In this document: in pieces, positions 1 through 64,000 of the stretch
Position numbering within the stretch: the stretch's first letter is position 1
How the letters are laid out: the number at the start of each line of letters is the position of its first letter
Source: an uncultured bacterium
GTDB lineage: Bacteria > Patescibacteriota > Minisyncoccia > Moranbacterales > UBA2206
Reading direction: 5' to 3'
DNA length: 64,000 bases
Assembly: GCA_903831805.1 (NCBI GenBank)
Contig: CAIKZD010000009.1
Location: forward strand, 217,939 to 281,938
Made by a program: the position numbers and the translations under genes
The notes under the pieces: model-generated
What the model saw: only the letters and a program-made list of their open reading frames with translations
What the model was told of the DNA's origin: nothing
The model's database searches: none

Positions 1-637
1 AAGCAATCACGACGGAGAAAAAAATTATATTGGCTACCACCCGTCTTTGGCTTAACAGGTTCAAAAAATAGCTCTGAATGAGGTCCCAAAGAACATAATA
101 GAGTATAAGCGCAATCGCCCCGACCGTCAAGTAGCCGAAAGGCCAAAAGTTTATCGTCCAAATCATTTCCGCCATGGCCAGGGACAGCATAAAACTATAC
201 ACCCAGACGATGCGCTTATCCCCTTCTTTGATGATGGAAAAATACTGGAAGCTGACTAGGAGCGTGACCACCAGATAGACCAACATCAAGACCCAGAGCG
301 GGACAAGAAAATTAAGATACAGACCATAAGAGGCGGTATAGGTGAAAAAAATCGTGGAGACGGTGGCAGCCATATTCATCGCGCGGGCCGTTTGGTCCAA
401 AGAATATTCATTTAAACGATAAGCGCCAAAAAGAGCCAGATAATACATGCCGAAAGTTAGCCAGATAAAAGTCTGCTGCTCATAGGGCACCGTGATGAGA
501 TAGAGGAGAGCCGACGCGGACAGGGTGAAAAACGCCGGCAAAACGGCAAACTTCCATTTTTTGCCGACCGACCGACCTTGATAGATGGAAAAAAGCAACA
601 AGCAAAAGATGATGAGAGCCACATGCGAACGCCACAA
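1..637 (-). CDS. polytopic membrane protein, 3' part only (runs off window start); likely TTG/GTG start, not in ORF track
   Basis: Manual minus-strand translation gives an uninterrupted hydrophobic ORF from about 637 to position 1 (..VALIIFCLLLFSIYQGRSVGKKWKFAVLPAFFTLSASALLYLITVPYEQQTFIWLTFGMYYLALF..). It has no in-frame ATG near its 5' end; a TTG at 635-637 or GTG at 620-622 is a candidate start. Confidence 0.35.
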   Translation of the reverse strand, partial: MWRSHVALIIFCLLLFSIYQGRSVGKKWKFAVLPAFFTLSASALLYLITVPYEQQTFIWLTFGMYYLALFGAYRLNEYSLDQTARAMNMAATVSTIFFTYTASYGLYLNFLVPLWVLMLVYLVVTLLVSFQYFSIIKEGDKRIVWVYSFMLSLAMAEMIWTINFWPFGYLTVGAIALILYYVLWDLIQSYFLNLLSQRRVVANIIFFSVVIA

Positions 638-722
638 AACAATCGTCTCCAAACCAAGAAGAAAAATCAGGCTGTAAAAAAATGGGCGCAGTTTTAAAAA
701 CACGCGGGCGAATAATTAACTT

Positions 723-3329
723 CTATTTAAAAACAATCTTCTCTTTTTCGACATCTATCTTAACCTTGTCCCCTTCCTTTATCTTACCCTCTATTATGCG
801 CAATGCCAACTCATCCATAATTTCGTTCTGCATAACGCGCTTCAAGGGTCGCGCGCCATAAGCCGGATCATAGCCGGCGGTGGCCAGATATTTTTTGGCC
901 GCAACAGTCAACATTAGGCGGATGTTTTTTTCATCCAGCCGCTTTTGAATATTTTTCAGTTCAAGCTCGGTAATCATCTGCAACATCTTTTGATTGATCG
1001 GATGAAAAATAATCACTTCATCCAAGCGGTTCAGAAACTCCGGCTTGAAATTTTCCCGCAGAGACACCATAACTTTCTGCCGCATATCTTCTTCCCCGAA
1101 CACTTGATTCTTTTCCTCTTCGAAGCCCAGGGAACTTTTATAAATTATATCCGACCCGACATTGGACGTCATGATGATGACGGTATTTTTGAAATTGATC
1201 CGACGCCCTTTAGCGTCCGTCAAATGGCCTTCGTCCAAAATTTGCAACATAATGTTGAAAATCTGCGGGTGGGCTTTTTCAATTTCATCAAACAGAATAA
1301 CGCTATAGGGTTTGCGCCGCACCATTTCGGTGAGTTGCCCGCCTTCTTCATGCCCGACATATCCCGGGGGCGAACCGATAATCTTGGCCACACTGTGCGA
1401 TTCCATGTATTCACTCATATCCACGCGCACCATGGCGGCTTCGTCGTTGAACAAAAATTCCGCCAAAGCTTTGGCCAGTTCCGTCTTGCCCACCCCGGTT
1501 GGCCCCAAGAACATGAAAGAGCCGATTGGACGCCCGGTCGCCGAAACACCGGCCCGCGATCTGCGCACGGCGTTGGAAATTGACTTGATAGCTTCCTCTT
1601 GTCCGACCACCCGCACGGCTAGTTCCGCCTCCATGGTGGTTAATTTGGCCAGTTCATTTTCCAGCATCTTGACCACCGGCACACCTGTCCAGCGAGAAAC
1701 TACTTTGGCAATGTCCTCTTCGGTCACTTCTTCTTTGAGAATCGGCGTCTTGTTCTGGATCTTATCCAGTTTATTTTTTTCTTCTTTGATTTTCTTTTCC
1801 AACTCAGGCACTTTGCCATACCGGATTTCAGCCACTCTGTCCAATTCCATTTTCCGTTCGGCAATTTCCGCTTCCGACTTCAATTTTTCAATTTCGGCCG
1901 AGTGTTTTCGGATGACCGTTATCAGATCTTTCTCCGCTTTCCACTGCACCATCATTTTTTGCGATTGTTCTTTCACTTCCGCCAATTTCCGGCTGAGTTC
2001 TCGCGCTTTCTTCTTGGAATTCGGATCATTTTCTCGCTCCAGCGCTTTCTTTTCGATTTCCATGCGGCGCGTCAGTCTTTGTACGGCGTCAATTTCCGCC
2101 GGCATGGAATCGATTTCCATGCGGAGAGCTGAAGTGGCTTCATCGATGAGATCCACCGCTTTATCCGGCAAGAAACGATCTGTAATATAACGATCAGACA
2201 GAAGCGCCGCTTCTTGGAGCGCGCCGTCAGTGATTTTCACCCCGTGATGGACTTCATATTTCTCTTTTAAGCCGCGCAAAATGGCAATCGTATCTTCAAT
2301 GGAAGGCTCGCCAATCACAATCGGCTGAAAGCGCCGCTCCAAAGCCGCGTCCTTTTCAATGTATCTTTGATATTCTCTGGTGGTGGTTGCTCCAATCATT
2401 TTGATCCGGCCGCGCGCCAAAGCAGGCTTCAACATATTGGAAGCGTCCAGCGATCCCTCAATCGCCCCTGCCCCGACCAAGGTATGTAATTCGTCGATAA
2501 AAAGAATATATTTCCCACTGGCTCGATCAATTTCATTCATAATGGCTTTCAGCCGTTCTTCAAATTCTCCGCGAAATTTTGTCCCGGCCAAAAGCGACCC
2601 GAGATCCAAGGAAACCAACGACTTATCCTTGAGAGTTTCCGGCACGTCTCCGTCAGCAATCCGTTGCGCTAAACCTTCCACCACGGCTGTTTTTCCAGTC
2701 CCAGCTTCCCCAATAAGCACTGGATTATTTTTCGTGCGCCGCGATAAGACTTGCATCACACGACGGATTTCATTGTCTCGACCGATGACTGGATCAAGTT
2801 TTTTATTCCTGGCCAATTCCGTCAGATTAAGGGTATATTTTTCCATCACTTGAAATTTTCTTTCCGGTTCCGGCGTATCCACCGTTTGTGCGCCGCGGAT
2901 CTGCGACATGACTTTCAAAACACTCTCGTAGGTCAATGATTTTTTTTCCAAATATTCCTTAGCTTTAGTCTTGCTGATGAGCAGCGACATCAAGAGGTGC
3001 TCAGTGGAAATATATTCATCTCCAATTTTCTTCGCTTCCTCTTCGGCATTGCTCAAAACCATGATAAGTTCCGGCGTGATGAAAATCTGCGCCGCATTCC
3101 CCTCGGTTAATTTCGGATATTTTTCGATTTCGCGGATGAGTTCCACTTTGATTTTTTCCAGATCCATTTCCAATTTCTTGAAAATAATCGGCACGGAAGA
3201 ATCCACTTGGGAAAGCAAAGAATACAGCAAATGAAAAACATCCACCTGTTGCTGGTTTTTTATGATAGCCAACTCTTGGGAGTTGCGCAAAGCTTCTTGT
3301 GATTTGGTTGTCAGTTTATTTAAATCCAT
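723..3329 (-). CDS. clpB: ClpB AAA+ disaggregase chaperone
   Basis: 868 aa with two Walker A motifs ([13 protein letters not shown]; [12 protein letters not shown]), a long coiled-coil middle domain and a Clp N-domain. Confidence 0.9.
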
Positions 3330-3356
3330 AAAATCCTTTAGTGAGACGACATTTCT

Positions 3357-4691
3357 TTATTGCTTCCTTTCTTCTAGCACCACCGAGACATCCTTTGTTT
3401 CTCCTTTGTGCCAAATTTTAAGCGTGATCGTGTCACCCGCCTTATACTGCGCGATGAGTTCAGTCAAGCCTTGTCCGTTCGCATCGTCAATCTTGTTCCC
3501 GTTCACTTCTAAGATAATATCATTTTCCACTAGACCGGCTTTATCCGCCGGAGAACCAGGCACCACGGCCAGATCTGTAATAGCATTCCCTCTGGCAATC
3601 AAGTCGCCATAACTTTGCGGCAAATTGTTTTGTTTTTGCAAATTTTCGTCCACGGGAATGTAGCGCACCCCTAAAAACGGAGTGGAAATTTTCCCGGTCG
3701 CTTTGACTTGATTGATAATTTTTGCCACCTGATTGGCTGGAATGGCAAAACCGATATTTTGCGCACCACTCGCAATCGCCACATTGATACCAATGACTTT
3801 GCCATCGATATCCAAAAGTGGTCCGCCGGAATTGCCGGGATTAATGGCCGCATCCGTTTGGATTATATTAGTCAGATTTTCCGATTGACCAATTTCCCCG
3901 CCGGCCGTAACGTTTCGTTTGAGGCCGGAAATGATGCCCCGGCTGACCGTATTGGAAAATTGTCCCAAGGAATTACCGATGGCCACCACCGTTTGCCCGA
4001 TTTGGACCGCATTAGAATCTCCAATTTCCAGTGTTGGAAAATTAGTGCCATCGACTTTGATAACCGCGATATCTCCCACCGGATCAATGGCCAAAACTTT
4101 AGCCGGATATTTTTTCCCGTCACTGGTCACGACAGTATAACTAGCGCTAGGATCATCCACCACATGCCGGTTAGTCACAACCATGCCATCAGCGGTGATG
4201 AAAAATCCCGTTCCGCCCCCGATGTCTTGCTTCTGGGTGCCGCCAGCGGAATTGCCACCCCCGCCTCCTCGACTATTCCCGGAGTTGCCGGAACCTTGGC
4301 CGAAGAAATTGAAAGGATCGAAAGAATTCGGGGCCAACGTCGAAACATCCTTGCTGATAACAATGCTTACCACTGAGGGACTGGTTTTTTTGACTACATC
4401 AATGACGGCTGAATCTTCTTGAATTATATTTTGCCGTATCTCCGCCGGAGCGGGTGCTTGTTTTTGCGGGAAGAGTCGACTCAATCTGCCGTTGCCTATT
4501 TTTGCTAAAAGCGCAGAGCCATTCTTAGCCGCCAAAAATCCGAAAAAACCGCCCACAGTCGCCGAAATGAAAAAAGAAACAAGCAAAACCACCGCCACAA
4601 AAAAGACGCGGCTGCGCGAATGGCTTTGCTTCCTTTCATCTTGGATATCAGCAGTTGTTTGATTTTCTATGTTTCCATTTTCCATATGCAT
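3357..4691 (-). CDS. HtrA/DegP-family serine protease with C-terminal PDZ domain, N-terminal TM anchor
   Basis: GNSGGPL catalytic-Ser motif, trypsin-like core, Gly-rich linker and a PDZ-like C-terminus. Confidence 0.85.
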   Translation of the reverse strand: MHMENGNIENQTTADIQDERKQSHSRSRVFFVAVVLLVSFFISATVGGFFGFLAAKNGSALLAKIGNGRLSRLFPQKQAPAPAEIRQNIIQEDSAVIDVVKKTSPSVVSIVISKDVSTLAPNSFDPFNFFGQGSGNSGNSRGGGGGNSAGGTQKQDIGGGTGFFITADGMVVTNRHVVDDPSASYTVVTSDGKKYPAKVLAIDPVGDIAVIKVDGTNFPTLEIGDSNAVQIGQTVVAIGNSLGQFSNTVSRGIISGLKRNVTAGGEIGQSENLTNIIQTDAAINPGNSGGPLLDIDGKVIGINVAIASGAQNIGFAIPANQVAKIINQVKATGKISTPFLGVRYIPVDENLQKQNNLPQSYGDLIARGNAITDLAVVPGSPADKAGLVENDIILEVNGNKIDDANGQGLTELIAQYKAGDTITLKIWHKGETKDVSVVLEERKQ

Positions 4692-4762
4692 TTTACGCCA
4701 TCGGAAAAAATCAAACTAAAATTGTTTTTCCGACACGCTTTTTTTAAGAGTGTGTAAAAAAA

Positions 4763-4942
4763 TTATTCCATCGAAATGGCACTGACCGGGCAGCTATCGA
4801 TGGTCTCTTGGCAATTGCAATCGCCACATTCTTCGGCAATGACATGCGATTTGCCATCTTCTATTTTGAATACGTTCGGACAAAGAGATTCGCAGGTTCC
4901 GCAACCGATACAAAGTTCTTCGTTTACTTTTGGCTTAGCCAT
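4763..4942 (-). CDS. small 4Fe-4S ferredoxin (59 aa), absent from ORF track (<60 aa)
   Basis: Manual translation gives MAKPKVNEELCIGCGTCESLCPNVFKIEDGKSHVIAEECGDCNCQETIDSCPVSAISME* with a CxxCxxC...CP ferredoxin signature. The plus-strand ORF 4776..4970 is its antisense shadow. Confidence 0.7.
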   Translation of the reverse strand: MAKPKVNEELCIGCGTCESLCPNVFKIEDGKSHVIAEECGDCNCQETIDSCPVSAISME

Positions 4943-4970
4943 AGTTTTGTTTTTTAAAATTATTAATTAA

Positions 4971-6044
4971 CTAAAAAATTACCGATGGGTCATTAGGCGG
5001 ATTATCCTGCATTTTTTTTTCGTAATCTCGCAGATCTGCTGACCTGAATTCCAATGCCTGAGACTGAGCATCCCACTGGAATTCTCTGGAAAAAACTGTC
5101 ACGCGATATTTTTTCTCAGTTTCAGCCAACCAGTCGGAAAATGACTTGGTCTTCACAAAAATCTGGCTGACCTTCACCACATTGACATTATTCTCCGTTT
5201 TTTTATCCTCCACTCTCACAATATGATACCCCAAACCGCTGCGAATTATTTCGCTTTGTTGCCCGGCGTTCAATTTAAAAACGGCCACCGCCACTTCGGG
5301 TAGCATCTGTGGAGCACTGAACCAGCCCAGCGACCCGCCGGAAGCCGCATTTTTACCGTCGGAATATTTCTTAACCGCGTCAGAAAAGCTCATGCCGTCT
5401 TTCAAGCTTTTCTCCGCGGCCGCAATTTTCTCCTTGGCCGCTGAGAAAGAGGGATCATTTTCTTGGATATAGCCGACGATTTTTTCCCGATACAGATCCG
5501 GTTTGACGATATTTTCCTTAAAATCATCCAAGTTCCAACCGTACAATTTGGCCAGATTATTTTTCAACATATCCCCTGTTCCATATTCTTTCAATGTCCG
5601 ATCCACTTCTTGATTGATCATTTCGGGCGTCAGTGTAAGGCCATCTTTCTCCGCCTCAGCTTGGATAACAGCGTCATCGATTAATTTATTGAAAACTTCT
5701 TTGCCTTTTATCTCCAGCCTTTTTTTTCCGTCAACGGTGGAAAAATCGATTCGGAGACCTATCTTGGAAAAATCTTGATTTTCATAAAATCTTTGCACGC
5801 TCGCCAGATTGGCTAACACTTTTTTGTTCGTTATAAAACTACCCCCAACCAATGCGACCGGATACGGCACGATTTCGCTGGTTTTTTGGACGATTCGGCT
5901 TTGATCAATGCGACTAGTGAGTGCTCCCGAAAAATAGAGCAAAAGTCCAATGATGACAATATAGGCCGCCACAAAAATCAACAATCCTGCCAGAACAGTA
6001 CTCCAAGCCACTTTTTTTTCTATTGGTTCTTCTCGTTCATCCAT
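4971..6044 (-). CDS. membrane-anchored parvulin-type peptidyl-prolyl isomerase (PrsA/SurA-like)
   Basis: N-terminal TM helix and a C-terminal parvulin domain (SLGWFSAPQMLPEVAVAVFKLNAGQQSEIIRSGLGYHIV). Confidence 0.75.
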   Translation of the reverse strand: MDEREEPIEKKVAWSTVLAGLLIFVAAYIVIIGLLLYFSGALTSRIDQSRIVQKTSEIVPYPVALVGGSFITNKKVLANLASVQRFYENQDFSKIGLRIDFSTVDGKKRLEIKGKEVFNKLIDDAVIQAEAEKDGLTLTPEMINQEVDRTLKEYGTGDMLKNNLAKLYGWNLDDFKENIVKPDLYREKIVGYIQENDPSFSAAKEKIAAAEKSLKDGMSFSDAVKKYSDGKNAASGGSLGWFSAPQMLPEVAVAVFKLNAGQQSEIIRSGLGYHIVRVEDKKTENNVNVVKVSQIFVKTKSFSDWLAETEKKYRVTVFSREFQWDAQSQALEFRSADLRDYEKKMQDNPPNDPSVIF

Positions 6045-6052
6045 AATTTATT

Positions 6053-6466
6053 CTAAAAAACTTGCGGCTTAAAAAAATAACTCAGCCATTTCTCATAATT
6101 AGGTGCTGTCTCGGCTGCGGAAATCGTTTCATTCTTAGCTGATGGCGGAGCGGCACTCGCTGCAGAATTGCGCGGCGCAATGATCACCACGCTTTCTCCG
6201 GGACTTTGCAAATTAAGCTTGTCCTTGGCTTGCACTTCTTGATAGTCCTTGCTCCCCAAATAGGCAATGCGGTCTCCCAGCGCCATATTTTCTTTTTTGA
6301 TATTTTCGGCTTGCTGTTTGAGCGACGCAATGTTGTTTTCTATTTCTTTCTTCTTAGCGTTTTCCTTGGAAATGGAATAACCGAAAAGGCTCAGCACCAC
6401 AAACGCCAGAAACACCACAGCCGCCACTAAAAACGAAGTGGCCGATCCTTTTGCGTATTTGCTCAT
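6053..6466 (-). CDS. FtsB/DivIC-like septum formation initiator (TM + coiled coil)
   Basis: 137 aa with an N-terminal TM helix followed by a coiled coil (KENAKKKEIENNIASLKQQAENIKKEN). Confidence 0.45.
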   Translation of the reverse strand: MSKYAKGSATSFLVAAVVFLAFVVLSLFGYSISKENAKKKEIENNIASLKQQAENIKKENMALGDRIAYLGSKDYQEVQAKDKLNLQSPGESVVIIAPRNSAASAAPPSAKNETISAAETAPNYEKWLSYFFKPQVF

Positions 6467-6472
6467 TTTTGT

Positions 6473-6585
6473 TTATTTATAAGCCAACATCGGCGCCAGC
6501 GTGAAAGCCACCATCGACAAAACCGCGATGACCGTTATCACCAACCAAACTCTTGCAAATCGTTTGTGACTTTTTCTTGTTCTCA
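6473..6585 (-). CDS. possible 37-aa small membrane protein immediately upstream of ftsB-like gene
   Basis: Manual translation gives MRTRKSHKRFARVWLVITVIAVLSMVAFTLAPMLAYK*. A basic N-terminus is followed by one TM helix. There is no clear SD. Confidence 0.25.
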
Positions 6586-6633
6586 TACTGGGTATTTTAG
6601 CAAATTTTTAGAATTTCGCCAAGAAAAGAATTA

Positions 6634-7218
6634 TTACGTATTTTTTGCCTTTCTTATCTTCTCTGCATAATGTGCTTCGGTTTCTTTTTTCAATTCCGGC
6701 CATTTGGCAATCCACTCTGGTCCGTCTCCGGCCGATTGGATTTCTCCTTCTCCTGTTATTTCAATGCGTATGCAAAAACCGGCCTGATTTTTTTCCAGAT
6801 ATAAAAATTGCTTTTGTGCGTCTGGCAGATTAAGCAGCGCTTCATCGGAAAAATTCGGCCAAGAATATTGCCCGTCACGGATCGGCCTGAGTGGCGTGCC
6901 ATTCGGCGCTTGCACGCTCGCCTTGCTGTGAATGTTAAATCTATAAATCCCAGCTGGCCACTCGATTGTGTCCACTGTGAACCAATCGGGAAACTTTTCA
7001 CTTTCAACCAAGTCCACCGCCTCAATGCCTGAAATCCGATGATTTGGTTCTTTTCGGCTTTCCTCTTCCCTAGCGCGTTCTTGCAAGACGCGCTGATCAT
7101 CATTGTCCGCTGGACCGTTCGGACTCAGCCCGATCCACAGCTGCGCTTCGGACAAGCCGAGCAATTCCACGTTGAGCAAGAATAAATTCTGGTCTTGGAT
7201 TTTGATGAAATTTTGCAT
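6634..7218 (-). CDS. hypothetical protein
   Basis: Complete 194-aa ORF with no recognisable motifs. Confidence 0.5.
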   Translation of the reverse strand: MQNFIKIQDQNLFLLNVELLGLSEAQLWIGLSPNGPADNDDQRVLQERAREEESRKEPNHRISGIEAVDLVESEKFPDWFTVDTIEWPAGIYRFNIHSKASVQAPNGTPLRPIRDGQYSWPNFSDEALLNLPDAQKQFLYLEKNQAGFCIRIEITGEGEIQSAGDGPEWIAKWPELKKETEAHYAEKIRKAKNT

Positions 7219-7224
7219 AAACTT

Positions 7225-7524
7225 TTATACATTGAATCTTTCTTTAATTTTTTTCATCTTCTTCTCAATAGCTGCTTCCACATCTACATCAAAATTAGTA
7301 GCCAATTGTAATAACAAGACTATGCAATCAGAAAAGCCTGATTCCAAAAGCTCTCTATTGACTTCTTCTCGTCCAATCTTGTGATTATATATCTGTGCCG
7401 ACAACTCCCCAAGCTCCTCCAATAGATGTGCCAGAGTCGTATCTGCATCATGCTTTCCCGAATATTGTTTATCAATTTCAGAAATTATATTTTTTGTTTC
7501 TTTTTGCAATTCATTAATTTCCAT
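7225..7524 (-). CDS. small MazG-like nucleotide pyrophosphohydrolase
   Basis: 99 aa with an EExxE-type acidic helix (LAHLLEELGELSAQI), typical of all-alpha NTP-PPase MazG-like proteins. Confidence 0.45.
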   Translation of the reverse strand: MEINELQKETKNIISEIDKQYSGKHDADTTLAHLLEELGELSAQIYNHKIGREEVNRELLESGFSDCIVLLLQLATNFDVDVEAAIEKKMKKIKERFNV

Positions 7525-7560
7525 AATTATTTTTATTAGAATTATAAAATTATCATTCTT

Positions 7561-7635
7561 CTATTTCTTCAGCACCGACAAAAAGGCGGTCGAGGGGATG
7601 TTGACGCGGCCGATGGTTTTCATTTTCTTTTTGCC
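7561..7635. repeat. 75-bp direct repeat copy of the lepA 3' end (second copy at 8310..8384, 74/75 identical)
   Basis: The sequence ctatttcttcagcaccgacaaaaaggcggtcgaggggatgttgacgcggccgatggttttcattttctttttgcc recurs at the genuine lepA C-terminus. The two copies bracket the HepT/MNT pair. Confidence 0.85.
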
Positions 7636-7638
7636 ACC

Positions 7639-7983
7639 TTAAATCTTTTCAATGATTTTCAAAATTTGTTTTTTCAATTTAGGAACATCCTTAATGGAAA
7701 TTTTCCAAACCAGCTCCATATCAACGCCGAAATATTCATGGATCAAAATGTCACGCATGCCAGCCATCTTTTTCCAAAAAATCTTCGGGTGCTTCTTGCG
7801 GAAAGAAAGAGGCAAATTTTTCACCGCCTCCCCGATGACCTCCAATCGGCGTAAGGTCGCGTCCTGGATAGTGACATCTTTTGAAAAAGATTTTTCATCC
7901 AAATCAAAAAGATCAATCTCAATTTTATCTATATTATCTAGGATATGTTCCAGAAAAATTTTAGGATCTTTTGGTTTTTTCAT
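7639..7983 (-). CDS. hepT: HepT (DUF86, HEPN) toxin
   Basis: 114 aa with the Rx4HxY HEPN motif (RDILIHEY). It overlaps the MNT gene. Confidence 0.8.
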   Translation of the reverse strand: MKKPKDPKIFLEHILDNIDKIEIDLFDLDEKSFSKDVTIQDATLRRLEVIGEAVKNLPLSFRKKHPKIFWKKMAGMRDILIHEYFGVDMELVWKISIKDVPKLKKQILKIIEKI

Positions 7984-8299
7984 AGATGACTTTTTGTTCT
8001 TTCAAGATGATGTCTTTGAGACGATGATTTAGGCCATTATAAGTCAAGACGTCCACTTTTCTGCCCAATTCTTCTTCAAGATCCAGTTTGAGTCCTACCA
8101 AGTCGAGCAAGGTTTTACTTTTACCCAATTGTACTAGGATATCCACATCGCTGTTTTCTGTTTCTTCCCCTCTGGAAAAGGAACCGAAAAGAGACGCCTT
8201 GATCACTCCTTGGCGCCTTAAAATGGGAATTATTTGTTTTTTAATGGCTAAATTTTCCATGATTTTAGTGTAACAATAAATATACAATCCCGCAATCAA
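7961..8299 (-). CDS. MNT minimal nucleotidyltransferase antitoxin
   Basis: GSxxRGx..DxD motif (LFGSFSRGEETENSDVDILV). TTG start in the ORF track. Confidence 0.8.
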   Translation of the reverse strand: MIAGLYIYCYTKIMENLAIKKQIIPILRRQGVIKASLFGSFSRGEETENSDVDILVQLGKSKTLLDLVGLKLDLEEELGRKVDVLTYNGLNHRLKDIILKEQKVIYEKTKRS

Positions 8300-8309
8300 T
8301 ATTATTACC

Positions 8310-10139
8310 CTATTTCTTCAACACCGACAAAAAGGCGGTCGAGGGGATGTTGACGCGGCCGATGGTTTTCATTTTCTTTTTGCCTTTTTTCTGTTTTTCC
8401 AAAAGTTTTCTTTTGCGAGTGATGTCGCCGCCATAGAGGCCGCTAGTCACATCTTTTCGGAAAGCTTTGATGGTTTCTCTGGCGATGATTTTGGCCCCGA
8501 TGGTGGCTTGCAGAGCGATTTGGAAATTTTGGCGCGGGATGACGTCTTTTAATTTTTCCACAATCCTTTTCCCTTCGCCGTGAGCGTTTTCACGCGGCAC
8601 GATACGCGAAAAAGCGTCCACTTTTTCATCCGCCACCAAGAAATCCAACTTGATGAGATCATAAGCACGATAATCTTCGATTTCATAATTCATCGAAGCA
8701 TAACCGGAAGAAGCACTTTTCAAATCGTCGTGCAAATTGGTCACCACATCAGTCAAGGGACAGCTGAATTTGATGATCATCCGTTCGGCGTCCAGATATT
8801 CCGTATCGCGATACTCAGCCCGGGTGTTGCCCATCACTTCCATGATAGCCCCCAGATAGGACGAGGGTGAGACAATTTCCAACTTGACGAACGGTTCATA
8901 CACTTCTTCAATGACTGATGGATCAGGAAACTCTGAGGGAGAATAGACTTTGATGCGGCCAGGTTTATCTTTGAGTTTGATTTCATATACCACGCTCGGT
9001 GAAGTGATGGTTGGGCTGATTTCAAATTCACGTTCCAAGCGAGATTGGATGATTTCTAAATGCAAGAGTCCCAAAAAGCCGCAACGAAAGCCGCGCCCCA
9101 AGGCCGTGTTAGATTCCGGTTCAAAAACAAAAGCGGCGTCATTTAATTTGAGCTTGTCTAAGGCGTCACGCATGAAATTGTAGTCATCCCCTTCCACCGG
9201 ATAGAAACTGGCATAGACCATCGGTTGCACTTCTTTGTAGCCTGGCAACGGCTCGACGACCGAGTTTTTAATTTTGAAATTAGTAATTGTGTCGCCCACT
9301 CGACAATGTTCCACGCTTTTTAGGCCCGTGGCAATGTAGCCGATTTCACCGGCGGTCAATTTTTCCGCTTTCACCAGCTGCGGCTTGAAATTGCCTACCT
9401 CAATCACATCACTATCAGTTTGGCCGATCATCATCCTGATTTTTTCGTCCGCCCCAATTTCGCCGTCAAAAATCCGCACATAAGCCAAGACTCCTTTATA
9501 TGTATCATATTTCGAATCAAAAATCAGAGCACGGAGAGGTTTGGCCGGATCACCGATGGGTGCCGGGATGATTTTCACAATTCTTTCCAAAAGTTCGGGA
9601 ACGCCCACGCCGGTCTTGCCGGACACTTCCAAAATTTCTTCTTCGGCGCAGCCCAGGAGATGCATGATTTCTTTTTTGACTTTCGGCGCATTGGCGTTGG
9701 GCAGATCGATTTTGTTCACCACTGGAATGATTTCCAAATTATGTTCCAAGGCTTGATAGAGATTGGCCAAGGTCTGTGCTTGCACACCTTTAGTGGCGTC
9801 CACCAGCAAAACCGCCCCGTCCACCGCCGCCAAAGAGCGCGACACTTCATAGCCAAAGTCCACATGTCCCGGCGTATCTATCAAATTGAGAATGTATTCC
9901 CCCTCCCCTGTATTCAGGGGAGGTGTCCCGTAATCGGGACGGAGGGGTTGATAATTCATGCGCACCGGCTGCATCTTAATAGTAATCCCCCGTTCTCGTT
10001 CCAAGTCCATGGTGTCCAGTAGCTGCTCTTTCATTTTGCGCGCCTCAACAGTGCCGGTCATTTCCAACATGCGGTCCGACAAAGTCGACTTACCATGATC
10101 GATATGCGCGATAATGCAAAAATTCCTGATGTTTTTCAT
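8310..10139 (-). CDS. lepA: elongation factor 4 (LepA) GTPase
   Basis: AHIDHGKST G1 motif, DTPGH and NKID motifs, and a LepA C-terminal domain. A repeat-derived loop insertion lies between G1 and G3. Confidence 0.95.
   Translation of the reverse strand: MKNIRNFCIIAHIDHGKSTLSDRMLEMTGTVEARKMKEQLLDTMDLERERGITIKMQPVRMNYQPLRPDYGTPPLNTGEGEYILNLIDTPGHVDFGYEVSRSLAAVDGAVLLVDATKGVQAQTLANLYQALEHNLEIIPVVNKIDLPNANAPKVKKEIMHLLGCAEEEILEVSGKTGVGVPELLERIVKIIPAPIGDPAKPLRALIFDSKYDTYKGVLAYVRIFDGEIGADEKIRMMIGQTDSDVIEVGNFKPQLVKAEKLTAGEIGYIATGLKSVEHCRVGDTITNFKIKNSVVEPLPGYKEVQPMVYASFYPVEGDDYNFMRDALDKLKLNDAAFVFEPESNTALGRGFRCGFLGLLHLEIIQSRLEREFEISPTITSPSVVYEIKLKDKPGRIKVYSPSEFPDPSVIEEVYEPFVKLEIVSPSSYLGAIMEVMGNTRAEYRDTEYLDAERMIIKFSCPLTDVVTNLHDDLKSASSGYASMNYEIEDYRAYDLIKLDFLVADEKVDAFSRIVPRENAHGEGKRIVEKLKDVIPRQNFQIALQATIGAKIIARETIKAFRKDVTSGLYGGDITRKRKLLEKQKKGKKKMKTIGRVNIPSTAFLSVLKK
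9899..9950. repeat. in-frame double-hairpin intragenic element (copy 1 of 3) inside lepA
   Basis: The sequence cctcccctgtattcaggggagg forms a 9-bp stem with a 4-nt loop, and gtcccgtaatcgggac forms a 6-bp stem. Together they encode PLRPDYGTPPLNTGEG. Related copies lie in valS and pheT. Confidence 0.6.
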
Positions 10140-10180
10140 AAATAATGACTCTTGTTATTTAGCCTATAAGCCATTCTAGC

Positions 10181-10209
10181 TTGATTGGACGAAAAAATCA
10201 ATCTATGGT
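10181..10209 (+). promoter_or_regulatory. sigma70-like promoter TTGATT-N17-TATGGT for the small two-gene cassette
   Basis: Hexamers and 17-bp spacing read directly from the sequence. About 75 nt leader before the first ATG. Confidence 0.35.
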
Positions 10210-10284
10210 AAGCTCGGAGCAAGAAAAAGAATAGATCTTTACCAAAGCAATTATCAGTTCACATTAAACCAGAGGGGTAAATTC

Positions 10285-10473
10285 ATGACCGGACAACAAC
10301 AAAAAGATAGGAGAAAGGCTCTCGAGGTATTGGATGCTCTGGAAAAAGAAGGTGCAGATGTTACAGCTCTCAGGGAGCTTATTGAAGAAAATGGTAAAGT
10401 AAACTATGGCATCAGTCCAGGACTTATACCATGCACTGCTTTCAATACCATGCTTGAAGATGATGATTACTAA
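10285..10473 (+). CDS. small acidic protein (62 aa)
   Basis: Strong SD (agagggg) 7 nt before the ATG. First gene of a compact promoter-to-terminator cassette. Confidence 0.45.
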   Translation: MTGQQQKDRRKALEVLDALEKEGADVTALRELIEENGKVNYGISPGLIPCTAFNTMLEDDDY

Positions 10474-10489
10474 CAAAGAGGAGGTAGCT

Positions 10490-10699
10490 ATGGATACAAG
10501 CACTTTAGTAATTACTGTTATTGTTATTGTTGTTGTTTGGTTTATTGCTGGGTATGCCGCTGCATGGGGAAGTATACCTGGAAAAGAAAACAATATTCAA
10601 TTGAACTGGAAAAATGTTAAACTTCTCGTCGGCGGGCCAATATCACTTACCTGTGTCGTTGTAAGTAGATTACTTGACATACTTCCAACCATTGATTAA
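10490..10699 (+). CDS. small single-TM membrane protein (69 aa)
   Basis: Near-consensus SD aagaggagg before the ATG at 10490. Translates to MDTSTLVITVIVIVVVWFIAGYAAAWG... The ORF track chose a longer upstream start. Confidence 0.45.
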   Translation: MDTSTLVITVIVIVVVWFIAGYAAAWGSIPGKENNIQLNWKNVKLLVGGPISLTCVVVSRLLDILPTID

Positions 10700-10707
10700 C
10701 CCTTCCC

Positions 10708-10752
10708 CCGGTCCCGGCTTGTATAACTCGCCGTGACCGGATTTTTTTTATT
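10708..10752 (+). terminator. rho-independent terminator
   Basis: GC-rich hairpin ccggtc...gaccgg followed by a run of eight T. Confidence 0.6.
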
Positions 10753-10810
10753 CAAGAAATACATTTCATCCTTAATCCTAAAAACCACAAAAGTCAAATG
10801 TCTACAGTTC

Positions 10811-12448
10811 TTATATTCCACTGATCTCACCTGTATCTTCTTCAAGAATAAGTTGTTTTTTGCGGAAAAGTCTCCTATTTAAAGATCCTTTCAAATAAAT
10901 ATATTCTTCCATTCTAAGCAGGTGTGCCACAAGAATAAAAACCGCCACGCCGGCCATCGAAGAAATAACCAATTGCGAAAAAACGCCGATAAATCTTTCC
11001 AGATCAACCAGGCCGGACATCAGATATTTGAAAAGTTGCACGGAGAGGCCCGCAAAAAAAGTAGCTGTGACAACTTTGCCAACGCTAATGATTATCCTGC
11101 GATCATCCAAATTTTCAAACTCCATGCGCAACGCAAAAAGCAAAAGAAACATCTGGACCACCGCAGCTAGAGAAAAAGCAATGGCCAAACTGAGAATCTG
11201 GTATTTTCCAATCAGAAGCACCACGGCCAAAATATTGACCCCCTCGCTGACGAGGGCGATATAGAAGGGCGTCTTAGTGTTGTGCATGGCATAGAAGGCC
11301 CGCGCCAAAAGCGGCGTCACACTCTGCGCGAAAAGACTGAGCGAAAAAATGCCAAGACATTGGAAAGTGAGAATGGTATCTTCCCAGTCGAATTTCCCCG
11401 CCCCAAAAACCACCCGCACGATTTGCGCTCGGAGCAAAAGCATCAGAACACTGATCGGAATGACGAAAAAAATAATTTGCCGGAAAGTTTCGGAAAAGGC
11501 ATTGATAAATTCTTCGTTTTTTTTCTGAGCAAACAAACTGGAAAGAGTTGGAAAAACGGCCATCGCGAAAGAAATTCCGACCAGCCCCAAGGGCACGCTT
11601 TGCAAATTTTGCGCCAAATTAAAAACGCCCAGTGATCCGGAGGCTAAGAGTGAGGCAAAAATTGTGATAACAAAAAGATTGATCTGATTGACTGCGATGC
11701 CCATGGTACGCGGAATCATTAAGGTGAAAACTTTGCGCACTTCTTGATTGGAAAAACTGGCCGCCAATGACCACTTATGTTTAAATCCCAGTTGACCGAC
11801 AAAAAGATATTGGGACATGAGATGCAAAAATCCCCCGAAAACCACGCCCCACGCCAGACCGATCGGTCCCATCATCCTGGCAAACACCAGAATGCCAAAA
11901 ATGATGCCGGCATTATAAAAAATCGGCGCCAAAGAATAGGTCAGAAAACGTTTATAAGAAGTTAGAATACCGCCAAGGATGCCACTAATACCTAGAAGCA
12001 AGGGGCTGAGAAACATGACTCGGGTGAAAACTACCAACTGTGCCAATTTGTCGGGCGAGAACCCGGGTGTGAGCGCTTTCATAATGAACGGAGTAAAAAT
12101 GGCAAAGGCAGCGGAGAGGACCACGATGAAACACAAAGCCAAATTCATAATACCATTCGCCATGTCCCACGCCTCTTCTTCTTTATCATTACTGAGCATC
12201 GCCGCAAACACCGGAATAAAAGCGGAAGAGAGCGCCCCCACAATAAGCAGATTGTAAATCAGATCCGGCACGCGAAAGGCAGCGTAGTAGACATCGAGTG
12301 TATCCCCTGCTCCAAAAGTAGAAGCCAGCAAACGATCACGAAAAAGTCCCAGCACTCGACTGACTAAGCCTGTCACAGTAATCAAAAACGCCGCCGAAAC
12401 AACCGAGCCGGAAATATGGTCATTGAGTTTTAGGATTTTTTTGATCAT
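10811..12448 (-). CDS. murJ: lipid II flippase MurJ
   Basis: 545-aa polytopic protein with MurJ/MviN N-terminal conserved residues (LFRDRLLASTFGAGDTLDVYYAAFRVPDLIYNLLIVGALSSAFIPVF). Confidence 0.85.
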   Translation of the reverse strand: MIKKILKLNDHISGSVVSAAFLITVTGLVSRVLGLFRDRLLASTFGAGDTLDVYYAAFRVPDLIYNLLIVGALSSAFIPVFAAMLSNDKEEEAWDMANGIMNLALCFIVVLSAAFAIFTPFIMKALTPGFSPDKLAQLVVFTRVMFLSPLLLGISGILGGILTSYKRFLTYSLAPIFYNAGIIFGILVFARMMGPIGLAWGVVFGGFLHLMSQYLFVGQLGFKHKWSLAASFSNQEVRKVFTLMIPRTMGIAVNQINLFVITIFASLLASGSLGVFNLAQNLQSVPLGLVGISFAMAVFPTLSSLFAQKKNEEFINAFSETFRQIIFFVIPISVLMLLLRAQIVRVVFGAGKFDWEDTILTFQCLGIFSLSLFAQSVTPLLARAFYAMHNTKTPFYIALVSEGVNILAVVLLIGKYQILSLAIAFSLAAVVQMFLLLFALRMEFENLDDRRIIISVGKVVTATFFAGLSVQLFKYLMSGLVDLERFIGVFSQLVISSMAGVAVFILVAHLLRMEEYIYLKGSLNRRLFRKKQLILEEDTGEISGI

Positions 12449-12452
12449 ACTA

Positions 12453-14825
12453 TTATTGCGTAAATGCTACTCCGATAAATTTGTCTGTTTTTAAATCAGT
12501 TTCCGTCCTGGCGCCCATTTCATTATTCGGCCCACTATCAGTGGGCAACATTTTGAGATCCGGCGATTGCCAAAGAGTTTTGTAGGTGGATGGATAATCG
12601 ATCTCACTGGAAAAACCGCTCCCCAGGCTGCCGGATTGTTTCTGCGCCAAGAGCGAATAAGTATCCGAGAGATGTAACGGATCCATGACTATTTTGAAAG
12701 GCAAGAGATAGGTATATTTAACGGTCACTGTTTCTTTCGGACTGACATAAACCCAATTGGCAAAAACAGTTTTTTCGCCGGTGGTATAAATTTTGGTTCC
12801 ACTCTCCGGATCGATTTGGGCCGCATCTTCTTCCGCTTGCACTTGCGGGTCACTGCTATACCCAAGTGCTTTGTAATCGAGCGGCGGAGCATCCACTTCG
12901 CGCGTCTGGCCTTCGGCGCTGAGCAGTTTCGCGCCTTTGGGCACATACACACGCAAATAATCAGCATTCACCTTGTTCCACCATTCATAAGGCGTATCTC
13001 CTCCATTATGATGACGAACAATCGTCAAGGTGTCAATGATACTGCCATCGGCTTGAATCTCGGCTTTATGCGTCAAGTGCTCATCAATCACCCCGTCAGT
13101 CTTAAAACCATTAATATTAGTGTTTATAACGCTCACATAATCTTTCGGAGTGTTTAACATTTCTCCCGACCAACCATTATCCGACAAGACCTGCTCAATC
13201 TCGGGATTCTTGGAATAGATCAAAATCTGTTTTTCATTAAGACTGGCCACTAGCACGTTTAGCGCCTGAGACATCTCAGAAAAACTTTTCATATTCAGTA
13301 TCTTATCCAGAATTTTGGGCGCCAGATCTCCCAAAATTTTCTTGGGATTATTCAATTCCTTATCATAATCCACTTCCACTTGATATTGGATTTCCTGGAT
13401 AAAATTATCCTTGTCGACTGTAATGCCATATTCCGGCATCTCAATCGGACCGGTCATCTCCAGCAGTTTTTGCATCACTGTCGGCGTCATAGTGACAACG
13501 CCGTCCACCGTGGGACCACCGGCTTTTTCATAGAACCAGGCCGCTTTTTCAGCGCTGGTGGGAAAATCCGGGAACCAGTTGGAGTCATGCAAGCTCCAAT
13601 TGGCGCTGATTTTTTGGATAGGCCCAGGTGGGATAATTTTAGTCCTGAGCTGCCCGTCCGGATTGAATATTCCGTCGATGAAAAACTTGCGCACTCGTCC
13701 GTTAAAAATATCCAAGAGGCCATAGCTACCGATGAAGCCGCCCGTCGCGCGGGCCTCCTGATTGTTTTGGAATAGGAACAAATATTTCCGCGGCCCATTG
13801 CCACCCAAAATGTCATTAAAGATTTTTTCTTGCCCCAAAAAAGCGGCGGCGGCCTGATTGACTTCCGGCAGCGCCTGTTTCATTTCCACAAATTGGCTCC
13901 TTTCGCTGCTCGGCACATCATCCACATTAACACTATTTAATTCCTTTTGCGCCGAAGCAAACAGCGCGGCGATCTGTTTGAGATGATCCTCATTGCCGCG
14001 GAAAAGACTGAGATATGAAATGGAATTACCTTGATCATTTCCCGTTTTTAGAGCGTCCATATTTTTGAGCATCCCCGCAGCCAAGATTCCAATCTGGGAA
14101 ATATCATTGCCGGCGGAAATGATGTGGCTACCGGAGGAAATTTTGGAGAGATAAGGCACGTATTTAGTCGCATTCACCAGGAGTTGCCCCATGTCATCAA
14201 ACTGACCAGACACTTGATCCAATTTTTCATGCGCGCTATTGAACTCGCCGTAAGCTTTCTCAAAATTGCCGCTTTTGATGCTGCCTTTGGCCGCTAAGAT
14301 TTCCCCCATCGCCGCCTCTGCGTTCGCGAGACCATTTTTCTTAATGGCCAATCCGCGGATGACAAAATTAGCCACTAACGCAATCGCTATGAAGGCGACG
14401 CCGAACTTCAAAAAAAGCACAGTTCTTCTTTTTTTTTCTTGCCCGGATAATGGACGTGTCTTTTCCAAGCGGAACGTTGGCGCGTTTTCCTCTTCTTCTG
14501 AATTTACGTTCTGATAATCGCGATCAGTTGCCTCAGCATAATTTCGACTGCCGCTGTTGGAAAAATCTTCCCATTGTTTCTTTTCCGCCTCCCTTTCTTC
14601 TCGCAGATATTTACTATAGCTAAACTCTTCCTGCTTTTTATCCGGTGGCTGTACTACGCCGCGAGTTGACATACCTCTTTCAACTGCATTGCTAACACCC
14701 TCCTCCACTTCCACAAGAGTCACAACTTTTTTCATTTTTTTGATTTTTTCCAGATCCAAATCACCCGCCTCATTGACCGGTCTGACATCGAACATTTGTG
14801 GTAATATTTTTTTTCGTTCTGTCAT
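12453..14825 (-). CDS. large membrane-anchored protein, DUF4012-like (recalled from memory)
   Basis: An N-terminal charged region, one TM helix and a roughly 600-aa extracytoplasmic domain (..YLFLFQNNQEARATGGFIGSYGLL..). It sits at the head of the glycosyltransferase cluster. Start taken at MTERKK.. to avoid overlap with the next gene. Confidence 0.45.
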   Translation of the reverse strand: MTERKKILPQMFDVRPVNEAGDLDLEKIKKMKKVVTLVEVEEGVSNAVERGMSTRGVVQPPDKKQEEFSYSKYLREEREAEKKQWEDFSNSGSRNYAEATDRDYQNVNSEEEENAPTFRLEKTRPLSGQEKKRRTVLFLKFGVAFIAIALVANFVIRGLAIKKNGLANAEAAMGEILAAKGSIKSGNFEKAYGEFNSAHEKLDQVSGQFDDMGQLLVNATKYVPYLSKISSGSHIISAGNDISQIGILAAGMLKNMDALKTGNDQGNSISYLSLFRGNEDHLKQIAALFASAQKELNSVNVDDVPSSERSQFVEMKQALPEVNQAAAAFLGQEKIFNDILGGNGPRKYLFLFQNNQEARATGGFIGSYGLLDIFNGRVRKFFIDGIFNPDGQLRTKIIPPGPIQKISANWSLHDSNWFPDFPTSAEKAAWFYEKAGGPTVDGVVTMTPTVMQKLLEMTGPIEMPEYGITVDKDNFIQEIQYQVEVDYDKELNNPKKILGDLAPKILDKILNMKSFSEMSQALNVLVASLNEKQILIYSKNPEIEQVLSDNGWSGEMLNTPKDYVSVINTNINGFKTDGVIDEHLTHKAEIQADGSIIDTLTIVRHHNGGDTPYEWWNKVNADYLRVYVPKGAKLLSAEGQTREVDAPPLDYKALGYSSDPQVQAEEDAAQIDPESGTKIYTTGEKTVFANWVYVSPKETVTVKYTYLLPFKIVMDPLHLSDTYSLLAQKQSGSLGSGFSSEIDYPSTYKTLWQSPDLKMLPTDSGPNNEMGARTETDLKTDKFIGVAFTQ

Positions 14826-15952
14826 CGCTTTCTTATTTTTCCATAAAGTTCCAACGTCTCCTCCGCCATTTTTTTCCAACTATACTTCTTAGCTTGTGCG
14901 TATCCTTTTTCAATCAAATCTTGGCGTAATTTTTCGTCCTTAAAAATATCGCGGAGAGCGCTTGCGATGCTTTCCACATTTTGACCGTCAAAATAGTAAG
15001 CACTGCTGCCCAAAATTTCCCGTGCACAAGCATAGTCCGAAGCCACCACCGGCGTCCCGCGCGACATCGCTTCCAGGGCCGGCAGTTCAAAGCCCTCATG
15101 CAAAGATGGCCGGACATATGCCAAAGCATTCCGGTACAGCGCGTCCAAATCATAATCCGGCACAAATCCGGCAAACACCACGTTACCGATGCCATTCTCT
15201 GCGACTAAATTTTTCAGTCTCGTATAAAAATAGTCTTCCCCGCCCACAAAAACCAATTCCACTTCTTTAGTTTCGGTTTCGATTTTTTTCATCGCTAGCA
15301 CCAACCGCTCCGGATTTTTGTGCGGATAGACGTTGCCCACATACAGGAAGAACGGCTTGGCGATCCCGTAGCGCGGCAAAATTTGTTCCTTGGCCCGAAA
15401 ATTGAACAAGCAATAATCGTCGCAAGCTTCATAAGTGACCACAATTTTCTCCTCGGGAATTCTGGGATAATTTCTAAGAATGTCCTTTTTGGTGAAACGC
15501 GAAACGGCAATGATGCGGTTCGAGCGATGGACCGCCGAACTGATGACCATCTTATAAGCCGTAAATTTCAACCAATACAGAATGGGCGACAAGGTAGAAC
15601 TTCGGATGGTTGGATAATTAAGCAATATCAAATCATGGATAGTCACGATAAATTTTCCGAAATAAAAAATCGGCACGTTGAAATGCGGAAAATGCGCCAG
15701 ATCCAATTTATATTTTTTCAAGAGCCGGGGGAATTTCAATTGTTCGGCAAAACCATACCATTTGAAATCCGCTAGCACTTTTTGAAAATTTTTGTTCTGT
15801 GGTACATATTCGTCAAAATTTTCTTTTTTCAAGAAGATAAAATACTGATTCTCACGATCGGTTTTTTCCAAATTTTCTATTAGTTTTTGCGTATACCGCC
15901 CCAGCCCCTTCCCAATCGGGCCATAAAAACGCGCATCAATCCCTATTCGCAT
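14822..15952 (-). CDS. glycosyltransferase family 4
   Basis: C-terminal EX7E region (EGFELPALEAMSRGTPVVASD). Confidence 0.8.
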   Translation of the reverse strand: MRIGIDARFYGPIGKGLGRYTQKLIENLEKTDRENQYFIFLKKENFDEYVPQNKNFQKVLADFKWYGFAEQLKFPRLLKKYKLDLAHFPHFNVPIFYFGKFIVTIHDLILLNYPTIRSSTLSPILYWLKFTAYKMVISSAVHRSNRIIAVSRFTKKDILRNYPRIPEEKIVVTYEACDDYCLFNFRAKEQILPRYGIAKPFFLYVGNVYPHKNPERLVLAMKKIETETKEVELVFVGGEDYFYTRLKNLVAENGIGNVVFAGFVPDYDLDALYRNALAYVRPSLHEGFELPALEAMSRGTPVVASDYACAREILGSSAYYFDGQNVESIASALRDIFKDEKLRQDLIEKGYAQAKKYSWKKMAEETLELYGKIRKR

Positions 15953-16043
15953 AATGGCTGATTTTTATATTTACGCTTCCATCCATAACCGCCTCTAGCT
16001 GATTTAATTATACCAAAAAGTCAAGTTTATGGACAGCCAAAAA

Positions 16044-16098
16044 AACAGAGACGCAAAAAAGTAGAGACGCAGCATTGCTGCGTCTCTATTTTTTTGGT
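16044..16098. terminator. palindromic hairpin agagacgcagca-t-tgctgcgtctct followed by a T-run; second copy at 30087
   Basis: 12-bp perfect stem at 16064..16088 followed by atttttttgg. Fits as terminator for the minus-strand GT4 gene. Confidence 0.5.
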
Positions 16099-16109
16099 TA
16101 TGCTATTTC

Positions 16110-17273
16110 TTACAAAGAATTAAACACTTTCAACGTTTTTCGCGCGGTGACCATCCAATCAAATTCCTTGGCTTTCTCCAAACCTTTTTTTGCCAGTGTT
16201 TCTCGCAATTCGTGATCAGTGAGGGCTTCCCGCATGGCGCGGTAGAGTTCATCGGGTTTGTCGGGGTCGACCAGGATGGCTGCGTCGCCGACCACTTCCG
16301 GGAGCGACGAATTATTGCTGGTGATGACCGGCACACCGCATTTCATAGCTTCCAAGGGCGGAAAACCGAATCCTTCAAAAAAAGACGGATAGACAAAAAG
16401 CGCCGATAGATTATACAGATACGGCTTGGCTTCGTTGGGGATAGCATGAATCACTTTAATTTTTTTGCGGTAAGGAGAATTTTCAATTTCAGAGAAAGTT
16501 GTTGCCGCGTTCCAGCCTGACTCGCCCACAATCACCAGCTCATATTTCAAAAGATCCTGACGAGAAGCCGCTGAGGCATATTCTTGTAAAGCGTTATAAG
16601 CCCGCACCGTCCCAATGATATTTTTTCTCGGCTCAATCGTACCGAGGATCAAAATGAAATGATAGGGCAAGGCATATTCTTCCTTTGTCTTGATCAGCTG
16701 CGCATCGTTCCGGTCGATAATCTTAAAATTATGGCCCACCGCGCTATGAATGATTTCAATTTTTTCTTTGCCTATGCCATAAAGACTGACCAGATCATGC
16801 GCAGTCGATTGCGAAACAGCGATAAGTTTTTGCGCCGAGCGACAGATGTTTTTGGTGTTTATGAACATGTGCCACCATTTTCTTTTATAGGAAAAATATT
16901 CGCTATGGCGCTCGAAAGAAAGATCATGCACCGTCAGCACTAATTTCGCTTTCTGGCTCACCGCGCCAAAGATAATATTGGGCATAAAAACCACGTCAGC
17001 ATTCCCGCATAATTGATCGATTTTTGGCCAAGCTAAATACCAAAAAGCCAGATTAAGCAGCTTGTTAGGAATTTTCAATCTTTTTAGACTGACATTTTTA
17101 TAGTCGGCAAAAATCCCGAAATCAAAATTCGGTTCCTTCCAAGAGTTTAGAAAAAGAATATACTCATTTTTGCGGTCCAACTTGAACAAGCTCTGCAAAA
17201 GTCCGAGCGTGTATTCCTCCACCCCGGTGCGTCTTCCCTCCATCAGGCATCTGACATCGATTGCAATCTTCAT
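16110..17273 (-). CDS. glycosyltransferase family 4
   Basis: [20 protein letters not shown] motif. Confidence 0.8.
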
Positions 17274-17300
17274 ATGTTGATCAGTATTTCTGCTGAGCTG

Positions 17301-17906
17301 TTATTCCAAATAATGTTTGATTAGCACCACCCAAAAGGCCAAAAATATTCCTAGGCAGAGTGACGCCAAAAGAATGATAAAATAATTCGGCTGGAACTTC
17401 GCAATCACCGGTGCGCCATAAACCAGCTTGAACCAGGTGTTTTCTTTTTGATCCAGGTTCAGTGCCTCCGTATTGCCGTTGAGCACATTCACGACACCAG
17501 CCGAGATTTTTTGCGCCTGACCCGCAAGCGGCGCATGAAATGAAACATTCACGACCTGAGAAGATCTTTTTTCGGCGGTAATATTTTTGGCAAACTGGCC
17601 CGGAGAAAAAGCACTGGCGTCGATGTTGGCTGCGGTATAAATATCGCTTACCACGCGCGGACTTTTCAGCCACTCTACCAGCGTATCGGCAAATCTTTCA
17701 TCGGCTTGCAAACGATAGAAATCGTCATATTTATAATCCGCTGTATCCTGCGTGCCAAGCCGCGTAATGCTCAACGTAAGAGAAGCATCATAGCGCACCG
17801 GCAAAAAATAGAAATAACCGAGAGCGATAATCACAACGGTCAAAATCGTTCCAAGAAAAATATTCTTATGTTTTTTTATTATATTGTAATATTCCTTGAG
17901 CTCCAT
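17301..17906 (-). CDS. Wzz/YveK-like polysaccharide chain-length determinant (short form)
   Basis: N- and C-terminal TM helices flank a periplasmic domain; located in the polysaccharide locus. Confidence 0.5.
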   Translation of the reverse strand: MELKEYYNIIKKHKNIFLGTILTVVIIALGYFYFLPVRYDASLTLSITRLGTQDTADYKYDDFYRLQADERFADTLVEWLKSPRVVSDIYTAANIDASAFSPGQFAKNITAEKRSSQVVNVSFHAPLAGQAQKISAGVVNVLNGNTEALNLDQKENTWFKLVYGAPVIAKFQPNYFIILLASLCLGIFLAFWVVLIKHYLE

Positions 17907-18068
17907 ATTTTTTAAATTTCAAAATCTAAATTTCAAATTTCAAATCAATTTCCAATGACAAATTTCAAATTTTTGTCATTTGAATTTTAGATTTTATTTG
18001 ACATTTGTAATTTGAAATTTGTAATTTTTTCATACCTCATTCTTTGCACAAAGTCATTTAACCACACT
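17907..18068. repeat. AT-rich imperfect palindrome / short tandem motifs (aatttcaaat family)
   Basis: aaatttcaaatttcaaat ... atttgaaatttgtaatt arms centred near 17975, upstream of the wzz-like gene. Confidence 0.4.
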
Positions 18069-19172
18069 TTAACCTTCTTCCTTGAACAAATTGTACTCCC
18101 TTTCCACGTAGTCTTTAATTTTAGCTTTAAATAGACTTTTGTCAAATTTCAAGACCGAATTGCGGATATAGTGCGCGTCATAGTGCGCCGCGTCGAATTT
18201 CTTAACAGCCGCCATGATGCTTTCAGCCGTCTGTTCATCAAAGAAAATTCCTGTCTTACCTTCTTCCACGTGCTCCGGGATATCTCCCCCGCGATACGCG
18301 ATGAGCGGCGTGCCGGCCGCCATGGCCTCAATCGCGGTAATGCCGAAATCTTCTTCTTGCGGAAAAATCAAAGCCTGGCACTGCGCAAAGTGTTGTCGTA
18401 ATTCCTCATCACTCACGCGCCCCAAAAATTCCACGTTGGACTTGGCCATCTTCTTAAGCTTGCCAAATTCCGGCCCGCGCCCGATCACTTTGAGCGCCAG
18501 TCCCATCCGGCTGAAAGCTTCCACCACAATATCAAAACGCTTATAAGCCATCATGCGGCCGGAAACTAAAAAATAATTTTTCTTTTCCGGACTGATGGCA
18601 AAATCATGGACATCAATAGGCGGATTGATCACCAGACTGTCTCTTTTATAATATTTTTTTATCCGGCGCGCGATGAAGTGTGAATTAGCAATAATTCTGT
18701 CCGGCCGATCGGCGCTGGAGCGGTCCCACAAACGGACATAGTTCATCGCGAACGGCACCAGTTTTTTGACGCAACTCGGAAAAGAAAAATCGCGCGTATA
18801 TTTTTGACAATCATCCCACGCGAATCTCATCGGCGTATGGATGTAGGAAATGTGCAGCGTGTCCACGCCAGTGATGATGCCTTTAGCGAAACTGGAAGAA
18901 TCAGAGAGCACCAGATCATAATCGGAAAAATCGAATTGTTCGATGGCAAAAGGCATGAACTGGGGAAAAATACGATGGCGCATAATGGCAAAAGGGATTT
19001 TTTGCAAAAAAGAAGTCCGAATGTCCTTGCCGGCGAAACTGCCGTGCATCAATTTCTCGCTATAGATCAAAGTATAAATCGGCGCATCCGGAAAAAGCTC
19101 GCAAAAAGCTTCCAGCACTTTTTCTGCGCCGCCATTCTGCACTAAATAATCATGAACTAGGGCGATTCTCAT
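18069..19172 (-). CDS. glycosyltransferase family 4
   Basis: GT4 fold with an E..E C-terminal motif region (FGITAIEAMAAGTPLIA). Confidence 0.8.
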   Translation of the reverse strand: MRIALVHDYLVQNGGAEKVLEAFCELFPDAPIYTLIYSEKLMHGSFAGKDIRTSFLQKIPFAIMRHRIFPQFMPFAIEQFDFSDYDLVLSDSSSFAKGIITGVDTLHISYIHTPMRFAWDDCQKYTRDFSFPSCVKKLVPFAMNYVRLWDRSSADRPDRIIANSHFIARRIKKYYKRDSLVINPPIDVHDFAISPEKKNYFLVSGRMMAYKRFDIVVEAFSRMGLALKVIGRGPEFGKLKKMAKSNVEFLGRVSDEELRQHFAQCQALIFPQEEDFGITAIEAMAAGTPLIAYRGGDIPEHVEEGKTGIFFDEQTAESIMAAVKKFDAAHYDAHYIRNSVLKFDKSLFKAKIKDYVEREYNLFKEEG

Positions 19173-19233
19173 ATAACTCCATTATACCAAAAAACCGCCC
19201 AAAAGGCGATTTTAAGGAAACTTTCAAAAAATA

Positions 19234-20649
19234 CTATAAATTGCGTCTTTTTCGAAACAGTACCCCGACAGTCTTCAAACAAATTTGAATGTCGAGCCAC
19301 AAAGACCAGTTCTCAATGTAATACAAATCAAGTCGATATTCATCTTCAAAATCCAGATCCGAGCGGCCGGAAATCTGCGCCATGCCGGTCACGCCGGGTT
19401 TGATAGTGAGAAGTCGACGGTGATATTCCATATATTTTTCCACTTCCCTTTTCTGGTGTGGCCGCGGGCCCACCAAGCTCATCGAACCGAACAACACATT
19501 GAAAAATTGCGGCAGTTCATCGATGGAATATTTCTCAATGAATCTGCCTACCCGCGTCTTTCGCGGGTCGTCTTTGATTTTGTAGAGCGGACCCCTCCTA
19601 ACACTTTGCTTATCAATCAATTCTTTTTCATATTTCAAAGCGTCTTGCAAATTTGGGTTTTTCTTAGAAATGCAAAATTCATTCTTGAAATAGCGAAATT
19701 TATACACAAAAATCTTCTTACCGTTGTCGCCGATGCGTTCATTCTTGTAGATGATTGGGCCTTCACTGTCTAAATTGATTGCCAGCGCTGTGGCAAGCAT
19801 GATCGGCGAAGTGATGATGATGCCGCAGATCGAAGCGATGATATCAAAAACCCGTTTCAAAATCCGGCCCCAACCTTCCAAAGGTGTGTTTCTCACCTCG
19901 ATGATCGGCTCGCCGGAGAGGACGCCCAAAGTGAATTTGGAAGTTTGCAACGTAGTGGGGATATATTTAAATTCAATATTATTAATAGCGGAATAGTCGA
20001 TCAATTTTTCTTGCTCGGCGTCCGTGATCATCGGGTCGCACAAAATGATTTCGTCAATGCCTTTTTCTTTTTGAATGCCTTTAATTATGTGCGGACTAGC
20101 CGTTTCAATTTGATCGATGACGCGATATCCCATGTTCGGAGTCTGGCTGATGATTTTGGAAATTTTGTCCATCTTGCCATTCCGACCGATCAAAAGAATT
20201 TTGTGCACCCCGATGCCGCGCGTCCTCAAAAGCCATTTTTGGATGAGCTGGATCAAATAGCGCGCCATGACGATATAGAAAGTGCCCAGCATCCAAGCGG
20301 ACAAAATGACAAAGCGCGAAGAAAACCATTCCCGTTTCAAAAATATCGCCACGATGACAATCACCAACCCGATGGAAGTGGCGGAAAAAATCTTCAACAC
20401 TTCTTTCCAAAATTTGCGCGTAGAGCGGATGTCATACAAGCCTTCAATGGCATAGATGATGATGAAAATCGGTGCCACCATCAGAATAATTTTGATATAG
20501 CTATGGAAAGGGAAAGTGTAGAGTTTGGGTTTCAACGCCAAAATTTCCGGCACATTCCGGATAGTATAGGCTGAAACCGCCGCCAAGACCAACATCAAAA
20601 AATCAACGGGGACTTGGATGGCGCTAAAAAATAATTCTGATTTTTTCAT
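19234..20649 (-). CDS. undecaprenyl-phosphate sugar phosphotransferase (WbaP/WcaJ-type initiating transferase)
   Basis: N-terminal TM bundle and C-terminal bacterial sugar transferase domain (DELPQFFNVLFGSMSLVGPRP). Confidence 0.85.
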   Translation of the reverse strand: MKKSELFFSAIQVPVDFLMLVLAAVSAYTIRNVPEILALKPKLYTFPFHSYIKIILMVAPIFIIIYAIEGLYDIRSTRKFWKEVLKIFSATSIGLVIVIVAIFLKREWFSSRFVILSAWMLGTFYIVMARYLIQLIQKWLLRTRGIGVHKILLIGRNGKMDKISKIISQTPNMGYRVIDQIETASPHIIKGIQKEKGIDEIILCDPMITDAEQEKLIDYSAINNIEFKYIPTTLQTSKFTLGVLSGEPIIEVRNTPLEGWGRILKRVFDIIASICGIIITSPIMLATALAINLDSEGPIIYKNERIGDNGKKIFVYKFRYFKNEFCISKKNPNLQDALKYEKELIDKQSVRRGPLYKIKDDPRKTRVGRFIEKYSIDELPQFFNVLFGSMSLVGPRPHQKREVEKYMEYHRRLLTIKPGVTGMAQISGRSDLDFEDEYRLDLYYIENWSLWLDIQICLKTVGVLFRKRRNL

Positions 20650-20666
20650 ATTTTAATCATTTATCA

Positions 20667-21022
20667 AGGTAAATCTATAAGCCGGATTCTGTCGAGCCTG
20701 CCTCATCGGCAGACAAGAATAGTCATTTATCTAGCTCCATAATTACTCATGGAGTCATGCGGCACTTTCTGTAATTACGTAAATTACAGAACACGGCCTT
20801 GCACTCACGTAGGGATTTAGCCGTTTCACTTCTTATGTTTCCATAAGAACTTATCCCGAAGGATATTCTTATTATTGCTAATAAGAACGTCTCTGCTCGC
20901 ACCCCGCAAATTACTTTGGATGGGAATTACCCACTACGCTTTCCGCCTTGCGACGAAAAAGTGTCCGGACTTTCCTCCCCAACATTACTGCCAGGGCAAC
21001 TATTCGATTTACCTTGATAAAT
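20667..21022 (-). ncRNA. rnpB: RNase P RNA (bacterial type A)
   Basis: The minus strand contains GGAGGAAAGTCCGGAC (P4 5' strand) and ACAGAATCCGGCTTA (P4 3' strand). The termini caaggtaaatc / gatttaccttg form an 11-bp P1 helix. Length about 355 nt with no ORF. Confidence 0.8.
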
Positions 21023-21246
21023 AACTAAAAACACAACTTCAGGTACGATGCTCAATTATACTCCCTTTTTAGGCTTTTGTCAAAGGTAAATTAGGTTTAT
21101 TGCTTAAAATAAAGCTTTTTTATCATAATATTCACACCCCCACCTTGCCTGATATTAGCATAATTCATACAAACTGTAAAATAAAAAATAGCCGGACATG
21201 CTCAACGCGTCAGACTATTTTCTCCTGATACTTATCTTATTCGTTC

Positions 21247-23973
21247 TTATCCCAAATTCCCCAACAATTCTTTCTGTCCTTCCAGCTTTTCTTGATATTC
21301 TTTCAGTCTGGATTTATTCTGCGCCACAATTTCTTTCGGCGCGCTGGCGGTGAATTTTTTGTTGGCCAAAAGTCCCTCTGTGTTTGAAACTAATTTTGTT
21401 AGATTTTCGATTTCTTTTTGCAATCTGACTTTTTCTTTTTCCGTGTCGATCAGTTCCGCAATGTCTATTCCTAGATCGGATATCTTTACCAAAGATTTTC
21501 CTACGGAGGCTAACCCTCCAATTGGAGGTTTAGCCTCCAATATTTTCACCCGCGCTAGCTTCTCGATGATGCCCTGGTTAGCGACTTTTCCGTAAGCCGT
21601 AATGACACGCACCGGATCAATCTTATAACTCGAACGCAAATTCCTAATCTGACCGACAGTTTTTTGCAGCTTCTCAAATTCTTTCTCAGATTTTTTATCA
21701 ATTAGTTTCTTGTCACTCACTGGCCATTTAGAAACCATCAGAAGATCAAGGTTCGACCTTTGGCGCGCCAAAGGTCGAACCTTTGGAGACATTTTATCCG
21801 CCGATGAGGCGGGCATATCGGTCCATATTTTTTCCGTCACGAACGGCGCGAACGGATGGGTCAGTTTCAAAATCTTGTCCAAGACATAGCCCAGCACTTT
21901 TTCATTCTTTTCAATCTTGTTCGTTTCCAAGTACCAATCCGCCAGATCATTCCAGATGAAGTTTTGCAGCTTCTCTCCCGCCAAGGAAAATTTATATCCC
22001 TCCAGATCATTGGTCAGTCCAGCAATTAGGATATTCGACTTGCTCACAATCCACTTGTCGGCCAAGGTCTTGATGTCTTTCGGGTTTATTTTTTCCACCA
22101 GCTGCATGTCCGGATGAGTCGTGGCCGCATAGCGGTAGATGTTCCAGAGTTTAGTCACAAAATTGCGGAAAGATTCAATTTTTTCTTCCGAGATCCGCAC
22201 ATCGTTGCCTGGGGTGGAACCAATAAGCAACGCCAAGCGTACGGCGTCCGTGCCGAATTTTTCAATCATGTCCAAGGGATCAATGCCATTGCCTTTCGAC
22301 TTAGACATTTTCTTGCCGAACTTGTCCAAAACCATGCCGTGCAGATAAACATTTTCAAATGGAATTTCTCCCACCGCAAACAGTGACATCATGATCATGC
22401 GCGACACCCAGAGTGTAATAATTTCATAACCGGTTTCCAGCACTTGCGTCGGATGGAATTTTTTCAAGTCACCCGATTTTTCATTCTTCTTGAAATTATT
22501 AGGCCAACCCAAAGTCGAGAATGTCCACATCCCGGAAGAAAACCAAGTATCGAGCGTGTCTGGATCTTGCGTCCAACCCTTCCCCACCGGAGGATTATCC
22601 CCAACGTAAACTTCCTCCCCTGTACGGAGGGGCTTTACCCCCTCTCCTGTATTCAGGAGAGGGCTGGGGTGAGGTTCTGAACTCCGATACCACACCGGAA
22701 TCTCATGCCCGAACCAGATTTGTCTTGAGATGCACCAATCATGCAAATTTTCCATCCAATCGGTATAGCGTTTAGCGAAACGGAGCGGAATGAACTGAAT
22801 TTTTTTCTGCTTGGCCACTTCCAAAGCCTTTTCTTTCAAAGATTTATTGCCTAGACGTTTCAGTTTTTTGTCCACCGCCACAAACCACTGCTTCGACGGC
22901 AATGGTTCCACGGCGGTGCCGCAACGATAGCAAGTCGACAAATTATTCTCCATCTCTTCTTCTTTTTCCAAAAGACCTGCCTTTTTTAATTCGGAAACGA
23001 CTAGCTCGCGCGCTTCTAGCGCCGTGCGACCACTAAACTGGCCGAAATTATTTTTAATCTTACCATCCTCGTCGATGACTTTCACGATTGGAAGCGCATT
23101 TTTTTCCGCCATCTGCCAGTCCACCATGGAATGCGCCGGGGTCACGCCGAGCGCACCGGTGCCAAAATCTTTTTCCACGTTGCGATCAGCGATGATTTTT
23201 ATTTTCAAAGGTACGCCGAAAAAGTCCACCTCAATTATTTGACCGATGAATTTTTTGTATCTTTCATCTTTCGGGTTCACCGCCACCGCCGTGTCCCCTA
23301 GTTTGGTTTCCGGCCGCGTGGTAGCGATAGCAATCGGAAAGTTTTTAGCATATTTAAAAGTGTAAAGTTTGGTCTTTTGGTTTTCATATTCCAACTCATC
23401 ATCCGCCAAAGTCGAATGGCAGCGCGGACACCAATTCACAATTCTTTCTCCGCGATAAATTACGCCTTCGTTGTACATATCGATAAACATCTTTTTGACC
23501 GCCACTTTTCTTTCTTCATCCATCGTAAAAGCTTCGCGCGACCAATCCAGCGATGCCCCCATTTTCCTGGTCTGGCCCAGAATAGTTTTTTGCGTCACGT
23601 GCAAAAATTTCCAAATCTCTTCCAAAAATTTTTTCCGTCCCAAATCATGCCTGGTTTTCCCGGTTTCTTTCAGAAGTTTTCTCTCCACTACATTATGCGT
23701 CGCAATGGCCGCATGATCCGTCCCTGGCAGCCACAGTGTCCGATAGCCTTTCATCCGATGGAAGCGGATGAGCAGATCCTGGATGGCCAACATCGAAGAA
23801 TGACCGAGATGCAATTTATCGGTGATATTAGGCGGCGGCAAAATAATCGTATACGGCTTGGCATTCTTCGGCAATTTCAAATTATCCGGGTTGAAAAAAC
23901 CGCTCTTTTCCCAAAGCTTATAAATCTTGTCCTCGTATTTTTTTGGTTCGTACGTTTTTGGAATTTCGCGCAT
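21247..23973 (-). CDS. valS: valyl-tRNA synthetase
   Basis: HLGH (HIGH-class) and KMSKS motifs, 908 aa, C-terminal coiled coil. Contains two in-frame repeat insertions. Confidence 0.95.
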   Translation of the reverse strand: MREIPKTYEPKKYEDKIYKLWEKSGFFNPDNLKLPKNAKPYTIILPPPNITDKLHLGHSSMLAIQDLLIRFHRMKGYRTLWLPGTDHAAIATHNVVERKLLKETGKTRHDLGRKKFLEEIWKFLHVTQKTILGQTRKMGASLDWSREAFTMDEERKVAVKKMFIDMYNEGVIYRGERIVNWCPRCHSTLADDELEYENQKTKLYTFKYAKNFPIAIATTRPETKLGDTAVAVNPKDERYKKFIGQIIEVDFFGVPLKIKIIADRNVEKDFGTGALGVTPAHSMVDWQMAEKNALPIVKVIDEDGKIKNNFGQFSGRTALEARELVVSELKKAGLLEKEEEMENNLSTCYRCGTAVEPLPSKQWFVAVDKKLKRLGNKSLKEKALEVAKQKKIQFIPLRFAKRYTDWMENLHDWCISRQIWFGHEIPVWYRSSEPHPSPLLNTGEGVKPLRTGEEVYVGDNPPVGKGWTQDPDTLDTWFSSGMWTFSTLGWPNNFKKNEKSGDLKKFHPTQVLETGYEIITLWVSRMIMMSLFAVGEIPFENVYLHGMVLDKFGKKMSKSKGNGIDPLDMIEKFGTDAVRLALLIGSTPGNDVRISEEKIESFRNFVTKLWNIYRYAATTHPDMQLVEKINPKDIKTLADKWIVSKSNILIAGLTNDLEGYKFSLAGEKLQNFIWNDLADWYLETNKIEKNEKVLGYVLDKILKLTHPFAPFVTEKIWTDMPASSADKMSPKVRPLARQRSNLDLLMVSKWPVSDKKLIDKKSEKEFEKLQKTVGQIRNLRSSYKIDPVRVITAYGKVANQGIIEKLARVKILEAKPPIGGLASVGKSLVKISDLGIDIAELIDTEKEKVRLQKEIENLTKLVSNTEGLLANKKFTASAPKEIVAQNKSRLKEYQEKLEGQKELLGNLG
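21748..21783. repeat. perfect 36-bp palindrome in-frame within valS linker
   Basis: aaggttcgacctttggcgcgccaaaggtcgaacctt equals its own reverse complement. It encodes KVRPLARQRSNL. Confidence 0.6.
22611..22670. repeat. in-frame double-hairpin intragenic element (copy 2 of 3) inside valS
   Basis: cccctctcctgtattcaggagaggg and cctcccctgtacggagggg encode SPLLNTGEGVKPLRTGEE. The modules are in swapped order relative to the lepA/pheT copies. Confidence 0.6.
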
Positions 23974-23974
23974 A

Positions 23975-26407
23975 TTATTTTCTCACTTCCACCTTCAACT
24001 CTTTCTCTAAGCTTGAAATTATTTTTTCCATCACCTTTTCCACTTCAACGCTTTCCAAGGTTTTGTCTTTGGCAGCGAGAGTGATCCGGATGGCTAAACT
24101 CTGCTTGGCTTTGAAAAAGTCAAACAGTGAAACACTGTCAATCAATTGTCCACCGATTTTTTTGGTCAGTTTCTCGATTTCACCATACGTCACAGTTTCT
24201 GGCACGATCATGGAGATGTCGCGCGTGAGCGAAGGAAATTTGTTGATGGGGTGATATTTTTTAGTTTTCGGCAACACTGCCAATAGTTTCTCCAGATCAA
24301 TTTCTGCCATAGCGACACGCTTGGTGATTTTATATTTAGCTAAAACCGCCGGATTCACTTCGCTGATCATGCCGACCGCGTGATTATATATTTTCACTTC
24401 GGCCACGCGTCCCGGATGCGCCACGGCGGATTTAGTTTCTGCGAAAGAAACTGCCACACCTTTTATGCCTAAACTTTCCAGCAGATTTTCAACTGCGCTC
24501 TTCATGCTATAGAAAGAATCTGCGTCTTTGTCTTTTTCCAGAACAGACGCCGCTACCAACATTCTTTTTTCTTCCGCCTGATTATTCTGCGGATAATAGA
24601 CTCGGCCAATTTCAAATAGATTAAAACTTTCAAAATGTTTAAGATTTTGACGGACGTTTTTCAGAAGGTTCGGAATGAGACTGGCGCGCACCAACTCTTG
24701 GTCCGGATTCATCGGATTGGCAATTTCATAATGTTTGATACCGCCTAGTCCGCAAATTTCTGCGTCGCGATTAGAATAGAAAGAATAGTTATACATTTCA
24801 TCAAACCCAAAATTGGCCAGCGTATTTTTCAGCTGACGTTCGAAAAACACTTGCTCATTTTTCTTGGCCGGTTCCACCGGTTCCAACAGCGCTTGCGGCT
24901 GGATTTTTTCATAGCCGCGCAGACGGCCGATTTCTTCGATCAAATCTTCTTGCGTCTTCAAATCAATCCGATAAGTCGGAATTTCACATACTACTTTATT
25001 CGGCTGAACGGTTGGGTGGATGTTTATACTGTTTAATATTTTAACAATTTCTTTCTGCGTAACATTTTCACCTAAAAGACTATTTACATATTCCAAATCT
25101 AATTTAATTTTCCACGGCTTGATCTTGTTCGGATAAATATCGACAACTCCTTCCAGTTTCGCATTGGCGGTGTGTTCCAAGATTTCGATAATTCTGACCA
25201 TGGCCTTTTCTGCTAAGTTTGGATCAATATCTTTTTCAAATCGATCGGACGATTCAGTCTTAATATTTAGCCTACTTCTGGATTTACGGATATTTATAGC
25301 ATGAAAATTAGCCGCTTCCAAGACAATGGTTTTCGTATTTTCATTGATGCCGGAATCTTTTCCACCCATAATCCCTGCCAACGCCAAGGGTGTTTCGCCA
25401 TTAGTGATCAGCAGATCATTCTCGTCTAAAATTATTTCGCTATCATCCAACAAAACTAGCTTTTCTTTATCCTTAGCTCTCCTAACTACAATTTCCGTTT
25501 TTTTGTTTTTATGATTTTGGATTTGTTCCGCATCAAAAGCGTGCATCGGTTGCCCGAGTTCCAGCATCACATAATTGGTCGCATCCACGACATTGTTAAT
25601 GGCTTTGATGCCGCAAGTTTTCAATCGATCTTGCATCCACTCCGGCGACGGTTTGATCTCAACATTCTCCATCACGGTGCCGATGTAACGCGGACATAGT
25701 TTCTTGTCTTTGATCACTACGGATAATTTTTTGGATTTTTTAGCCGACAATTTTAATTCGTCGAAATCATAATCAAATTTTTTGCCTTCCAACGCCGCCA
25801 TTTCCCGCGCCACGCCCACATGACTCATCGCATCATGTGCCCGGTCCGGCAAAACTTTGATTTCAAAAACCGTATCCGCCTCGCCAAAATATTGTGCCAA
25901 TGGTTGACCGACTTTAGCAGATTTATCTAAGATGAGAATTCCGCTATGATCCTCGCCCAGTCCCAGTTCATCCTTGGCGCAGAGCATCCCGAATGATTTT
26001 TCGCCGCGAATTTCAGTGGCTTTGATTTCTGTTCCATTTGGCAATTTAGCACCGACAAGTGCCACTGGCACTTTTTGGCCAACTGCAATATTGGGCGCGC
26101 CACAGACAATCAAAAGTCCATCCTTATCACCCTCTCCTGTACTCAGGGGAGGTGTCCCGTACCCGGTACGGAGGGGTTGTGCGCCGCCTACGTCCACCCT
26201 CGCAATCTGTAATTTATCCGCGTTCGGATGCTTTTTGACTTCCAAAATTTTCCCGACCGCCACACCTTCAAACTCTTGGCCGGCTTTTTCCAAACCTTCC
26301 AATTCAAAAGCATGCATCGTCAAAACATCCGCCGCCTTTTCCGGTGACAGTTTTGTGCCTGATAATTCTTTGAGCCAATTATAGCTATATTTCATATTTT
26401 TAATCAA
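23975..26407 (-). CDS. pheT: phenylalanyl-tRNA synthetase beta subunit
   Basis: 810 aa with a canonical PheT N-terminus (MKYSYNWLKEL), tRNA-binding, B3/B4 and FDX-ACB domains. Confidence 0.95.
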   Translation of the reverse strand: MIKNMKYSYNWLKELSGTKLSPEKAADVLTMHAFELEGLEKAGQEFEGVAVGKILEVKKHPNADKLQIARVDVGGAQPLRTGYGTPPLSTGEGDKDGLLIVCGAPNIAVGQKVPVALVGAKLPNGTEIKATEIRGEKSFGMLCAKDELGLGEDHSGILILDKSAKVGQPLAQYFGEADTVFEIKVLPDRAHDAMSHVGVAREMAALEGKKFDYDFDELKLSAKKSKKLSVVIKDKKLCPRYIGTVMENVEIKPSPEWMQDRLKTCGIKAINNVVDATNYVMLELGQPMHAFDAEQIQNHKNKKTEIVVRRAKDKEKLVLLDDSEIILDENDLLITNGETPLALAGIMGGKDSGINENTKTIVLEAANFHAINIRKSRSRLNIKTESSDRFEKDIDPNLAEKAMVRIIEILEHTANAKLEGVVDIYPNKIKPWKIKLDLEYVNSLLGENVTQKEIVKILNSINIHPTVQPNKVVCEIPTYRIDLKTQEDLIEEIGRLRGYEKIQPQALLEPVEPAKKNEQVFFERQLKNTLANFGFDEMYNYSFYSNRDAEICGLGGIKHYEIANPMNPDQELVRASLIPNLLKNVRQNLKHFESFNLFEIGRVYYPQNNQAEEKRMLVAASVLEKDKDADSFYSMKSAVENLLESLGIKGVAVSFAETKSAVAHPGRVAEVKIYNHAVGMISEVNPAVLAKYKITKRVAMAEIDLEKLLAVLPKTKKYHPINKFPSLTRDISMIVPETVTYGEIEKLTKKIGGQLIDSVSLFDFFKAKQSLAIRITLAAKDKTLESVEVEKVMEKIISSLEKELKVEVRK
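26128..26180. repeat. in-frame double-hairpin intragenic element (copy 3 of 3) inside pheT
   Basis: caccctctcctgtactcaggggaggtgtcccgtacccggtacggaggggttg encodes QPLRTGYGTPPLSTGEGDK. It is a clean roughly 17-aa insertion relative to the canonical ..VGG....L.IVCGAPN.. region. Confidence 0.6.
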
Positions 26408-26910
26408 TATTTCTTTAAAATTGCGAAGTGCGCTGGCATACTAATGGTATATTTTTGCGGATATAGCATTAAGTTCTTCTCAAATTCATCTTTGTCCATC
26501 CATATCACTTCATCCACCTCATCTTTTTGAATTGTAAGATTACTAATATCCAAATCTTCTTTCAATAAATACCATTGGCAGAAAAAATTGTGTTTGACAT
26601 TTGGCACTCTAATCTTATCTATTTTTTTAAAATTATACTTTTTTAAATCAACTCCTATTTCTTCCTGAGTTTCTTTCAATATGTTATCCATGTAATCTTC
26701 ACCTTGAGCCACGGTGCCAGACACTGCTGGACCCCATCTTCCAGGATCATTTTTTTTATTAGCACTTCTCTTGGAAATCAAAATCTGATTTTTGGAATTA
26801 ACAATCCATAACGCTGAAACCCGATAAATATCGACTAGCTGAATTTCAGATCTTTCCTTGGCTCCGATTGGATTATCTTCATTATCGACAATAACACTCT
26901 TTTCACCCAT
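26404..26910 (-). CDS. NUDIX hydrolase
   Basis: Nudix box GTVAQGEDYMDNILKETQEEIGV. Confidence 0.75.
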   Translation of the reverse strand: MGEKSVIVDNEDNPIGAKERSEIQLVDIYRVSALWIVNSKNQILISKRSANKKNDPGRWGPAVSGTVAQGEDYMDNILKETQEEIGVDLKKYNFKKIDKIRVPNVKHNFFCQWYLLKEDLDISNLTIQKDEVDEVIWMDKDEFEKNLMLYPQKYTISMPAHFAILKKY

Positions 26911-26924
26911 ATTTTATAAATAAA

Positions 26925-27941
26925 CTAGAATTGTTTTATGAATCGCAAATCCCCCGAGTGAAAAAGCCTCACGTCATCAATCTTATATTTCATCATCGCC
27001 AAACGTTCAAAGCCGAAGCCCCAGGCGAAACCTTGATACTTATTCCGCGGATAGCCCGCAGCCACAAAGACATTTTGATTGACCATGCCGGCGCCGCCTA
27101 GTTCCAGCCAGCCCCCACCGCGACAGCCTTTGCAGCCAGTTCCGCCGCACATCGTACAAGTGATGTCAAACTCAAAACTCGGTTCGGTGAACGGGAAATA
27201 GCTGGGACGCAGCCGCACTTTGACATCGGTCTGAAAAAATTCCGAGAAAAAAACTTCCGCGACATGTTTCAAGTTGCCCACATTCACTTTCTCTCCCACC
27301 ACCAGCGCTTCGAATTGATAGAAAGTGTGTTCGTGTGTGGCGTCCGTCGCTTCATTACGGAAAACTTTTCCCGGGGCAATGATGCGGAACGGTGGTTTAT
27401 GCAATTGCATATATCTAGCTTGCACCGCCGAAGTTTGAGAGCGCATAGTCAGGTTTTCACCTTTTACAAAAAAAGTGTCTTGCATATCACGCGCCGGATG
27501 ATCAGCTGGAATATTCAAAGCATCAAAATTATAGAAATCAGTTTCCACTTCCGGTCCGTCGGCAATTTCAAAACCCATGCCAGTGAAAATATCTTCGATT
27601 TCCGCGCGCACAATGGAAATCGGATTCAAATGCCCGATGTTTTGTTTTTGGCCGGGCAACGTCACATCTATTTTTTCTTCCGCCAAATTTTGTTGGCCGG
27701 ACAGCGCTTGGCGCTTGGCTTCAATCAGGGCGGCGATTTCATTTTTCGTGTTGTTGGCGAGTGGTCCGATTGCTTGGCGCTCGCTCGGCGTCAAATTCTT
27801 GAGGTTTTTCAGGATTTCATTGAATTCGCTCTTGCGCCCGGCATATTTCTTCTCTAACTCAAAAAGCGCGTCAACTGTGGTGACCTTCTCTATTTCCTCC
27901 AAAAACTGCTTTTTTAAGCCGGCTATTTTTTGCGTAGTCAT
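26925..27941 (-). CDS. pheS: phenylalanyl-tRNA synthetase alpha subunit
   Basis: Class II motifs (FRIIAPGKVFRNE; GFAWGFGFERLAM). Confidence 0.95.
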   Translation of the reverse strand: MTTQKIAGLKKQFLEEIEKVTTVDALFELEKKYAGRKSEFNEILKNLKNLTPSERQAIGPLANNTKNEIAALIEAKRQALSGQQNLAEEKIDVTLPGQKQNIGHLNPISIVRAEIEDIFTGMGFEIADGPEVETDFYNFDALNIPADHPARDMQDTFFVKGENLTMRSQTSAVQARYMQLHKPPFRIIAPGKVFRNEATDATHEHTFYQFEALVVGEKVNVGNLKHVAEVFFSEFFQTDVKVRLRPSYFPFTEPSFEFDITCTMCGGTGCKGCRGGGWLELGGAGMVNQNVFVAAGYPRNKYQGFAWGFGFERLAMMKYKIDDVRLFHSGDLRFIKQF

Positions 27942-28151
27942 TGATTTTTATTCCTAATAAGCTATTTTATCCTGCTTCTATTCTATAATTTAACCTTAAA
28001 AAAGTCAAAAAATAATTCAAGCAGTCCCACCGCCATAAATATTCGAGTGTTGATAACTTTTCTTGACAAAGAGCTCTTCCGATGATAGTCTAAAAAGTTC
28101 CAAAAACATCAGTTCTTTCCATCAATAATACTTTCAAAAAAGGAGATTCTC

Positions 28152-28532
28152 ATGTCATCACTCATAAAATTCCCGGGAAGATTCATGGGAAAATTGAGTG
28201 AAGAAGAAATTCTCCGCTCAATTAAAGAACTAGTCCTCATCAAGAGGAGCAACTCGATACTAATCATTTTTTCGAAAAAAATTAAATGGTTTGATATCGA
28301 AAAATTCTCCCGCTATTTCGCAGTCTATTTCAGCCGCAAAGGTAAGGAAAAATTTTATTTATCAATGCCGTTGGTCGATGTAAGTACGAGAAACAACAGA
28401 CATGCCTTGGAAATGAATTTGTCTCTACCCAAAAAAGGGAGTAACATCACGCATATCTTATGCAAAACAGATAAAGTGATGTTCGTCCATGTCGCAACTG
28501 ACAAAGGCATGGAGTTCAACTTCAACCCATAA
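28152..28532 (+). CDS. hypothetical protein
   Basis: SD aaaaaggaga upstream of the ATG. 126 aa with no recognisable motifs. Confidence 0.5.
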   Translation: MSSLIKFPGRFMGKLSEEEILRSIKELVLIKRSNSILIIFSKKIKWFDIEKFSRYFAVYFSRKGKEKFYLSMPLVDVSTRNNRHALEMNLSLPKKGSNITHILCKTDKVMFVHVATDKGMEFNFNP

Positions 28533-28536
28533 ACAA

Positions 28537-28569
28537 AGCGATGCTCACTCATGTGAACATCGCTTTTTA
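28537..28569 (+). terminator. rho-independent terminator
   Basis: agcgatg...catcgct hairpin followed by ttttt. Confidence 0.5.
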
Positions 28570-28592
28570 TAATTGTTCGGCTTCCATCACAA

Positions 28593-29228
28593 CTAGGCCT
28601 GTTCAATATCCTTCTTTAACATTTCGATTACCAACTTGCTATCTTTGACCGCTTCCTCATCAACCGCATTAATATTATCCCAAACGCTTATCGCCATAAC
28701 CATTTCGTTTTTCACTTTCTGAACTTCCTCCAGGCGACCACTTTCAATTGTCATTCTGGCAACATCATTAAGTTTTAATGAAAGCCCTCTTAAATATTCC
28801 TTGGCACCTGGCGACATCAATATTTTTGCAATTTCAAATGATCCGCCTTCAGACAAGATTTTTTCCGCTATTTTCAAAAGTTTCAAGGATTTTTCCATAT
28901 TGCCTATATCCATCTTATCTTTTCCTTTGTCTGTAGGATATTCTTGGATATGTTCGATATGTTCATCCATCAGAGCGATCATGCCCTTGATTTTCTCTAT
29001 AGAAGGGCTCCCTGCCAACATTTCTTCCGCTTGCTCCAGGTTCTTATTTGTGACGCTCCGGACTATCTGCTCTTGGCCAATGATGTCTCCGTCAAGCACA
29101 GACTCTCTGCCTTTGGTAGCTTCCGTTACTAGTGATTTTTCCTTCCTCTTCGCCTGAGCAGCTATAAATCTTTTTCTTTCTTCAGGATCATCGGCAAAGA
29201 CCCCGAATTTTGGCATTTCACTTATCAT
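28593..29228 (-). CDS. hypothetical all-alpha protein
   Basis: 211 aa, convergent with the previous gene, no recognisable motifs. Confidence 0.5.
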   Translation of the reverse strand: MISEMPKFGVFADDPEERKRFIAAQAKRKEKSLVTEATKGRESVLDGDIIGQEQIVRSVTNKNLEQAEEMLAGSPSIEKIKGMIALMDEHIEHIQEYPTDKGKDKMDIGNMEKSLKLLKIAEKILSEGGSFEIAKILMSPGAKEYLRGLSLKLNDVARMTIESGRLEEVQKVKNEMVMAISVWDNINAVDEEAVKDSKLVIEMLKKDIEQA

Positions 29229-29303
29229 ATTTTTTTTATTAAAAAATAATTAATTTATTTTTTTACTTTAATGTGATTATACATTAACCTCTAAAAATGA
29301 CAA

Positions 29304-29996
29304 TTACAATCCCAAGTCCTCTAAAAGTTCTTTCAGTTCGTCTTTTCTGATCGGGCGATATTGGCCTTCGCCAAGACTCCCCAATTGCACGTTCATGATT
29401 CTCACGCGGTTCAAATCCACGACGCGATAACTCAAAGCGGAACACATGCGCCGAATCTGGCGCTTTTTTCCTTCAGTCAGAGTGATGGAAAAAAAATCCG
29501 GTGATTCTTTTTTGATGATACACTTCTTCGTGCGATAACCATCGTCCAATTTCACGCCGTCCCCCATCCGTTTGATGAATTCTTTCGTAATCGGACGATT
29601 CACCTGCACCACATATTTTTTCTCATGTTCATAATCCGGGTTCAAAAGCTTATCCGTCATGCGCCCGTCGTTGGTGAGAATGATCAGGCCACGGGAATCT
29701 TTGTCCAACCGCCCAAGCGGAAAAACTTTTTCCGGAAATTTCACCGCTTCCAAAATGCCCTGCTCGCCTTTTTGCGGACTGTGCGTCACGATGCCGGTCG
29801 GCTTGTTAAGGGCATAATAGACACATTTTTTCTGATTGGAAAAAGTGACTTCATCGGTTTCATTCACCATATCGCCCAGTTTGGCTTTTTTGCCATTAAG
29901 TTTGACCAACCCGCCTTCAATCAACTCGTCCGCTTCGCGCCGGCTGGCGACATTCTGACTGGCTAAATATTTATTGATTCTGATGGGAAATTCCAT
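29304..29996 (-). CDS. rRNA pseudouridine synthase (RsuA/RluB family) with S4 domain
   Basis: S4 domain at the N-terminus and the catalytic motif RLDKDSRGLIILTNDG. Confidence 0.8.
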   Translation of the reverse strand: MEFPIRINKYLASQNVASRREADELIEGGLVKLNGKKAKLGDMVNETDEVTFSNQKKCVYYALNKPTGIVTHSPQKGEQGILEAVKFPEKVFPLGRLDKDSRGLIILTNDGRMTDKLLNPDYEHEKKYVVQVNRPITKEFIKRMGDGVKLDDGYRTKKCIIKKESPDFFSITLTEGKKRQIRRMCSALSYRVVDLNRVRIMNVQLGSLGEGQYRPIRKDELKELLEDLGL

Positions 29997-30086
29997 AGTT
30001 TTAGAAAATAGTCTTAATTGTTGCGTCTGGGAATAATAGCACGCACAAATGCGCCGTCAAATATATGCAAAATAGTTTCCAGCGCA

Positions 30087-30115
30087 GTAGAGACGCAGCA
30101 CTGCTGCGTCTCTAC
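30087..30115. repeat. palindromic hairpin gtagagacgcagc-a-ctgctgcgtctctac (second copy of the 16064 element)
   Basis: 29-bp near-perfect palindrome sharing a 24-nt core with the hairpin at 16064. Confidence 0.45.
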
Positions 30116-30152
30116 TTTACACTAAAATAATCCCCTGAAATAATATTTGACT

Positions 30153-30629
30153 TTAGTTGGTCGGAGCGCCAGCCGGAACCGCTCCAGCCGTGTCTTGCGG
30201 AGCTGCCGGTCGGATTTGGATGTTTTGCGCTGTTACTGAGCCGTCTGAGTTAGCCGTACCATTGACCATCACATTTTGACCGGTCGCCAGATCAGAGAGA
30301 GCGCCATCGACCGATTTCCCGACGGTCGCCGAAGCAGAATACAAAACAATTTTAGAACTGCCATTCCGGTCTTGCACCGTAATACTTTTATCGTCTTTAG
30401 CGGTTATTTTACCGGTCAGGAAGCCGCCGCCATTCCGCATGCCGCCGCGATTTTGACCTTGACCTTGTGCGCCGCCATTTCTGCCAGCAAAATTTCCTCC
30501 GGGAGTCATCATGCCGCCTTGATTTTGCGCGGCTAGAGAATTCTTTTCATAGACCGTGCCGCCATAAAATCCTGCCCCGCCCACAATGAGGGCAACTGCT
30601 ACTGTAATTATAATTGATTTGTTGTTCAT
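30153..30629 (-). CDS. secreted/anchored Gly-Gln-rich protein with C-terminal beta-rich domain (paralog of 33765..34286)
   Basis: Signal anchor, low-complexity G/Q/N region, then a domain matching the pattern G.I.....DK.I...DR.G...V....T...L.DL....V.V.G..N.DG. Confidence 0.5.
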   Translation of the reverse strand: MNNKSIIITVAVALIVGGAGFYGGTVYEKNSLAAQNQGGMMTPGGNFAGRNGGAQGQGQNRGGMRNGGGFLTGKITAKDDKSITVQDRNGSSKIVLYSASATVGKSVDGALSDLATGQNVMVNGTANSDGSVTAQNIQIRPAAPQDTAGAVPAGAPTN

Positions 30630-30647
30630 AATTTTATTATTACTTAA

Positions 30648-31862
30648 TTATTCATATCTTAACGCTTCAATCGGGCTCAAAGCCGCCGCGCGCCGGGCTG
30701 GATAGAAACCGAAGATGATGCCAATGGCCGCTGACACTCCGAAAGCGAGCAGGATGGAGGAAACGGAAACTTGCGTAGTCATGCTCAAGAAATGCGAAGC
30801 GAGCATAGACATCAACCAGCCGAGAATAATGCCGATGAAGCCACCAAGAAATGTTAGCACCACCGCTTCGGCCAGAAATTGCAGATTGATATAAATCCGC
30901 CGCACCCCGACCGCTTTTCGCAGGCCAATCTCGCGCGTCCGTTCGGTGACGGTGGTGAGCATCATATTCATGATCCCGATGCCGCCCACCAGAAGAGAAA
31001 TACCGGCGATGGAAGCCAGGAGCGCAGTGAAAGTGCCAGTCACACTGGAAGCGGTGGAAATAATGTCGGCTTGATTTAAAATATTGAAATCAGCTTGGGT
31101 CGGATCAGTGATTTTGTGGCGATTGAGAAGCAAATCAGTGACCTCTTGCTGGGCGGCTGCGATGTTGTCCGGCGAAGTGGCTGCCGCACTGATGTCGGAA
31201 ACAAAACTATTACCAGCCAGATAGTGCTGGTCAGTAGTAATCGGAATATAGACATAATCATCCGGGTTAGTAAATCCGGCGCCACCTTTCAAAACTGTCA
31301 CCCCGATAACCGTAAACCCCACTCCATTAACACGGATAGATTGCCCGACTGGATTAGCATCCGTTCCAAATAGGTCATCTCGAGCAGTGGGTCCCAAGAC
31401 AGCCACTTTCGAAGAAGCCTGCACTTGTTGAGTACTGATAAAAGAACCAAGGTCAACTTGGACATTACGCACATCCAGATAGGTTGGCAAAGTGCCGACC
31501 ACTTGCGTGTTAGTGTTATTGCCCCCGGCGGTGATTTGATAGCGGCGAGAAACTTCCGGCGCCACTGCTTTGACATCCGGTACTTGCGTCGCAATGGCAT
31601 TCACATCGTCCATCGTGAGTGTCTCAGCACTGCCCCGTCCCGCACTGATCCCGCCGCCGCGTTGCGCTCCCGGCATCACAATGATCAGATTCGATCCGAT
31701 CGACTCGATACTGGCTGAGATAGAACTTTGTGCACCTTGACCGATGGCCACCATGGCGATAACAGAAGCAATGCCAATCACAATGCCAAGCATCGTAAGA
31801 GATGAGCGGACTTTATTGCCGGTCAAAGACCAGAGTGTTTCTTTTAATAAATCAATAAACAT
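30648..31862 (-). CDS. ABC transporter permease, FtsX/MacB family
   Basis: N-terminal TM, large periplasmic domain and C-terminal 3-TM FtsX fold. Confidence 0.8.
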   Translation of the reverse strand: MFIDLLKETLWSLTGNKVRSSLTMLGIVIGIASVIAMVAIGQGAQSSISASIESIGSNLIIVMPGAQRGGGISAGRGSAETLTMDDVNAIATQVPDVKAVAPEVSRRYQITAGGNNTNTQVVGTLPTYLDVRNVQVDLGSFISTQQVQASSKVAVLGPTARDDLFGTDANPVGQSIRVNGVGFTVIGVTVLKGGAGFTNPDDYVYIPITTDQHYLAGNSFVSDISAAATSPDNIAAAQQEVTDLLLNRHKITDPTQADFNILNQADIISTASSVTGTFTALLASIAGISLLVGGIGIMNMMLTTVTERTREIGLRKAVGVRRIYINLQFLAEAVVLTFLGGFIGIILGWLMSMLASHFLSMTTQVSVSSILLAFGVSAAIGIIFGFYPARRAAALSPIEALRYE

Positions 31863-31866
31863 AATT

Positions 31867-32550
31867 TTATAATTTTTTTACCACATCACTTTCGACCACT
31901 CCATCTCTGATTGAGATGACTCGCTCAGCAAAATTGGCAATTTCTTCTTCATGTGTAATGAGAATGATTGTATGGCCTTTGGCATTAAGGTCTTGGAAAG
32001 TTTTCATCACGATATGACTGGTTTTAGTGTCCAGATTGCCCGTCGGTTCGTCCGCCAGAATAATAGCTGGGTTATTGATAAGCGCCCTAGCAATCGCCAC
32101 TCTTTGCATCTGTCCGCCGGATAATTGATTGGAAAGATTATTTTTTTTACTTTCATCCATACCAGCATACCTCAAAGATTCCAATGCCCGCTGCTCGCGT
32201 TCTTTTTCCGAAGTGTTGGAATAGAGCAAGGGCAACATCACATTTCGCATAACCGTGGTTCGTGGCAAAAGATTAAACGACTGAAAAACAAAACCAATCT
32301 TAGTGCGCCGGATATCCGATAATTCATCATCATTAAGACTAGAAACTTCATGGCCATCTAAAATATATTTGCCCGAAGTGGGCGTATCCAGCGCGCCAAT
32401 AATATGCATCAAGGTGGATTTGCCCGAACCCGACGGCCCGATGATAGCCACGAACTCACCCTCTTTGATTTCGAAGGAAACACCTTTTAGGGCATTAGTT
32501 TCCACGTCGCCATTGATATATGTTTTCACTAAATCACGACATTCAATCAT
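31867..32550 (-). CDS. ABC transporter ATP-binding protein (MacB/LolD-type)
   Basis: Walker A GPSGSGKST, signature LSGGQMQRVAIARAL and Walker B ILADEPT. Confidence 0.9.
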   Translation of the reverse strand: MIECRDLVKTYINGDVETNALKGVSFEIKEGEFVAIIGPSGSGKSTLMHIIGALDTPTSGKYILDGHEVSSLNDDELSDIRRTKIGFVFQSFNLLPRTTVMRNVMLPLLYSNTSEKEREQRALESLRYAGMDESKKNNLSNQLSGGQMQRVAIARALINNPAIILADEPTGNLDTKTSHIVMKTFQDLNAKGHTIILITHEEEIANFAERVISIRDGVVESDVVKKL

Positions 32551-32574
32551 AATCTGTTTTCTAATTTATTTAAG

Positions 32575-33762
32575 TTAGCCTCGTCCGCCACCGCCGAGTC
32601 CGGGAATTCTGATCCCTCCGCCACCAGTGTTGCCAGTAGTGGTTGTCGTACTCTTGGCACCGGCCGCGATAGTCTGCGTAACCACATTGTCACCGACATT
32701 CACCCCACTAGTGATTTCCGTATCCGTCCCATTAGTATCACCAACCTGGACATTCACTTTCTGCGGCACGCCGTTTTGCAAAACTTGTACGTAAACTTGT
32801 CCGTTCTGGTTTTTAATGGCGCTGCTCGGCACCATAATCACATCGGCTTTAGTATTGGTGATGATGGCGGCTGATACACTCATGCCCGGTTTGATTTTCG
32901 GATCTATTGTGTCAAAACCAATCGTCACATTATACGTCACCACGCCAGAACTGACTGTGCCGAGAGAATCCATAGTTTCCACTTGGCCGGTCGCCGTGAA
33001 ATCTGGCAGGGCGTCAAAAGTCAAAGTCACTTTCTGACCAATTTTCACATTCGACACATCCACTTCATTGACTTGCACCTGCGTTTTCAGCGTGCCCATA
33101 TCCCCCACGATGATCGGCGCCTTGGCATTACTGCCGGAACCGGACACCCGGCTCAAGTCGTCACCATTTTTGATGTTCACTTCATTGACTGTGCCATCGA
33201 TCGGAGAAGTAACATTCCGTTTAGCTGCCTGCTGCTGGGCATAACTTAGATTGGCAGCCGCACTGGTCAAACTTTGCTTAGAGGCTGTGACGGAAGATTT
33301 GGAAGCATCAATTTTTTGCGCCGCCGCCACCTTATCTTCATGCACTGAGGTAGCACTTTTTTTAGCGGCCTTAAGACTGGCTTCAGAGGAAGTCACTCCC
33401 GCCTGCGCACTCAACAAAGAAGCTTGTGAGGATTTATAGCTAGACTGCGCTTGATCGACGTTCAGTCCCAATTGATCGTTGACAATAGTAAAAAGCAATT
33501 GCCCTTTTTTCACTTGCTCACCCACGCTCACCGCTAGGCTAGCCACAGTGCCTGTAATCGTCGGGTCAACCGTCGCACTTTGATTGACCACAACATTGCC
33601 CGAAGCCGAAACAGAACTAACCAAAGTGCCCTTAGCCGCCGCTTCAGTCCGATACTGCACCTGGCTTTGAGTGGAATGGGCCTTATTATACCAATAATAT
33701 CCTCCTGCCAACAGGATAATAGCCATTGCTAGATAGACATAACGTTTCTTTTTCATATTCAT
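32575..33762 (-). CDS. HlyD/MacA-family periplasmic adaptor
   Basis: TM anchor, coiled-coil hairpin and beta-barrel domains; Gly-rich C-terminal tail. Confidence 0.75.
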   Translation of the reverse strand: MNMKKKRYVYLAMAIILLAGGYYWYNKAHSTQSQVQYRTEAAAKGTLVSSVSASGNVVVNQSATVDPTITGTVASLAVSVGEQVKKGQLLFTIVNDQLGLNVDQAQSSYKSSQASLLSAQAGVTSSEASLKAAKKSATSVHEDKVAAAQKIDASKSSVTASKQSLTSAAANLSYAQQQAAKRNVTSPIDGTVNEVNIKNGDDLSRVSGSGSNAKAPIIVGDMGTLKTQVQVNEVDVSNVKIGQKVTLTFDALPDFTATGQVETMDSLGTVSSGVVTYNVTIGFDTIDPKIKPGMSVSAAIITNTKADVIMVPSSAIKNQNGQVYVQVLQNGVPQKVNVQVGDTNGTDTEITSGVNVGDNVVTQTIAAGAKSTTTTTGNTGGGGIRIPGLGGGGRG

Positions 33763-33764
33763 AA

Positions 33765-34286
33765 TTATTGGTTATTATTCGGAGCCGGTTGATTATTGTT
33801 TTGGTCAGTCGGAGGCAAATTGCCAAACACTCGGATAAGATCCGCGTCCAGAGTGCCAGCATCATTCGGCCGACCCATCACCACCACGTTATCGTTGGCC
33901 TTAAGATCACTTAGCTTCAAATCACTCGCTTGATTCTTAATAATCGTATGATTCGTCACCGCCACGGTGTTTTCTTGGCCGTCCCTATCTTTGATGATTA
34001 TTTTATCCGTCGCCACGGAAATGATTGTGCCGGCCAAACCATGGGCGTTACGAAAATCACCACCAGAAAAACCGCGCATCATTGGCCCAAAAAAATCTTG
34101 ATGACCATTCATCGGTGGCCGACCACCCATAAAATTCCGTTCATAATTTTCTCCCCACCGACAGGAAAACAAAGCTCGGTGTGCGCCGACTTTAGCCCCG
34201 CCTATAAAACTCACCAGGGCGATGAGCATGGCCGCCACCACGAGCGCGGCAATTTTGAATCCTTTGGATTTCATCATTTCATGCAT
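33765..34286 (-). CDS. secreted/anchored protein, paralog of 30153..30629
   Basis: Shares the DRDG..TV...T......L.LSDL......V.V.G..NDAG motif pattern with the 158-aa protein; N-terminal TM. Confidence 0.5.
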   Translation of the reverse strand: MHEMMKSKGFKIAALVVAAMLIALVSFIGGAKVGAHRALFSCRWGENYERNFMGGRPPMNGHQDFFGPMMRGFSGGDFRNAHGLAGTIISVATDKIIIKDRDGQENTVAVTNHTIIKNQASDLKLSDLKANDNVVVMGRPNDAGTLDADLIRVFGNLPPTDQNNNQPAPNNNQ

Positions 34287-34295
34287 AAATTTATG

Positions 34296-34700
34296 TTAAA
34301 TATAATTATAATGACTGCGCTTCTCCAATTTGAAATAAGCGGAAAAAGAAAGCAGCAGGATAAGCACGGGCATCAAAAGGATAGTGGCGCTGACCGCCGG
34401 GAAAGTTTCCAACAAAGAAAAGGCAAAATCATTCCAATTGCGCAGGACGGAGGAAGCATCAGTCAAAAGTAGCCGGAGCAGGACCCAAAAATCTGATTGC
34501 AAAAACGCATTGCCATAGGCCATGGCCGCCCAAACAGTCGCTCCGAGCGAGCCCACTAGGCTGAAATGGGCCAAGATCAATTTTTGTCTAATCTGTCTTT
34601 TTTGCAACCGCTCTATGCGCGCCAAAATTGAACCGGCCAGCTTCGCAGATGGCTCAATTCCTCTCATTTCCTTAAATATTTGATGTAAATTCGGTTTCAT
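34296..34700 (-). CDS. putative membrane-bound anti-sigma factor
   Basis: Short cytoplasmic N-terminal segment followed by TM helices, directly downstream of the ECF sigma gene. Confidence 0.4.
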   Translation of the reverse strand: MKPNLHQIFKEMRGIEPSAKLAGSILARIERLQKRQIRQKLILAHFSLVGSLGATVWAAMAYGNAFLQSDFWVLLRLLLTDASSVLRNWNDFAFSLLETFPAVSATILLMPVLILLLSFSAYFKLEKRSHYNYI

Positions 34701-34737
34701 ACATTTATATACGATTCATTTATTCTTTTAGACACAA

Positions 34738-35307
34738 CTACAAGTCCAAAAAGGTTTTTTTCAGCGCCGCTAAAGCTCGACCATGATAAGCCTTAATCGT
34801 GTTGTAGGGGCGGCCTAAAATTTCGGCAATTTCAGTGAGCGTAAAATCCTCTTTGTAATGCAGCGTGAGAATCACTCGATATTTTTCCGGTAGAAGTGCC
34901 AACCTGCCTTCCAGTTCGCGCGCTAAATCTTTTTTCACCAAGATTTCATCCGGCCAGATTGCGTCCTCGGGCATATCCTCCAGTCTGTTGCGCCCATCTT
35001 CATCCGCAAAAAAAGCAAACGGCGTCGTTTTCTTTTTTTTAAAAAAATCCAACGCTGTATTTTTAGTAATAGCAAAAAGCCAAGTCTTGAAACTTTTAGA
35101 CTGATCGAACTTGGACAAATTTTTCCAAGCCTTGATGAATGTCTCTTGCGCCAGGTCTTCCGCGACCGTCGCATCTTTGGTCAGATAATACAAAAAACCG
35201 TAGATCGGTTTCAAATATTTATCCAGTAATTTTTTAAAAGCGTCCTCATCCCCCGCCAGAGAAGCACTCACCAGCCGGCTGTCTCCCTCATTTGTATTTG
35301 GCACCAT
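34738..35307 (-). CDS. ECF-type RNA polymerase sigma factor (sigma-70 family)
   Basis: Region 2 (DLAQETFIKAW) and region 4 (LTEIAEILGRPYNTIKAYHGRAL) are present. Confidence 0.8.
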   Translation of the reverse strand: MVPNTNEGDSRLVSASLAGDEDAFKKLLDKYLKPIYGFLYYLTKDATVAEDLAQETFIKAWKNLSKFDQSKSFKTWLFAITKNTALDFFKKKKTTPFAFFADEDGRNRLEDMPEDAIWPDEILVKKDLARELEGRLALLPEKYRVILTLHYKEDFTLTEIAEILGRPYNTIKAYHGRALAALKKTFLDL

Positions 35308-35310
35308 AGA

Positions 35311-36087
35311 CTATTTTTGATCATACTTCATCTTTTCAAATTCCAAGGCCGCCCCAATGTTTTCCGAAAGAGCACTGCTGAGTTCCAAAGTCTTTTCTCT
35401 AAGCCCGGTCAGATCAAAAAAGTTGAACGCTTCTTCAGCAATGAGCGGATTATAGCTGATTACATGATTACCGTTTTTGAAAAAAATAACTTCTTTTTTG
35501 ACACTGGCAATACGCGGCAGATACTCTTCCAAGGCCAAATAGTCCGTCACGCCATCCCGCCGGCTGTGCAAAAAAAGAACCGGAGTAGTAATACTTTCCA
35601 AGTTTTCCAAGAATCGCCTTTCCATAAAATCAACCATGACCGGCGCCGCGCCCAGCGGATTGAGCCGCCACCTTTCAATTTTTTGCAGCTGGCGCCAAAT
35701 CGGATAAAGTACAGGAAATATTTTTTTTCCAAAATTCATCAATCTTTTGTTCTTCAAACGAAACGGTGTGCCGATACTCACAATCCCAGCTAAATTAGAA
35801 TTCTTTTTCGCGTGCTCTAGCAGCAACGCCCCGCCCAAACTGATGCCGATGCCAAAAACTTTTTCGTATCTGGTCGAGACATCTGATACGACCTTACTAA
35901 TATGCGCAACACAGTCTTTTTCGGTTAGGTGCGTAAAGTCGTTGATAATTTTCGGACCATAAAAACTAACTGCGCTGGCACTGTAGCCCACGCCCTCCAA
36001 AATGTTTTTCAAACCTAAAACTTCCTGATTATCCGAAGAAAAACCGGCCACTAAGATAAAATGAATTTTGGATTTTTCCTCCATCAT
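35311..36087 (-). CDS. alpha/beta hydrolase
   Basis: GxSxG nucleophile elbow (GISLGGAL). Confidence 0.65.
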   Translation of the reverse strand: MMEEKSKIHFILVAGFSSDNQEVLGLKNILEGVGYSASAVSFYGPKIINDFTHLTEKDCVAHISKVVSDVSTRYEKVFGIGISLGGALLLEHAKKNSNLAGIVSIGTPFRLKNKRLMNFGKKIFPVLYPIWRQLQKIERWRLNPLGAAPVMVDFMERRFLENLESITTPVLFLHSRRDGVTDYLALEEYLPRIASVKKEVIFFKNGNHVISYNPLIAEEAFNFFDLTGLREKTLELSSALSENIGAALEFEKMKYDQK

Positions 36088-36719
36088 TCTTTGAATAAAT
36101 TATATTCTTTAGCGAATACCTTCATCGCTATATGAAAAATTGCGTAAGTCATAAAGAAAGCCGCAAAAACATCGATGGAATAATGTAAATGACCCAAGAG
36201 GACCGAACTGCCAAAAACTATCGAGGTGAGAATCGCAATATATCTGATCAATTTTTCATCCCAGAAAATTAAGGCGATCAAAAAAGGCACTCCAGTGTGG
36301 GCACTGAAGAAAAAGTCATTACCCGAGATGAGGGTGGACAATAAGTTGCGCGGATCAATCGGTGTCATGACCGGATACGGGCCCAGATGCGTCAAAGTGA
36401 TGGAAACTGAACGGATCAGATAGAAAAGCGCCATGCTTTTGAAAACGAAAGGCGCTCTTTTCGGTTCGACAATCACACAGTACATCACAAACAGAAAAAA
36501 CAGCTCCACCCCATAATTCAAAAGACCATCCACATCCATCACTGGCAGATTATCCAGGACGATATCATTCACATAATTACTGGCTCGCAGATTGGCGTAG
36601 AGACTGGCAAAATGATTGATCATCAGACTGGCCGCCAGCAAAATCAAACTGGAAAAAACCGCATAACGAAAACCATGTCGACGCCAATAATATTTATATT
36701 TAGAAGCAATTTTTTTCAT
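36084..36719 (-). CDS. polytopic membrane protein, possibly PAP2-like phosphatase fold
   Basis: SAHTG and HLHYSID motifs resemble PAP2 motifs 2 and 3. The assignment is weak. Confidence 0.35.
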   Translation of the reverse strand: MKKIASKYKYYWRRHGFRYAVFSSLILLAASLMINHFASLYANLRASNYVNDIVLDNLPVMDVDGLLNYGVELFFLFVMYCVIVEPKRAPFVFKSMALFYLIRSVSITLTHLGPYPVMTPIDPRNLLSTLISGNDFFFSAHTGVPFLIALIFWDEKLIRYIAILTSIVFGSSVLLGHLHYSIDVFAAFFMTYAIFHIAMKVFAKEYNLFKE

Positions 36720-36725
36720 TTTGTT

Positions 36726-37463
36726 CTATTCGCGAATATCGTTGTATTTTCTTGAAAAAGGTTTCTTAAAAAGAGTAATCCAAATATGGTTAATCGCGTA
36801 CCGGATAGCCGTCACAACCACCCCTTCTCTGGTCAATCGCCGTCCGGAAGTGAACATGGGCAGTTTAAAAGTGAACTTCACCCGTCCAACTTTTTGAATC
36901 CTTTTAGCAATATCCGTATCCTCACCGTAAAAATCAATATTGAGGTCATAACCACCAATTTTTTCCATGGCTGATTTTCTTACTATAAAATTTCCACCTT
37001 GCAACATCGCGCCACGCCGGAGAATAAAATGATTGAACAGATACCCGAGATAACCGATAAAATAAAAAATCTTAGTGCCGATCTTGGCCAAAGGCGATAA
37101 GTCATAATAGATATATGGTCCGCTGAGCGCGACCAGATTTCTATTTTCAGAAAATTCCTTGTATACCCTGTCCAGCCAGCCTTTCGGCAAACGTGTATCC
37201 GCATCGACATTAGCAATCAATTCCCCCGTGGCTGCCAGAAAACCGGCGTGCCGCGCCCAGGTCAAGCCTTTTTTCGGCTGATCAACCACCTGCACGCCAG
37301 GATATGACAGTGCCACTTCGCTGGTCCGGTCAGAACTGGCATTGTTTACTACAATAATTTCAATATCATAATTCTTACCGGAAGTTTCTTTCAGGATAGA
37401 TTCCAAACAACCACCAATCTGTTTCTCTTCATTATAAGCCGGAATGGCAAAAGTGAGTTTCAT
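36726..37463 (-). CDS. glycosyltransferase family 2
   Basis: FAIPAYNEE..VVNNASSDRT..VDADTRLP are GT2 DXD-type motifs. Start taken at MKLTF. Confidence 0.75.
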   Translation of the reverse strand: MKLTFAIPAYNEEKQIGGCLESILKETSGKNYDIEIIVVNNASSDRTSEVALSYPGVQVVDQPKKGLTWARHAGFLAATGELIANVDADTRLPKGWLDRVYKEFSENRNLVALSGPYIYYDLSPLAKIGTKIFYFIGYLGYLFNHFILRRGAMLQGGNFIVRKSAMEKIGGYDLNIDFYGEDTDIAKRIQKVGRVKFTFKLPMFTSGRRLTREGVVVTAIRYAINHIWITLFKKPFSRKYNDIRE

Positions 37464-37464
37464 A

Positions 37465-38691
37465 TTATTTTTGCTTAATCGTCTCTTCATAAATTTTCGC
37501 CCACTCGGCCGCAATCTGCGAGGGCGAAAAATTAGCTACCATCTTCAAGCCGCCTTGTCCTAGAGCTTGTGCCGCCGCTGGATTATTATAAAGATAAACA
37601 ATTTTTTCAGCCATCGTGGCAAAATCTCCCGGTTCCACGATAAAGCCGTTTTGTTCATTGATATATTCCGGCAAGGCCCACGCATTCACCCCGATGGCCG
37701 GTAATCCCGTGGCAAAAGCTTTCATAAGGCTCAAGCTCTGCATCTCGGCCGTACTGGCAATGGCAAACATTTCCACAGCGCGATAGATCCGCGCATGCTC
37801 GGGAGTCGGCAAAGTGCCAAAAAATTTCACCTGATCGCCTATTCCTAATTCCGAAGCTAATTTTTTCAAATCTTTTTCCGCCGCGCCATGTCCCGTAATG
37901 GCAAAATTTATGTTTGGGATTTTTTTGGCCGCCGCGGCCACCGCGCGGATAATCACATCCACGTGCTTTTCTACTCCCAAACGGCCGGTATAAAGCACGG
38001 TGAAATCAGACAGGCCGAATTCTTTTTTAATAATGGCTTTTTCTTCCGCCGAAGCCGGAAAGAAATTTTTGAGATCGACTGGATTGGAAATGACCCGGCG
38101 CGTCTTCTTGAAACCATTTTTTTCCATCTCGGTAAAAATCGCAGCGCACGGCGCACTGACAAACTTGCAACGGTTATAGAACCAAGAAACATAGTTCAGC
38201 GCCAGCTTGTCAATCAACTTGTTCTGCACCGGTCCATATTTCAGAAATTCCGTGATCGGGGTATGATTAGTGCCCACTAAAGGGATTTTCAAAAACCTGG
38301 CGGTCGCCATGCCTTCCACGCCCAAGCCAAAACAATCATGCACGTGAATAACATCCGGCCGATTTTTCTTAACTTTCAGCCAACGCAGAAAAGTCGGCAC
38401 CACCATCCGCCCTTGATTGGTCGGGGCCGGATATGAAAAAGCAAAAAACCGATAAACTTGAATATTTTTGCCTAAGTCCAATTCGATGGCCGGCACTTTG
38501 AAAATCGCAAATTCTTTCGGAGAATATTTCGCCGCGTAGATATCCACAAAATGCCCTAAGCTCGCCAACTCACGCGCCGACTCAATAATAGAATCAGAAA
38601 TCCCACTCATCTCAGGATAAAAGTTGTCAGAAAACATGGCTATTCGCATAGTCTTTTTTGTTCGCTTTATTATATCCCCATAGTAGACCAA
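37465..38691 (-). CDS. glycosyltransferase family 4
   Basis: GT4 fold with a C-terminal E..E region. Confidence 0.8.
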
Positions 38692-38760
38692 AACTGTTTT
38701 TTTGTCACTTATATTGCGCCTATCTCATTATTGTTATACTATAATTGTACTACTAAAGTT

Positions 38761-39828
38761 ATGAACGACCAAATCGAAGCCATTAAAAAAGAATACGCTG
38801 AAATTTCCGCTGAGCTCAATAATCCTGAGAATTTTTCTGATTCCCCCAAAATGGCGGGTTTAGGCAAGCGAAAATCGGATTTAGAAGAAATAATAGCTAA
38901 AATTGGCGAATTTGAAGCGGTGGAAAAAGCCATGCAGGACAATGCGGAAATGGTCAATTCGGCCGAAGAAGACCCGGAGATGAAACAGATGGCCATGGAA
39001 GAAAACGTATCGCTTTCCCAAAAAATGGATGTTTTACAAAAAGAATTGGAGCTTTTAATCCTTCCGAAAGATCCGCATGACAACAAAGGTGTCATCGTGG
39101 AAATCCGAGCGGGCGCCGGCGGCGATGAAGCTGCGCTTTTTGCCGGGGAAATTTTTCGCATGTATTCCAGATTTGCCGAGCGTGATCGTTGGCAAATTTC
39201 CCTGCTCAACACTAGCGTCATCGGCATCGGTGGGTATAAAGAAGTCGTTTTCGAAATCAATGGTCAGGGCGTATACGGCAAGATGAAATATGAATCCGGC
39301 GTGCACCGCGTGCAGCGCATTCCGGAAACGGAAAAGAATGGCCGGGTGCAAACTTCCACCATCACTGTGGCCGTTCTGCCACAAGCTGAAGAGGTGGAAC
39401 TCAAAATTGAAGACAAAGATTTGCGCATCGACACTTTCTGCTCATCGGGCCCGGGTGGCCAATCCGTCAACACCACCAAATCAGCCGTGCGCATCACTCA
39501 TCTCCCGACCGGCCTCATCGTTTCTTGCCAAGATGAAAAATCACAGATTAAGAACAAAGAAAAAGCTATGAAAGTTTTGCGTTCGCGACTGTTGCAAGCC
39601 GAAGAAGAAAAAGCGGCCAAAGAACGGGGCGACGCACGCAAATCTCAGATTGGCACCGGCGACCGCAGCGAAAAGATCCGCACCTACAACTTCCCCCAAG
39701 ACCGCATCACTGACCATCGCGTGAAAGAATCTTGGAGCAACATCAAAACTATTCTCGAGGGCAATCTCAATCAAATTATCGACGTCCTGATCCAAGAAAA
39801 TCAAAAAAGACTATTGGAGAAAAAATAA
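38761..39828 (+). CDS. prfA: peptide chain release factor 1
   Basis: GGQ motif ([10 protein letters not shown]) and a PET tripeptide at the RF1 PxT position. Start taken at [10 protein letters not shown]. Confidence 0.9.
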
Positions 39829-39833
39829 AGATA

Positions 39834-40196
39834 TTATTTGCCTTGCAAAAACTTCCCCACCTCCGGCGAGAAATATTTCTCGCCTTTAACCATTTTGTAT
39901 TGATGATAGTCTTTGCTCATGTGTGAGCGATGCACTTCCGCAAAAATATCTCCGATCTTGTCTTGCAAACCATGTTCCAAGATCGTGCCATACACGCCGT
40001 ATAAAATATCACACAATTCTTTGGCAATGTTTTCCAGGTCATTATTTTGTACACCTTTAGCATATTCTCGCACCTCTTCTTCCATCAAACGATAGCGCAA
40101 ATCTGACCGGTCTTTCGGAATCAAAGCTGGCCTTTCCAAGATGGGCGCTTGGAATTTTTGGTGGAATTTTTTGACTAAGTCGAGTTGTTTTTGCAT
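39834..40196 (-). CDS. MazG-like NTP pyrophosphohydrolase family protein
   Basis: 120-aa all-alpha protein with an EExxE acidic motif (LMEEEVREYAKG). Confidence 0.4.
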   Translation of the reverse strand: MQKQLDLVKKFHQKFQAPILERPALIPKDRSDLRYRLMEEEVREYAKGVQNNDLENIAKELCDILYGVYGTILEHGLQDKIGDIFAEVHRSHMSKDYHQYKMVKGEKYFSPEVGKFLQGK

Positions 40197-40419
40197 GTAT
40201 TTAAAATAATCATTTATTCAAGATACTGTCTATGTATTCTGCTTTTGTTTGAGTTGATAAGTAGAACCTGACATTAAACTGTTTTATAGTGTTACTTGGA
40301 TTAATTTTATCATAGCTTGCGGCTCCCACTAAGGTTGCTTTCTGAGAAAAATCTCCACTTTTAATGGAATTGCGGAACAAAAAATTTAGGAGAGAAAATT
40401 TTGTTTTCCTTATCGTAAT

Positions 40420-41253
40420 TTATTTTGGTGATTCCAATTTTTTCGCGCCATTACTAGTTAAAAGCGATTTCATTTGAATAATCGCAGTATTATTTAATTT
40501 TAAAATTCGGTCTTGTTGGGTCATTCCATCACGAATTAGCAGTGCGTTGATACTCTCGATATTAGATAAAACCACCAACTGTTCAATTGTGGCATAGTCT
40601 CGAATGTTTCCTTTTAGCTTTGGATTTTTGTCCCGCCATATTTTGGCGGTCATTCCAAATAATGCCATGTTGAGCAAGTCTGCTTCATTGGCATATTTCA
40701 TAATTGCTTGATCCTTCGTTAATTCGTGTGGGATTAGATTATCCTTGATGGCATCAGTATGAATTTTGTAATTGATTTTTGCCAGCGTTCTTTGAAGATT
40801 CCATTCTAATTTTTGCCTGTTATTTTCATCCTCCTTTAATCTCTGAAATTCTTTTATAAGGTAAAATTTGAATTCCGCCGAAATCCACGAGGCAAATTCA
40901 AAAGCAATGTCTTTGTGGGCGAAAGTGCCGCTATTATAGCGCCCTCTCGTGGCAAAAATTCCAATAGCGCCCGTTTTATTGACCCATTGTTGGACTGACA
41001 ATGCAAATCCATTGGCGCCGCTTTGATTTTTAAAGTCACTGAATTCAGTTACTTTAAAACTGGAGTTGTTCATCTTCTCCCATATTCCCATGAATTCAAT
41101 AGCAAAACGAGTGCTCATCCAATGAGATATAACCAGGCCAGCTTCTGAGTTTTTATGTTTAGCTATATCGGTCAAAGAAATATAATCTTCGCTCCTCTGT
41201 TTGAAGACTGTAATATCCATGCCCTCTACATTTATTTTTTGATTCTTTGTCAT
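40420..41253 (-). CDS. KilA-N domain protein (phage-associated)
   Basis: The N-terminal 120 aa resemble the KilA-N/APSES fold (..GTFAHKDIAFEFASWISAEFKFYLIKEF..). Confidence 0.55.
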   Translation of the reverse strand: MTKNQKINVEGMDITVFKQRSEDYISLTDIAKHKNSEAGLVISHWMSTRFAIEFMGIWEKMNNSSFKVTEFSDFKNQSGANGFALSVQQWVNKTGAIGIFATRGRYNSGTFAHKDIAFEFASWISAEFKFYLIKEFQRLKEDENNRQKLEWNLQRTLAKINYKIHTDAIKDNLIPHELTKDQAIMKYANEADLLNMALFGMTAKIWRDKNPKLKGNIRDYATIEQLVVLSNIESINALLIRDGMTQQDRILKLNNTAIIQMKSLLTSNGAKKLESPK

Positions 41254-41262
41254 AAGGTAATT

Positions 41263-41286
41263 ATGGCGAATTCGCCGTAATTAAAA
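41263..41286. promoter_or_regulatory. 24-bp near-perfect palindrome (aattatggcgaattcgccgtaatt) in the KilA-N 5' leader; operator-like
   Basis: 22 of 24 positions are symmetric, lying 10 bp upstream of the KilA-N start codon. Confidence 0.35.
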
Positions 41287-41296
41287 AATTTACTTT

Positions 41297-41399
41297 GTCT
41301 AACGTTTCGGCATATCTGATGTTTGCCGTAGCGTAGCGGAGGCAAATATGGGTGGAGGCTCGCCGGAGGCGAACCGCAACCAGATATGCCGTGTTATGT
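41297..41399. repeat. F3 attC-like element copy a (103 bp)
   Basis: Ends GTCTAAC...GTTATGT on the plus strand (ACATAAC...GTTAGAC in gene sense). Inner inverted boxes ggcatatctg / cagatatgcc. Variable centre. Confidence 0.55.
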
Positions 41400-41475
41400 G
41401 ATGTGCATGTTTTACTTTAATCCCGATGGCAATCGGGATTGCTCTAAAAAAGAATTTTAATTTTGTTTTTTTGTT

Positions 41476-41520
41476 TTGGATTTTGGGCAGAGGGGTTAGG
41501 GGTGAATGCCCAAAATCCAA
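41476..41520. repeat. F1 hairpin element copy a
   Basis: ttggattttgggca-gaggggttaggggtgaa-tgcccaaaatccaa. The stem covaries with copies b and c. Confidence 0.6.
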
Positions 41521-41594
41521 AACTCCTTATTCTGTTTGAGGGAGGGGCAAGAGGGGAATTAAAGGGGTGAATTGCCCCGACCGAAAAAATTCAA

Positions 41595-42095
41595 TTAAAC
41601 TATCAATAAGACAAATAATAAAACTACTAAAACAAACAGGCATTTTGTACTGTTTTTAACATTATTCATTTTTTGATCAGCAATTATCGAGTTTGTATAT
41701 ATTTGCTCTGATATTTGCTTTTTTGCATCTTCTTCTGTTAATTTTTCCATTTCATTAAAATAATCAATCGGTTTTAACTTGGCGACATTTCCAAAGTAAA
41801 AAAGTGATTTATTTGTATTTGTATTTTTCAAACGAGGGAAAACGGAGCTGATTAAAAAGAATATTCCTAAAATAAATAGACCAATAGTTATTATAATTAA
41901 AATAGTATACAGACAAAGACCCCAGTTCTCAAAGTTTGAAATTGAGGAAATCACAATTCCTTTAAATGAAACAGTGCCTAAAAAAATTCCTGAATAATAA
42001 GCAGACAAAAACGCACTTTTTTTATCAGCAGACTGAATCCAGTCGCTAACTCTATTTAATTCATTTTGTAAAAAAGATAATTCTAGGTTTTTCAT
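41595..42095 (-). CDS. small 3-TM membrane protein, candidate effector paired with the cyclase
   Basis: 166 aa with a soluble N-terminal 30 aa, two adjacent TM helices, a roughly 60-aa charged loop and a C-terminal TM. A 3-bp gap separates it from the cyclase gene. Confidence 0.5.
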   Translation of the reverse strand: MKNLELSFLQNELNRVSDWIQSADKKSAFLSAYYSGIFLGTVSFKGIVISSISNFENWGLCLYTILIIITIGLFILGIFFLISSVFPRLKNTNTNKSLFYFGNVAKLKPIDYFNEMEKLTEEDAKKQISEQIYTNSIIADQKMNNVKNSTKCLFVLVVLLFVLLIV

Positions 42096-42098
42096 AGT

Positions 42099-42911
42099 TT
42101 AATTTAGTTTATCTATATAATTATCAGCACAGTGCACACACCAACCAACTTGGGTGTAATAAAATTTGTCTCCAAGCGTATCATCTGAAAAATCAGTAAC
42201 TTCTATAAAAACAGGATTTCTTTGTTCTAAAATGTCGGTATCGCCATTATGGCAGTTATATAATCCGAATTTCGGTTGCGCAACAAAATCTTTGTAGACT
42301 TCCTCAGATATTATTATTGGCGATTTGGCCCCATTAAATTTTTCAGGGGCGTCTTGGAATTGCTTGGATAATTTTGCAGCATTATTAACAAGTCTTCCTG
42401 CCCATACCTCATTATAGTCACCTCTCTTGCCGATCTTTTTGACTAAAATTTTGTCTTTATGGATGCCAATTTTACAACTAAGATTACCGCCTTCATCATC
42501 TTGAAATTTTGTTTTAATCTTTTCTTCAAAAATTTTTCTAAAAGTGATTGATGCGTAAAATGCTTTATACGAAGCATGCTCGCCTTCGTAGATAGCAAAT
42601 GCGCCATCTCCTTTTATATCTACATAGTCAGCACAGAAAGATTCATGATTAAAAACATCAACTAGCGTTTGAGTAAAGTAGTCATAGATCTTTGCCATTG
42701 TGACCGGATGTTTTTTGAATGAGATTTTTGACGATTTATCTAAGTCAACAAAAAGACAAACAAATTTATTATCACCACCAACCCAAGTAGGTTTTTCTAA
42801 GTAAGCATCTTCTTTGATGCTTGAAATTGATTCAATTTCAGCAATTTTAAAATCATCAAAGCGTTTTTCTGCCTTTTCCTTCAATTCTTCTATAAAGTCA
42901 TCAATTTGCAT
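42099..42911 (-). CDS. class III nucleotidyl cyclase homolog (adenylate/guanylate-cyclase fold; Pycsar/cNMP-cyclase-like)
   Basis: Metal-binding motifs CLFVDLDKSS (F.D..GFT-like) and VDIKGDGAFAIYEG (iGDa-like), plus VWAGRLVNNAAKLSK matching the conserved VWGd.VN.AaR transition-state region. Confidence 0.65.
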   Translation of the reverse strand: MQIDDFIEELKEKAEKRFDDFKIAEIESISSIKEDAYLEKPTWVGGDNKFVCLFVDLDKSSKISFKKHPVTMAKIYDYFTQTLVDVFNHESFCADYVDIKGDGAFAIYEGEHASYKAFYASITFRKIFEEKIKTKFQDDEGGNLSCKIGIHKDKILVKKIGKRGDYNEVWAGRLVNNAAKLSKQFQDAPEKFNGAKSPIIISEEVYKDFVAQPKFGLYNCHNGDTDILEQRNPVFIEVTDFSDDTLGDKFYYTQVGWCVHCADNYIDKLN

Positions 42912-42927
42912 ATTGTTATTATAAATA

Positions 42928-43584
42928 TTATAAATTATCCGTTACTCCAAAAAAATTCTTAATTATCGGATACTCTTGTTTTAAAAAGTATCTTCCCGAC
43001 TCGTTGTCTTTGATGAGAAAAAATTGTTTTTTTATACATTCCTCGTCTTCTTCCAAGCAGGCAATGCAAACGATAAAATCAATATGCGGATATTCTATGC
43101 TGACGGCAGTATTTTCTTTCCAGCTTTCTAAGTCTTTGTCATAAGTCCAGCCGAAACGGTTTAAAATTGTCTTTTTCTCAATAGCAGTGTTGTAGCAAAA
43201 CAATCCGCATAGTGGCTTGATGCCAGGGTCAATGGCTTTTATCCTTTCAAAATTCTTGTTCGTCTTTTTTATGTCTGGTCCGGTTGCGTTGGATTTTACT
43301 TCCAAAACTAATTTGCAATGTCGTGGATCAATCATTACTTGGTCGCCCAATGGGGTCGTGGTTGCCGTGGTTTCGTGAAATATCAAATCACATTCTCCGC
43401 TCTGTATTCCGTTTTTGGCGACTATGCCTTTTTTGCCTCGCAACGATTCTTTTCTTTTTAATACCAAATCACGCAAAAAGTCTTCTCGGATTGTTCCTCT
43501 GGGCAAGTGTTGTTGCACAAATTCCGACACTCGATATTGAGCGCGGAGCAGGTCTTCATAGTATTGTGCAAATATCTCGTCCAT
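42928..43584 (-). CDS. hypothetical protein with PD-(D/E)xK-like motif
   Basis: GECDLIFHE ... LVLEVKSN spacing is consistent with a restriction-endonuclease-like core. The assignment is weak. Confidence 0.35.
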   Translation of the reverse strand: MDEIFAQYYEDLLRAQYRVSEFVQQHLPRGTIREDFLRDLVLKRKESLRGKKGIVAKNGIQSGECDLIFHETTATTTPLGDQVMIDPRHCKLVLEVKSNATGPDIKKTNKNFERIKAIDPGIKPLCGLFCYNTAIEKKTILNRFGWTYDKDLESWKENTAVSIEYPHIDFIVCIACLEEDEECIKKQFFLIKDNESGRYFLKQEYPIIKNFFGVTDNL

Positions 43585-43593
43585 ACATAAAAA

Positions 43594-44718
43594 TTACAAT
43601 TCACCCTTAAACGCTTTTTGCATCAAGGCTTGAAATTGGGTTTCGAGTTCGTTGGATTGAGAAAGCATTTTTTGTTTAATTAATTCGGTTTTTTCTTTCA
43701 ATCCGAGATAAATTTTTTGCTCATCAAGACTTGGTACTAATATTTTTATTTTTTTAATAATACCTACATTTACAATTCCCATCGTCCCGCCATGAGATAC
43801 ATCTTTTATTTGTTTCTGTACTGATTGGCTAGTTAATAATTCTTTCAAAAATAACGGCAGTATAATATTTTGATTTGGTGTTATTTTCATTAGACGAGGA
43901 TTAATAATGCCTGGTTCAAATTTTTCTGGCACAACACTAATTTTCCCAAATGTTCCTACTAAGCTTATTAAAATATCTCCTTGTTGTATTTTACAACTTT
44001 CTAAGGTTCGATATCTTTCTTCGTTAATATAATAATCTCCATAATTGAAGTCATCTTTAATAACCTGTTCTTGTCCATATATTTTATAACCTGATTTTAC
44101 ATAAAATTCCTTCTTCAAAGATGAGCCAAATGGACCTGCCTTGATTCCATTTTTTTCTTTAATGGCAACATCATTAATTATTTGTATATTATAATTTTTC
44201 GGATTCTTCACTGGATCCCCAAACATCTCCAAAAACACCGACTTCAAATAATCATCCAAAAGCCCGATGGCTTGTTTTCGTTTTTGGCGAAGCGCGTCCG
44301 CCTCATCAAGAATTTTTACAATGCGTTTTTGGTCTTCGAGCGGTGGAAGTGGGATTATTGGATCAGTTAAATTATTTATCTTTATGTATTTTATAACTCC
44401 GCCAATAGATAATTCTCTTAATTTTTCAACATACTTAAATAAAAACCAATAAAGATATCGGGTATCCAAAACTGATTCGTCTTTACTTTCGATTATATAG
44501 GTTCTTTGATATGCATCGAATTTACCTTCGTAATATTTTACATTTAAATCACCATTTCCAGCCACAAGCACGCACTTACAATCATAAGAATATGAGCTTA
44601 TTTTTAAGGGCTTTTTGGAACAAGTAAAAAAAGGATACTCGCCATCAGGCGAGCTCGCATTTGCATCAAGTTTGCCAGTCCTTATTTTTACAAAATTTCC
44701 AAGTTTATTTTTAATCAT
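43594..44718 (-). CDS. hsdS: Type I restriction-modification specificity subunit
   Basis: Two target-recognition domains separated by the conserved central region (LPPLEDQKRIVKILDEADALRQKRKQA) and a C-terminal conserved helix (LVPSLDEQKIYL). Confidence 0.85.
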   Translation of the reverse strand: MIKNKLGNFVKIRTGKLDANASSPDGEYPFFTCSKKPLKISSYSYDCKCVLVAGNGDLNVKYYEGKFDAYQRTYIIESKDESVLDTRYLYWFLFKYVEKLRELSIGGVIKYIKINNLTDPIIPLPPLEDQKRIVKILDEADALRQKRKQAIGLLDDYLKSVFLEMFGDPVKNPKNYNIQIINDVAIKEKNGIKAGPFGSSLKKEFYVKSGYKIYGQEQVIKDDFNYGDYYINEERYRTLESCKIQQGDILISLVGTFGKISVVPEKFEPGIINPRLMKITPNQNIILPLFLKELLTSQSVQKQIKDVSHGGTMGIVNVGIIKKIKILVPSLDEQKIYLGLKEKTELIKQKMLSQSNELETQFQALMQKAFKGEL

Positions 44719-44720
44719 AA

Positions 44721-46241
44721 TTACAAATTTTTCAAATCACTAAGTCCAGCAACGATTTCTTGCTCCAGCGATTCAATCTTTCCCAAAATCACTTTTGGAT
44801 CTTCGTAAACCATTTCATCGTAATCCGTTACTTTGTAGCGATTGATACTCAAATCAAAATCAGCTTTTTCTATATCACTTTTATTAACATAGAAAAATTT
44901 ACTATTGAGCTTGTTTTCGGTTTGGTCTTTTCTTGTTTTCCATTTCGCCACAATATCCGGCAAATCACCCCCGCCGTTGATCTTGCTTCGCTTGTCGTCC
45001 AATGTGTAGCCGTCGGATTGCATATCATAAAACCAAACCTTTTCAGTTTCGCCGCCTTTTACAAATATCAAAATCGCGGTGCTTACTCCAGCGTAGGGCT
45101 TGAATACTCCGCTCGGCATCGAAATAACGCCTTGCAGTTCACACTCATTGATAAGCATCTTGCGCGCTTGCTTGTGGGCATTGCTAGAACCGAACAGCAC
45201 GCCGTCTGGCACAATCACACCGGCTCGTCCTCCGATTTTGAGGGATTTTATAATGGTATTGATAAACAATAATTCCGTTTTTGTCGTAGCGAGTGAGAGC
45301 GATTCGTTGATGTCGCCCTTATCAATACTGCCTTTGAAAGGCGGATTCGCCATGATGCAGTCATAAAAATTATTCTCGTCGTATTTTTTGGAGAGCGTAT
45401 CTTTTTGTTCGATGTTTGGATTGGAGATGCCGTGCATCATCAAGTTCATGAGTCCAATACGCACCATGCTTTCGTCCATGTCATAGCCGTAGAAAGTTTT
45501 TTCTTTGAGATGCGTCCATTGTCGCTCGTCGGTGAGCTTGTCGCCCAGATCGCCACGCGTCAGTCCGTTTTCATCAGTTTTTCTGTGTTCTTTGCTGGTA
45601 TGTGCTGTGAGAATATGCTGATAGGCACCGAGCAAAAATCCGCCTGTACCACAAGCTGGATCACAAATAGTATCGCCCAATTTTGGATCTACGAGTTCAC
45701 AAATAAGTTGAATGATGTGGCGCGGTGTGCGGAATTGGCCGAGCTTGCCGGCGCTCGTGATTTCTGAGAGCAAATATTCGTAGAGATCTCCCTGGGTGTC
45801 TTGAAAACCTTGTCCGGCCGAATCTTGCTTGGCGATTTCTTCAAAAATATCATCAATAATATTCACCGCTTCCACCAAAAGCGACGGCTTGGAAATGATA
45901 AAAACCGCGTTGCCCATGTGTTTGGCAAAGGGACTTTCTTCTTTGCCGATAGTTTTCAGAAATGGAAAAACTTTAGTTTGAATATGTGTCAGCATTTCGC
46001 CACCTTCCATTTGTCTGAAATGGCTCCAGCGCAAATTTTCTTTGTCATTTCCAAAAAGTGACTTGTACGCTTCTCCGGTAAATTCGGCGTCTTGTCTTTT
46101 CTTAATATCCATCTCGTCCAAGCGCTTCATAAAAAGCAAATAGGAAATTTGCTCAATAGCCGTGAGCGGATTGGATATGCCACCGCTCCAAAATTTATCC
46201 CAGAGCCTGCCAATTGATGATTTGAGTGTTGGATTAAGCAT
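44721..46241 (-). CDS. hsdM: Type I R-M N6-adenine DNA methyltransferase
   Basis: HsdM N-domain, AdoMet motif (DPACGTGGFL) and catalytic NPPF. Confidence 0.9.
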   Translation of the reverse strand: MLNPTLKSSIGRLWDKFWSGGISNPLTAIEQISYLLFMKRLDEMDIKKRQDAEFTGEAYKSLFGNDKENLRWSHFRQMEGGEMLTHIQTKVFPFLKTIGKEESPFAKHMGNAVFIISKPSLLVEAVNIIDDIFEEIAKQDSAGQGFQDTQGDLYEYLLSEITSAGKLGQFRTPRHIIQLICELVDPKLGDTICDPACGTGGFLLGAYQHILTAHTSKEHRKTDENGLTRGDLGDKLTDERQWTHLKEKTFYGYDMDESMVRIGLMNLMMHGISNPNIEQKDTLSKKYDENNFYDCIMANPPFKGSIDKGDINESLSLATTKTELLFINTIIKSLKIGGRAGVIVPDGVLFGSSNAHKQARKMLINECELQGVISMPSGVFKPYAGVSTAILIFVKGGETEKVWFYDMQSDGYTLDDKRSKINGGGDLPDIVAKWKTRKDQTENKLNSKFFYVNKSDIEKADFDLSINRYKVTDYDEMVYEDPKVILGKIESLEQEIVAGLSDLKNL

Positions 46242-49065
46242 AATGTAAAATTTTATTAGTAAATGACAAGATTTCCGTTTGCAACTGCGGAGTGAATAGC
46301 CCCAAGAAACCGCGAGCGTGCAATTTGGTAAATGGCTCGCTAACGAGATCTTTCTTTGTCAGTTCACCATTGTTGATAATAAAATCACGAAGTACAATCA
46401 GAAACTGGATTTGATTTGAAGCCAGTGTGTTATGTTCGGCAATAAATTCAGCAAAAGCCTCCGAGACTTTTTCGGAAAAAGTGACGAGTCCGCCAATACC
46501 CATAATGTATTTAATCAAATCCAAAAACTGTACCTTGCGGGCATCATAGGCTTTTTGCAGGTTCTCTTCGGTTGGATAGGGATCATACTCGTTTAGCGTG
46601 TCAGCCAGTTCTTCCACTTCTTCCTGCGTAATATCTGCACCTTGTTTTATTTTCTGCAATATTTTGTTTTCTGCTTCCAATTTTTTCACCAGCGCCTCAA
46701 CTTTTTCACGATATTTTTTGATAGTAATGCGTTCATGCGCCGGACCAAATTTGATAAATTCTTTTTCGCTTGTTATATCGCGTAAATCCAGAGAATCTTG
46801 GTCGGGCTTGATGCCTTCTTCGCGATATTTCATCAATGGAGCGATTTTTTGGATCAGAATTTCTAAGGCATTTTCATCGGCTTTTTCAAGATAGCCATTA
46901 TTCAATATCTCTTCTATCAGTTCTTTCTCTTTGACGACAACATTCACAGACAACGGCAAATCAGACACCATTTCAATAATTACTTCCGCAAGAGTTTTTA
47001 CCTTTTTATCTTGACCATCTTGTTCATCAAGTTTGGCGATGGAATAATATAAAACTTTAAGTTCAAAGCTCATTGCCTTGTAGTCTTCGCCGGTTCGCGT
47101 GCGCATAAGTGGCGCGATTTCCTTTTCTAAAAATAGTTTTTTATCTTCATTAAGTTTTTGCCAAAAGGTTTCATCGACTTTATCAATCTTGCTTTTTGCG
47201 TCCAAAATAACCACATTGTTTGGTGGAAGTTTGGCAATATCTTCTTTTAATTTTTGAATGGTATTCTGTACAAGCTCAGCATTATTTTGCGCTTCAGCCA
47301 GATTGAGTTTTTGTAGTTTAGTTTCAAAAAGACGGACAGGCAGCGGTTTTGATGGCTTATCTATTTTTCCGGTTGGGTTCATTTGAAAATATTCAAAATT
47401 TTCCCAACAATCAATGATAAGGAATTTATCTTTTACCTTGCACCATGGCTTTATTTTCTTAGCTTCCAAAAGTCTTGTTCCTCGCCCGATCATCTGCCAA
47501 AATTTGGTATAAGAAAAAACTGGTTTTACAAAAACAAGATTGACGAGTTCGCGCACATCTATACCAGTATCAAGCATATCCACGCTAATGGCGATGCGCG
47601 GAAAGTCTTTATTAACAAATTGATCGAGCAGACCGCCTTTTCCATAAACACGAGAATCGTCCGAAACGATAACTTTGGCAATATTGCCTTTATGTTCAGG
47701 GTAGAGATCATCAAAAACTTCTTGTAATCTTCGTGCGTGCTTCATCGTCATGGCAAAGAAAATAGTTTTGCCGGGCAGAGTTCCACTTTCGTCTTTTATG
47801 CACGATTCCATAAACTCTTGCACGATAAGCGCGTTCGTTCCTTTGTTGGTTACTTTTTTCTCAATTTCACTGCCATCATAATTTATTTCTGTTGGCTCTT
47901 TGCCGTCGGCAAGTAATTTTTGTTGTTCGGCAATGGTAATATTGTCTTTTCTTATTCCTTCTTTTTGGAATTTGGTGCGAACTTTTAGAACTTCAAAATC
48001 TGAAAGATATGGGGGCTTATTGTTTATCGCTTCCTCGTATGAGTAGGCATAAGTCGGTATGCCGTCTTCACATTCAAAAATACCAAAAGTATTATGCTCA
48101 ATCGCATCTTTTGGCGTAGCAGTTAAACCAAGCTGAACAGAATCAAAATAATCAAAAATATTTTTGTAAACATTGTAGATTGACCTATGACTTTCATCTG
48201 CCACAATCATGTCAAAAAAATGAGGACTAAGCGGACAGTCTTTATCTTCAATGATATTGAGCATTGTCGGATAAGTAGCACAATAAATTCGTCTATCCGT
48301 TACAATGTCATGCTCGCCGACTTTTGGCCAAACCGGAGCGTTTGGTAAAAATTCTTTAAAAGCATCAAGAGCTTGATTTCTAAGTGCGATTCTGTCCACT
48401 AAAAACAAAACTTTTTGCACTTTGTTTGCTCGCATCAACGACTCAATCATTGCCACGCAGGTTCTTGTTTTTCCGGTACCTGTTGCCATTACAAGCAATG
48501 ATTTTCTCTTTCCTTTGTCTAAGTTTTCAAAAACTGAGCGGATAGCCTCGATCTGATATGGTCGTCCAGCAATGTCTTTCTGGATTAATTCTTGGGAAAG
48601 TGGTTTCTCGTTTTTGCGCAAAAACAACATTCTTTCTAAATCTTTTTTTGTTGGAAATCCGTACACTTTGCGGGGTGGATATTTTTCAGTATCCCAAAAA
48701 TAAATATCGTGTCCGTTTGTATAAAAAACGAATGGCATATCCTTACCAGAATTTTTCTGAATATTTTCGGCATATTGACGGGCTTGTTCTTGTCCGACCC
48801 TCGCATCCTTCGAGGTTTTTTTTGCTTCTACAATTGCCAAAGGATAACCACTATCTCCAAGTAAGGCGTAATCAGCAAATTGAAAGCCTTGATATTCGTG
48901 TTCCGGCTCCTTAACCCCTTCTGGCAAGCCAATCCAAATATCAAGCTCGGATGTAACTTGTGCTGGATCATTAACTTTCCAGCCGGCTTTTGCGAGCCTT
49001 CCATCTATAATTTCTTGTCTTGTTTGTGCTTCAGTTTTTGTCATAATTATTTTCAAGTTAAACAA
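46234..49065 (-). CDS. hsdR: Type I R-M restriction subunit (SF2 helicase + nuclease)
   Basis: Typical HsdR N-terminus (TEAQTRQEIID..AGW), Walker A GTGKT and DEAH-box IVADESHRS. 943 aa. Confidence 0.9.
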   Translation of the reverse strand: MFNLKIIMTKTEAQTRQEIIDGRLAKAGWKVNDPAQVTSELDIWIGLPEGVKEPEHEYQGFQFADYALLGDSGYPLAIVEAKKTSKDARVGQEQARQYAENIQKNSGKDMPFVFYTNGHDIYFWDTEKYPPRKVYGFPTKKDLERMLFLRKNEKPLSQELIQKDIAGRPYQIEAIRSVFENLDKGKRKSLLVMATGTGKTRTCVAMIESLMRANKVQKVLFLVDRIALRNQALDAFKEFLPNAPVWPKVGEHDIVTDRRIYCATYPTMLNIIEDKDCPLSPHFFDMIVADESHRSIYNVYKNIFDYFDSVQLGLTATPKDAIEHNTFGIFECEDGIPTYAYSYEEAINNKPPYLSDFEVLKVRTKFQKEGIRKDNITIAEQQKLLADGKEPTEINYDGSEIEKKVTNKGTNALIVQEFMESCIKDESGTLPGKTIFFAMTMKHARRLQEVFDDLYPEHKGNIAKVIVSDDSRVYGKGGLLDQFVNKDFPRIAISVDMLDTGIDVRELVNLVFVKPVFSYTKFWQMIGRGTRLLEAKKIKPWCKVKDKFLIIDCWENFEYFQMNPTGKIDKPSKPLPVRLFETKLQKLNLAEAQNNAELVQNTIQKLKEDIAKLPPNNVVILDAKSKIDKVDETFWQKLNEDKKLFLEKEIAPLMRTRTGEDYKAMSFELKVLYYSIAKLDEQDGQDKKVKTLAEVIIEMVSDLPLSVNVVVKEKELIEEILNNGYLEKADENALEILIQKIAPLMKYREEGIKPDQDSLDLRDITSEKEFIKFGPAHERITIKKYREKVEALVKKLEAENKILQKIKQGADITQEEVEELADTLNEYDPYPTEENLQKAYDARKVQFLDLIKYIMGIGGLVTFSEKVSEAFAEFIAEHNTLASNQIQFLIVLRDFIINNGELTKKDLVSEPFTKLHARGFLGLFTPQLQTEILSFTNKILHYA

Positions 49066-49082
49066 TGTTATTGTATTCGTTT

Positions 49083-49155
49083 TCCCCTTATAAATAAATC
49101 GTTTTCGTAGCGTAGCGGAGAAAACACCTTATACCCCTTTCTAAATAAATAAAAA
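49083..49155. repeat. F2 shared promoter/leader element copy a (immediately 5' of hsdR)
   Basis: ccccttataaataaatcgttttcgtagcgtagcggagaaaacaccttatacccct; near-identical copies lie 5' of the 429-aa gene and the GIY-YIG gene. Confidence 0.5.
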
Positions 49156-49217
49156 ACAAAATTCAAATTCTTTTTTTGAGCTGGGCGATAGCCCAAAAGT
49201 AAAACATGCATTTCACA

Positions 49218-49585
49218 TAACGTGCGCGGATAATCCGAAGTAGTCGGAGGGAAATTCATTTCCCGACGGCTATTTCGGATATCCGCTGATATCCGATGTG
49301 TCGCAAGCGAAGCGAAGCGGCACAGAGGGTATCGGCGGAGGTATCCGCGCACGATATTCAAAATGGAGCAAGCGTAGCGCGCGACATTTTGGATATCGTT
49401 TACGCATCATCTGAAGTTTTCATCCCGACTTTGCAGGATAAACTTTTGATTTCAAACAATGCTTTATTAAATTATCTCCGCCTAAACCTTCATCTAAACT
49501 AAAGGATGAAAATTTGGGCGGAGGGAAATTGACACTCCTTGAATCGCTTTGGTCAATTTCCTGTAGCCAGATATGCGTTGTTAGG
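49218..49585. repeat. degenerate F3-like copy (49218..49300) plus F3 attC-like copy b (49397..49585)
   Basis: Copy b ends ...cagatatgcgttGTTAGGC on the plus strand (GCCTAAC in gene sense) with the inner box cgcatcatctg. The upstream degenerate copy has gcggataatccg / cggatatccgc boxes. Confidence 0.45.
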
Positions 49586-49639
49586 CGATGAAACTAAAAA
49601 TTTCCTTTCCTAATAATAAAGAATTTTTGGCAATTTTAT

Positions 49640-50353
49640 TTAAAAACTCTTTCCATCTTCGTTATGACAACCATTCTCATTGCAAGTAAGTATTTTGCCA
49701 GATGATGTTGTAGCACAATACTGGAAAGTCGCCTCATTGCCATTGCGCCTTACAAAGAATTCACAACCACCCCATTTACCACCATCAATCTCAAGATTAA
49801 GCCAGACCTCTTTTACTGCGCTATTCTGACACACAGACAATCCTGTTTTTGGCTCAAGTAGATACCCACCATCATCCACACAGAGGCTAGCATCTGGCCA
49901 TAGAAATTGAATCTTATCTTCTATAATTTTATCATTTATATCATTCATGTATGCAGCATTAACAATTTTAGCAGCGCGCTCCTCGCCAATATATTCACTC
50001 AATTTTTTATTTTTTTCTTCTTTGAGCGAAGAACTATCATTTTCATCAGAAAGAAGGTTCACGGTAGTTAGCTCAACCAAAGAGATTGCGCATGATTCAT
50101 CCTGTGATTGTGCCATCGCCATCATCGCCCGCTCTCTTTTAACTTCATATCGAGTTATATGGATATAGTCAATATTATCAGCCACGAATTTTTCATTAAG
50201 CTTCTTCTTAAGCGCTGTGGCTTGTTCACAAAGATTATTCTTCACCACACTTTCACTTTTTTTATCCAATACTTGAGCTGTTGGCTGTTGACCACACCCA
50301 GCCAAAAAGACTACTCCAAACAGCACTGAACTTATTGCTATTACTTTTTTCAT
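49640..50353 (-). CDS. lipoprotein, Cys-rich C-terminal domain
   Basis: Signal peptide with lipobox (FLAGC). 237 aa, function unknown. Confidence 0.6.
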   Translation of the reverse strand: MKKVIAISSVLFGVVFLAGCGQQPTAQVLDKKSESVVKNNLCEQATALKKKLNEKFVADNIDYIHITRYEVKRERAMMAMAQSQDESCAISLVELTTVNLLSDENDSSSLKEEKNKKLSEYIGEERAAKIVNAAYMNDINDKIIEDKIQFLWPDASLCVDDGGYLLEPKTGLSVCQNSAVKEVWLNLEIDGGKWGGCEFFVRRNGNEATFQYCATTSSGKILTCNENGCHNEDGKSF

Positions 50354-50461
50354 AATTATTTTTTTGTTAATTTATTAAAAATTATTATTAGAACGAGTTG
50401 CCGACCGAGCAAAATTGCCAAAAATTCTTTTCAAAATAGATAGGAAATTTTTAGTTTTTTC

Positions 50462-50611
50462 GCCTAACGTTACTCATATCTGAAGTTTTTGTCTTCCTTC
50501 CTTAGTGTAATATATAAAGAAAAAGAAGGCAAAAATTTGGGTGGAAGAAATTTGCACTCCTTATTATTAGTTATTGATGCAAATTTCTGTAACCAGATAT
50601 GAGTTGTTAGA
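50462..50611. repeat. F3 attC-like element copy c (150 bp)
   Basis: GCCTAAC...GTTAGAC terminal boxes. Inner boxes ctcatatctg / cagatatgag are compensatory relative to copies a and d. Confidence 0.55.
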
Positions 50612-50679
50612 CGATGTAAATTTATTTTCTTTTTTAAATCCGCTTTTTATTCTAAATAGATTAAATAAGTTTTTTTGTT

Positions 50680-50724
50680 TTGAATTTTGGGCAGAGGGGT
50701 CAGGGGTGAATGCCCAAAATTCAA
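50680..50724. repeat. F1 hairpin element copy b
   Basis: ttgaattttgggca-gaggggtcaggggtgaa-tgcccaaaattcaa. Confidence 0.6.
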
Positions 50725-50758
50725 AACTCCTTATTACAATTTTTCCGTAACATTTTAT

Positions 50759-52048
50759 TTATTTTTGTTTGTCGGTTAAATTTTGTATCACAGCTTGATT
50801 AACTCTATACATATCCAAAATATTTTTTTCTAATTCGCTTAAATTAGAGATTATATTAATATCGTCTAGGGCATCAAGAGGTTGAGTGATTTGAATAGGA
50901 TTATTGTCACGTGTGCCAATATTTAGCTTTAATAATCCGTTTTCTACATGAGCATCAATTTCGTGCATTGGCCAACGTGTTTGTGCAACTTCTTTTGTGT
51001 TATATTTATGATTTACATCCTCATAGCCAATATATAATGCATCGACTCCAAAGGAGCTTCCGTTTTCACTTTGATATTGTATATACGCAACACGACCGTT
51101 AGAACCTTGGACTGGTTTTGACAATGAAATTTTGTCGTATCCCATGACGATCGCTCTATTTTTTATTACGTCGACATAAAGCTTGCGTCCAATCTCGGTG
51201 CTGATTTTTGAAAGTTCTCTTGCAAGCTGTGCTTCTTCGTGTGAAATGTTTTTCCTAACAGGAGGGGTTAATTTCTCCGACATATCTTCTCTAATTTCTG
51301 AATTGTATTCGAAGGAAAGCATAATATTCTTCGCCTGGTCTCTGAGTGACACACCATAATCTTCTGAGATGAAAGTGTGGCCTCCGTGCGACAAGCTACT
51401 AAACACCTCGGATAAATTATCCACACTTTCCTTATATATTTTCTCCACTTGCTCAATGTTGGATAATTTTTGAAGACTTTTGATATTCATCATTTCTAGG
51501 TCTGCGATTACTATTTTCATATCAACATCGCTCCCTTTTTTTGGAATAACTACAAAAAAGGCATCGAATCTAATTTTGATACCGTAAAGAGCTGCTCTTA
51601 TAAGATCGTGGTGTATATCCTCAAGGGCTTGCACAAAGTTTGTAATTGATTCGATTTTTTCATCTCGACTCTCTTTTATTTTGTTATGTGCAAGGGCGAT
51701 GTTATTGCCAGCATTAAAATCAGTCATTGCGATTTCATTTTTGCCAATTGCTCGAAATGTAGTAGGTATGTGTTTTAATCCAATTATTTTTAATGCACTA
51801 TACACATCAATAGCAACATCACGATTGTAATTACATTCTTCCGCATCATAACCACGAAAATATTTTAGAACTAAATTCATCTCTCTAAAATTTTCGCCTC
51901 GTTCAACACGAGCTACGACACGAGAGATGTTTCCTACATTAGCAAAGCTTAAATTAGGATTATCTATGGGGTCTTCCTCCTTTTTGATTGAAAATTCAGT
52001 TTCCTTGCCACTGCTATGAGAAGCAATTTTGGTTATTCTTTCGAACAT
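50759..52048 (-). CDS. hypothetical protein with weak protein-kinase-like motifs
   Basis: 429 aa. HHDLIRAALYG (HxD catalytic-loop-like) and KIVIADLE (DFG-position-like). Speculative. Confidence 0.45.
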   Translation of the reverse strand: MFERITKIASHSSGKETEFSIKKEEDPIDNPNLSFANVGNISRVVARVERGENFREMNLVLKYFRGYDAEECNYNRDVAIDVYSALKIIGLKHIPTTFRAIGKNEIAMTDFNAGNNIALAHNKIKESRDEKIESITNFVQALEDIHHDLIRAALYGIKIRFDAFFVVIPKKGSDVDMKIVIADLEMMNIKSLQKLSNIEQVEKIYKESVDNLSEVFSSLSHGGHTFISEDYGVSLRDQAKNIMLSFEYNSEIREDMSEKLTPPVRKNISHEEAQLARELSKISTEIGRKLYVDVIKNRAIVMGYDKISLSKPVQGSNGRVAYIQYQSENGSSFGVDALYIGYEDVNHKYNTKEVAQTRWPMHEIDAHVENGLLKLNIGTRDNNPIQITQPLDALDDINIISNLSELEKNILDMYRVNQAVIQNLTDKQK

Positions 52049-52077
52049 GTTTATATTATCTCAAAATATTAATAAAT

Positions 52078-52185
52078 TCGTTTTCGTAGCCTTAGCGGAG
52101 AAAACACCTTTTTCCCCTCTATAAATAGATAAAAAAAACTTATTTTTCCTTATTATAAAAAGCGAATTTAAAAAAGAAAATAAAT
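52078..52185. repeat. F2 shared promoter/leader element copy b (extended homology to copy c)
   Basis: cgttttcgtagccttagcggagaaaacacc...ataaaaaaaacttatttttccttattataaaaagcgaatttaaaaaagaaaa. Confidence 0.5.
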
Positions 52186-52192
52186 TTATTTC

Positions 52193-52319
52193 GTCTAACG
52201 TTAGGCATATCCGAAGTTTTTCTGTAGCGTAGCGAAGGAAAAATTTGGGAGAGAAAATTTTGCTTTCCTTATTTTATTATAAAGTGCAAAATTTTTGAAC
52301 CGGATATGCCTTGTTATGT
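52193..52319. repeat. F3 attC-like element copy d (127 bp)
   Basis: GTCTAAC...GTTATGT on the plus strand (ACATAAC...GTTAGAC in gene sense). Inner boxes aggcatatccg / cggatatgcct. Confidence 0.55.
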
Positions 52320-52387
52320 GATGTAAAATTCTTTCTTTTTTCTTTTTTTAAATTTGCTTTATAAATGATAAATAAGTTTTTTTGTTT

Positions 52388-52431
52388 TTGATTTTGGGCA
52401 GAGGGGTAAGGGGTGAATGCCCAAAATCAAA
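52388..52431. repeat. F1 hairpin element copy c
   Basis: ttgattttgggca-gaggggtaaggggtgaa-tgcccaaaatcaa, followed by a second G-rich-loop hairpin at 52448..52500. Confidence 0.6.
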
Positions 52432-52471
52432 AACTCCTTATTCTTAAACAAAAAGGCAAAAAGGAAGGGGT

Positions 52472-53992
52472 TTAAGGGGAGGGAATTTTTGCCTTTTTGT
52501 TTTCTTTCACCAATTTACTCATTTTTATTTTTGGAGATATTCCTAACTCAAAACATTTTCTTGCCCACGATTCAATCTTTTGTTTTAAAATTATAGAATT
52601 AATTTCGGATATTTTTTTAGGTAAATTCTTATTTTGGATAACTAACCAAATGCAATAATTTTTAAAATCAATATCAATCTTTTTTGTGTTCGCTTTTTTG
52701 CCGATGAGTTCTAATGTATTGTTTGCTTGATCACAGACATAACCTAATTTTTGAGCAGTTCCAAATTTTACGGCATAAACAGTTTCGCCCTTTTTTGAAT
52801 CCCACGCCTCAACTAGCGTTCCAGCTTTAACCTTAATAATTGAAAAGTTTTTATCGGCATCAGAATATCCATGTTCTTTTAGACTTTTATTAAAATCACC
52901 TTCTATGCCAGTAATTTCAAGTAAGTCATTTTCAACTTCATCCAGATCAATGCTATCGATGTATTCGTTTAATTGATCCATATAGTCCTCATTAAATTTC
53001 ATCCACTTACCTTGCGTTAGAAGGACATTTTGATCATCAATAATATAATCTATCGATTCTTTTACAGTTTTAGAAAACGGCTTAGCATCTTCCTTGATTA
53101 TATGAACCCTTATACTGAGAATTTGCTCCTTGGGAATGGAATTCGTTGATATAAAAGTATTTAATCTATCGATTGTAAGTTCTTCGAATTCAGCCGATGT
53201 AAAACTGTCTAAGGAAAATTTATATTTTTCCTGTCCAGAGAAAATAAAATCAATTCCGATAAGCTCATGACTATTTGAAGTGAAATCTGTGCTATCTTTT
53301 GAGGCAATAATCTCTTCTGCTAATTTATTTTCATACCCAACTGTTATAGGGGATGTATCAAGAATGATTGTTCGCGGTAATTTAAATAATTCAGGAGATT
53401 CATAAACTTTAATTATTGATTCTAAAAATTCTGGCAATGCTTCTTTCTCAACTAGTGGACTTAGTAATGAAGAAGAACCAAATTTACCTGACTTGCCAAA
53501 ATTTTCTATAAAATCTTTAGAAATAGATGATTGTAAATAATCGATAGATTCACCACTCTCAATATCCAGTTGGCTATTTTTTGTATAACTTTTTATTTCT
53601 TTTTTCTTTTTTCCCGCGAATTTTTTTGACGATTTTTGTCTGATATCTTTTTGATTCGCAATTCTTTTGGCTATATGAATGCCAAAATCATGATCGCAAA
53701 ATTGTCGTAGATAAAAATGCGATTTCCCATAGCTTAATGCAAAACAATATTTTTCATTTTCCCAAATATAAGCGCAAAAGTAGATTCTATTTTCGGGCTT
53801 ATCTTCGTTGAAAAAATCTTTGTATGTTTCTGCCCACGGAATTTGAATCGGATCAATATCTTTGGAAAAATAAAAATCACCTTTCCAGCCTTTTTCTTCG
53901 CTCGAGTTAATATTTTTAAGTCCTAATGATTCAAATTTATCTTTTAAATCATTGACTTTGTCTTTTGGAATTTTAAAAATATTTAGCTTCAT
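52472..53992 (-). CDS. hypothetical 506-aa protein, last gene of the type IIS R-M operon (resembles the sporadically distributed TIGR04141-like family from memory; unverified)
   Basis: No catalytic motif recognised. Separated by a 6-bp gap from the REase candidate. Confidence 0.5.
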   Translation of the reverse strand: MKLNIFKIPKDKVNDLKDKFESLGLKNINSSEEKGWKGDFYFSKDIDPIQIPWAETYKDFFNEDKPENRIYFCAYIWENEKYCFALSYGKSHFYLRQFCDHDFGIHIAKRIANQKDIRQKSSKKFAGKKKKEIKSYTKNSQLDIESGESIDYLQSSISKDFIENFGKSGKFGSSSLLSPLVEKEALPEFLESIIKVYESPELFKLPRTIILDTSPITVGYENKLAEEIIASKDSTDFTSNSHELIGIDFIFSGQEKYKFSLDSFTSAEFEELTIDRLNTFISTNSIPKEQILSIRVHIIKEDAKPFSKTVKESIDYIIDDQNVLLTQGKWMKFNEDYMDQLNEYIDSIDLDEVENDLLEITGIEGDFNKSLKEHGYSDADKNFSIIKVKAGTLVEAWDSKKGETVYAVKFGTAQKLGYVCDQANNTLELIGKKANTKKIDIDFKNYCIWLVIQNKNLPKKISEINSIILKQKIESWARKCFELGISPKIKMSKLVKENKKAKIPSP

Positions 53993-53998
53993 GCTTAT

Positions 53999-55516
53999 TT
54001 ATGCGGTTACTTCATTTAAAGAGGTTTTCATCTCAAGGCTATTAACAAATTTATCAATATTTGAGATTCTCACTTCCAAACCATCTTTTTTGATAAAATC
54101 AAAGTAGCGTTCGGTATCAATAAAAGATTTTGGCGAGATAAACACGGAATATGATTTTGTGCCTTTTTTTACATATTCTTCAAGGTGTCGATGTATAGAA
54201 AACGACTCTCTGATATGCTGTTGCGTTCCAGTCAGTAAAGTTACTTCGATCAAAACTGTGTCTTTTTCTTCCAAACATTCAATGTCGGGGCTTCCGCCAG
54301 ACGCAAAACTTGTTGGCAAGCCTTCATCGTCGGATATGAAATTAGGTTTTACGATAACATCTGGTAATTTTTTGAGGATTGCCAATGAAGTTAAAAATTC
54401 CAATCGTAATGGTTGCTCAATGACTTTCAAAATATTATCGCTAGAAGATTTTTTCTGTGCCAAATTAAGAAGTTCGGTTTTAATTGAATCCCAAGCATAA
54501 TGATCAACCCATTTTTCCAATTCTGCCTTTGTGGTTTTCGCTGGTGCTCCAAATACGGTAAGCGTTGAGATTAAATCGTGGTCGACTTGTCCGATATACT
54601 CAAAAAATTCTTTTTCCGTTTCAAATTCTTTGTAGGAAATATAATTTTTTAAAATATAATCAACGGTTGTAGATTCTTTTGAGTTTATATCTATAAAACG
54701 ACCACCGCCACGCAAAGAAAGTAAGCCAGTTAAACGCATTTTTCGTATAAAATCGTCAGGATAATCACCAAGGATTGAATTATCATCTCTCTTTGTTTCG
54801 TTTAGCAATTCATAGCAAAGATCTAAAATTACTTCGTTGCTCGGTGTATAACCATGTTTTTTGCGTAATTTTTTAATTTCTCGATATAAACTTTCAGCGT
54901 TATCGTTTTGCCAACATAGCAACAATGGTATTTCCGATCTGGATATACCAGCACCCTTGTATGCTGGGTCATTATTCAAAAGTTTTATGGTTTGTATAAG
55001 CAAAATAAGCGGAACATTTTTATTTAAAACGCGACGAAATGGATTTTGGCGTTGATATTTTGCAAAAGCATTTGCAAAAACCATTAACTCATTTTCTGGC
55101 TTTTCTTTGTCCAATAACATCTTTCCGCTTTCGGAAAATTTTATTTCTTCATTTTGCCAATACCAAACAAAACCAAGTTCTTTGGCAATTTTAAACCAAG
55201 TATCAAATCTTGATGGCCATCCTTTTTCAAACCCTGCTTCTTTGTGGCTTTGAGGGTTGTCGGAAAATACTTTTTTGGTTTCAGTTTCGCTTAATTCAAT
55301 CTCATTTTTCCATTTATCTTTTACAGCCGAAGTTACTTTCATGGGTTGGTATAATCCTTTTTGAATTAAGGATTTGGCGACTTTATCAATAATTTCGTTT
55401 GTTAAAATTTCGCCGTCATATTCCGCAAGTACGGTCAAAAAATCCTTCAACCGTTCAGGATTCCTCATTGTTGTTGTAAATAGCAATGGTTTGTATTCAG
55501 ATTGTCGTTTAGTCAT
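53999..55516 (-). CDS. AlwI-family (type IIS, MlyI/PleI/N.BstNBI-like) restriction endonuclease candidate
   Basis: N-terminal LLFTTTMRNPERLKDF resembles the AlwI-family N-terminal motif. The C-terminal SPDIECLEEKDTVLIEVTLLTG resembles the family's PD..E..EVT catalytic region, as recalled for N.BstNBI. It lies adjacent to two Dam-class methyltransferases. Confidence 0.55.
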   Translation of the reverse strand: MTKRQSEYKPLLFTTTMRNPERLKDFLTVLAEYDGEILTNEIIDKVAKSLIQKGLYQPMKVTSAVKDKWKNEIELSETETKKVFSDNPQSHKEAGFEKGWPSRFDTWFKIAKELGFVWYWQNEEIKFSESGKMLLDKEKPENELMVFANAFAKYQRQNPFRRVLNKNVPLILLIQTIKLLNNDPAYKGAGISRSEIPLLLCWQNDNAESLYREIKKLRKKHGYTPSNEVILDLCYELLNETKRDDNSILGDYPDDFIRKMRLTGLLSLRGGGRFIDINSKESTTVDYILKNYISYKEFETEKEFFEYIGQVDHDLISTLTVFGAPAKTTKAELEKWVDHYAWDSIKTELLNLAQKKSSSDNILKVIEQPLRLEFLTSLAILKKLPDVIVKPNFISDDEGLPTSFASGGSPDIECLEEKDTVLIEVTLLTGTQQHIRESFSIHRHLEEYVKKGTKSYSVFISPKSFIDTERYFDFIKKDGLEVRISNIDKFVNSLEMKTSLNEVTA

Positions 55517-55520
55517 AATT

Positions 55521-56426
55521 TTAATAGTTAGTAATCAGAACTTCTTTAATTATCTTTTTGCCGTTGTTATGATAATTAATGTAGTTGCTTTCAATTTTGT
55601 GTACCTTGTATTTTTTCATCCATTCTAATAAAAAATCATTTTTGCTCCCGTTATAGTGAGTAACATTTGATAAAGCGAATTTAACACCTTTTTTGTCTAA
55701 GACATCAATCATTTTCAATAAATCAATTTCTAATTCCTTGTTCCATAATTTATTATATTCGCTTGCGGATATTAAGTATGGTGGATCTAAATATACAAAA
55801 TCATTTTTTGAATATTTTTTGTCCGCAAAAAACTTTTTGAAATCTTTTGAAGTTATAGATATTTTTTTATCATGTACAAAATCAAAGTAGCCGTTCAAGG
55901 CGTTAATCACATTTTTATTAAAATCAACATTGCCAACAGGTAAATTAAATTTTCCTCCGCCATTGAATCTTAACATTCTATTAAATCCATAAATAAGTAG
56001 GATGTATAAAATCAAGGGGTCGTTTTTTTGATAATTATTTACGCTCATTCTTAATTTATCGTATCCTTCCTTATTAAATCTTGCGTAATAGGTTTTTTTA
56101 AACTCCTTTTTTAACGAATCAGGGACAATATCTTTTTTATATGAGTGCGAAAATTTATATTTGTGGATTATTTTTTCGGTATCCTTGAAAAACTTTTCTG
56201 GATTTTTTGAACTGGCGATTAAAAGTTTTTGAATATTTATCAGATGTTTGTCTATATCATTGAGAAAATATTTTTTTGCCTCAATATTCAGAAATACCGT
56301 GCCACCGCCGACAAAAGGTTCATAAAAATTATTTATTTCTTTGGGAAATAAATTTATGAGTTGTTTCATCAACTTATATTTATCGCCGACATAAAACAGG
56401 GGCGATCTTTTTATTTTATTGCTCAT
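55521..56426 (-). CDS. D12-class (Dam-like) N6-adenine DNA methyltransferase
   Basis: YEPFVGGGTVFLN AdoMet motif and catalytic DPPY (VYLDPPYLIS). Confidence 0.8.
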   Translation of the reverse strand: MSNKIKRSPLFYVGDKYKLMKQLINLFPKEINNFYEPFVGGGTVFLNIEAKKYFLNDIDKHLINIQKLLIASSKNPEKFFKDTEKIIHKYKFSHSYKKDIVPDSLKKEFKKTYYARFNKEGYDKLRMSVNNYQKNDPLILYILLIYGFNRMLRFNGGGKFNLPVGNVDFNKNVINALNGYFDFVHDKKISITSKDFKKFFADKKYSKNDFVYLDPPYLISASEYNKLWNKELEIDLLKMIDVLDKKGVKFALSNVTHYNGSKNDFLLEWMKKYKVHKIESNYINYHNNGKKIIKEVLITNY

Positions 56427-58231
56427 ATTTTTGCTTTCGTTACAAACAGGTATTCCTTGTGATTATTGAAATTGGTATTGCCTGCATTAAAATGTCTATA
56501 ATTTTTTTCAAAAACTTTGGTTGGTCCTTTTTTCTGCAAAATCTGTTCAATCTCTTGGAGTGTAATTTTGTTTTTTGATGAATTACTCTTTGAATCGTAA
56601 GTGTTATTGTATGAAACGACCAAAAATTTAGCGTCAAGGTCTCTCACGAGTTCCGCAAATTTATCTTTGGCGTTGGCTCGGCAGTAGTCGCTCATATTTT
56701 CCGGGTCTGGTTTTAACGCAACCCCATGAAGCTTTGGCTTGTCCCACTTAGTTAATGTTTCAAGTACATGGTAAAATCTGCTGTATTGTCTTGAGTTGTA
56801 AGGTGGGTCAATGTAAACCACATCAGCATTAATTTTTTTTGCCAGATTGTTTGTGTCTTCCTGAAAAATAGTTATTTCTTGCGTATCTATCGGATCAATC
56901 GGTTTCATGAAAAAACTATCATTTACAAATTCTTTTTTAAAATATGCGTCAAAATGTCCGACTGTGTTGGCAATTTTATCGGCGGTATAAAGCAACGAGG
57001 CGATTAACATAAAATATTCTCTCTCAGTTAAGTTTTTCCTGTTTTCCTCTATATTTTCACGAATAAAGCCGATGATTTTCGCTGAATTTTTACTAAAAAA
57101 TTTACCGCCAAAATTTTTAGAAAAATAATTTTCCTCTAAATCATCGCCATAAATATTGTTGTAACTTTTAATAATGTTATCGATTTTGACTTTATTCCAT
57201 GCCTCGTTTCCAAAAAAAGCCTGATATATCGCGTAATTTGAATGCAGAAAGTCGTTTAATAAAACTTTTTCAAAGTGTTTGGTTGCAACAGCGGATACAA
57301 CACCCGTTCCTGCAAAAATATCCGCAAAGGAATTGCCACTGCATTCTTTATTTATTATAGAAAAAATCCATTCAATCAGCTTGTGTTTGTTACCAATATA
57401 TCTGCGATTGTGTAATTGAAGATGGTTTTCTTTCACTTGTGGGATATAAAAATAATTTTCTTGGATTTTTTCAGCGGTTATTTCATAGGATGGTCGTTCA
57501 GTTTCAAACATAGCAAAAAGCGTGCCTTGTATTCCGTCTGCAACATAATCAACGCTTGCTTTTTCCTTATTTAATTTTTCGTAGAAACTGTAATGATTAT
57601 TTTCAGAGATGATAATAAAATCAATAACTGGTATTCCCATTATTTCACCAGCTTGTACGATTTTTTCAATAATTTGATTATCCTTTTCGCTTGGTAAAGA
57701 ATCGCCCGAAGGGTGATTATGAACTAAAATTACACTGGCGGCGTTTAATTCAGTCGCGGGATAAAAAATTTCTCTCGGATGTAGTAGCGCTTTATCTAAA
57801 AGACCGACACTAACAACTTCTTTTTTCAACAAAACATTTCGTGCGTTTAAATAAAGACAAACTAAATGTTCTTTTTTCTTGTCTCTTAAATCGTAAGTAA
57901 GAGATAAAATATCTTGAGAATTTTTTATAACAATCTCGTTGGTTTTGTTTTCGTCGTAAAATCTTTTTACTAATGAAATTGCGGAAGCAATTTGCAATGC
58001 TTTTGCTTGTCCGATTCCTGAAATCTCTAAAAGATCATCAACGGTTATATTCAAAAAGTTTTTACCGAATTTTTTGATAATATTCTCAGAAAGCTGTCTG
58101 ACATTTTTTCCCTTGATTCCGCTACCCAAAAGAATTGCCAAAAGATCACTCTTTGAAAGTGCATCAGCTCCTTTTTTCAGAAACCTTTCTCTCGGACGAT
58201 CAATTTTTGGTATATCCTTAATTTTTGGCAT
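56423..58231 (-). CDS. RadC-like JAB/MPN domain fused to a D12-class N6-adenine DNA methyltransferase
   Basis: N-terminal HhH plus RadC signature (LLHPREIFYPATELNAASVILVHNHPSGD). C-terminal Dam motifs including DPPY (VVYIDPPYNSRQY). Confidence 0.75.
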   Translation of the reverse strand: MPKIKDIPKIDRPRERFLKKGADALSKSDLLAILLGSGIKGKNVRQLSENIIKKFGKNFLNITVDDLLEISGIGQAKALQIASAISLVKRFYDENKTNEIVIKNSQDILSLTYDLRDKKKEHLVCLYLNARNVLLKKEVVSVGLLDKALLHPREIFYPATELNAASVILVHNHPSGDSLPSEKDNQIIEKIVQAGEIMGIPVIDFIIISENNHYSFYEKLNKEKASVDYVADGIQGTLFAMFETERPSYEITAEKIQENYFYIPQVKENHLQLHNRRYIGNKHKLIEWIFSIINKECSGNSFADIFAGTGVVSAVATKHFEKVLLNDFLHSNYAIYQAFFGNEAWNKVKIDNIIKSYNNIYGDDLEENYFSKNFGGKFFSKNSAKIIGFIRENIEENRKNLTEREYFMLIASLLYTADKIANTVGHFDAYFKKEFVNDSFFMKPIDPIDTQEITIFQEDTNNLAKKINADVVYIDPPYNSRQYSRFYHVLETLTKWDKPKLHGVALKPDPENMSDYCRANAKDKFAELVRDLDAKFLVVSYNNTYDSKSNSSKNKITLQEIEQILQKKGPTKVFEKNYRHFNAGNTNFNNHKEYLFVTKAKI

Positions 58232-58233
58232 AA

Positions 58234-59082
58234 TTATTTTTTGTAAATTTCTTCAAGAGTTTTTCCATTTTTGGTTTTCCATTTTTTCCATCCGCTTGTT
58301 GAGTTTCCCAAAATAATATCTGAAGCTGCGCTTGGGCTATTAAAAACATAATCCTTGGTGAATATATAAAGATCACTATCTTTCTTTTCCAAATATCCAT
58401 TTAAAATTAACTTCTCGATGTTCTTTGAGTTTCTTTCGGCTACCGCACTAGAAAATTGAGTTGTGGCTGTAGAATCTTTATATACAACAAAACCTTCGTT
58501 GGTCATACGGCCACTAGCTAAAGCCATTTTGCCACCACATGTAAACAATGGATCGGATGAGTTTGGTTGCTCTTTTGAGGTAATCTCTTGCAAAATAGGA
58601 TAACCGACCGCAGTAAGAAGTAATTTTAAGTTACTTAAAAATTCTTCCATTTCAGCAATATCGGCTTCGGACAATGAGGGCAGTACTGATTTGGCGCCAT
58701 TCTCTAAATTAAATCTTTTTACTAATGTAGCAATTTCTATACACCTACTTTCAAGATATTTTACATGTGCTTTTGTGAGGTTATTGTCTTTACTTACAAA
58801 AGCTATTGCAGTAAACCAAAAGTCTTTTGAGCTATCATGTGTAATCAATCTGTTCCATAAATTTTCAGCTTCACCTATGTATGCAGTAGACAGTAGGGCT
58901 TCTTCATCTTCTTTTCCAATTAAAAAATAAACTGCAGGCTTGTTGCAATCGGGGCGTTGTTTCGTGTCCTTGAGTTTATTACGTGGAATAACTATTGCTT
59001 GACCCACCCAGTTGCTTAACTCAACAGTTTTTAGACCATTTGGTTCACCATCGACGAGAAAAATTTTAATTGTCTTTGCCAT
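58234..59082 (-). CDS. GIY-YIG nuclease with DUF4357-like C-terminal domain
   Basis: VYFLIG ... YIGEAENLWNRLITH are GIY-YIG motifs. First gene of the operon. Confidence 0.6.
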   Translation of the reverse strand: MAKTIKIFLVDGEPNGLKTVELSNWVGQAIVIPRNKLKDTKQRPDCNKPAVYFLIGKEDEEALLSTAYIGEAENLWNRLITHDSSKDFWFTAIAFVSKDNNLTKAHVKYLESRCIEIATLVKRFNLENGAKSVLPSLSEADIAEMEEFLSNLKLLLTAVGYPILQEITSKEQPNSSDPLFTCGGKMALASGRMTNEGFVVYKDSTATTQFSSAVAERNSKNIEKLILNGYLEKKDSDLYIFTKDYVFNSPSAASDIILGNSTSGWKKWKTKNGKTLEEIYKK

Positions 59083-59119
59083 ATTTTATCTAGGTCAAGT
59101 AATTGAATTATATCAGTTT

Positions 59120-59245
59120 TCCCCTTATAAATAAATCGTTTTCGTAGCGGAGCGGAGAAAACACCTTATACCCCTATATAAATAGATAAAAAAACTTATT
59201 TTTCCTTATTATTAAAAAAGCAAATTTAAAAAAAGAAAAAAGAAA
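59120..59245. repeat. F2 shared promoter/leader element copy c
   Basis: ccccttataaataaatcgttttcgtagcggagcggagaaaacaccttatacccct...ataaaaaaacttatttttccttattattaaaaaagcaaatttaaaaaaag. Confidence 0.5.
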
Positions 59246-59282
59246 GAATTTTATTTCACATAACTCTTTATATACGAACTGA

Positions 59283-59311
59283 TTGATTTTTTGTTGTTAA
59301 TTGGCTATAAT
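59283..59311 (+). promoter_or_regulatory. near-consensus sigma70 promoter TTGATT-N17-TATAAT for the recombinase gene
   Basis: Hexamers and spacing read directly from the sequence, 30 nt upstream of the ATG at 59342. Confidence 0.45.
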
Positions 59312-59341
59312 CCAGATATAAACTTTAAATCATAATGTGTT

Positions 59342-60178
59342 ATGAATGAAAGTTATTATCCAAGTCAAGATCCAATTTTAAAATTGAAGCAGGAAATGAA
59401 ATTGCGGAAGTTTAGTCCGAAAACCGTCAAGTCCTATTTATATTATATCACGGATTTACTGAAGCAATCAAACAAAAATCCCAAAACTGTCAATACGGAC
59501 GATATTCGGGGATATTTAGAATATCTAGCTGACAAAAATTTCGCTGCTTCAACCCTAAATGGTGCCTATAGTGCTTTCAAACTCTACTTTGAAAAAATCC
59601 TTTATCGTCATTTCTTTGCCAATATTCCACGCGCCAAATGCCCCAAAAAATTGCCGGAAACCCTCACCAAAGAAGAGGTGAAAAAAATTCTAGGCACGAT
59701 TCAGAACGTAAAACACAAGCTGTTACTAGGATTGATGTATTCATCAGGACTGCGAGTTTCGGAAGTTGTGAATTGCAAGGTCAAAGATTTGGATTTTGAA
59801 AGCAAATTGATGCGGGTGCGCCAAGCCAAGGGAGCTAAGGACAGAATGACTATCTTATCAGAAAAAATGATTGTTGTTTTGCAAAGATATTTAAAGAATA
59901 AAAAATCTGACGACTATGTTTTCGAAAGCGACCGTGGTGGCAAACTGACTGAAAGAACGGCTCAGAAAATTTTTTGCGACGCCTTGCAAAAATCTGGCAT
60001 CAAAAAACCGGCTACTTGCCACAGTTTGCGCCATTCTTTTGCCACTCACCTCTTGGAATCCGGCACCAGCATCCGCTATATCCAAGAACTTCTTGGCCAT
60101 GCACGCCTCGAGACCACGCAAATTTACACCAAAGTGGCCAACACGAACCTGCAAACTATCAAAAGTCCATTAGATTAG
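59342..60178 (+). CDS. tyrosine site-specific recombinase (Xer/IntI-like)
   Basis: R..H.LRHSFATHLLESG...IQELLGHARLETTQIYTKV catalytic R-H-R-Y region. The KVKDLDF..RVRQAKGAKDR patch and the KSPLD tail resemble integron integrases, but the IntI-specific extra domain is absent. 278 aa. Confidence 0.85.
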   Translation: MNESYYPSQDPILKLKQEMKLRKFSPKTVKSYLYYITDLLKQSNKNPKTVNTDDIRGYLEYLADKNFAASTLNGAYSAFKLYFEKILYRHFFANIPRAKCPKKLPETLTKEEVKKILGTIQNVKHKLLLGLMYSSGLRVSEVVNCKVKDLDFESKLMRVRQAKGAKDRMTILSEKMIVVLQRYLKNKKSDDYVFESDRGGKLTERTAQKIFCDALQKSGIKKPATCHSLRHSFATHLLESGTSIRYIQELLGHARLETTQIYTKVANTNLQTIKSPLD

Positions 60179-60187
60179 AAAATTATT

Positions 60188-61138
60188 ATGCCAGTCAAAA
60201 CTATTGCTGACCTCCAGAAAGAATACGCCGGCCGGATCGACCATCTTGATTTGGAACTTTTGATCGCGCATACCATCAAAAAACCGCGCGAATTCGTCAT
60301 GGCACACCCGGAATACACTCTTTCGCCAGCGAAAATTGAAACTTGTAAATTGAAACTTGCTCGCCGGATGCGGGCGGAGCCCTTAGCCTATATTTTAGGC
60401 TCTAAGGAGTTTTTTGGCCTCCCCTTCCTGGTATCGCCTGCCACCCTTATCCCCCGCCCTGAGACCGAATTGATGGTGGAGATGGCGTTGGAAGAGGTCG
60501 CCAGTCATCGGTCATCGGTCATCGGTATTGTCGATGTAGGCACCGGCAGTGGAAATATCATTATCTCCATTGCAAAAAACTTAGAGAGTCTTTGTCATCC
60601 TCGCGTAGGCGGGGATCCAGTCGCGCATCAAAAAGTTTCTACACTAGATTCCCGTCTTCACGGGAATGACAGATATAATTTTTACGGCATAGATATTTCA
60701 AGAGATGCACTCGCTGTCGCCAAGCGTAACGCCAAAAAAAATGATGTCGCAACAAAAATAAAATTTCTGCACGGTAATTTATTAGAACCACTCATTCAAA
60801 ATTCAAAATTCAAAATTCAAAATTCCAAGATGATAATTTTAGCCAATCTTCCCTATCTCTCCAAAAAAATTTATGCCGCCACGGCACCCACTGTGAAAAA
60901 ATTTGAGCCGAAGTCCGCGCTATATTCTGCCAAAGAAGGCTTAGCGCATTATGAAAAATTATTCCAACAACTGAAAGAGCTGACGACCAACAACCGAGAG
61001 TTAATGGCCATCTTAGAATTCAGTCCTGAACAAAAAGCTGCACTACAAAAATTGATTCTAAAATATTTCCCTAAAGCTAGAGTAATTTTCAAAAAAGACT
61101 TAGCCCGGAAATGGCGCTTAGCTATCATTACGCCTTAA
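60188..61138 (+). CDS. prmC: release factor glutamine methyltransferase PrmC (HemK) with unusual insertions
   Basis: VDVGTGSGNI AdoMet motif and NLPY (NPPY variant). It is 316 aa, longer than typical, and contains two in-frame heptamer tandem repeats and a roughly 90-bp TIR-flanked insertion. Confidence 0.8.
   Translation: MPVKTIADLQKEYAGRIDHLDLELLIAHTIKKPREFVMAHPEYTLSPAKIETCKLKLARRMRAEPLAYILGSKEFFGLPFLVSPATLIPRPETELMVEMALEEVASHRSSVIGIVDVGTGSGNIIISIAKNLESLCHPRVGGDPVAHQKVSTLDSRLHGNDRYNFYGIDISRDALAVAKRNAKKNDVATKIKFLHGNLLEPLIQNSKFKIQNSKMIILANLPYLSKKIYAATAPTVKKFEPKSALYSAKEGLAHYEKLFQQLKELTTNNRELMAILEFSPEQKAALQKLILKYFPKARVIFKKDLARKWRLAIITP
60494..60514. repeat. (gtcatcg)x3 in-frame tandem repeat in prmC
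   Basis: Read directly; encodes SHRSSVIG. Confidence 0.7.
60797..60824. repeat. (caaaatt)x4 in-frame tandem repeat in prmC
   Basis: Read directly; encodes QNSKFKIQNSK. Confidence 0.7.
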
Positions 61139-61168
61139 AAAAGACTTGGAAATACTTACAAAATATAG

Positions 61169-61196
61169 CAAAAAACCGCCTGTTAGCGGTTTTTTG
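61169..61196 (+). terminator. rho-independent terminator after prmC, followed by two ccccgag...ttttcgggg hairpins
   Basis: aaaaccgc-ctgtta-gcggtttttt. Confidence 0.6.
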
Positions 61197-61339
61197 CTTG
61201 CCCCGAGATTGCGGTTAGCAACTTTTCGGGACTTGCCCCGAGATGGCAAAGCCATTTTTCGGGGCTGTATGCCTTTAACTCTTGCTGAAAAAGGCGGTTT
61301 TGCGACCAATTACATTTGAATTGGTCTCAAGAAGTCAGA

Positions 61340-61468
61340 CTATTTCTTTTTCTTAGTCGCTTTCTTTTTGGTAACTTTTTTCACAGCTTTCTTCACGGTT
61401 TTTTTCACAGCTTTCTTAGCAACTTTTTTCACAACTTTCTTCTTGGTAACTTTTTTCTTTGTAGCCAT
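61340..61468 (-). CDS. 42-aa Lys/Ala/Val-repeat basic protein (histone H1/Hc1-like tail), not in ORF track
   Basis: Manual translation gives MATKKKVTKKKVVKKVAKKAVKKTVKKAVKKVTKKKATKKKK*. SD ggaaggtga lies 9 nt upstream. A hairpin gaccaatt..aattggtc lies downstream. Confidence 0.5.
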   Translation of the reverse strand: MATKKKVTKKKVVKKVAKKAVKKTVKKAVKKVTKKKATKKKK

Positions 61469-62019
61469 TTTTTATTTCACCTTCCTTTCTAATTTTATTT
61501 TTCAAATTTATAATTTTGTTTTCGACCTTTTGTTTTAAGTGAAAATATTTTTTGATAAAAATATTTTCCACTTGATTAAATTATAGACTATTTATTTTTA
61601 TTTGCAATAGAAAAAAGTTATCCACACCCTAAAATTTTTAAAAAATATTTTTCTATCCTGTTTATTACTACATCTTATAAAAAATTTTATTCGATTTGTT
61701 TAGAAAATAATTTCAAATTTTTAATTTTTAATTTTTATTGAATTTTAAATTTATTAATTTTAAAACCCCTTAAGAAATTGGTTTTATGAATTAGAAATTA
61801 AAACATTATTTAAAAATTACAAAATTAAAAATTAAAAATTTCCCCGATTATTACGCCCTAAAATGACTTTTTGTCCAGTTGACGAGAGGGCCGGATACTA
61901 TTAAGATTTAGAAGAAGAATACGCTTCAACGAAAGCACGTTAACAACTTTTGCGTCATAAGAAAGAGAGGTAGGCGCAAAAACCATAATTAAACTAACAT
62001 AGAAAGGAAGGTGAAATCT

Positions 62020-62649
62020 ATGGAATTCAACCAAGAAGAAAATGATGAGAAAATGAAAGAGGAAGGCGAAAACTCACAAGGTCAAGCCAAGCAATGGTTG
62101 CAAGACAACTTGCGCATCATCATCAGCGTCCTGATCGTAGTGTTGATTGCCGGTGGGATCTATTCCTATTCAAAAAGGACCCAAGCTCCGACAGCTTCAG
62201 ATAACTCTGGCGTAACGACAAGCCAAGTAGCTTCCGATAGCAGCAACCAGAACGATCAAGCGACCGACCAAACAACAGCCAATACGACTCAAGCTCAACC
62301 GGCAGCCACAACGCAAGAAAAAGTCTCTTCAGTTGCCACGAGCCAAGAAACTGATAATTCATTCATCGAAACAGCCGTCAAGGGTGATGGGATGACGAAA
62401 TTGGCCCGTAAAGCGGCCGCGAATTATCTCGAAAAAAATCCTAACTCGGCCTTGAGCGCTGAACACAAGATTTATATCGAGGATTATCTCCGAAAAAACG
62501 TCAACCATACTAAGGGAGTTTCCGTCGGAACATCCGTGGAATTTTCAAAAGAACTGATTAAAACGGCGATTGAAAAGTCTCAGACTCTCAGTCCAAAACA
62601 ACTTACTAACTTGCACAAATATGCAGTGAGAGTGCCGTCACTATCCTGA
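62020..62649 (+). CDS. single-pass membrane protein with S/T/Q-rich low-complexity region
   Basis: SD aaggaaggtga precedes the ATG at 62020 (the track used the upstream GTG). TM helix IIISVLIVVLIAGGIY. Confidence 0.5.
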   Translation: MEFNQEENDEKMKEEGENSQGQAKQWLQDNLRIIISVLIVVLIAGGIYSYSKRTQAPTASDNSGVTTSQVASDSSNQNDQATDQTTANTTQAQPAATTQEKVSSVATSQETDNSFIETAVKGDGMTKLARKAAANYLEKNPNSALSAEHKIYIEDYLRKNVNHTKGVSVGTSVEFSKELIKTAIEKSQTLSPKQLTNLHKYAVRVPSLS

Positions 62650-62736
62650 AAAACAGATTCTGCAAGCTAAGCACAAAAAAATTACTGTTCTTTCATTGAG
62701 ATTAAGAAGTATATTATTACTCACTTTCTAAATAAC

Positions 62737-62768
62737 AAAAATCCCTGCCGATGAGGCAGGGATTTTTG
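62737..62768. terminator. bidirectional terminator hairpin between convergent genes
   Basis: aaaatccctgcc-gatga-ggcagggatttt with T/A runs on both sides. Confidence 0.55.
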
Positions 62769-62780
62769 TTATCCGGAAAA

Positions 62781-63209
62781 TTAGTATAGGCTGACGTCAT
62801 CCCCCACTTGAAAACCATACCGGTCGCTTAATCCGGCGCCAATTTCCAGCACATTATCAGCGGGGACGAGCGGACGAGCGATTTCCGCCGAATCAGCGGC
62901 AAAATTTTTCTTGATATACACTATTTTTCCGTCCGCGAGGAAGAGGATGTCTAGCGCGAACTGCATATCTTTCATCCAAAAAGCATACTTCCCTTTTTGG
63001 GGAAAAGCAAAAAGCATCGCACAATGGGGGCATAGATTTTCTCGGCCGCCCAATCCTTTTTGATATTCTTCTTGGGAGCGCGGTAATTCGGCTATAAAAT
63101 TTTGACCATCAATCCTGACCACTTTCCGATAGAAAATGTCCACCAAAAATCCCGTGGCGAGGACGAGGCTACTTAGCAAGAAAAAAATCGCCAGTTTCTT
63201 TTTGATCAT
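62781..63209 (-). CDS. DUF192 (COG1430) domain protein
   Basis: 142 aa with N-terminal TM anchor; conserved pattern FPQKGKYAFWMKDMQFALDILFLADGKIVYI. Confidence 0.65.
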   Translation of the reverse strand: MIKKKLAIFFLLSSLVLATGFLVDIFYRKVVRIDGQNFIAELPRSQEEYQKGLGGRENLCPHCAMLFAFPQKGKYAFWMKDMQFALDILFLADGKIVYIKKNFAADSAEIARPLVPADNVLEIGAGLSDRYGFQVGDDVSLY

Positions 63210-63220
63210 ATTGAAAAAAG

Positions 63221-64000
63221 TTAGCCTTGCGTCTTGAGGGAAGAAATTTTTTTATTCACCGCCACTAGTACCCCGGCCATGATTAGCGCTATCAAAAACA
63301 AAGTTATGCCCTTTCCGATTGCCCGCGTATTAAGCGCCACTGCGGCCACCACCACCGTCACTGCCCAATAGCTGCCCACTATTTTTTTTTGCGACCAGCC
63401 CAGTTCCATCAGCTTATAATGCAAATGATTCTTGTCCGGCAGAAAGATGGATTTTTTGTTCTTGAGTCTTTCGCCAATGACCCAAAGAAAGTCCATGATT
63501 GGCACCGCTAGGACCAAAAGAGCCGTGGCCACCTTGGTGCCGGAAAAAATTGACATGACCGCCAGAGAAAAACCCATGAACATGGCGCCGGCCGTCCCAG
63601 CAATGATCATCGACGGATTAAAATTAAATATCAGAAAGCCCAAAATTGTCCCCATGAGGATGGCCGAAAGGATGGCCATCGGTGGTTGATTAACTTCCGG
63701 TCGGAAACTCAGGATAAAAATGCTGGCCGCGGTGATGAAGGTGATGCCGCTCGCCATCCCATCGATCCCATCCGACCAGTTGATAGCGTTTATAACCAGG
63801 ACGATCCAAAAAATCACCAGCGCCACAGACAAAATTATGCCCAAGCCGGAATCTAAGTTTAAGATGCCGCCAGAGAGTGGATTGGTGATGTAGTAGATCC
63901 GAATGCCCATAATGAAAACCAGAATGGCCACGGCTACCTGGATGAAAAGCTGAATTTTCCAAAAAAGTTCTTTCAAATCATCCAAAAATCCGACTATTAG
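63221..64000 (-). CDS. MraY/WecA-family polyprenyl-phosphate N-acetylhexosamine-1-phosphate transferase, 3' portion (gene runs off window end)
   Basis: NAINWSDGIDG conserved motif and polytopic membrane topology. The ORF is open to position 64000. Confidence 0.7.
   Translation of the reverse strand, partial: LIVGFLDDLKELFWKIQLFIQVAVAILVFIMGIRIYYITNPLSGGILNLDSGLGIILSVALVIFWIVLVINAINWSDGIDGMASGITFITAASIFILSFRPEVNQPPMAILSAILMGTILGFLIFNFNPSMIIAGTAGAMFMGFSLAVMSIFSGTKVATALLVLAVPIMDFLWVIGERLKNKKSIFLPDKNHLHYKLMELGWSQKKIVGSYWAVTVVVAAVALNTRAIGKGITLFLIALIMAGVLVAVNKKISSLKTQG

Follow-up and report, generated by a model that had tools for sequence, protein, structure and literature searches.

The ways in which bare toxin-antitoxin (TA) pairs travel within a chromosome or from one to another are poorly understood, and their label as mobile derives mostly from their patchy distribution. 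[quoted passage not shown] In these cases, which are mostly from naturally competent species, the duplications are long and variable, the repeats are unique in the genome, and mobility genes are lacking (PMC2853133; PMC3874152). Flanking repeats are significantly more frequent at RM units than at control genes; some repeats extend into the 3′ end of the upstream gene, as with a 46-bp repeat that shares 15 bp with HI0105 (PMC2853133). The duplication was tentatively attributed to DNA double-strand breakage by the cargo (PMC2853133). Long variable target duplications have also been reported for the Mycoplasma elements IS1630 (19–26 bp; PMC2853133, Figure 1 legend) and IS1634.

The locus described here lies in a 64-kb stretch of DNA from an uncultivated CPR bacterium (hereafter, the window). 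It contains an intact lepA gene (EF4; 8310–10139, minus strand) that encodes 609 amino acids with GTP_EFTU, EFG_C, and LepA_C domains. The LepA_C match extends to residue 608, and the protein shares 82–85% identity with LepA of related Moraniibacteriota. A preliminary description of this DNA had reported that the last 75 bp of lepA are duplicated at 7561–7635, and both the coordinates and the identity (74/75) were confirmed. Copy A (8310–8384, minus strand) is the functional end of lepA, comprising the last 24 codons and the TAG, and the repeat stops exactly at this stop codon. Copy B (7561–7635, minus strand) is a displaced, non-functional lepA tail that follows the stop codon of HepT in frame. 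The sole mismatch (G at position 7572, A at 8321) corresponds to CTG versus TTG on the coding strand, leucine in both. The edges of the repeat are sharp, with matches at 5 of the 10 nt past the stop codon and at 2 of the 10 nt on the opposite side. With up to three mismatches allowed, only these two copies were detected in the 64 kb (none expected, from 100 shuffles); the 75-mer is thus not the dispersed, widespread repeat that would have spoken against an insertion. The downstream gene p194 weakly matches lepA at the repeat boundary with its 3′ end (AAGGCAAAAA); this match is of low complexity and was judged to be due to chance.

The identical arrangement, including the mismatch, was found in the conspecific contigs L001, L003, L004, and L009, which stem from several independent metagenome assemblies. 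Contig breaks at the repeat initially hinted at a population polymorphism. In the Logan contigs, the break falls exactly 31 nt from the mismatch; this distance reflects a k-mer effect, and the polymorphism was therefore rejected.

Two genes, both intact, occupy the 674 nt between the repeat copies, and the whole unit comprises 749 bp. The putative antitoxin MNT (minimal nucleotidyltransferase; 7961–8260, minus strand, 99 amino acids) matches PF18765 (E 1.8e-18) and PF01909 (E 1.6e-15), both above the cut-offs, and its GSx10DxD motif reads GSFSRGEETENSDVD in the translation. The putative toxin HepT (HEPN RNase; 7639–7983, minus strand, 114 amino acids) matches PF01934 (E 1.3e-26, 93 bits) and carries the R-x4-H motif RDILIH (in RDILIHEY), of which R77 and H82 are invariant across 30 homologs. 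The two ORFs overlap by 23 nt. Judged by their domains, their motifs, and the adjacent, overlapping ORFs, the genes are predicted to be a HepT/MNT toxin-antitoxin pair, in which MNT would neutralise the toxicity of HepT by AMPylation, in agreement with the earlier assignment of both genes to the interval between the copies. Known HepT/MNT (HEPN/MNT, type VII) systems have the same domains, motifs (Rx4-6H; GSx10DxD), gene order, and overlapping ORFs. The genes of the window do not differ from them, and the interest of the locus lies in the mode of insertion alone. A left spacer of 49 nt (8261–8309, minus strand) separates the MNT ATG from copy A and contains promoter-like elements (TTGCGG...TACACT / TAAAAT), while the right spacer, from the HepT stop to copy B (7636–7638, minus strand), is just the trinucleotide GGT. 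When five related cassettes were aligned, similarity started at the −35-like TTGC, approximately 40 nt before the ATG, and no similarity was detected outside the stretch from this −35 box to the HepT stop.

[quoted passage not shown] The definition of Furuta et al. (2010) asks for a complete selfish unit inside the insert without linked mobility genes, an insert below 20 kb, a duplication above 30 bp, and a repeat that is not multi-copy; here, a complete TA unit of 749 bp without linked mobility genes is associated with a 75-bp repeat that occurs twice within the 64 kb. Like the RM units, the cassette is thus a small addiction-type unit with long repeats that are specific to the site and variable in length. 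In contrast to the RM units, the cargo is HepT/MNT with an RNase toxin, carried by a CPR bacterium that has not been cultivated; since the toxin does not cleave DNA, the published suggestion of DNA breakage by the cargo cannot apply. Furthermore, the RM cases were defined by empty-site comparisons within a species, whereas for the window the sites with a single lepA tail all come from other species.

The region downstream of copy B contains a MazG-like gene (7225–7524, minus strand, 99 amino acids; marginal PF03819 match, phrog_715) and p194 (6634–7218, minus strand), a conserved hypothetical protein of Patescibacteria. Conserved synteny restarts at 6473–6625 (minus strand) with the native promoter TTGGCG-17-TAAAAT (6594–6622) and a 37-amino-acid membrane ORF (6473–6586), and the ORFs around the unit are lepA, the MazG-like gene, p194, DivIC, PpiC, and MurJ. 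Related species have a single lepA tail, with the native promoter and the small membrane ORF directly after the lepA stop; their order (lepA, promoter, small ORF, DivIC, PpiC) is read as ancestral, and the sequence after copy B has no counterpart in them. No homolog of the MazG-like gene adjoins lepA in the relatives L011–L030, and p194 is likewise missing from this slot. Its homologs elsewhere are found in unrelated, varied contexts.

The comparison with relatives that the preliminary description had proposed as a check therefore returned single lepA tails in other species, but no conspecific empty site. Exact searches with the MazG-like protein, with HepT, and with LepA did not reveal an arrangement of lepA followed by the MazG-like gene, and all conspecific contigs found carry the insertion. 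The contexts of the p194 homologs, which are located elsewhere, did not contain an empty-site allele, nor was a donor allele found. A search for an empty allele in the abundant L091 species via the HNH neighbour was also negative, every long contig having the TA pair. The term target duplication therefore rests on the more distant relatives. None of these has the duplicate without the TA genes, a combination that would have contradicted the proposed insertion.

The closest relative, L101 (LepA 85%), carries a homologous TA pair directly after lepA. Identities between the window and L101 were 83% for MNT, 74% for HepT, 85% for LepA, 75% for MurJ, 66% for PpiC, and 62% for DivIC. HepT of the window is 74–75% identical throughout, to L101 as well as to cassettes from unrelated contexts, so that vertical inheritance from a common ancestor with L101 is no more than a possibility. 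In L101 the TA pair is located downstream of the native promoter and in the window upstream of it, which argues that the two are not simply one insertion. Set against L101, copy B together with the MazG-like gene and p194 may just as well be the added DNA.

MNT-HepT cassettes from other sites were surveyed for flanking direct repeats scoring 19 or more. Such repeats, 19–330 nt long and specific to their context, flanked 20 of 67 non-redundant cassettes from unrelated contexts, compared to 1/215 displaced and 0/676 lepA-locus controls (Fisher p about 5e-13), where the controls represent ordinary neighbouring DNA and not other recently acquired genes. Two-copy local duplications of 19–206 nt account for 14 of the 20 cases. 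The other six cases have repeats of the array type, of which at least two are attC-like (L164, L184), and belong to a different mechanism. The repeats around homologous cassettes differ in sequence and length and are built from the local sequence of each site: cassettes that are 72–74% identical at the nucleotide level have 56-nt repeats in L091 and 28–33-nt repeats in L093. Repeats of gene tails, ending at or near the stop codon, were found for lepA, a 474-amino-acid ORF (L163), a 194-amino-acid ORF (L178), and nusB (L149, 131 nt). The identities within repeat pairs (78 to 100%) fit copies that were identical at birth and decayed later. The right junction was tight in 7/20 cases, with 0–7 nt after the HepT stop. 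Overall, the flanking-repeat pattern is general for the MNT-HepT cassette family, with roughly a fifth to a third of the cassettes being repeat-flanked in hosts of 27 to 67% GC. As two of four p194 genes also had flanking repeats of about 20 nt, specificity of these repeats for TA genes is not established.

Several explanations for the duplicated lepA tail were weighed against each other. In integrative elements of gene 3′ ends, such as the tRNA/tmRNA islands, the insert lies between direct repeats, and one copy restores the end of the target gene, as is the case for lepA. ICESt1 and the CIMEs at fda belong to these elements, and CIMEs are devoid of their own integrase. By analogy, the 75-mer would be an att site, and a circular element would have brought its own copy of the lepA tail by means of a tyrosine or serine recombinase that acted in trans or was encoded on a since-deleted island, leaving a CIME-like remnant between attL and attR. 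The topology is exactly that of attL-element-attR, the genome does encode a tyrosine recombinase, and the cassette of L097 adjoins a tRNA 3′ end that is repeated three times with 73-nt spacing, 2 kb from a tyrosine recombinase. However, no recombinase was found in or beside the 749-bp unit, and the only tyrosine recombinase of the window (59342–60178, PF00589), the sole result of the search for such an enzyme suggested earlier, is 51 kb distant and similar to the one Xer-like enzyme of other CPR loci. Of 75 lepA loci in other species, none had a second lepA tail within 4 kb; this tail is therefore not an att site in recurrent use. The repeat core, as an attP-like copy, had no match in viral contigs; JGI metagenome contigs gave no match either, a weak negative as this collection also missed the contigs of the species itself. 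Evidence of a cognate element was not found among these data. Moreover, the same cassette family is located at many unrelated sites, with repeats of unrelated sequence and differing length and without shared ends, and the insert ends tightly at the promoter on one side and at the stop codon on the other, a result that random internal deletion of an island would rarely give. Site-specific integration is thus considered quite improbable. The earlier reading as an insertion with target duplication fits the structure and the complete lepA C-terminus, but the comparison with site-specific elements of tRNA or tmRNA 3′ ends that accompanied it is unsupported.

Even less credit, amounting to a very slight probability, is given to a non-autonomous (MITE-like) transposon moved in trans with long variable duplications, or to an integron-type cassette. 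The former could draw on the duplications documented for IS1630 (19–26 bp; PMC2853133), but transposon ends on the cassettes were ruled out, as terminal inverted repeats and conserved ends are lacking among copies that are 70–84% identical, and a transposase is absent. The latter is suggested by cassettes in attC arrays (L164, L184; probably also L150, L141, and L145), in which a compact promoter and TA pair lie between similar repeats as they do here. In contrast to integron attC sites, the lepA repeat is native coding sequence in two copies, without R″/R′ boxes. Its DNA fold gave z values of 0 to −0.7 on either strand, compared to −2 to −3.4 for the attC-type repeats of L164 and L184, and identity as an attC or hairpin element was ruled out by this lack of a hairpin. 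An attC-like structured repeat family does occur elsewhere in the window, with no copy near lepA.

An alternative that is unlikely, though less so than these, is that the TA pair is old in its slot and that the recent arrival consists of the 75-nt lepA tail, the MazG-like gene, and p194 downstream of HepT. Homology-facilitated illegitimate recombination with a conspecific lepA-MazG-like-p194 allele would have introduced this segment, and the TA pair would be bracketed merely by position. The TA pair of L101, which occupies the slot without the MazG-like gene, p194, or the duplicate, is in favor of this order, as are the divergence of the TA genes from L101, similar to that of neighbouring housekeeping genes, and the absence of the MazG-like gene and p194 from the slot in all relatives together with the varied contexts of p194 elsewhere. 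On the other hand, positional coincidence would not predict that flanking repeats recur for this TA family in unrelated contexts, and the HepT of L101 is no closer than HepTs from such contexts. In addition, the native promoter separates the position of the TA pair in L101 from that in the window, and the lepA-MazG-like allele was not found.

From the anatomy of the unit, the intact lepA and TA genes, the lack of integrase, transposase, attC, and terminal repeats, and the recurrence of the pattern, we infer that a cassette of ~674 nt (its own promoter, MNT, and HepT) was probably inserted at the lepA stop by insertion with long target duplication and without a dedicated recombinase. A recombination event would have duplicated the last 75 nt of lepA, with copy A keeping lepA whole and copy B left as a dead remnant past HepT. 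The most likely route, to which we assign a little less than an even chance overall, combines one homologous and one illegitimate joint. Donor DNA would come from a close relative that already had the TA pair directly after lepA, as in L101, and may have entered as a circle of lepA tail and TA pair or as a linear fragment via transformation. The donor would pair with the lepA tail of the recipient, followed by illegitimate joining just after HepT. This route accounts for the identity ending exactly at the stop codon, where the slot alleles start to differ. The tight right junctions in 7/20 surveyed cases are not accounted for by random illegitimate joining and count against it. A more doubtful alternative within the same class invokes a break with a wide stagger, at which the cassette would have been captured before fill-in.

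Homology-facilitated illegitimate recombination, reportedly known from the work of de Vries and Wackernagel in 2002 on natural transformation, resembles the proposed route in that a homologous anchor and an illegitimate joint yield sharp junctions without an element-encoded enzyme. In its classical form it usually deletes recipient DNA, and duplication is not its usual outcome. DNA uptake is presumed for many CPR bacteria; to our knowledge, this type of recombination has not been shown in them.

After insertion of the cassette, post-segregational killing by stable HepT would counter-select loss through recombination between the repeats, which would explain why repeat-flanked structures are so frequent around addiction modules. 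It is possible, and proposed here only tentatively, that a shared, uncharacterised insertion process with long, variable duplications accounts for the spread of HepT-MNT cassettes and perhaps of addiction modules in general, RM units among them. Such a process would act across phyla, with stop codons of conserved genes as frequent targets and without an element-encoded recombinase. As the HepT toxin is an RNase, the process cannot need DNA cleavage by the cargo. It may correspond to a host or DNA-uptake recombination pathway, the products of which would be kept visible by post-segregational killing.

A long target duplication that is specific to its site is a concrete footprint of TA insertion, in this case at the essential gene lepA. 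With an RNase toxin as the cargo, the explanation would move to features in common with RM units, such as addiction or the route of DNA entry, which renders the question testable. The flanking-repeat signature also provides a simple way to spot recent TA acquisitions in metagenome-assembled genomes. For the window, an empty-site junction would read as the lepA tail directly joined to AAGAATGATAATTT, and a junction from an excised circle or a tandem amplification as HepT-GGT-75-mer-GGTAATAATATTG. A different junction, absent from the window, was observed at L007/L008 in two assemblies that possibly derive from one sample: the cassette, together with the final 19 nt of the lepA tail, is fused to a GC-rich glycogen phosphorylase-like fragment, which was taken as a probable chimera.

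The lepA gene (10139-8310, minus strand) encodes 609 amino acids, with the LepA_C domain matched up to the last residues. Its final 75 nt including the stop codon (copy A, 8384-8310, GGCAAAAAG...GAAGAAATAG) recur downstream as copy B (7635-7561) with 74/75 identity, the sole difference being TTG versus CTG, which is Leu either way. Copy A is followed by a 49-nt spacer, the MNT antitoxin gene (8260-7961; PF18765/PF01909; GSFSRGEETENSDVD), the HepT toxin gene (7983-7639; PF01934; RDILIHEY; 23-nt overlap with MNT) and the 3-nt spacer GGT before copy B, all on the minus strand. The repeat edges are sharp, with approximately chance identity directly past the stop codon and directly upstream of GGCAAAAAG. 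No third copy was found within the 64-kb window with up to three mismatches permitted. Several independent assemblies yielded contigs of this species with the same arrangement, mismatch included (L001, L003, L004, L009), and the duplication of the lepA 3' end around MNT-HepT reported in the preliminary description was confirmed.

Copy B lies in frame with HepT directly past the TAA stop of the latter, and the only substitution in the copy is synonymous. The HepT/copy B junction (within 7561-7641, minus) creates AAGGTGG 10 nt upstream of an ATG inside copy B, and thus a Shine-Dalgarno-like sequence for a 20-codon ORF encoding the C-terminal peptide of LepA, MKTIGRVNIPSTAFLSVLKK; this could easily be a coincidence. 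In two assemblies (a SAMEA6872759 scaffold and an ERZ27313059 MEGAHIT contig; L007:5560-5680 and L008:1-100), a GC-rich fragment that is absent from the window was fused to the cassette plus the final 19 nt of the lepA tail. Read as its reverse complement, the fragment codes for a glycogen-phosphorylase motif (WPQKFNNKTNGVTPRRW). Both contigs stop at the identical base, 26 nt into copy B; the fusion represents either a chimera or an infrequent second context for the cassette.

The host is a Candidatus Moraniibacteriota (CPR) bacterium, and in related genomes the gene order is MurJ, lepA, a small membrane ORF, DivIC and PpiC. In the related loci L013 and L019, a promoter-like TTGGCT-17-TAAAAT followed by the small ORF begins 0-3 nt past the lepA stop codon. 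In the window, the native promoter and small ORF (6622-6473) are displaced from lepA by about 1.7 kb, so this lineage gained MNT, HepT, copy B, the MazG-like gene (7524-7225, minus) and p194, a hypothetical protein gene (7218-6634, minus). None of 75 lepA loci of other species carried a second copy of its own lepA tail within 4 kb. The closest relative found (L101; LepA 85% identical) has a homologous MNT-HepT pair (83% and 74%; L101:3684-4360) straight after lepA in the lepA-DivIC slot, with neither the duplication nor the MazG-like gene nor p194. That pair is preceded by the native promoter and followed by the small membrane ORF, on the opposite side of the promoter from the window's, and, judged from this position, appears to rely on the promoter of the host. 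It may stem from an independent insertion event in this intergenic region or else reflect an ancestral state, later rearranged. On the other side of lepA, two small ORFs of 62 and 69 amino acids (10285-10699, plus strand) without Pfam or PHROG match lie on the opposite strand and widen the MurJ-lepA gap to about 670 nt, versus about 250 nt in L101; they may be another small insertion.

Direct repeats of local sequence likewise flanked homologous cassettes at unrelated sites. The cassette of L091, between def and an HNH gene, has repeats of 56 nt (86% identical, spacing 783), and that of L093 repeats of 28-33 nt (spacing 773) which begin straight after the upstream ORF stop. A broader survey drew on 80 metagenome loci whose HepT homologs are more distant. 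Each MNT-HepT pair with sufficient flank was scored for the best direct match of the 300 nt preceding MNT to the 300 nt that follow HepT. At a score of at least 19, repeats flanked 20/67 non-redundant cassettes, compared to 1/215 windows of identical layout shifted to other positions in these loci and 0/676 windows in lepA loci (Fisher p about 5e-13). Array-type repeats in multiple copies account for six of these 20 (L141, L145, L150 twice, L164, L184). By their attC boxes (…CCTAAC… / …GTTAGGC) and strong hairpins, L164 and L184 are classed as integron-type cassettes, in which TA genes are known to occur. In the remaining 14, a local sequence of 19-206 nt is present twice, with 78-100% identity between the copies and a locus GC of 31 to 65%; this spread of identities fits copies that were identical at birth and decayed later. 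Several duplicate the tail of the upstream gene, with copy A intact and copy B displaced. The repeat ends exactly with TAG in lepA, straddles the original stop of a 474-aa ORF (L163), reaches 1 nt past the TAA of a 194-aa ORF (L178) and ends a few codons short of the stop in nusB (L149:405-535 and 1309-1439; 131 nt, 95% identical). The latter is a second essential-gene tail handled like that of lepA. As such repeats recur at MNT-HepT cassettes in other contexts, the lepA-tail duplication exemplifies a footprint that is found repeatedly around this cassette family.

The intact nusB protein ends ...KKSSPA*, the displaced fragment ...KKSIKI*. L150:322-3021 holds two different MNT-HepT cassettes with at least four copies of a ~139-nt repeat between them; the repeat contains ATGTCCC...GGGACAT inverted motifs, and the region resembles an array of cassettes in a genome of low GC (30%). 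In L097 (3506-3681 and 6275-7180), a homologous cassette lies directly past a tRNA 3' end. Two degenerate copies of that end follow it at 73-nt spacing, resembling stacked att scars; about 2 kb downstream, a tyrosine recombinase is encoded together with a Phd/YefM-like antitoxin.

An insertion that regenerates the lepA end, as proposed in the preliminary description, is supported by these data; the accompanying suggestion of site-specific targeting, comparable to that of tRNA 3' ends, is not. No recombinase was found in or near the unit. The window's sole tyrosine recombinase (59342-60178) is probably Xer-like, since it shares 41-44% identity with the one enzyme of this type seen in other CPR loci. 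The repeat core did not occur in viral contigs; a metagenome scan was likewise negative, but it also missed this species. As an attC-type site the 75-mer was rejected: its hairpin propensity is ordinary on both strands (DNA fold, z 0 to -0.7), versus z -2 to -3.4 for the real attC-type repeats of the survey. Five related cassettes (70-84% nucleotide identity) could be aligned solely between a shared -35-like TTGC, some 40 nt ahead of the start of MNT, and the HepT stop, with neither terminal inverted repeats nor similarity outside this interval.

For an insertion of this anatomy and recurrence, lacking a dedicated recombination apparatus, we infer as the favoured route a recombination between alleles of a variable slot starting at the lepA stop codon, with one joint homologous and the other illegitimate. 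A donor carrying the TA pair straight after lepA, as L101 does, would supply the lepA tail and TA pair as a circle or as a linear fragment that the cell imports; the incoming DNA would pair with the recipient's lepA tail, the other end being joined just past HepT. Such a route would explain why identity stops exactly at the stop codon in 3/4 gene-tail cases and why the element has no conserved ends, but it leaves the very tight right junctions unaccounted for, and no donor allele was observed. The main alternative is a true staggered-break duplication, a mechanism of the same class. Under either route, post-segregational killing by HepT would counter loss via recombination between the repeats and so help to explain their enrichment around addiction modules. 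The TA pair may have arrived before or after the MazG-like gene with p194.

A process specific to TA pairs is challenged by p194, a conserved Patescibacteria family found in unrelated contexts. Flanking repeats of about 20 nt, exceeding anything in the 676 control windows, occurred in 2/4 contexts, so that target duplication may not be restricted to TA cassettes. The repeats flank the homologs L190:3874-4461 (21/21) and L104:5001-5588 (19/20), and the context differed in every genome examined.

'Insertion with long target duplication' was defined for RM units (Nobusato et al., 2000; Furuta et al., 2010, PMC2853133). Their direct target duplications are long and variable (over 30 bp, up to about 420 bp), unique in the genome and in some cases overlap the 3' end of a gene; mobility genes are not linked, the species are mostly naturally competent, and flanking repeats are significantly commoner than around control genes (PMC2853133). 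The mechanism is unknown and was tentatively ascribed to a common RM property, e.g., double-strand breakage (PMC2853133). A review of RM and TA systems by Mruk and Kobayashi assigns this insertion mode to RM only (PMC3874152), and no description for TA pairs was found in the full-text literature searched. The window shares all features by which Furuta et al. recognised RM cases except a same-species empty site: lepA without the cassette was not found for this species, nor was an empty site for that of L091. We file the locus as a new case, with TA cargo and a CPR host, of this known, mechanistically unexplained class. The single locus is moderately interesting, the family-wide pattern more so.

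The window also contains a second local duplication, 74-nt direct repeats (50662-50735 and 52369-52442; 93% identical, spacing 1707) that are themselves hairpin and terminator-like. They flank a single 429-aa ORF (50759-52048) without Pfam match, inside a defence-like island with a type I HsdR (46234-49065) and DUF6119 (52472-53992); a 44-nt repeat pair (89%) lies nearby (49113-49156 and 52093-52136). Furthermore, a structured interspersed element of ~150 nt occurs on the minus strand at 52161-52326, 50440-50620 and 41283-41410, with fragments at 40380-40413 and 59188-59264, one of them just upstream of the tyrosine recombinase gene. It is also present in L014, L016, L104, L110 and L093 (at least five copies); in the L093 array, small ORFs are separated by element copies. 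The ends of the element are conserved (TACATC..TAACAA and CTAACGTTAGRCGAAA), and its structure comprises an outer stem (GGCATATCCGG/CCGGATATGCC) plus two inner ones, with compensatory changes in 10/22 predicted pairs, a DNA fold z of -2.1 and no Rfam match. Its architecture is attC-like (R''...TAAC / R' GTTAGRC), and it may mark integron-like cassette sites in Moraniibacteriota.

Follow-up and report, generated by a model that had tools for sequence, protein, structure and literature searches.

Three translation genes in a 64-kb stretch of Candidatus Moranbacteria (CPR) DNA, hereafter the window, carry in-frame inserts that are probably copies of a single dispersed repeat, which is non-autonomous, rich in GC, only 39-53 nt long and of the BoxC/PIT/"triplex-motif" (TM) type. 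In its design, a hairpin formed by a pyrimidine arm and a purine arm is followed by a third segment mirroring the purine arm, and in the long form the linker from hairpin to third segment is itself a second hairpin. Comparison shows that copies in this Moranbacteria lineage landed within protein-coding genes. The element combines in-frame insertion as known from Rickettsia palindromic elements (RPEs) with the BoxC/TM design, in CPR genes. In the literature searched, we found no earlier report of in-frame hairpin-repeat insertion in Moranbacteria or CPR genes.

The host genes are lepA (elongation factor 4; 8310..10139), valS (valyl-tRNA synthetase; 21247..23973) and pheT (phenylalanyl-tRNA synthetase beta chain; 23975..26407), all on the minus strand, and the best matches of their products are from Candidatus Moranbacteria/Parcubacteria MAGs. 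The original prediction had placed one in-frame copy in each gene, and all three are present at the coordinates it gave, within long minus-strand ORFs, read in frame as QPLRPDYGTPPLNTGEGE (lepA), EPHPSPLLNTGEGVKPLRTGEE (valS) and QPLRTGYGTPPLSTGEGD (pheT). The host ORFs remain open through and past every copy, which means that three divides the net length of each insertion. In the window, the core CCTCYCCTGTAYTCAGGRGAGG was counted 3 times, versus 0.00 expected from 100 shuffles. The lepA copy (long form, type A; about 9898-9950, minus strand) reads CAA-CCCCTCC-GTCCCG-ATTA-CGGGAC-A-CCTCCCCTG-AATA-CAGGGGAGG-GGG on the coding strand and is translated in frame as QPLRPDYGTPPLNTGEG. It folds into two hairpins, with a DNA dG of -18.9 kcal/mol and a z of -5.3. 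The pheT copy (long form, type A; about 26127-26179, minus strand), read in frame as QPLRTGYGTPPLSTGEG, is 89% identical to it across 53 nt and is partly decayed, with one mismatch in hairpin 1, hairpin 2 changed to GTACCGGGTACGGGAC and a fold z of -1.2.

The valS site has a more complex structure. It contains a short-form (type B) copy at 22638..22676 (minus strand), with the plus-strand sequence CCCCCTCTCCTG-TATT-CAGGAGAGGG-CT-GGGGTGAGG and the peptide EPHPSPLLNTGEG, which folds into one strong hairpin (z -3.4). The double hairpin originally proposed for every copy is found in lepA but not in valS, which has no second-hairpin module, and the description of two modules per copy had missed the third, mirror segment (GGAGGGG, or GGGGTGAGG in valS). 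What had been read as swapped modules in valS is instead the short-form copy adjoining a 19-nt remnant of an older long-form copy (22614..22632, minus strand; plus strand CCTCCCCTGTACGGAGGGG), identified by DNA comparison of the window with loci L137, L136 and L135. This remnant, translated as PLRTGE, corresponds by homology to the 3' portion of the full long-form copy that orthologs P0243 and P0244 carry here, and orthologs from P0245 onward (≤80% identity) have an empty site reading WYKGEEIYVG. Across orthologs, this single site thus holds the full long form, the short form plus remnant, or nothing.

The other two genes also have orthologs lacking the insert. In the closest lepA ortholog (P0002, 93% identical), only K-E stands at the site and exactly 48 nt are missing from the DNA. 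The same 48-nt difference separates the window lepA from the L122 empty allele, and a 2-residue loop occupies this position in 38 of 119 orthologs. The pheT insert was found in 0 of the 120 best orthologs. Moreover, identical LepA proteins occur on 10 contigs and identical ValS proteins on 12 (JGI, ENA and NCBI), representing independent assemblies. Judged from these sequences, the insertions in lepA, valS and pheT are real and recent. The peptides might otherwise be ancient conserved loops, convergent Pro/Gly linkers under protein-level selection, or assembly artefacts, and such an origin would fit the similarity of the peptides and the fact that the copies of all three window genes share one orientation and one frame. 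We give this explanation almost no credence: besides the empty orthologs and the independent contigs, elsewhere this DNA is translated in four different frames, and the element keeps 89-100% nucleotide identity between copies amid unrelated flanks, so that the ortholog and frame data already contradict it.

Further copies support a repeat dispersed at the DNA level. Related Parcubacteria/Moranbacteria genomes contain near-identical copies in six or more other genes, the further hosts being genes for PriA-like, UvrB, TilS-like, FemAB-like, PurM/HypE-like and HypF-like proteins and the CCA-adding enzyme. Since DNA-repair and cell-wall genes are also hit, translation genes are not special as hosts. 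A 25-nt junction was located in seven metagenome loci, all intragenic (7/7), and five of these, from one metagenome, are near-identical 53-nt copies in different, unrelated genes with sharp common ends (CAACCCCTCC...GGAGGGGG). The copy number is low, with only 7 loci carrying the exact junction in the metagenome collection, and viral contigs gave no match to this junction.

We scored the reading frames of 13 strict copies from the window and related loci, with the stop-holding frames read directly from the sequence. None of the 13 lies in a stop-containing frame, an outcome with a chance of (2/3)^13 ~0.005 under random frames. The long form is always in sense orientation (8/8) and is read in two frames (QPLRPDYGTPPLSTGEG and TTPPSRLRDTSPEYRGGG); the short form is inserted in both orientations, with 2 copies in sense and 3 in antisense, the latter read in two frames (PLPCTQGRAGEG and PSPVLRGGLGRG). 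All 13 copies are inside ORFs, which at 89% coding density gives p ~0.2 and thus does not indicate enrichment in genes. Because copies occur in several genes and several frames but never in a stop frame, we infer a DNA-level dispersed repeat that, on the frame statistics, is translated. Survival has been limited to copies that occupy one of the four stop-free frames and lie in tolerant turns at the protein surface, flanked by secondary-structure elements. These findings, together with the empty orthologs, leave the original interpretation supported, as neither the ortholog comparison nor the search for further copies refuted it.

The stop-free frames also bear on whether the functional protein lacks the segments because the ribosome bypasses them or because they are spliced out or excised from the protein, which would make the frame irrelevant. 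Precedents exist, since GC-rich mobile hairpin inserts are bypassed by the ribosome in yeast mitochondria and CPR rRNA genes contain excised insertions. However, avoidance of stop frames in all 13 copies, with host ORFs open throughout, matters only if translation includes the segments; at 17 residues they are far below intein size, and the element matches no Rfam family. Removal is accordingly highly improbable. As translated inserts, the copies would form Pro/Gly-rich loops that are probably disordered.

Alignments to PDB structures, together with two AlphaFold models, supported the predicted surface-loop location, placing the inserts in low-confidence coils between well-predicted secondary-structure elements. 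In the lepA model, the insert is a coil at 64-81 flanked by strands 59-63 and 82-88, and in the PDB alignment of PheT a 20-residue unmatched query stretch falls between E. coli PheT residues 73 and 75. Another position in pheT, near residue ~463, carries a long-form copy in sister genomes and none in the window. Over the course of species divergence, copies arise, are overwritten, decay and disappear. Among lepA and valS orthologs, 39-53% have other repeat families in these loops, and the families that share the insertion loops are unrelated, some GC-rich and some AT-rich.

This repeated occupation of the same loops could suggest that the hairpins are kept for a use at the nucleic-acid level, for instance by pausing ribosomes so that the protein can fold co-translationally, by stabilising the mRNA or by acting as recombination hot spots, with the peptide as a tolerated side effect. 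Two further features agree with this. The complementarity of hairpin 2 is kept despite sequence change, as its arms co-vary (GTCCCG/CGGGAC, GTCACG/CGTGAC, CTCCGACG/CGTCGGAG), and the L126 lepA copy carries A-to-G changes at mirrored positions in the purine arm and third strand of the G-rich strand. Nevertheless, the closest relatives live without copies, the pheT copy has decayed, the families sharing these loops are unrelated, and the TM/PIT motifs of E. coli showed no promoter or terminator activity. We therefore consider a maintained function to be distinctly unlikely.

The conserved element measures 52-53 nt in the long form and ~39 nt in the short form. The arms of hairpin 1 are homopyrimidine and homopurine (CCTCCCCTG/CAGGGGAGG in lepA, CCCTCTCCTG/CAGGAGAGGG in valS), and in all copies the third segment mirrors the purine arm. 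In lepA and pheT, GGGGAGG followed by GGAGGGG is a perfect mirror; in valS, GGAGAGGG followed by GGGGTGAGG has the same pattern as the E. coli motif TMECO. The linker from the duplex to the third strand is CT in the valS short form and the 17-nt second hairpin in the long form, and the element also contains a 7-nt inverted pair, CCCCTCC/GGAGGGG. Repeats of the same design occur in Planctomycetota, where doublets are spaced ~98 nt apart; the window copies are single and do not form inverted doublets (the REPIN arrangement).

The closest structural counterpart is the BoxC/PIT/TM repeat (Holder et al. 2015, PMC4666352), likewise a G/C-rich hairpin with homopyrimidine and homopurine arms followed by a G-rich mirror segment, multi-copy, dispersed, lacking a mobility gene and subject to local indels. 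Alignment of the valS copy (CCCTCTCCTGTATTCAGGAGAGGGCTGGGGTGAGG) with TMECO no. 1 (CCCTCTCCCTGTGGGAGAGGGCCGGGGTGAGGGC) gave 27 identical columns of 39. The TMECO pattern (GGGAGAGGG, GGGAGTGGGG; Table 1 of that study) recurs in the valS copy, both in the purine arm and in the third strand when reversed (GGAGAGGG, GGAGTGGGG), including the T opposite A. However, the E. coli motif is "always located intergenically" (Holder et al. 2015), whereas every copy seen here is intragenic and in frame; the 17-nt hairpin that replaces a 2-3 nt linker in the long form exceeds the linker/loop of 1-6 nt by which these authors define the ITxF, although the CT linker of the valS short form falls within it; and the host here is a CPR bacterium of ~43% GC.

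In behaviour, the element resembles the RPEs (PMC10969869), as had been proposed. Both are palindromic, lack their own transposase and lie in frame in unrelated, often essential genes; both are absent from orthologs, place their peptide where the fold tolerates it and form stable predicted hairpins (in lepA and valS). This part of the proposal stands, but the element is not an RPE, because its 39-53 nt compare with about 150 nt (RPEs, in Rickettsia, measure about 100-150 bp), its Patescibacteria host belongs to another phylum and its design is that of the BoxC/TM triplex motif. REP-sized palindromes inside known genes have also been described for GTAG/CGTC-tagged REPs (Di Nocera et al. 2013, PMC3733652), with UvrB and PriA among the hosts there as here. 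Unlike these, the element has no GTAG tag, and the one place where it has CGTC is the base of the long form's hairpin 2 (C-CGTCCCGATTACGGGAC-A), preceding it with the stem end unpaired, while hairpin 1 has no REP-type tag; intragenic location is the rule here and the exception there, and no RAYT was seen among the scanned window ORFs. A true GTAG-REP (GTAGAGACGC...GCGTCTCTAC) is present in intergenic DNA of the window and, in sister genomes, is translated within the pheT loop. In-frame bacterial MITEs (Coxiella QMITE, PMC5896051; PMC10969869) are similarly small and non-autonomous, with inverted ends and possible in-frame fusions, but they usually measure 100-300 bp, duplicate their target site and can be traced to a recognisable parent IS, and the present element showed none of the three.

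As to how the copies spread, no transposase was found among the 53 window ORFs (50 by Pfam scan, plus lepA, valS and pheT), nor a RAYT (HUH Y1 transposase) among the 50 scanned ORFs; the only recombinase among the ORFs examined, a tyrosine integrase, belongs to a defence island unrelated to the repeat. Eight junctions revealed no consistent target-site duplication and the element ends did not agree, with net insert lengths of 48, 54 and 60 nt depending on the site. The C-rich form lies on the positive-GC-skew strand at 8/8 informative loci, although this argument rests mainly on one antisense-hit gene in L132, since the skew of short loci is largely that of gene orientation. The constant orientation relative to local strand skew, even in an opposite-strand host gene, and the lack of a clear target-site duplication would point to a single-strand, replication-linked process, in which the candidate movers are an HUH/RAYT-like enzyme acting in trans and template switching where DNA structure stalls the fork. 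The "selfish" mobility originally proposed is putative.

The same observations could fit copies that are by-products of replication or repair, in which forks stalled by stable hairpin or triplex DNA allow an existing repeat to be copied to another site through template switching or gene conversion, making the element a mutational side effect instead of a selfish transposon. Such an origin agrees with the missing transposase and target-site duplication, with the lack of mobility genes near TM repeats and their local instability and slippage deletions (PMC4666352), with the joint change of the hairpin 2 arms, and with the different variants at one valS site among sister genomes, which resemble conversion or overwriting. 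Yet the near-identical 53-nt copies with sharp shared ends in five unrelated genes look like discrete insertions, and a T(T/C)CA motif 5' of 5 of the 9 distinct insertion sites suggests a defined end or target. We hence regard a by-product origin as unlikely, while still giving it some weight.

Beyond the three copies, valS has a second insertion site (21748..21783, minus strand). It holds a perfect 36-nt palindrome with a 16-bp stem, which belongs to an unrelated repeat family and is translated in frame as KVRPLARQRSNL. It is missing from most orthologs and is found in P0245 and P0268, and in the AlphaFold model the corresponding residues 724-741 are a coil with pLDDT <50. This palindrome shows like behaviour in a different repeat family.

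A repeated element was found within three genes of the window, lepA (9899-9950), valS (22638-22676) and pheT (26128-26179), as described in the original prediction. Its core CCTCYCCTGTAYTCAGGRGAGG occurs three times compared with 0.00 expected occurrences, and the lepA and pheT copies share 89% identity over 53 nt (direct repeat pair D16) between unrelated flanks. The claim that the copies are in frame also held, as all three lie within long minus-strand ORFs (lepA, 8310-10139; valS, 21247-23973; pheT, 23975-26407) and are read without a stop, as QPLRPDYGTPPLNTGEGE, EPHPSPLLNTGEGVKPLRTGEE and QPLRTGYGTPPLSTGEGD, respectively. The GC content of the repeat is about 65-70%, compared with 30-49% for the window. 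Folding prediction gave two adjoining hairpins for the lepA copy as single-stranded DNA (dG -18.9 kcal/mol, z -5.3), a single strong hairpin for the valS copy (z -3.4) and a decayed structure for the pheT copy (z -1.2). An Rfam search returned no RNA family on the repeat.

The double-hairpin design proposed earlier could be recognized in the two hairpins of the lepA copy, but it was incomplete: a third segment mirrors the purine arm. The G-rich strand of the lepA copy has the sequence CCTCCCCTG-TATT-CAGGGGAGG-(T GTCCCG-TAAT-CGGGAC)-GGAGGGG, in which the terminal heptamer GGAGGGG exactly mirrors the purine arm GGGGAGG. The sequence of the valS copy is CCCTCTCCTG-TATT-CAGGAGAGGG-CT-GGGGTGAGG. 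Judged by its sequence, the valS copy is a plain repeat of the BoxC/PIT triplex motif (TM) type, consisting of a hairpin and a mirrored third segment (short form, type B), and the lepA and pheT copies are a TM variant whose linker appears to have been turned into a second hairpin (long form, type A). The TM was described in E. coli as an intrastrand triplex motif (for example CCCTCTCCCTGTGGGAGAGGGCCGGGGTGAGGGC), which forms a triplex in vitro, is "always located intergenically", has no link to transposases and is associated with local indels (Holder et al. 2015, PMC4666352). The element in the window shares this design but is intragenic, and its long form uses a hairpin as the linker. Among the matches listed by our contig scan, the same design, CCCCTCACCCC-N3-CCCTCTCCCCTGAGTACAGGGGAGAGGG, was also present in many Planctomycetota MAGs, often as inverted doublets about 98 nt apart. 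The Planctomycetota loci L003-L121 (e.g. Humisphaera DATBDZ01) carry very many copies, also as tandem arrays, and their TM design and hairpin loop nearly match those of the CPR element.

Hairpin 2 differs among the copies with its complementarity kept (GTCCCG/CGGGAC, GTCACG/CGTGAC, CTCCGACG/CGTCGGAG and GTCCCGACG/CGTCGAGAC); these compensatory changes were read straight from the sequences, in which indels misalign the loop. In the lepA copy of the related locus L126, A-to-G changes are found on the G-rich strand at mirrored positions of the purine arm and the third strand. Both observations are anecdotal but agree with a structure of importance to the element. A long-form sub-variant with each arm of hairpin 2 lengthened by 3 bp (CCGACG-ATTA-CGTCGG) was seen in the relatives' loci L136 (7353-7414) and L137, at pheT residue ~463, and in L132 (2806-2869); its symmetric growth of 6 nt preserves both the palindrome and the reading frame.

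The insertion sites were then located in protein structures. Compared with the structures from Aquifex and E. coli, LepA gains about 11 residues in the beta-hairpin loop preceding DTPGH, and its AlphaFold model (mean pLDDT 66.7) shows the insert as a coil (64-81) flanked by strands 59-63 and 82-88, pLDDT being <50 at residues 70-79. The HMMER alignment of PheT with E. coli PheT is broken exactly at the insert, query residues 1-73 matching 1-73 and 94-154 matching 75-135, within the N-terminal tRNA-binding (OB-fold) domain PF01588. The ValS model (mean pLDDT 79) contains a composite insert as a coil (432-452) flanked by strands 427-431 and 453-457, pLDDT being <50 at residues 433-452, and a second palindrome as coil after helix 710-719, with pLDDT <50 at residues 724-741. 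All four inserts are thus predicted to be coil of low confidence flanked by well-predicted secondary-structure elements, which are two beta-strands for the lepA insert and for the first valS insert. The surface-loop location claimed for LepA and PheT is supported by the alignments to known structures and, for LepA, by the AlphaFold model.

The best matches of LepA, PheT and ValS were from Candidatus Moranbacteria and Parcubacteria MAGs. Since the same LepA and ValS proteins were recovered on 10 and 12 contigs, respectively, from JGI, ENA and NCBI assemblies (the longest of 294.5 kb), an assembly artefact was excluded. In the closest LepA ortholog (P0002, 93% identical), just K-E stands between VRM-Y and YILNLIDTPGH. 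At the DNA level, the window reads TAT CAA (CCCCTCC...GGAGGGG) GAA TAC and the related locus L122 reads TAC AAA GAA TAT, a difference of exactly 48 nt. The insert is common to P0003 (90% identical) and P0004 (89%), with point changes in P0003 as expected under vertical descent; since it is missing from the closer P0002, this ortholog either lost the insert or obtained an empty allele by recombination. For valS, a full long-form copy occupies this site in the orthologs P0243 and P0244 (QPL(R/C)PDYGTPPL(R/S)TGEG), the window and P0242 carry the short-form copy followed by a remnant of an older long-form copy (22614-22632 in the window), and the site is empty from P0245 onward (at most 80% identity), reading WYKGEEIYVG. 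A 27-nt slippage deletion between GTAC repeats was considered as the origin of the remnant and was rejected, as comparison with the ortholog DNA showed that the remnant corresponds to the older copy's altered hairpin-1 region. The pheT insert was absent from 120/120 best orthologs. At its site, the two closest loci, L137 and L136, carry a different repeat, a GTAG-tagged REP read as V-E-T-R-F-I-A-S, and L135 is empty; at pheT residue ~463, a long-form copy is present in sister genomes and absent from the window. On this comparison, the lepA, valS and pheT segments are evidently insertions and not ancient loops.

Copies were also found elsewhere. Scanning a metagenome collection for the 25-nt junction of the two hairpins identified seven loci, all within ORFs. 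Five of them came from one metagenome (Ga0172380), with near-identical 53-nt copies ACAACCCCTCCGTCCCGATTACGGGACACCTCCCCTGAGTACAGGGGAGGGGG in PriA-like, LepA, FemAB-like, UvrB and PurM/HypE-like genes; the sixth lies in a TilS-like gene of a different metagenome, and the seventh is the lepA copy of P0003. At the metagenome loci, the same DNA is mostly used in another frame and read as TTPPSRLRDTSPEYRGGG. A profile search found the short form AACCCCTCCCCAGCCCTCCCCTGAGTACAGGGGAGGGGG three or four times in antisense within a HypF-like gene on L132, read as PLPCTQGRAGEG or PSPVLRGGLGRG, and also in a CCA-adding enzyme gene on L021. The contig scan with a 20-nt hairpin-1 pattern was swamped by Planctomycetota REP-like repeats sharing this hairpin, and two Parcubacteria loci were among the matches listed. 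A scan of viral contigs found no copy, hence no sign of a phage origin.

Direct reading of the repeat showed that four of its six frames are open, with TGA in sense frame 1 and TAA in antisense frame 1. None of the 13 strict copies, which were scored for type, orientation and frame, uses a closed frame, and the chance of this with random frames is (2/3)^13, about 0.005. Such a result is what purifying selection on translated inserts would predict, and it argues against the repeat being removed from the RNA or the protein. The 13 strict copies are all intragenic, which is not a significant enrichment at the coding density of 89%.

The element is multi-copy at the DNA level, and its presence or absence varies among close orthologs. 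In no host is the ORF closed within its copy or after it, and therefore each net insertion is a multiple of three. Copies may land more or less anywhere, with selection retaining those harmless to the protein, and the encoded peptide would be a disordered loop, rich in Pro and Gly, that itself serves no function; over time, copies decay and get overwritten. No transposase was found among 53 window ORFs (50 scanned against Pfam plus lepA, valS and pheT), and the only recombinase among the examined ORFs is a tyrosine recombinase (59342-60178) belonging to a defence island. The examined junctions showed no consistent target-site duplication. CA...CA was present at 3/7 junctions, and T(T/C)CA, located 5' of 5/9 distinct insertion sites, may be an element end or a target. 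A candidate purine-rich target, AAAGA, was seen at the three empty sites but was rejected, since coding DNA often contains it (0.005 per nt) and the pheT-463 site lacks it.

All eight informative loci have the C-rich form on their strand of positive GC skew, and this includes the antisense copies of the one oppositely oriented gene, on L132. Because gene orientation confounds the GC skew of short loci, we treat this strand bias as a lead and not as a result. Such a pattern would be expected from a single-strand, replication-linked process, for which RAYT/IS200-like action in trans (RAYT being the HUH Y1 transposase that mobilises REPs) or template switching at structure-stalled forks are candidates.

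The same loops are occupied by other repeats in many relatives, namely TM-like (S/E)PHPNPLLxKERE, TSPQPSPYKGEG, GTAG-REP ETRxxAS, AIHESPL, AT-rich ISNxxFQISN... and PASAKASAG. Defining a long loop as at least 8 residues beyond the modal loop, we found one in 46/119 LepA, 47/89 ValS and 16/97 PheT orthologs. Comparison of 19 orthologous proteins between the window and close relatives revealed 14 indels of at least 6 residues, at least nine of which belong to recognisable repeat families; most indels of this size between close orthologs here are apparently repeat insertions. The GTAG-REP and the AT-rich repeat are restricted to intergenic DNA in the window. The former, GTAGAGACGCAGCAyTGCTGCGTCTCTAC, has two copies (16058-16088 and 30086-30118; 97% mutually complementary, inverted pair I8), and the same family, read as VETRFIAS in the pheT loop of L136 and L137, is carried there by about 22/97 PheT orthologs. 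The latter forms an inverted repeat between two genes at 17914-18034 (49-nt arms, 76% complementary, I5), and such sequences are the ISNxxFQISN... inserts in LepA, ValS, FemAB-like and HypF-like proteins of relatives. In valS, the second palindrome named above, a perfect 36-nt one (AAGGTTCGACCTTTGGCGCGCCAAAGGTCGAACCTT, 21748-21783), is in frame and read as KVRPLARQRSNL; it is missing in most orthologs and present in P0245 and P0268, and the adjoining PASSADKM is likewise an insertion relative to L136.

The palindrome families seen are the triplex-motif types A and B, GTAG-REP ETRxxAS, AT-rich ISNxxFQISN, PASAKASAG and KVRPLARQRSNL. We tentatively propose, as a possibility that may well prove wrong, that at least four or five families of REP-sized palindromes extensively remodel the proteins of Moranbacteria/Parcubacteria and, in doing so, recolonise a few surface turns of essential proteins (39-53% of LepA/ValS orthologs with an insert) in an orientation tied to the replication strand and not to the gene. 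If true, these families would generally supply CPR proteins with lineage-specific loops, and CPR genomes would be the first natural system for dissecting the so far unexplained spread of BoxC/TM repeats.

The likeness to Rickettsia palindromic elements (RPE) drawn in the original prediction stood for behaviour and failed for size and taxon, which set the element apart. RPE-like colonisation of essential genes reaches beyond Rickettsia into the Candidate Phyla Radiation, by an element whose BoxC/TM design differs from RPE, is very widespread and was previously thought strictly intergenic. Intragenic REPs in repair and replication genes were noted earlier in other phyla (Di Nocera et al. 2013, PMC3733652); our literature search found no report of REP, MITE or TM repeats in coding genes of CPR/Patescibacteria, which does not prove absence. 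Of main interest are the tie of TM repeats to coding sequence, the strand bias and the extent to which loops are colonised in Moranbacteria. Repeat insertion accounts for part of the odd lineage-specific length variation in CPR housekeeping proteins and poses a systematic hazard for annotation and phylogenomics, affecting CPR protein alignments and homology models. The occupied sites mark insertion-tolerant loops in LepA, ValRS and PheRS, and the spread of triplex-motif repeats could be studied through the near-identical copies of one MAG with their strand bias.

Several other features were observed in the window. A low-GC (30-39%) defence island at 40200-59300 splits the usual prfA-prmC pair (prfA, 38731-39828; prmC, 60188-61138) and contains KilA-N, Pycsar (PycTM effector and cyclase), a type I R-M system (hsdS, hsdM, hsdR), DUF6119, DUF4357 and an AlwI-type endonuclease with two D12 methylases, one fused to RadC. 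Within this island, cassettes of about 200 nt are found three times in intergenic DNA (40375-41533, 50526-50737 and 52234-52444), with further repeats at 49046-49156 and 59083-59241 (pairs D1, D6, D10, D2 and D5); the D1 unit forms a long AT-rich hairpin, and the GGGCAGAGGGGTTAGGGGTGAATGCCC in its loop resembles the third strand of TM repeats. An 85-nt direct repeat (7551-7635 and 8300-8384, 94% identical) duplicates the 3' end of lepA around a segment of ~660 nt, which in the identical locus L001 is a nucleotidyltransferase/HepT-like toxin-antitoxin pair lacking from L122 and L124, and has the appearance of a cassette whose insertion duplicated the end of lepA. A bacterial class A RNase P RNA lies at 20662-21015 on the minus strand (135.6 bits). 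In the close relative L124, a diversity-generating-retroelement-like pair (bAvd and reverse transcriptase, 2353-3801), which the window does not have at that place, lies among glycosyltransferase genes upstream of lepA.

What the first reader, a model, noticed from the sequence alone, without database searches (positions are those of the whole stretch)
39829..60187. About 20 kb defense/mobile island inserted between prfA and prmC
RF1 (prfA) and its methyltransferase PrmC are almost universally adjacent and co-transcribed. Here prfA ends at 39828 and prmC starts at 60188. Between them lie a MazG-like gene, a KilA-N protein, a Type I R-M plus cyclase module, a lipoprotein, two unknowns, a type IIS R-M, a GIY-YIG nuclease and a recombinase whose stop codon sits 9 bp before the prmC ATG. 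prmC may now depend on the recombinase promoter.
Basis: partly seen in the sequence, partly recalled or inferred. Interest (0 to 1): 0.6.

Follow-up and report, generated by a model that had tools for sequence, protein, structure and literature searches.

The report
Integron-like cassette array run by Xer recombinase
The 20-kb block between prfA and prmC is not a one-piece mobile island but a row of separately captured gene cassettes, mostly anti-phage defence, stacked beside a conserved Xer-type recombinase at folded-DNA recombination sites; this integron-like system appears widespread in ultra-small CPR bacteria, and I found no published description of it.

Summary
prfA ends at 39828 and prmC starts at 60188. 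Between them lie 20.4 kb of low-GC DNA (0.30-0.39 vs 0.44-0.48) with the listed genes, and at least 15 relatives have prfA and prmC adjacent.

The block is not a unit island. No border repeats or tRNA were found. The recombinase (59342-60178) is a conserved XerA-type enzyme, more conserved than RF1, and it lacks the IntI-specific domain.

The block is an array of six cassettes, all transcribed away from the recombinase. They are separated by 103-196-nt imperfect palindromes with an invariant AAC...GTT core, a constant bulge and an 11-bp stem. That stem covaries across 38 sites from 20 loci.

The variable box bases pair across each cassette, which is the signature of a fixed crossover point. 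A dif-like 11-6-11 site abuts the recombinase promoter.

Homologous sites occur in 25 other CPR loci. Of 59 sites, 58 lie upstream of the recombinase on its sense strand, and none occur in 958 kb of prfA loci lacking it. Two samples with the identical recombinase differ by one cassette inserted at that site.

Best reading: an integron-like, CTX-phage-like capture platform. Recombination activity and the folded single-strand substrate are inferred, not shown.

The parts
38761..39828 (+). prfA (RF1), the distal flank of the array
   Evidence: PCRF + RF-1 domains. In relatives it is directly followed by prmC.
39834..40196 (-). MazG/PRA-PH-like gene: the most distal cargo, with no recognisable flanking site
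   Evidence: PF01503 at 3.4e-16. No homologue appears next to prfA or anywhere else in the roughly 180 fetched loci. GC is 0.38-0.39.
40374..40418 (+). Degenerate remnant of an att-site centre, marking the distal end of the recognisable array
   Evidence: nhmmer match to the centre of the 52193-52319 site, E=8e-4; also seen as repeat family D4.
40420..41253 (-). Cassette 6 cargo: KilA-N protein (PADLOC candidate PDC-S22)
   Evidence: An 82%-identical copy at nucleotide level sits in the array of L034, whose recombinase is only 58% identical.
41297..41399 (+). attC-like site (GTCTAAC ... GTTATGT), 103 nt
   Evidence: The DNA fold scores z=-3.9/-3.5. Member of alignment A1.
41457..41531 (-). T module: a conserved 17-bp-stem hairpin after the last gene of a cassette
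   Evidence: Repeat family D1. An equivalent copy folds with z=-4.4. Copies 93-96% identical occur in other genomes.
41595..49065 (-). Cassette 5 cargo: a seven-gene operon of hsdR, hsdM, hsdS, DUF6602 nuclease, PycC cyclase and PycTM effector (Type I R-M plus Pycsar)
   Evidence: Pfam and PADLOC matches. It is bounded by cassette-specific inverted repeats 41393-41471 / 49151-49221.
49070..49156 (-). P module: a conserved leader upstream of the first gene of a cassette
   Evidence: Conserved in other arrays.
49215..49359 (+). Variant attC-like site (ACATAAC ... GATATTC), followed by a 45-nt empty mini-cassette
   Evidence: Inverted repeat I24. Folds at -38.6 kcal/mol, z=-6.7.
49391..49586 (+). 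attC-like site (GGATATC ... GTTAGGC), 196 nt
   Evidence: Homologues 81-91% identical occur in L016, L017, L024 and L049.
49640..50353 (-). Cassette 3 cargo: lipoprotein
   Evidence: Signal peptide plus Cys. Flanking inverted repeats 49580-49637 / 50411-50468, 83% complementary.
50462..50612 (+). attC-like site (GCCTAAC ... GTTAGAC), 151 nt
   Evidence: (z=-5.9/-4.5).
50759..52048 (-). Cassette 2 cargo: 429-aa protein of unknown function
   Evidence: No family match. Flanked by 50-nt inverted repeats, 90% complementary. L080 has a cassette with ends 96%/93% identical but a different ORF.
52193..52319 (+). attC-like site (GTCTAAC ... GTTATGT), 127 nt
   Evidence: A copy 93.6% identical, together with the T arm, occurs in L060, whose recombinase is 51% identical.
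52472..59082 (-). Cassette 1 cargo: DUF4357/PDC-S14 (GIY-YIG-like), RadC-D12 MTase, D12 MTase, AlwI endonuclease and DUF6119
   Evidence: Flanked by 103-nt inverted repeats 52313-52415 / 59162-59264.
59254..59280 (+). attI-like, dif-like core site ATTTCACATAA-CTCTTT-ATATACGAACT; the first cassette ends at the AAC (59262-59264)
   Evidence: Homology to other loci begins at 59250-59268. The site is conserved in most of the 45 loci compared, 23 by motif and most others by eye. The insertion junction in L091 vs L092 falls here. It resembles the P. abyssi dif site (PMC2958812).
59283..59311 (+). Recombinase promoter candidate TTGATT-17-TATAAT
   Evidence: conserved in relatives.
59440..59471 (-). 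Pc-like promoter candidate facing the cassettes (TTGATT-18-TGATATAAT), inside the recombinase coding sequence
   Evidence: The TATAAT hexamer is invariant in 18/18 loci, including at synonymous sites; the TGn extension is kept in 17/18. This is a lead, not a demonstration.
59342..60178 (+). XerA-family tyrosine recombinase (278 aa), catalytically intact and lacking the IntI-specific insertion
   Evidence: NF040815 at 241.7 bits (cutoff 220); TIGR02249 at 219.6 bits (cutoff 265). Alignment to 2A3V and 4A8E. Catalytic R, K, H, R, H and Y are present.
60188..61138 (+). prmC, 9 bp downstream of the recombinase; the proximal flank
   Evidence: The Int-prmC adjacency is conserved.

Best explanation
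The region from about 40.4 to 60.2 kb is a chromosomal gene-capture platform built like an integron but run by a Xer-type recombinase.

**Stable part**
- The recombinase gene (59342-60178).
- Its promoter.
- A dif-like double-stranded core site (attI-like, 59254-59280).
- Probably an outward-facing promoter inside the gene.

**Variable part**
- Six cassettes, all transcribed away from the recombinase.
- Each ends in a 103-196-nt imperfect palindrome (attC-like). This palindrome is made of two inverted dif-like half-sites around a branched centre.

**Proposed mechanism (inferred)**
1. The palindrome folds in single-stranded DNA into a hairpin. The hairpin rebuilds a Xer core site with a bulged central region.
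2. The recombinase exchanges strands between this hairpin and attI at the conserved AAC/GTT. A circular cassette is thereby inserted next to its gene, and older cassettes are pushed towards prfA.
3. Recombination between two attC-like sites excises cassettes.

**Consequence.** Defence systems (Type I R-M with Pycsar, an AlwI R-M module, KilA-N) are stockpiled and exchanged within the population.

**What is shown and what is inferred**
- Shown: the site anatomy, its covariation, its strict association and polarity with the recombinase, cassette-specific end pairing, and cassette-level differences between strains.
- Inferred: that this recombinase is the catalyst, that the substrate is folded single-stranded DNA, and that resolution is replicative.
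For: **1. The repeats are island-specific.** They bound every gene module, and all att, T and P matches in the 64-kb window fall within 40374-59341.

**2. The sites have a constant design.** ATTTC-NNNN-AAC, then 3-4 nt, an 11-nt stem, a branched centre, the complementary 11-nt stem, 1 nt, and GTT-NNNN-GATG. They fold with z-scores of -3.5 to -6.7.

**3. The inner stem covaries.** 38 sites were collected by sequence-only search (nhmmer).
- The 11-bp stem is 95.7% paired, and 9 pairs show changes on both sides.
- 0 of 500 shuffles reach the observed score; slid controls pair at 27-43%.
- AAC/GTT is invariant.
- The outer box bases pair in only 55% of cells within a site.

**4. The outer box bases pair across each cassette instead.**
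- This holds for four of four complete window cassettes.
- In other loci, 6 of 19 neighbouring site pairs score 4/4, against 5% of random pairs and 1 of 38 within sites.
- This places the crossover at the AAC/GTT core.

**5. Association with the recombinase is strict.**
- Of 59 unique sites in 25 loci, 58 lie upstream of the recombinase (225 kb) and 1 lies in the 451 kb downstream.
- 89 of 90 raw hits are on the recombinase's sense strand.
- No hits occur in 957,558 bp of prfA-anchored loci without the recombinase.

**6. The attI-like site is conserved.** It is recognisable in most of the 45 loci compared, and homology to other loci starts exactly at the first cassette boundary.

**7. Turnover is visible.**
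- With the identical recombinase protein and identical attI, L092 carries one extra unit (site plus cassette) inserted between attI and the cassette that abuts attI in L091. The junction is at AAC.
- L094 and L105 (recombinase 89% identical) hold different cassettes in the same position.
- Boundary elements are shared at 91-96% identity with genomes whose recombinase is only 51-58% identical, while the cargo differs.

**8. Cassette orientation is uniform.** 16 of 16 genes in the window and 58 of 66 ORFs in 12 other arrays lie opposite the recombinase.

**9. Assemblies break on the array side.** 25 of 61 CPR contigs end within 500 bp upstream of the recombinase, against 2 downstream, p=6e-6.

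**10. There is a mechanistic precedent.** Xer recombinases integrate CTX phage through a folded ssDNA made of two inverted dif-like sites 90 nt apart (PMC5357621). Integron attC sites are recognised by structure (PMC8946536).
Against: - No experiment or read-level evidence (circular cassettes, alternative junctions) was available.
- The recombinase lacks the IntI insertion that integron integrases need to bind attC extrahelical bases. Hairpin recognition would therefore have to work differently.
- Cassettes are atypical for integrons. They reach 7.9 kb and seven genes. They carry conserved leader and hairpin modules, and 50-100-nt end complementarity beyond the boxes.
- No cassette was found intact, with identical boundaries, in two arrays. 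The shared KilA-N homology stops at the ORF.
- Cassette X in L091/L092 is mosaic, so homologous recombination between shared arms also shapes the arrays.
- Covariation of an inverted repeat supports base pairing but cannot separate a single-strand hairpin from a cruciform.
- MazG and 40197-40373 have no bounding site.
Confidence: 0.75

Rival explanations
1. Double-stranded Xer recombination without folding. Each intergenic region holds two ordinary dif-like core sites in inverted orientation. The recombinase recombines like-oriented double-stranded sites of neighbouring regions, as proposed for the pdif modules of Acinetobacter plasmids. The palindromic appearance would be a by-product.
For: - Each half-site reads as an 11-6/7-11 Xer core that resembles the XerA dif site.
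- The recombinase is XerA-like and lacks the IntI domain.
- The products (module plus spacer units) would be the same as those observed in L091/L092.
Against: - The inner arm is not conserved as a protein-binding sequence. It changes freely while staying complementary to its partner (9 covarying pairs). That is expected for pairing, not for two independent binding sites.
- The two half-sites have different spacer lengths, 3-4 nt versus 1 nt, in all 38 sites. They are therefore not equivalent double-stranded partners.
- The strict strand polarity of the bulge relative to the recombinase has no obvious role in a purely double-stranded model.
Confidence: 0.13
2. This is the first reader's model: one roughly 20-kb genomic island that integrated as a unit between prfA and prmC, using its own integrase.
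For: - Low GC throughout the block.
- A tyrosine recombinase sits at one end.
- Relatives have prfA and prmC adjacent.
Against: - No direct repeats at the borders and no tRNA.
- The recombinase is conserved at 87-93% amino-acid identity where RF1 is 70%. It is linked to prmC in relatives whose recombinase is only 52-58% identical.
- The interior is partitioned by five recombination sites.
- Relatives and co-specific strains differ by individual cassettes, not by presence or absence of the whole block.
Confidence: 0.04
3. The repeats are regulatory or structural elements (terminators, promoters, REP/MITE-like palindromes) of a defence island. Its content changes by homologous recombination. The neighbouring recombinase is only the housekeeping chromosome-dimer resolvase.
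For: - Conserved leader (P) and hairpin (T) modules flank the cargo and probably do act in expression.
- Mosaic cassettes indicate homologous exchange.
- The 'Cand' Xer-like recombinases of candidate phyla are presumed to be housekeeping enzymes (PMC8138268).
Against: - 58 of 59 sites lie immediately upstream of the recombinase in 25 loci, with fixed polarity, and none occur elsewhere in about 1.4 Mb.
- The box bases switch partner exactly at AAC/GTT.
- A matching half-site abuts the recombinase promoter in most of the 45 loci compared.
- The L091/L092 difference is a precise insertion at that site.
Confidence: 0.06

Closest known systems
Sedentary chromosomal integrons (IntI, attI, attC cassette arrays)
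   Same: - The recombinase gene is divergent from a co-oriented cassette array.
- An insertion site lies next to the recombinase promoter.
- Cassette-ending imperfect palindromes have an invariant AAC...GTT, an asymmetric bulge and a variable terminal structure, and are conserved in structure rather than sequence.
- Each cassette's first bases are complementary to its own inner box.
- Sites are more alike within a lineage.
- The cargo is accessory and defence genes.
- A candidate outward promoter lies inside the recombinase gene.

   Basis: definitions from PMC8946536 and PMC9668308.
   Different: - The recombinase lacks the IntI-specific domain and scores as XerA.
- Sites are long (103-196 nt).
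- Complementarity extends 50-100 nt beyond the boxes.
- Cassettes carry their own leader and hairpin modules and can hold seven genes.
- attI looks like a dif site.
- The host phylum is Patescibacteria (CPR).
CTX-phage-type IMEX integration at dif by host Xer recombinases
   Same: - A Xer-family enzyme is involved.
- The incoming element carries two inverted dif-like sites about 90 nt apart.
- These sites pair in single-stranded DNA to form the substrate.
- The target is a double-stranded dif-like site, and elements accumulate in tandem there.

   Basis: PMC5357621; site anatomy.
   Different: - The elements here are non-replicative gene cassettes, not phages. One phage contig, L177, does carry a site.
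- There is a single recombinase rather than XerC plus XerD.
- The target lies next to the recombinase gene and not at a GC-skew switch.
Archaeal XerA/dif chromosome-dimer resolution
   Same: - The best family model and the best solved homologue are XerA-type (NF040815 above cutoff; 4A8E at E=1e-47).
- The attI arms resemble the P. abyssi dif site: the left arm matches at 8 of 11 positions and the right arm shares TTATAT.

   Different: - XerA acts on one 28-bp site with no cassettes.
- The DPANN archaeal loci fetched here show no arrays.
- Whether the CPR enzyme also resolves dimers is unknown.
pdif modules of Acinetobacter plasmids
   Same: Discrete gene modules are bounded by inversely oriented Xer-type sites and exchanged between replicons. 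This comparison rests on my own knowledge and on the title-level mention in PMC9771954.
   Different: - pdif modules have 28-bp sites, two recombinases and a plasmid location.
- They have no adjacent recombinase gene, no fixed array polarity and no covarying long hairpins.

Membership tests
Integron | The integrase is a tyrosine recombinase carrying the IntI-specific additional domain around patch III (PMC9668308; PMC8138268) | tested here: not met
   TIGR02249 scores 219.6 bits against a cutoff of 265, in two stretches. PRK15417 scores 154 against 435. In the alignment to VchIntIA (2A3V), query residues 183-201 span IntIA 180-241, so about 43 residues are missing.
Integron | attC sites are imperfect palindromes (R'', L'', L', R') that are poorly conserved in sequence, conserved in folded structure, and have extrahelical bases and a variable terminal structure (PMC8946536) | tested here: met
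   The AAC/GTT core is invariant. The 11-bp stem is 95.7% paired with 9 covarying pairs. A 3-4 nt versus 1 nt bulge is present in 38 of 38 sites. The centre is branched.
Integron | An attI site lies next to the integrase gene and is where cassettes are inserted | tested here: met
   A conserved site lies 77 nt upstream of the start codon in the window and 77-123 nt upstream in other loci. L092 differs from L091 by one unit inserted exactly there. Catalysis by this enzyme is inferred, not shown.
Integron | Cassettes are generally single promoterless genes expressed from a common Pc promoter | tested here: inconclusive
   Cassettes range from 0 to 7 genes (0.18-7.9 kb) and carry a conserved leader module. 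A conserved extended -10 element faces the array from inside the recombinase gene. No expression data were available.
Integron | Detection by IntegronFinder's attC covariance model and intI_Cterm profile | not testable with these tools
   These models are not available here. Rfam has no attC family, and no Rfam family matches the sites.
XerA-type recombinase (NF040815) | Whole-protein score above the curated cutoff, with intact R-K-H-R-H-Y catalytic residues | tested here: met
   241.7 bits against a cutoff of 220. R138, K in AKGAKDR, H227, R230, H253 and Y262 are present.
Xer/dif dimer-resolution system | A single dif site lies in the replication terminus region (a skew switch) | tested here: inconclusive
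   attI is dif-like. GC skew is negative across the whole 64-kb window, with no switch at 59-60 kb. The whole genome was not available.
Integrase-borne genomic island | The island is flanked by direct repeats (attL/attR), often at a tRNA, and the integrase travels with the island | tested here: not met
   No border repeat and no tRNA. The recombinase is conserved independently of the cargo.
Pycsar | A pyrimidine cyclase (PycC) adjacent to an effector (PycTM) | tested here: met
   PycC model PDLC02369 at 2.4e-62; PycTM model PDLC02364 at 7.7e-31 and PF18967 at 1.5e-15. The genes are 3 bp apart.
Type I and type IIS (AlwI-like) restriction-modification | hsdR + hsdM + hsdS for type I; an AlwI-family endonuclease with two adenine methyltransferases for type IIS | tested here: met
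   Pfam matches ResIII/EcoEI_R_C/HSDR_N, N6_Mtase/HsdM_N and Methylase_S for type I. RE_AlwI at 1.3e-42 plus two MethyltransfD12 proteins for type IIS.

The most novel reading that the evidence does not exclude
CPR bacteria (Moranbacteria, Falkowbacteria and other Parcubacteria) would possess a second, previously unrecognised type of integron. A housekeeping-type XerA-like recombinase, with no IntI domain, would capture cassettes at a dif-like site next to its own gene, through folded palindromes built from two inverted dif-like sites. This would be a living intermediate between Xer/dif, CTX-type IMEX integration and classical integrons. It could be either the ancestral state of integrons or an independent reinvention. 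It would also be the main way these reduced genomes exchange anti-phage defence systems, and possibly a docking site for their phages.
Probability: 0.5. Interest if true: 0.9.

Novelty: new variant of a known kind. Interest (0 to 1): 0.8.

Why it matters
**Origin of integrons.** Integrons are thought to depend on the IntI-specific domain, and their origin from Xer-like recombinases is an open question. A widespread cassette platform run by a Xer-type enzyme with dif-like sites would make that question directly testable. It would also show that structure-specific cassette capture does not need the IntI domain.

**Gaps in current surveys.** The standard integron finder keys on that domain and on classical attC models, so it would be expected to miss this class. 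I did not run it here.

**CPR biology.**
- It offers a concrete mechanism for the high density and turnover of defence systems reported in these tiny genomes (PMC12259885).
- It explains a systematic assembly gap next to this gene in MAGs.

**Practical use.** The enzyme is small (278 aa) and the sites are simple, so the system could become a recombination tool.

Tried and rejected
- **Border direct repeats as att sites.** Nothing above chance was found.
- **tRNA or known RNA at the borders or in the repeats.** None was found.
- **Generic scan for the TAAC-stem-loop-stem-GTTA design.** It was too noisy, giving 45 hits in shuffled loci. I replaced it with sequence-only nhmmer searches.
- **Sigma-70 promoter and terminator scan of the island.** No enrichment: 58 found against 70 expected. 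Only two conserved candidates were kept, as leads.
- **P module as a structured RNA.** No significant fold (z=-1.0/-0.5).
- **MazG as a conserved neighbour of prfA, or as a cassette elsewhere.** No homologue appears in any fetched locus, so its status stays open.
- **Membership as a true integron.** Rejected at the integrase test.
- **attI as the terminus dif site.** There is no skew switch in the window. This cannot be settled without the whole genome.
- **Viral-contig scans with three site patterns and the T hairpin.** One genuine site was found, in L177. The other 16 contigs matched only the search pattern; L187 also has a weak partial nhmmer match.
- **Literature searches (nine of the ten allowed).** Terms covered integrons or cassette arrays in CPR/Patescibacteria, and XerA-integron links. 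Nothing described this system.

Full report

Yes.
- prfA ends at 39828 and prmC starts at 60188. The recombinase stop lies 9 bp before the prmC ATG.
- The interval has GC 0.30-0.39, against 0.44-0.48 in the flanks.
- Refinements:
  - The 'cyclase module' is a Pycsar system (PycC plus the PycTM effector) with a DUF6602 nuclease. It sits in the same tightly packed operon as hsdRMS.
  - The 'GIY-YIG nuclease' is a DUF4357/PDC-S14 protein.
  - One of the two AlwI-associated methyltransferases is fused to a RadC domain.
- The organism is a Moranbacteria-like member of the Parcubacteria (CPR), judged from the names attached to close homologues.

**2. Synteny**

- A metagenome scan with RF1 returned at least 15 relatives (RF1 63-74% identical) in which prfA is followed directly by prmC, then by the same two downstream genes as in the window. 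The gaps are 9-130 bp.
- None of these loci has the MazG-like gene, and no homologue of it occurs in any fetched locus. The variable region therefore begins right after prfA.

**3. It is not a unit island**

- No repeat above chance joins the two borders, and the window holds no tRNA.
- The recombinase is not a typical island integrase.
  - It passes the curated cutoff of the XerA-type model, and its closest solved structure is P. abyssi XerA (4A8E).
  - It misses the integron-integrase cutoff. About 43 residues of the IntI-specific insertion are absent.
  - All catalytic residues are present.
- It is extremely conserved. Amino-acid identity is 87-93% (nucleotide 78-82%) in genomes whose RF1 is 70% and PrmC 53-65% identical.
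- The Int-prmC adjacency persists in relatives whose recombinase is only 52-58% identical. In other lineages the gene sits upstream of prfA (L012) or next to scpAB (L091-L093).

**4. What the block is made of**

All intergenic regions of the block share repeats that occur nowhere else in the 64 kb. They resolve into three elements:
- **a. P module.** A leader upstream of the first gene of a module.
- **b. T module.** A perfect 17-bp hairpin after the last gene (z=-4.4).
- **c. The att site.** It lies between modules and is a 103-196-nt imperfect palindrome. Read on the recombinase's sense strand, it runs: ATTTC-NNNN-AAC, 3-4 nt, an 11-nt arm, a branched centre, the complementary 11-nt arm, 1 nt, GTT-NNNN-GATG.

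As single-stranded DNA these sites fold far better than shuffled controls, with z-scores from -3.5 to -6.7.

Each gene module is flanked by its own inverted repeats, 50-103 nt long and 75-90% complementary. They start at the variable NNNN of the boxes. A cassette's two ends therefore pair with each other, while the inner arms pair within a site.

**5. Are the sites more than local repeats?**

- **Search.** I searched 80 loci that encode relatives of the recombinase with the four window sites, using sequence alone (nhmmer).
- **Position and strand.**
  - There were 90 hits, 89 of them on the recombinase's sense strand.
  - After merging there were 59 sites in 25 loci. Of these, 58 lie in the 225 kb upstream of the recombinase and 1 lies in the 451 kb downstream.
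  - No hit occurs in 957,558 bp of prfA-anchored loci that lack the recombinase. The four further recombinase-bearing loci fetched later (L091, L092, L094, L105) all have sites.
- **Covariation.** I aligned the arms of 38 sites, with the centres replaced by a linker (A1).
  - The 11-bp stem is 95.7% paired, and 9 pairs show changes on both sides.
  - No shuffle out of 500 reaches the observed covariation. Sliding the partner by 1-3 columns drops pairing to 27-43%.
  - The AAC/GTT triplets are invariant.
  - The outer box positions pair in only 55% of cells within a site.
- **Outer positions pair with the next site along the array instead.** Of 19 neighbouring pairs, 6 are perfect (4/4), against 5% for random pairs and 1 of 38 within sites. 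All four complete window cassettes show this.
- **Interpretation.** This partner switch at AAC/GTT is what a fixed crossover point leaves behind. It is the classical signature of integron cassettes (PMC8946536).

**6. The site next to the recombinase**

- Homology between the window and other loci begins at 59250-59268, exactly where the first cassette ends.
- The sequence there is ATTTCACATAAC|TCTTTATATACGAAC. It is followed by a conserved TTGATT-17-TATAAT promoter. The motif is recognisable in most of the 45 loci compared: 23 match the search pattern and most of the rest show it by eye.
- Read as double-stranded DNA, it is an 11-6-11 Xer core.
  - Its left arm matches the P. abyssi dif arm at 8 of 11 positions.
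  - Its right arm begins with the same TTATAT (PMC2958812).
- The left half of every att site has the same design. Each att site is therefore two inverted dif-like cores that can anneal into a hairpin with a bulged central region.
- CTX phage uses that same design to integrate at dif through host Xer proteins: two inverted attP sites 90 nt apart, folded in ssDNA (PMC5357621).

**7. Evidence of turnover**

- Three contigs from different samples encode the identical recombinase protein (P0007, 90% identical to the window's), the identical attI and the same downstream core genes. Their upstream cassettes differ.
- In L091 a cassette ending ...CGGACAAC abuts attI. In L092 the same cassette end is followed by an att site and one extra lipoprotein cassette ending ...CGCACAAC, and then by the same attI. 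This is a natural before-and-after pair for insertion at attI, with the junction at AAC.
- L105 (recombinase 89% identical) has prfA, a 4.6-kb array with different cargo and three att sites, then the recombinase and prmC. L094 (89%) carries yet other R-M cassettes.
- Boundary elements are shared at 91-96% identity with genomes whose recombinase is only 51-58% identical, while the enclosed ORFs differ. L080 has the ends of window cassette 2 around another gene.
- The KilA-N gene recurs at 82% nucleotide identity in the array of L034.
- In 25 of 61 CPR MAG contigs the assembly stops within 500 bp upstream of the recombinase, against 2 downstream (p=6e-6). That fits a repeat-rich region that varies between strains.

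**8. Cargo**

- **In the window:**
  - Type I R-M plus Pycsar
  - an AlwI-type R-M module with RadC, DUF6119 and PDC-S14
  - KilA-N (PDC-S22)
  - a lipoprotein
  - an unknown protein
  - MazG
- **In 12 other arrays,** 58 of 66 ORFs point away from the recombinase. They encode HpaII R-M with Vsr, GmrSD, OLD, Schlafen, HigB and type IIG R-M. They also encode NUDIX, HD, GNAT, isochorismatase, methyltransferases and others. This is the accessory-plus-defence mix typical of chromosomal integrons.

**9. Mechanism, and how sure**

- **Model.** I propose that the XerA-like recombinase inserts circular cassettes at the dif-like attI. It would exchange strands with the cassette's folded palindrome at AAC/GTT, and excise cassettes by recombination between palindromes.
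- **Shown:** the anatomy, the covariation, the association with the recombinase, the polarity, and the strain-level insertion.
- **Inferred:** the identity of the catalyst, the single-stranded substrate, and resolution by replication.
- **Main rival.** The same enzyme might act on double-stranded half-sites, as in pdif modules. Two observations disfavour this: the free covariation of the inner arm, and the unequal spacers of the two half-sites in all 38 sites.
- **Lead on the long end complementarity.** It would pair only in an excised circle. It might make free cassettes more recombinogenic than integrated ones. This is speculation.
- **Lead on expression.** An extended -10 element faces the array from inside the recombinase gene. 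Its TATAAT hexamer is invariant in 18/18 loci, including at synonymous positions, and the full TGnTATAAT form is kept in 17/18. It resembles the integron Pc promoter.

**10. Comparison with what is known, and novelty**

- By the accepted definition this is not an integron, because the IntI domain is absent (PMC9668308, PMC8138268). It does work like one in every other tested respect, and its sites are built like CTX attP.
- The Xer-like recombinases of candidate phyla have been classed as a presumed housekeeping 'Cand' subgroup.
- Integron surveys, and a CPR-rich defensome study that used IntegronFinder, do not report such arrays.
The library is incomplete, so prior description cannot be excluded.

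**11. Verdict**

Its interpretation is partly right: there is a foreign, defence-rich insert that breaks prfA-prmC. The nature of the insert is different and more interesting than proposed. It is an integron-like, Xer-driven cassette array that is general to a large CPR clade.

Noticed in passing
window 60594-60670: A ~77-bp imperfect palindrome is inserted in frame in prmC (peptide CHPRVGGDPVAHQKVSTLDSRLHGND). It is shared with the PrmC of L095 and absent from L080, L094 and L105. It looks like a MITE-like palindromic element tolerated inside a coding loop.
   Followed up: partly
window 59440-59471 (- strand): A TTGATT-18-TGATATAAT promoter-like site lies inside the recombinase coding sequence and faces the cassettes. 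The TATAAT hexamer is invariant in 18/18 related loci, including two synonymous positions, and the TGn extension is kept in 17/18. It may be an analogue of the integron Pc promoter.
   Followed up: partly
L177 10687-10795 (IMG/VR UViG_3300001336_000172): A phage-like contig (terminase, portal/connector, major head and tail fibre proteins by PHROGs) carries one complete att site right beside the terminase gene. Phages of these bacteria may dock at the same platform.
   Followed up: partly
window 41595-49065: Pycsar (PycC + PycTM) and a DUF6602 PD-(D/E)xK gene are packed into the same operon as hsdRMS. GC is 0.25-0.36 for the Pycsar part and 0.45-0.49 for hsdM, so this is a composite defence cassette of mixed origin.
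   Followed up: no
window 56423-58231; L060 6848-8512: A RadC (JAB) domain is fused to a D12 adenine methyltransferase in the window. In L060 a RadC domain is fused to a C5 cytosine methyltransferase next to HpaII and Vsr genes. This is a recurrent RadC-methyltransferase fusion in R-M cassettes.
   Followed up: no
L104 11154-12729; L094 10829-11659: Bro-N/KilA-N-type genes are inserted at the prfA|prmC junction in L104 (which has no recombinase) and between the recombinase and prmC in L094. No att-like sites accompany them, so a second, different kind of small insertion targets this neighbourhood.
   Followed up: no
L011-L080 (61 CPR loci): MAG contigs end within 500 bp upstream of the recombinase in 25 loci, against 2 downstream. 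This is a systematic assembly or binning gap that hides these arrays in public genomes.
   Followed up: yes
window 59342-60178 vs 38761-39828: The recombinase is more conserved than RF1 between the same genomes: 87-93% versus 70% amino-acid identity, with nucleotide identity 78-82% versus 71-73%. This implies unusually strong purifying selection.
   Followed up: partly
window 49353-49397: A 45-nt 'empty' mini-cassette (GATATTCAAAATG...CATTTTGGATATC) lies between two att sites. It has its own 13-nt terminal inverted repeats and variant boxes, GAT/ATC instead of GTT/AAC.
   Followed up: partly
window 61365-61900: A very AT-rich stretch (GC 0.15-0.25) lies downstream of prmC, with 12/36-nt tandem-like repeats at 61365-61447 and an inverted repeat at 61709-61840.
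   Followed up: no
window 20662-21015 (- strand): Bacterial RNase P RNA class A, 135.6 bits. It is the only Rfam family at gathering threshold in the window.
   Followed up: no
L011 9183-9224; L001/L007 10559-13675: A copy of the T hairpin lies about 8 kb downstream of the recombinase in L011. In the window's own genome a second variable spot (Bro-N, AbiEii, DUF6922) lies between rmuC and a Mur ligase gene.
   Followed up: no
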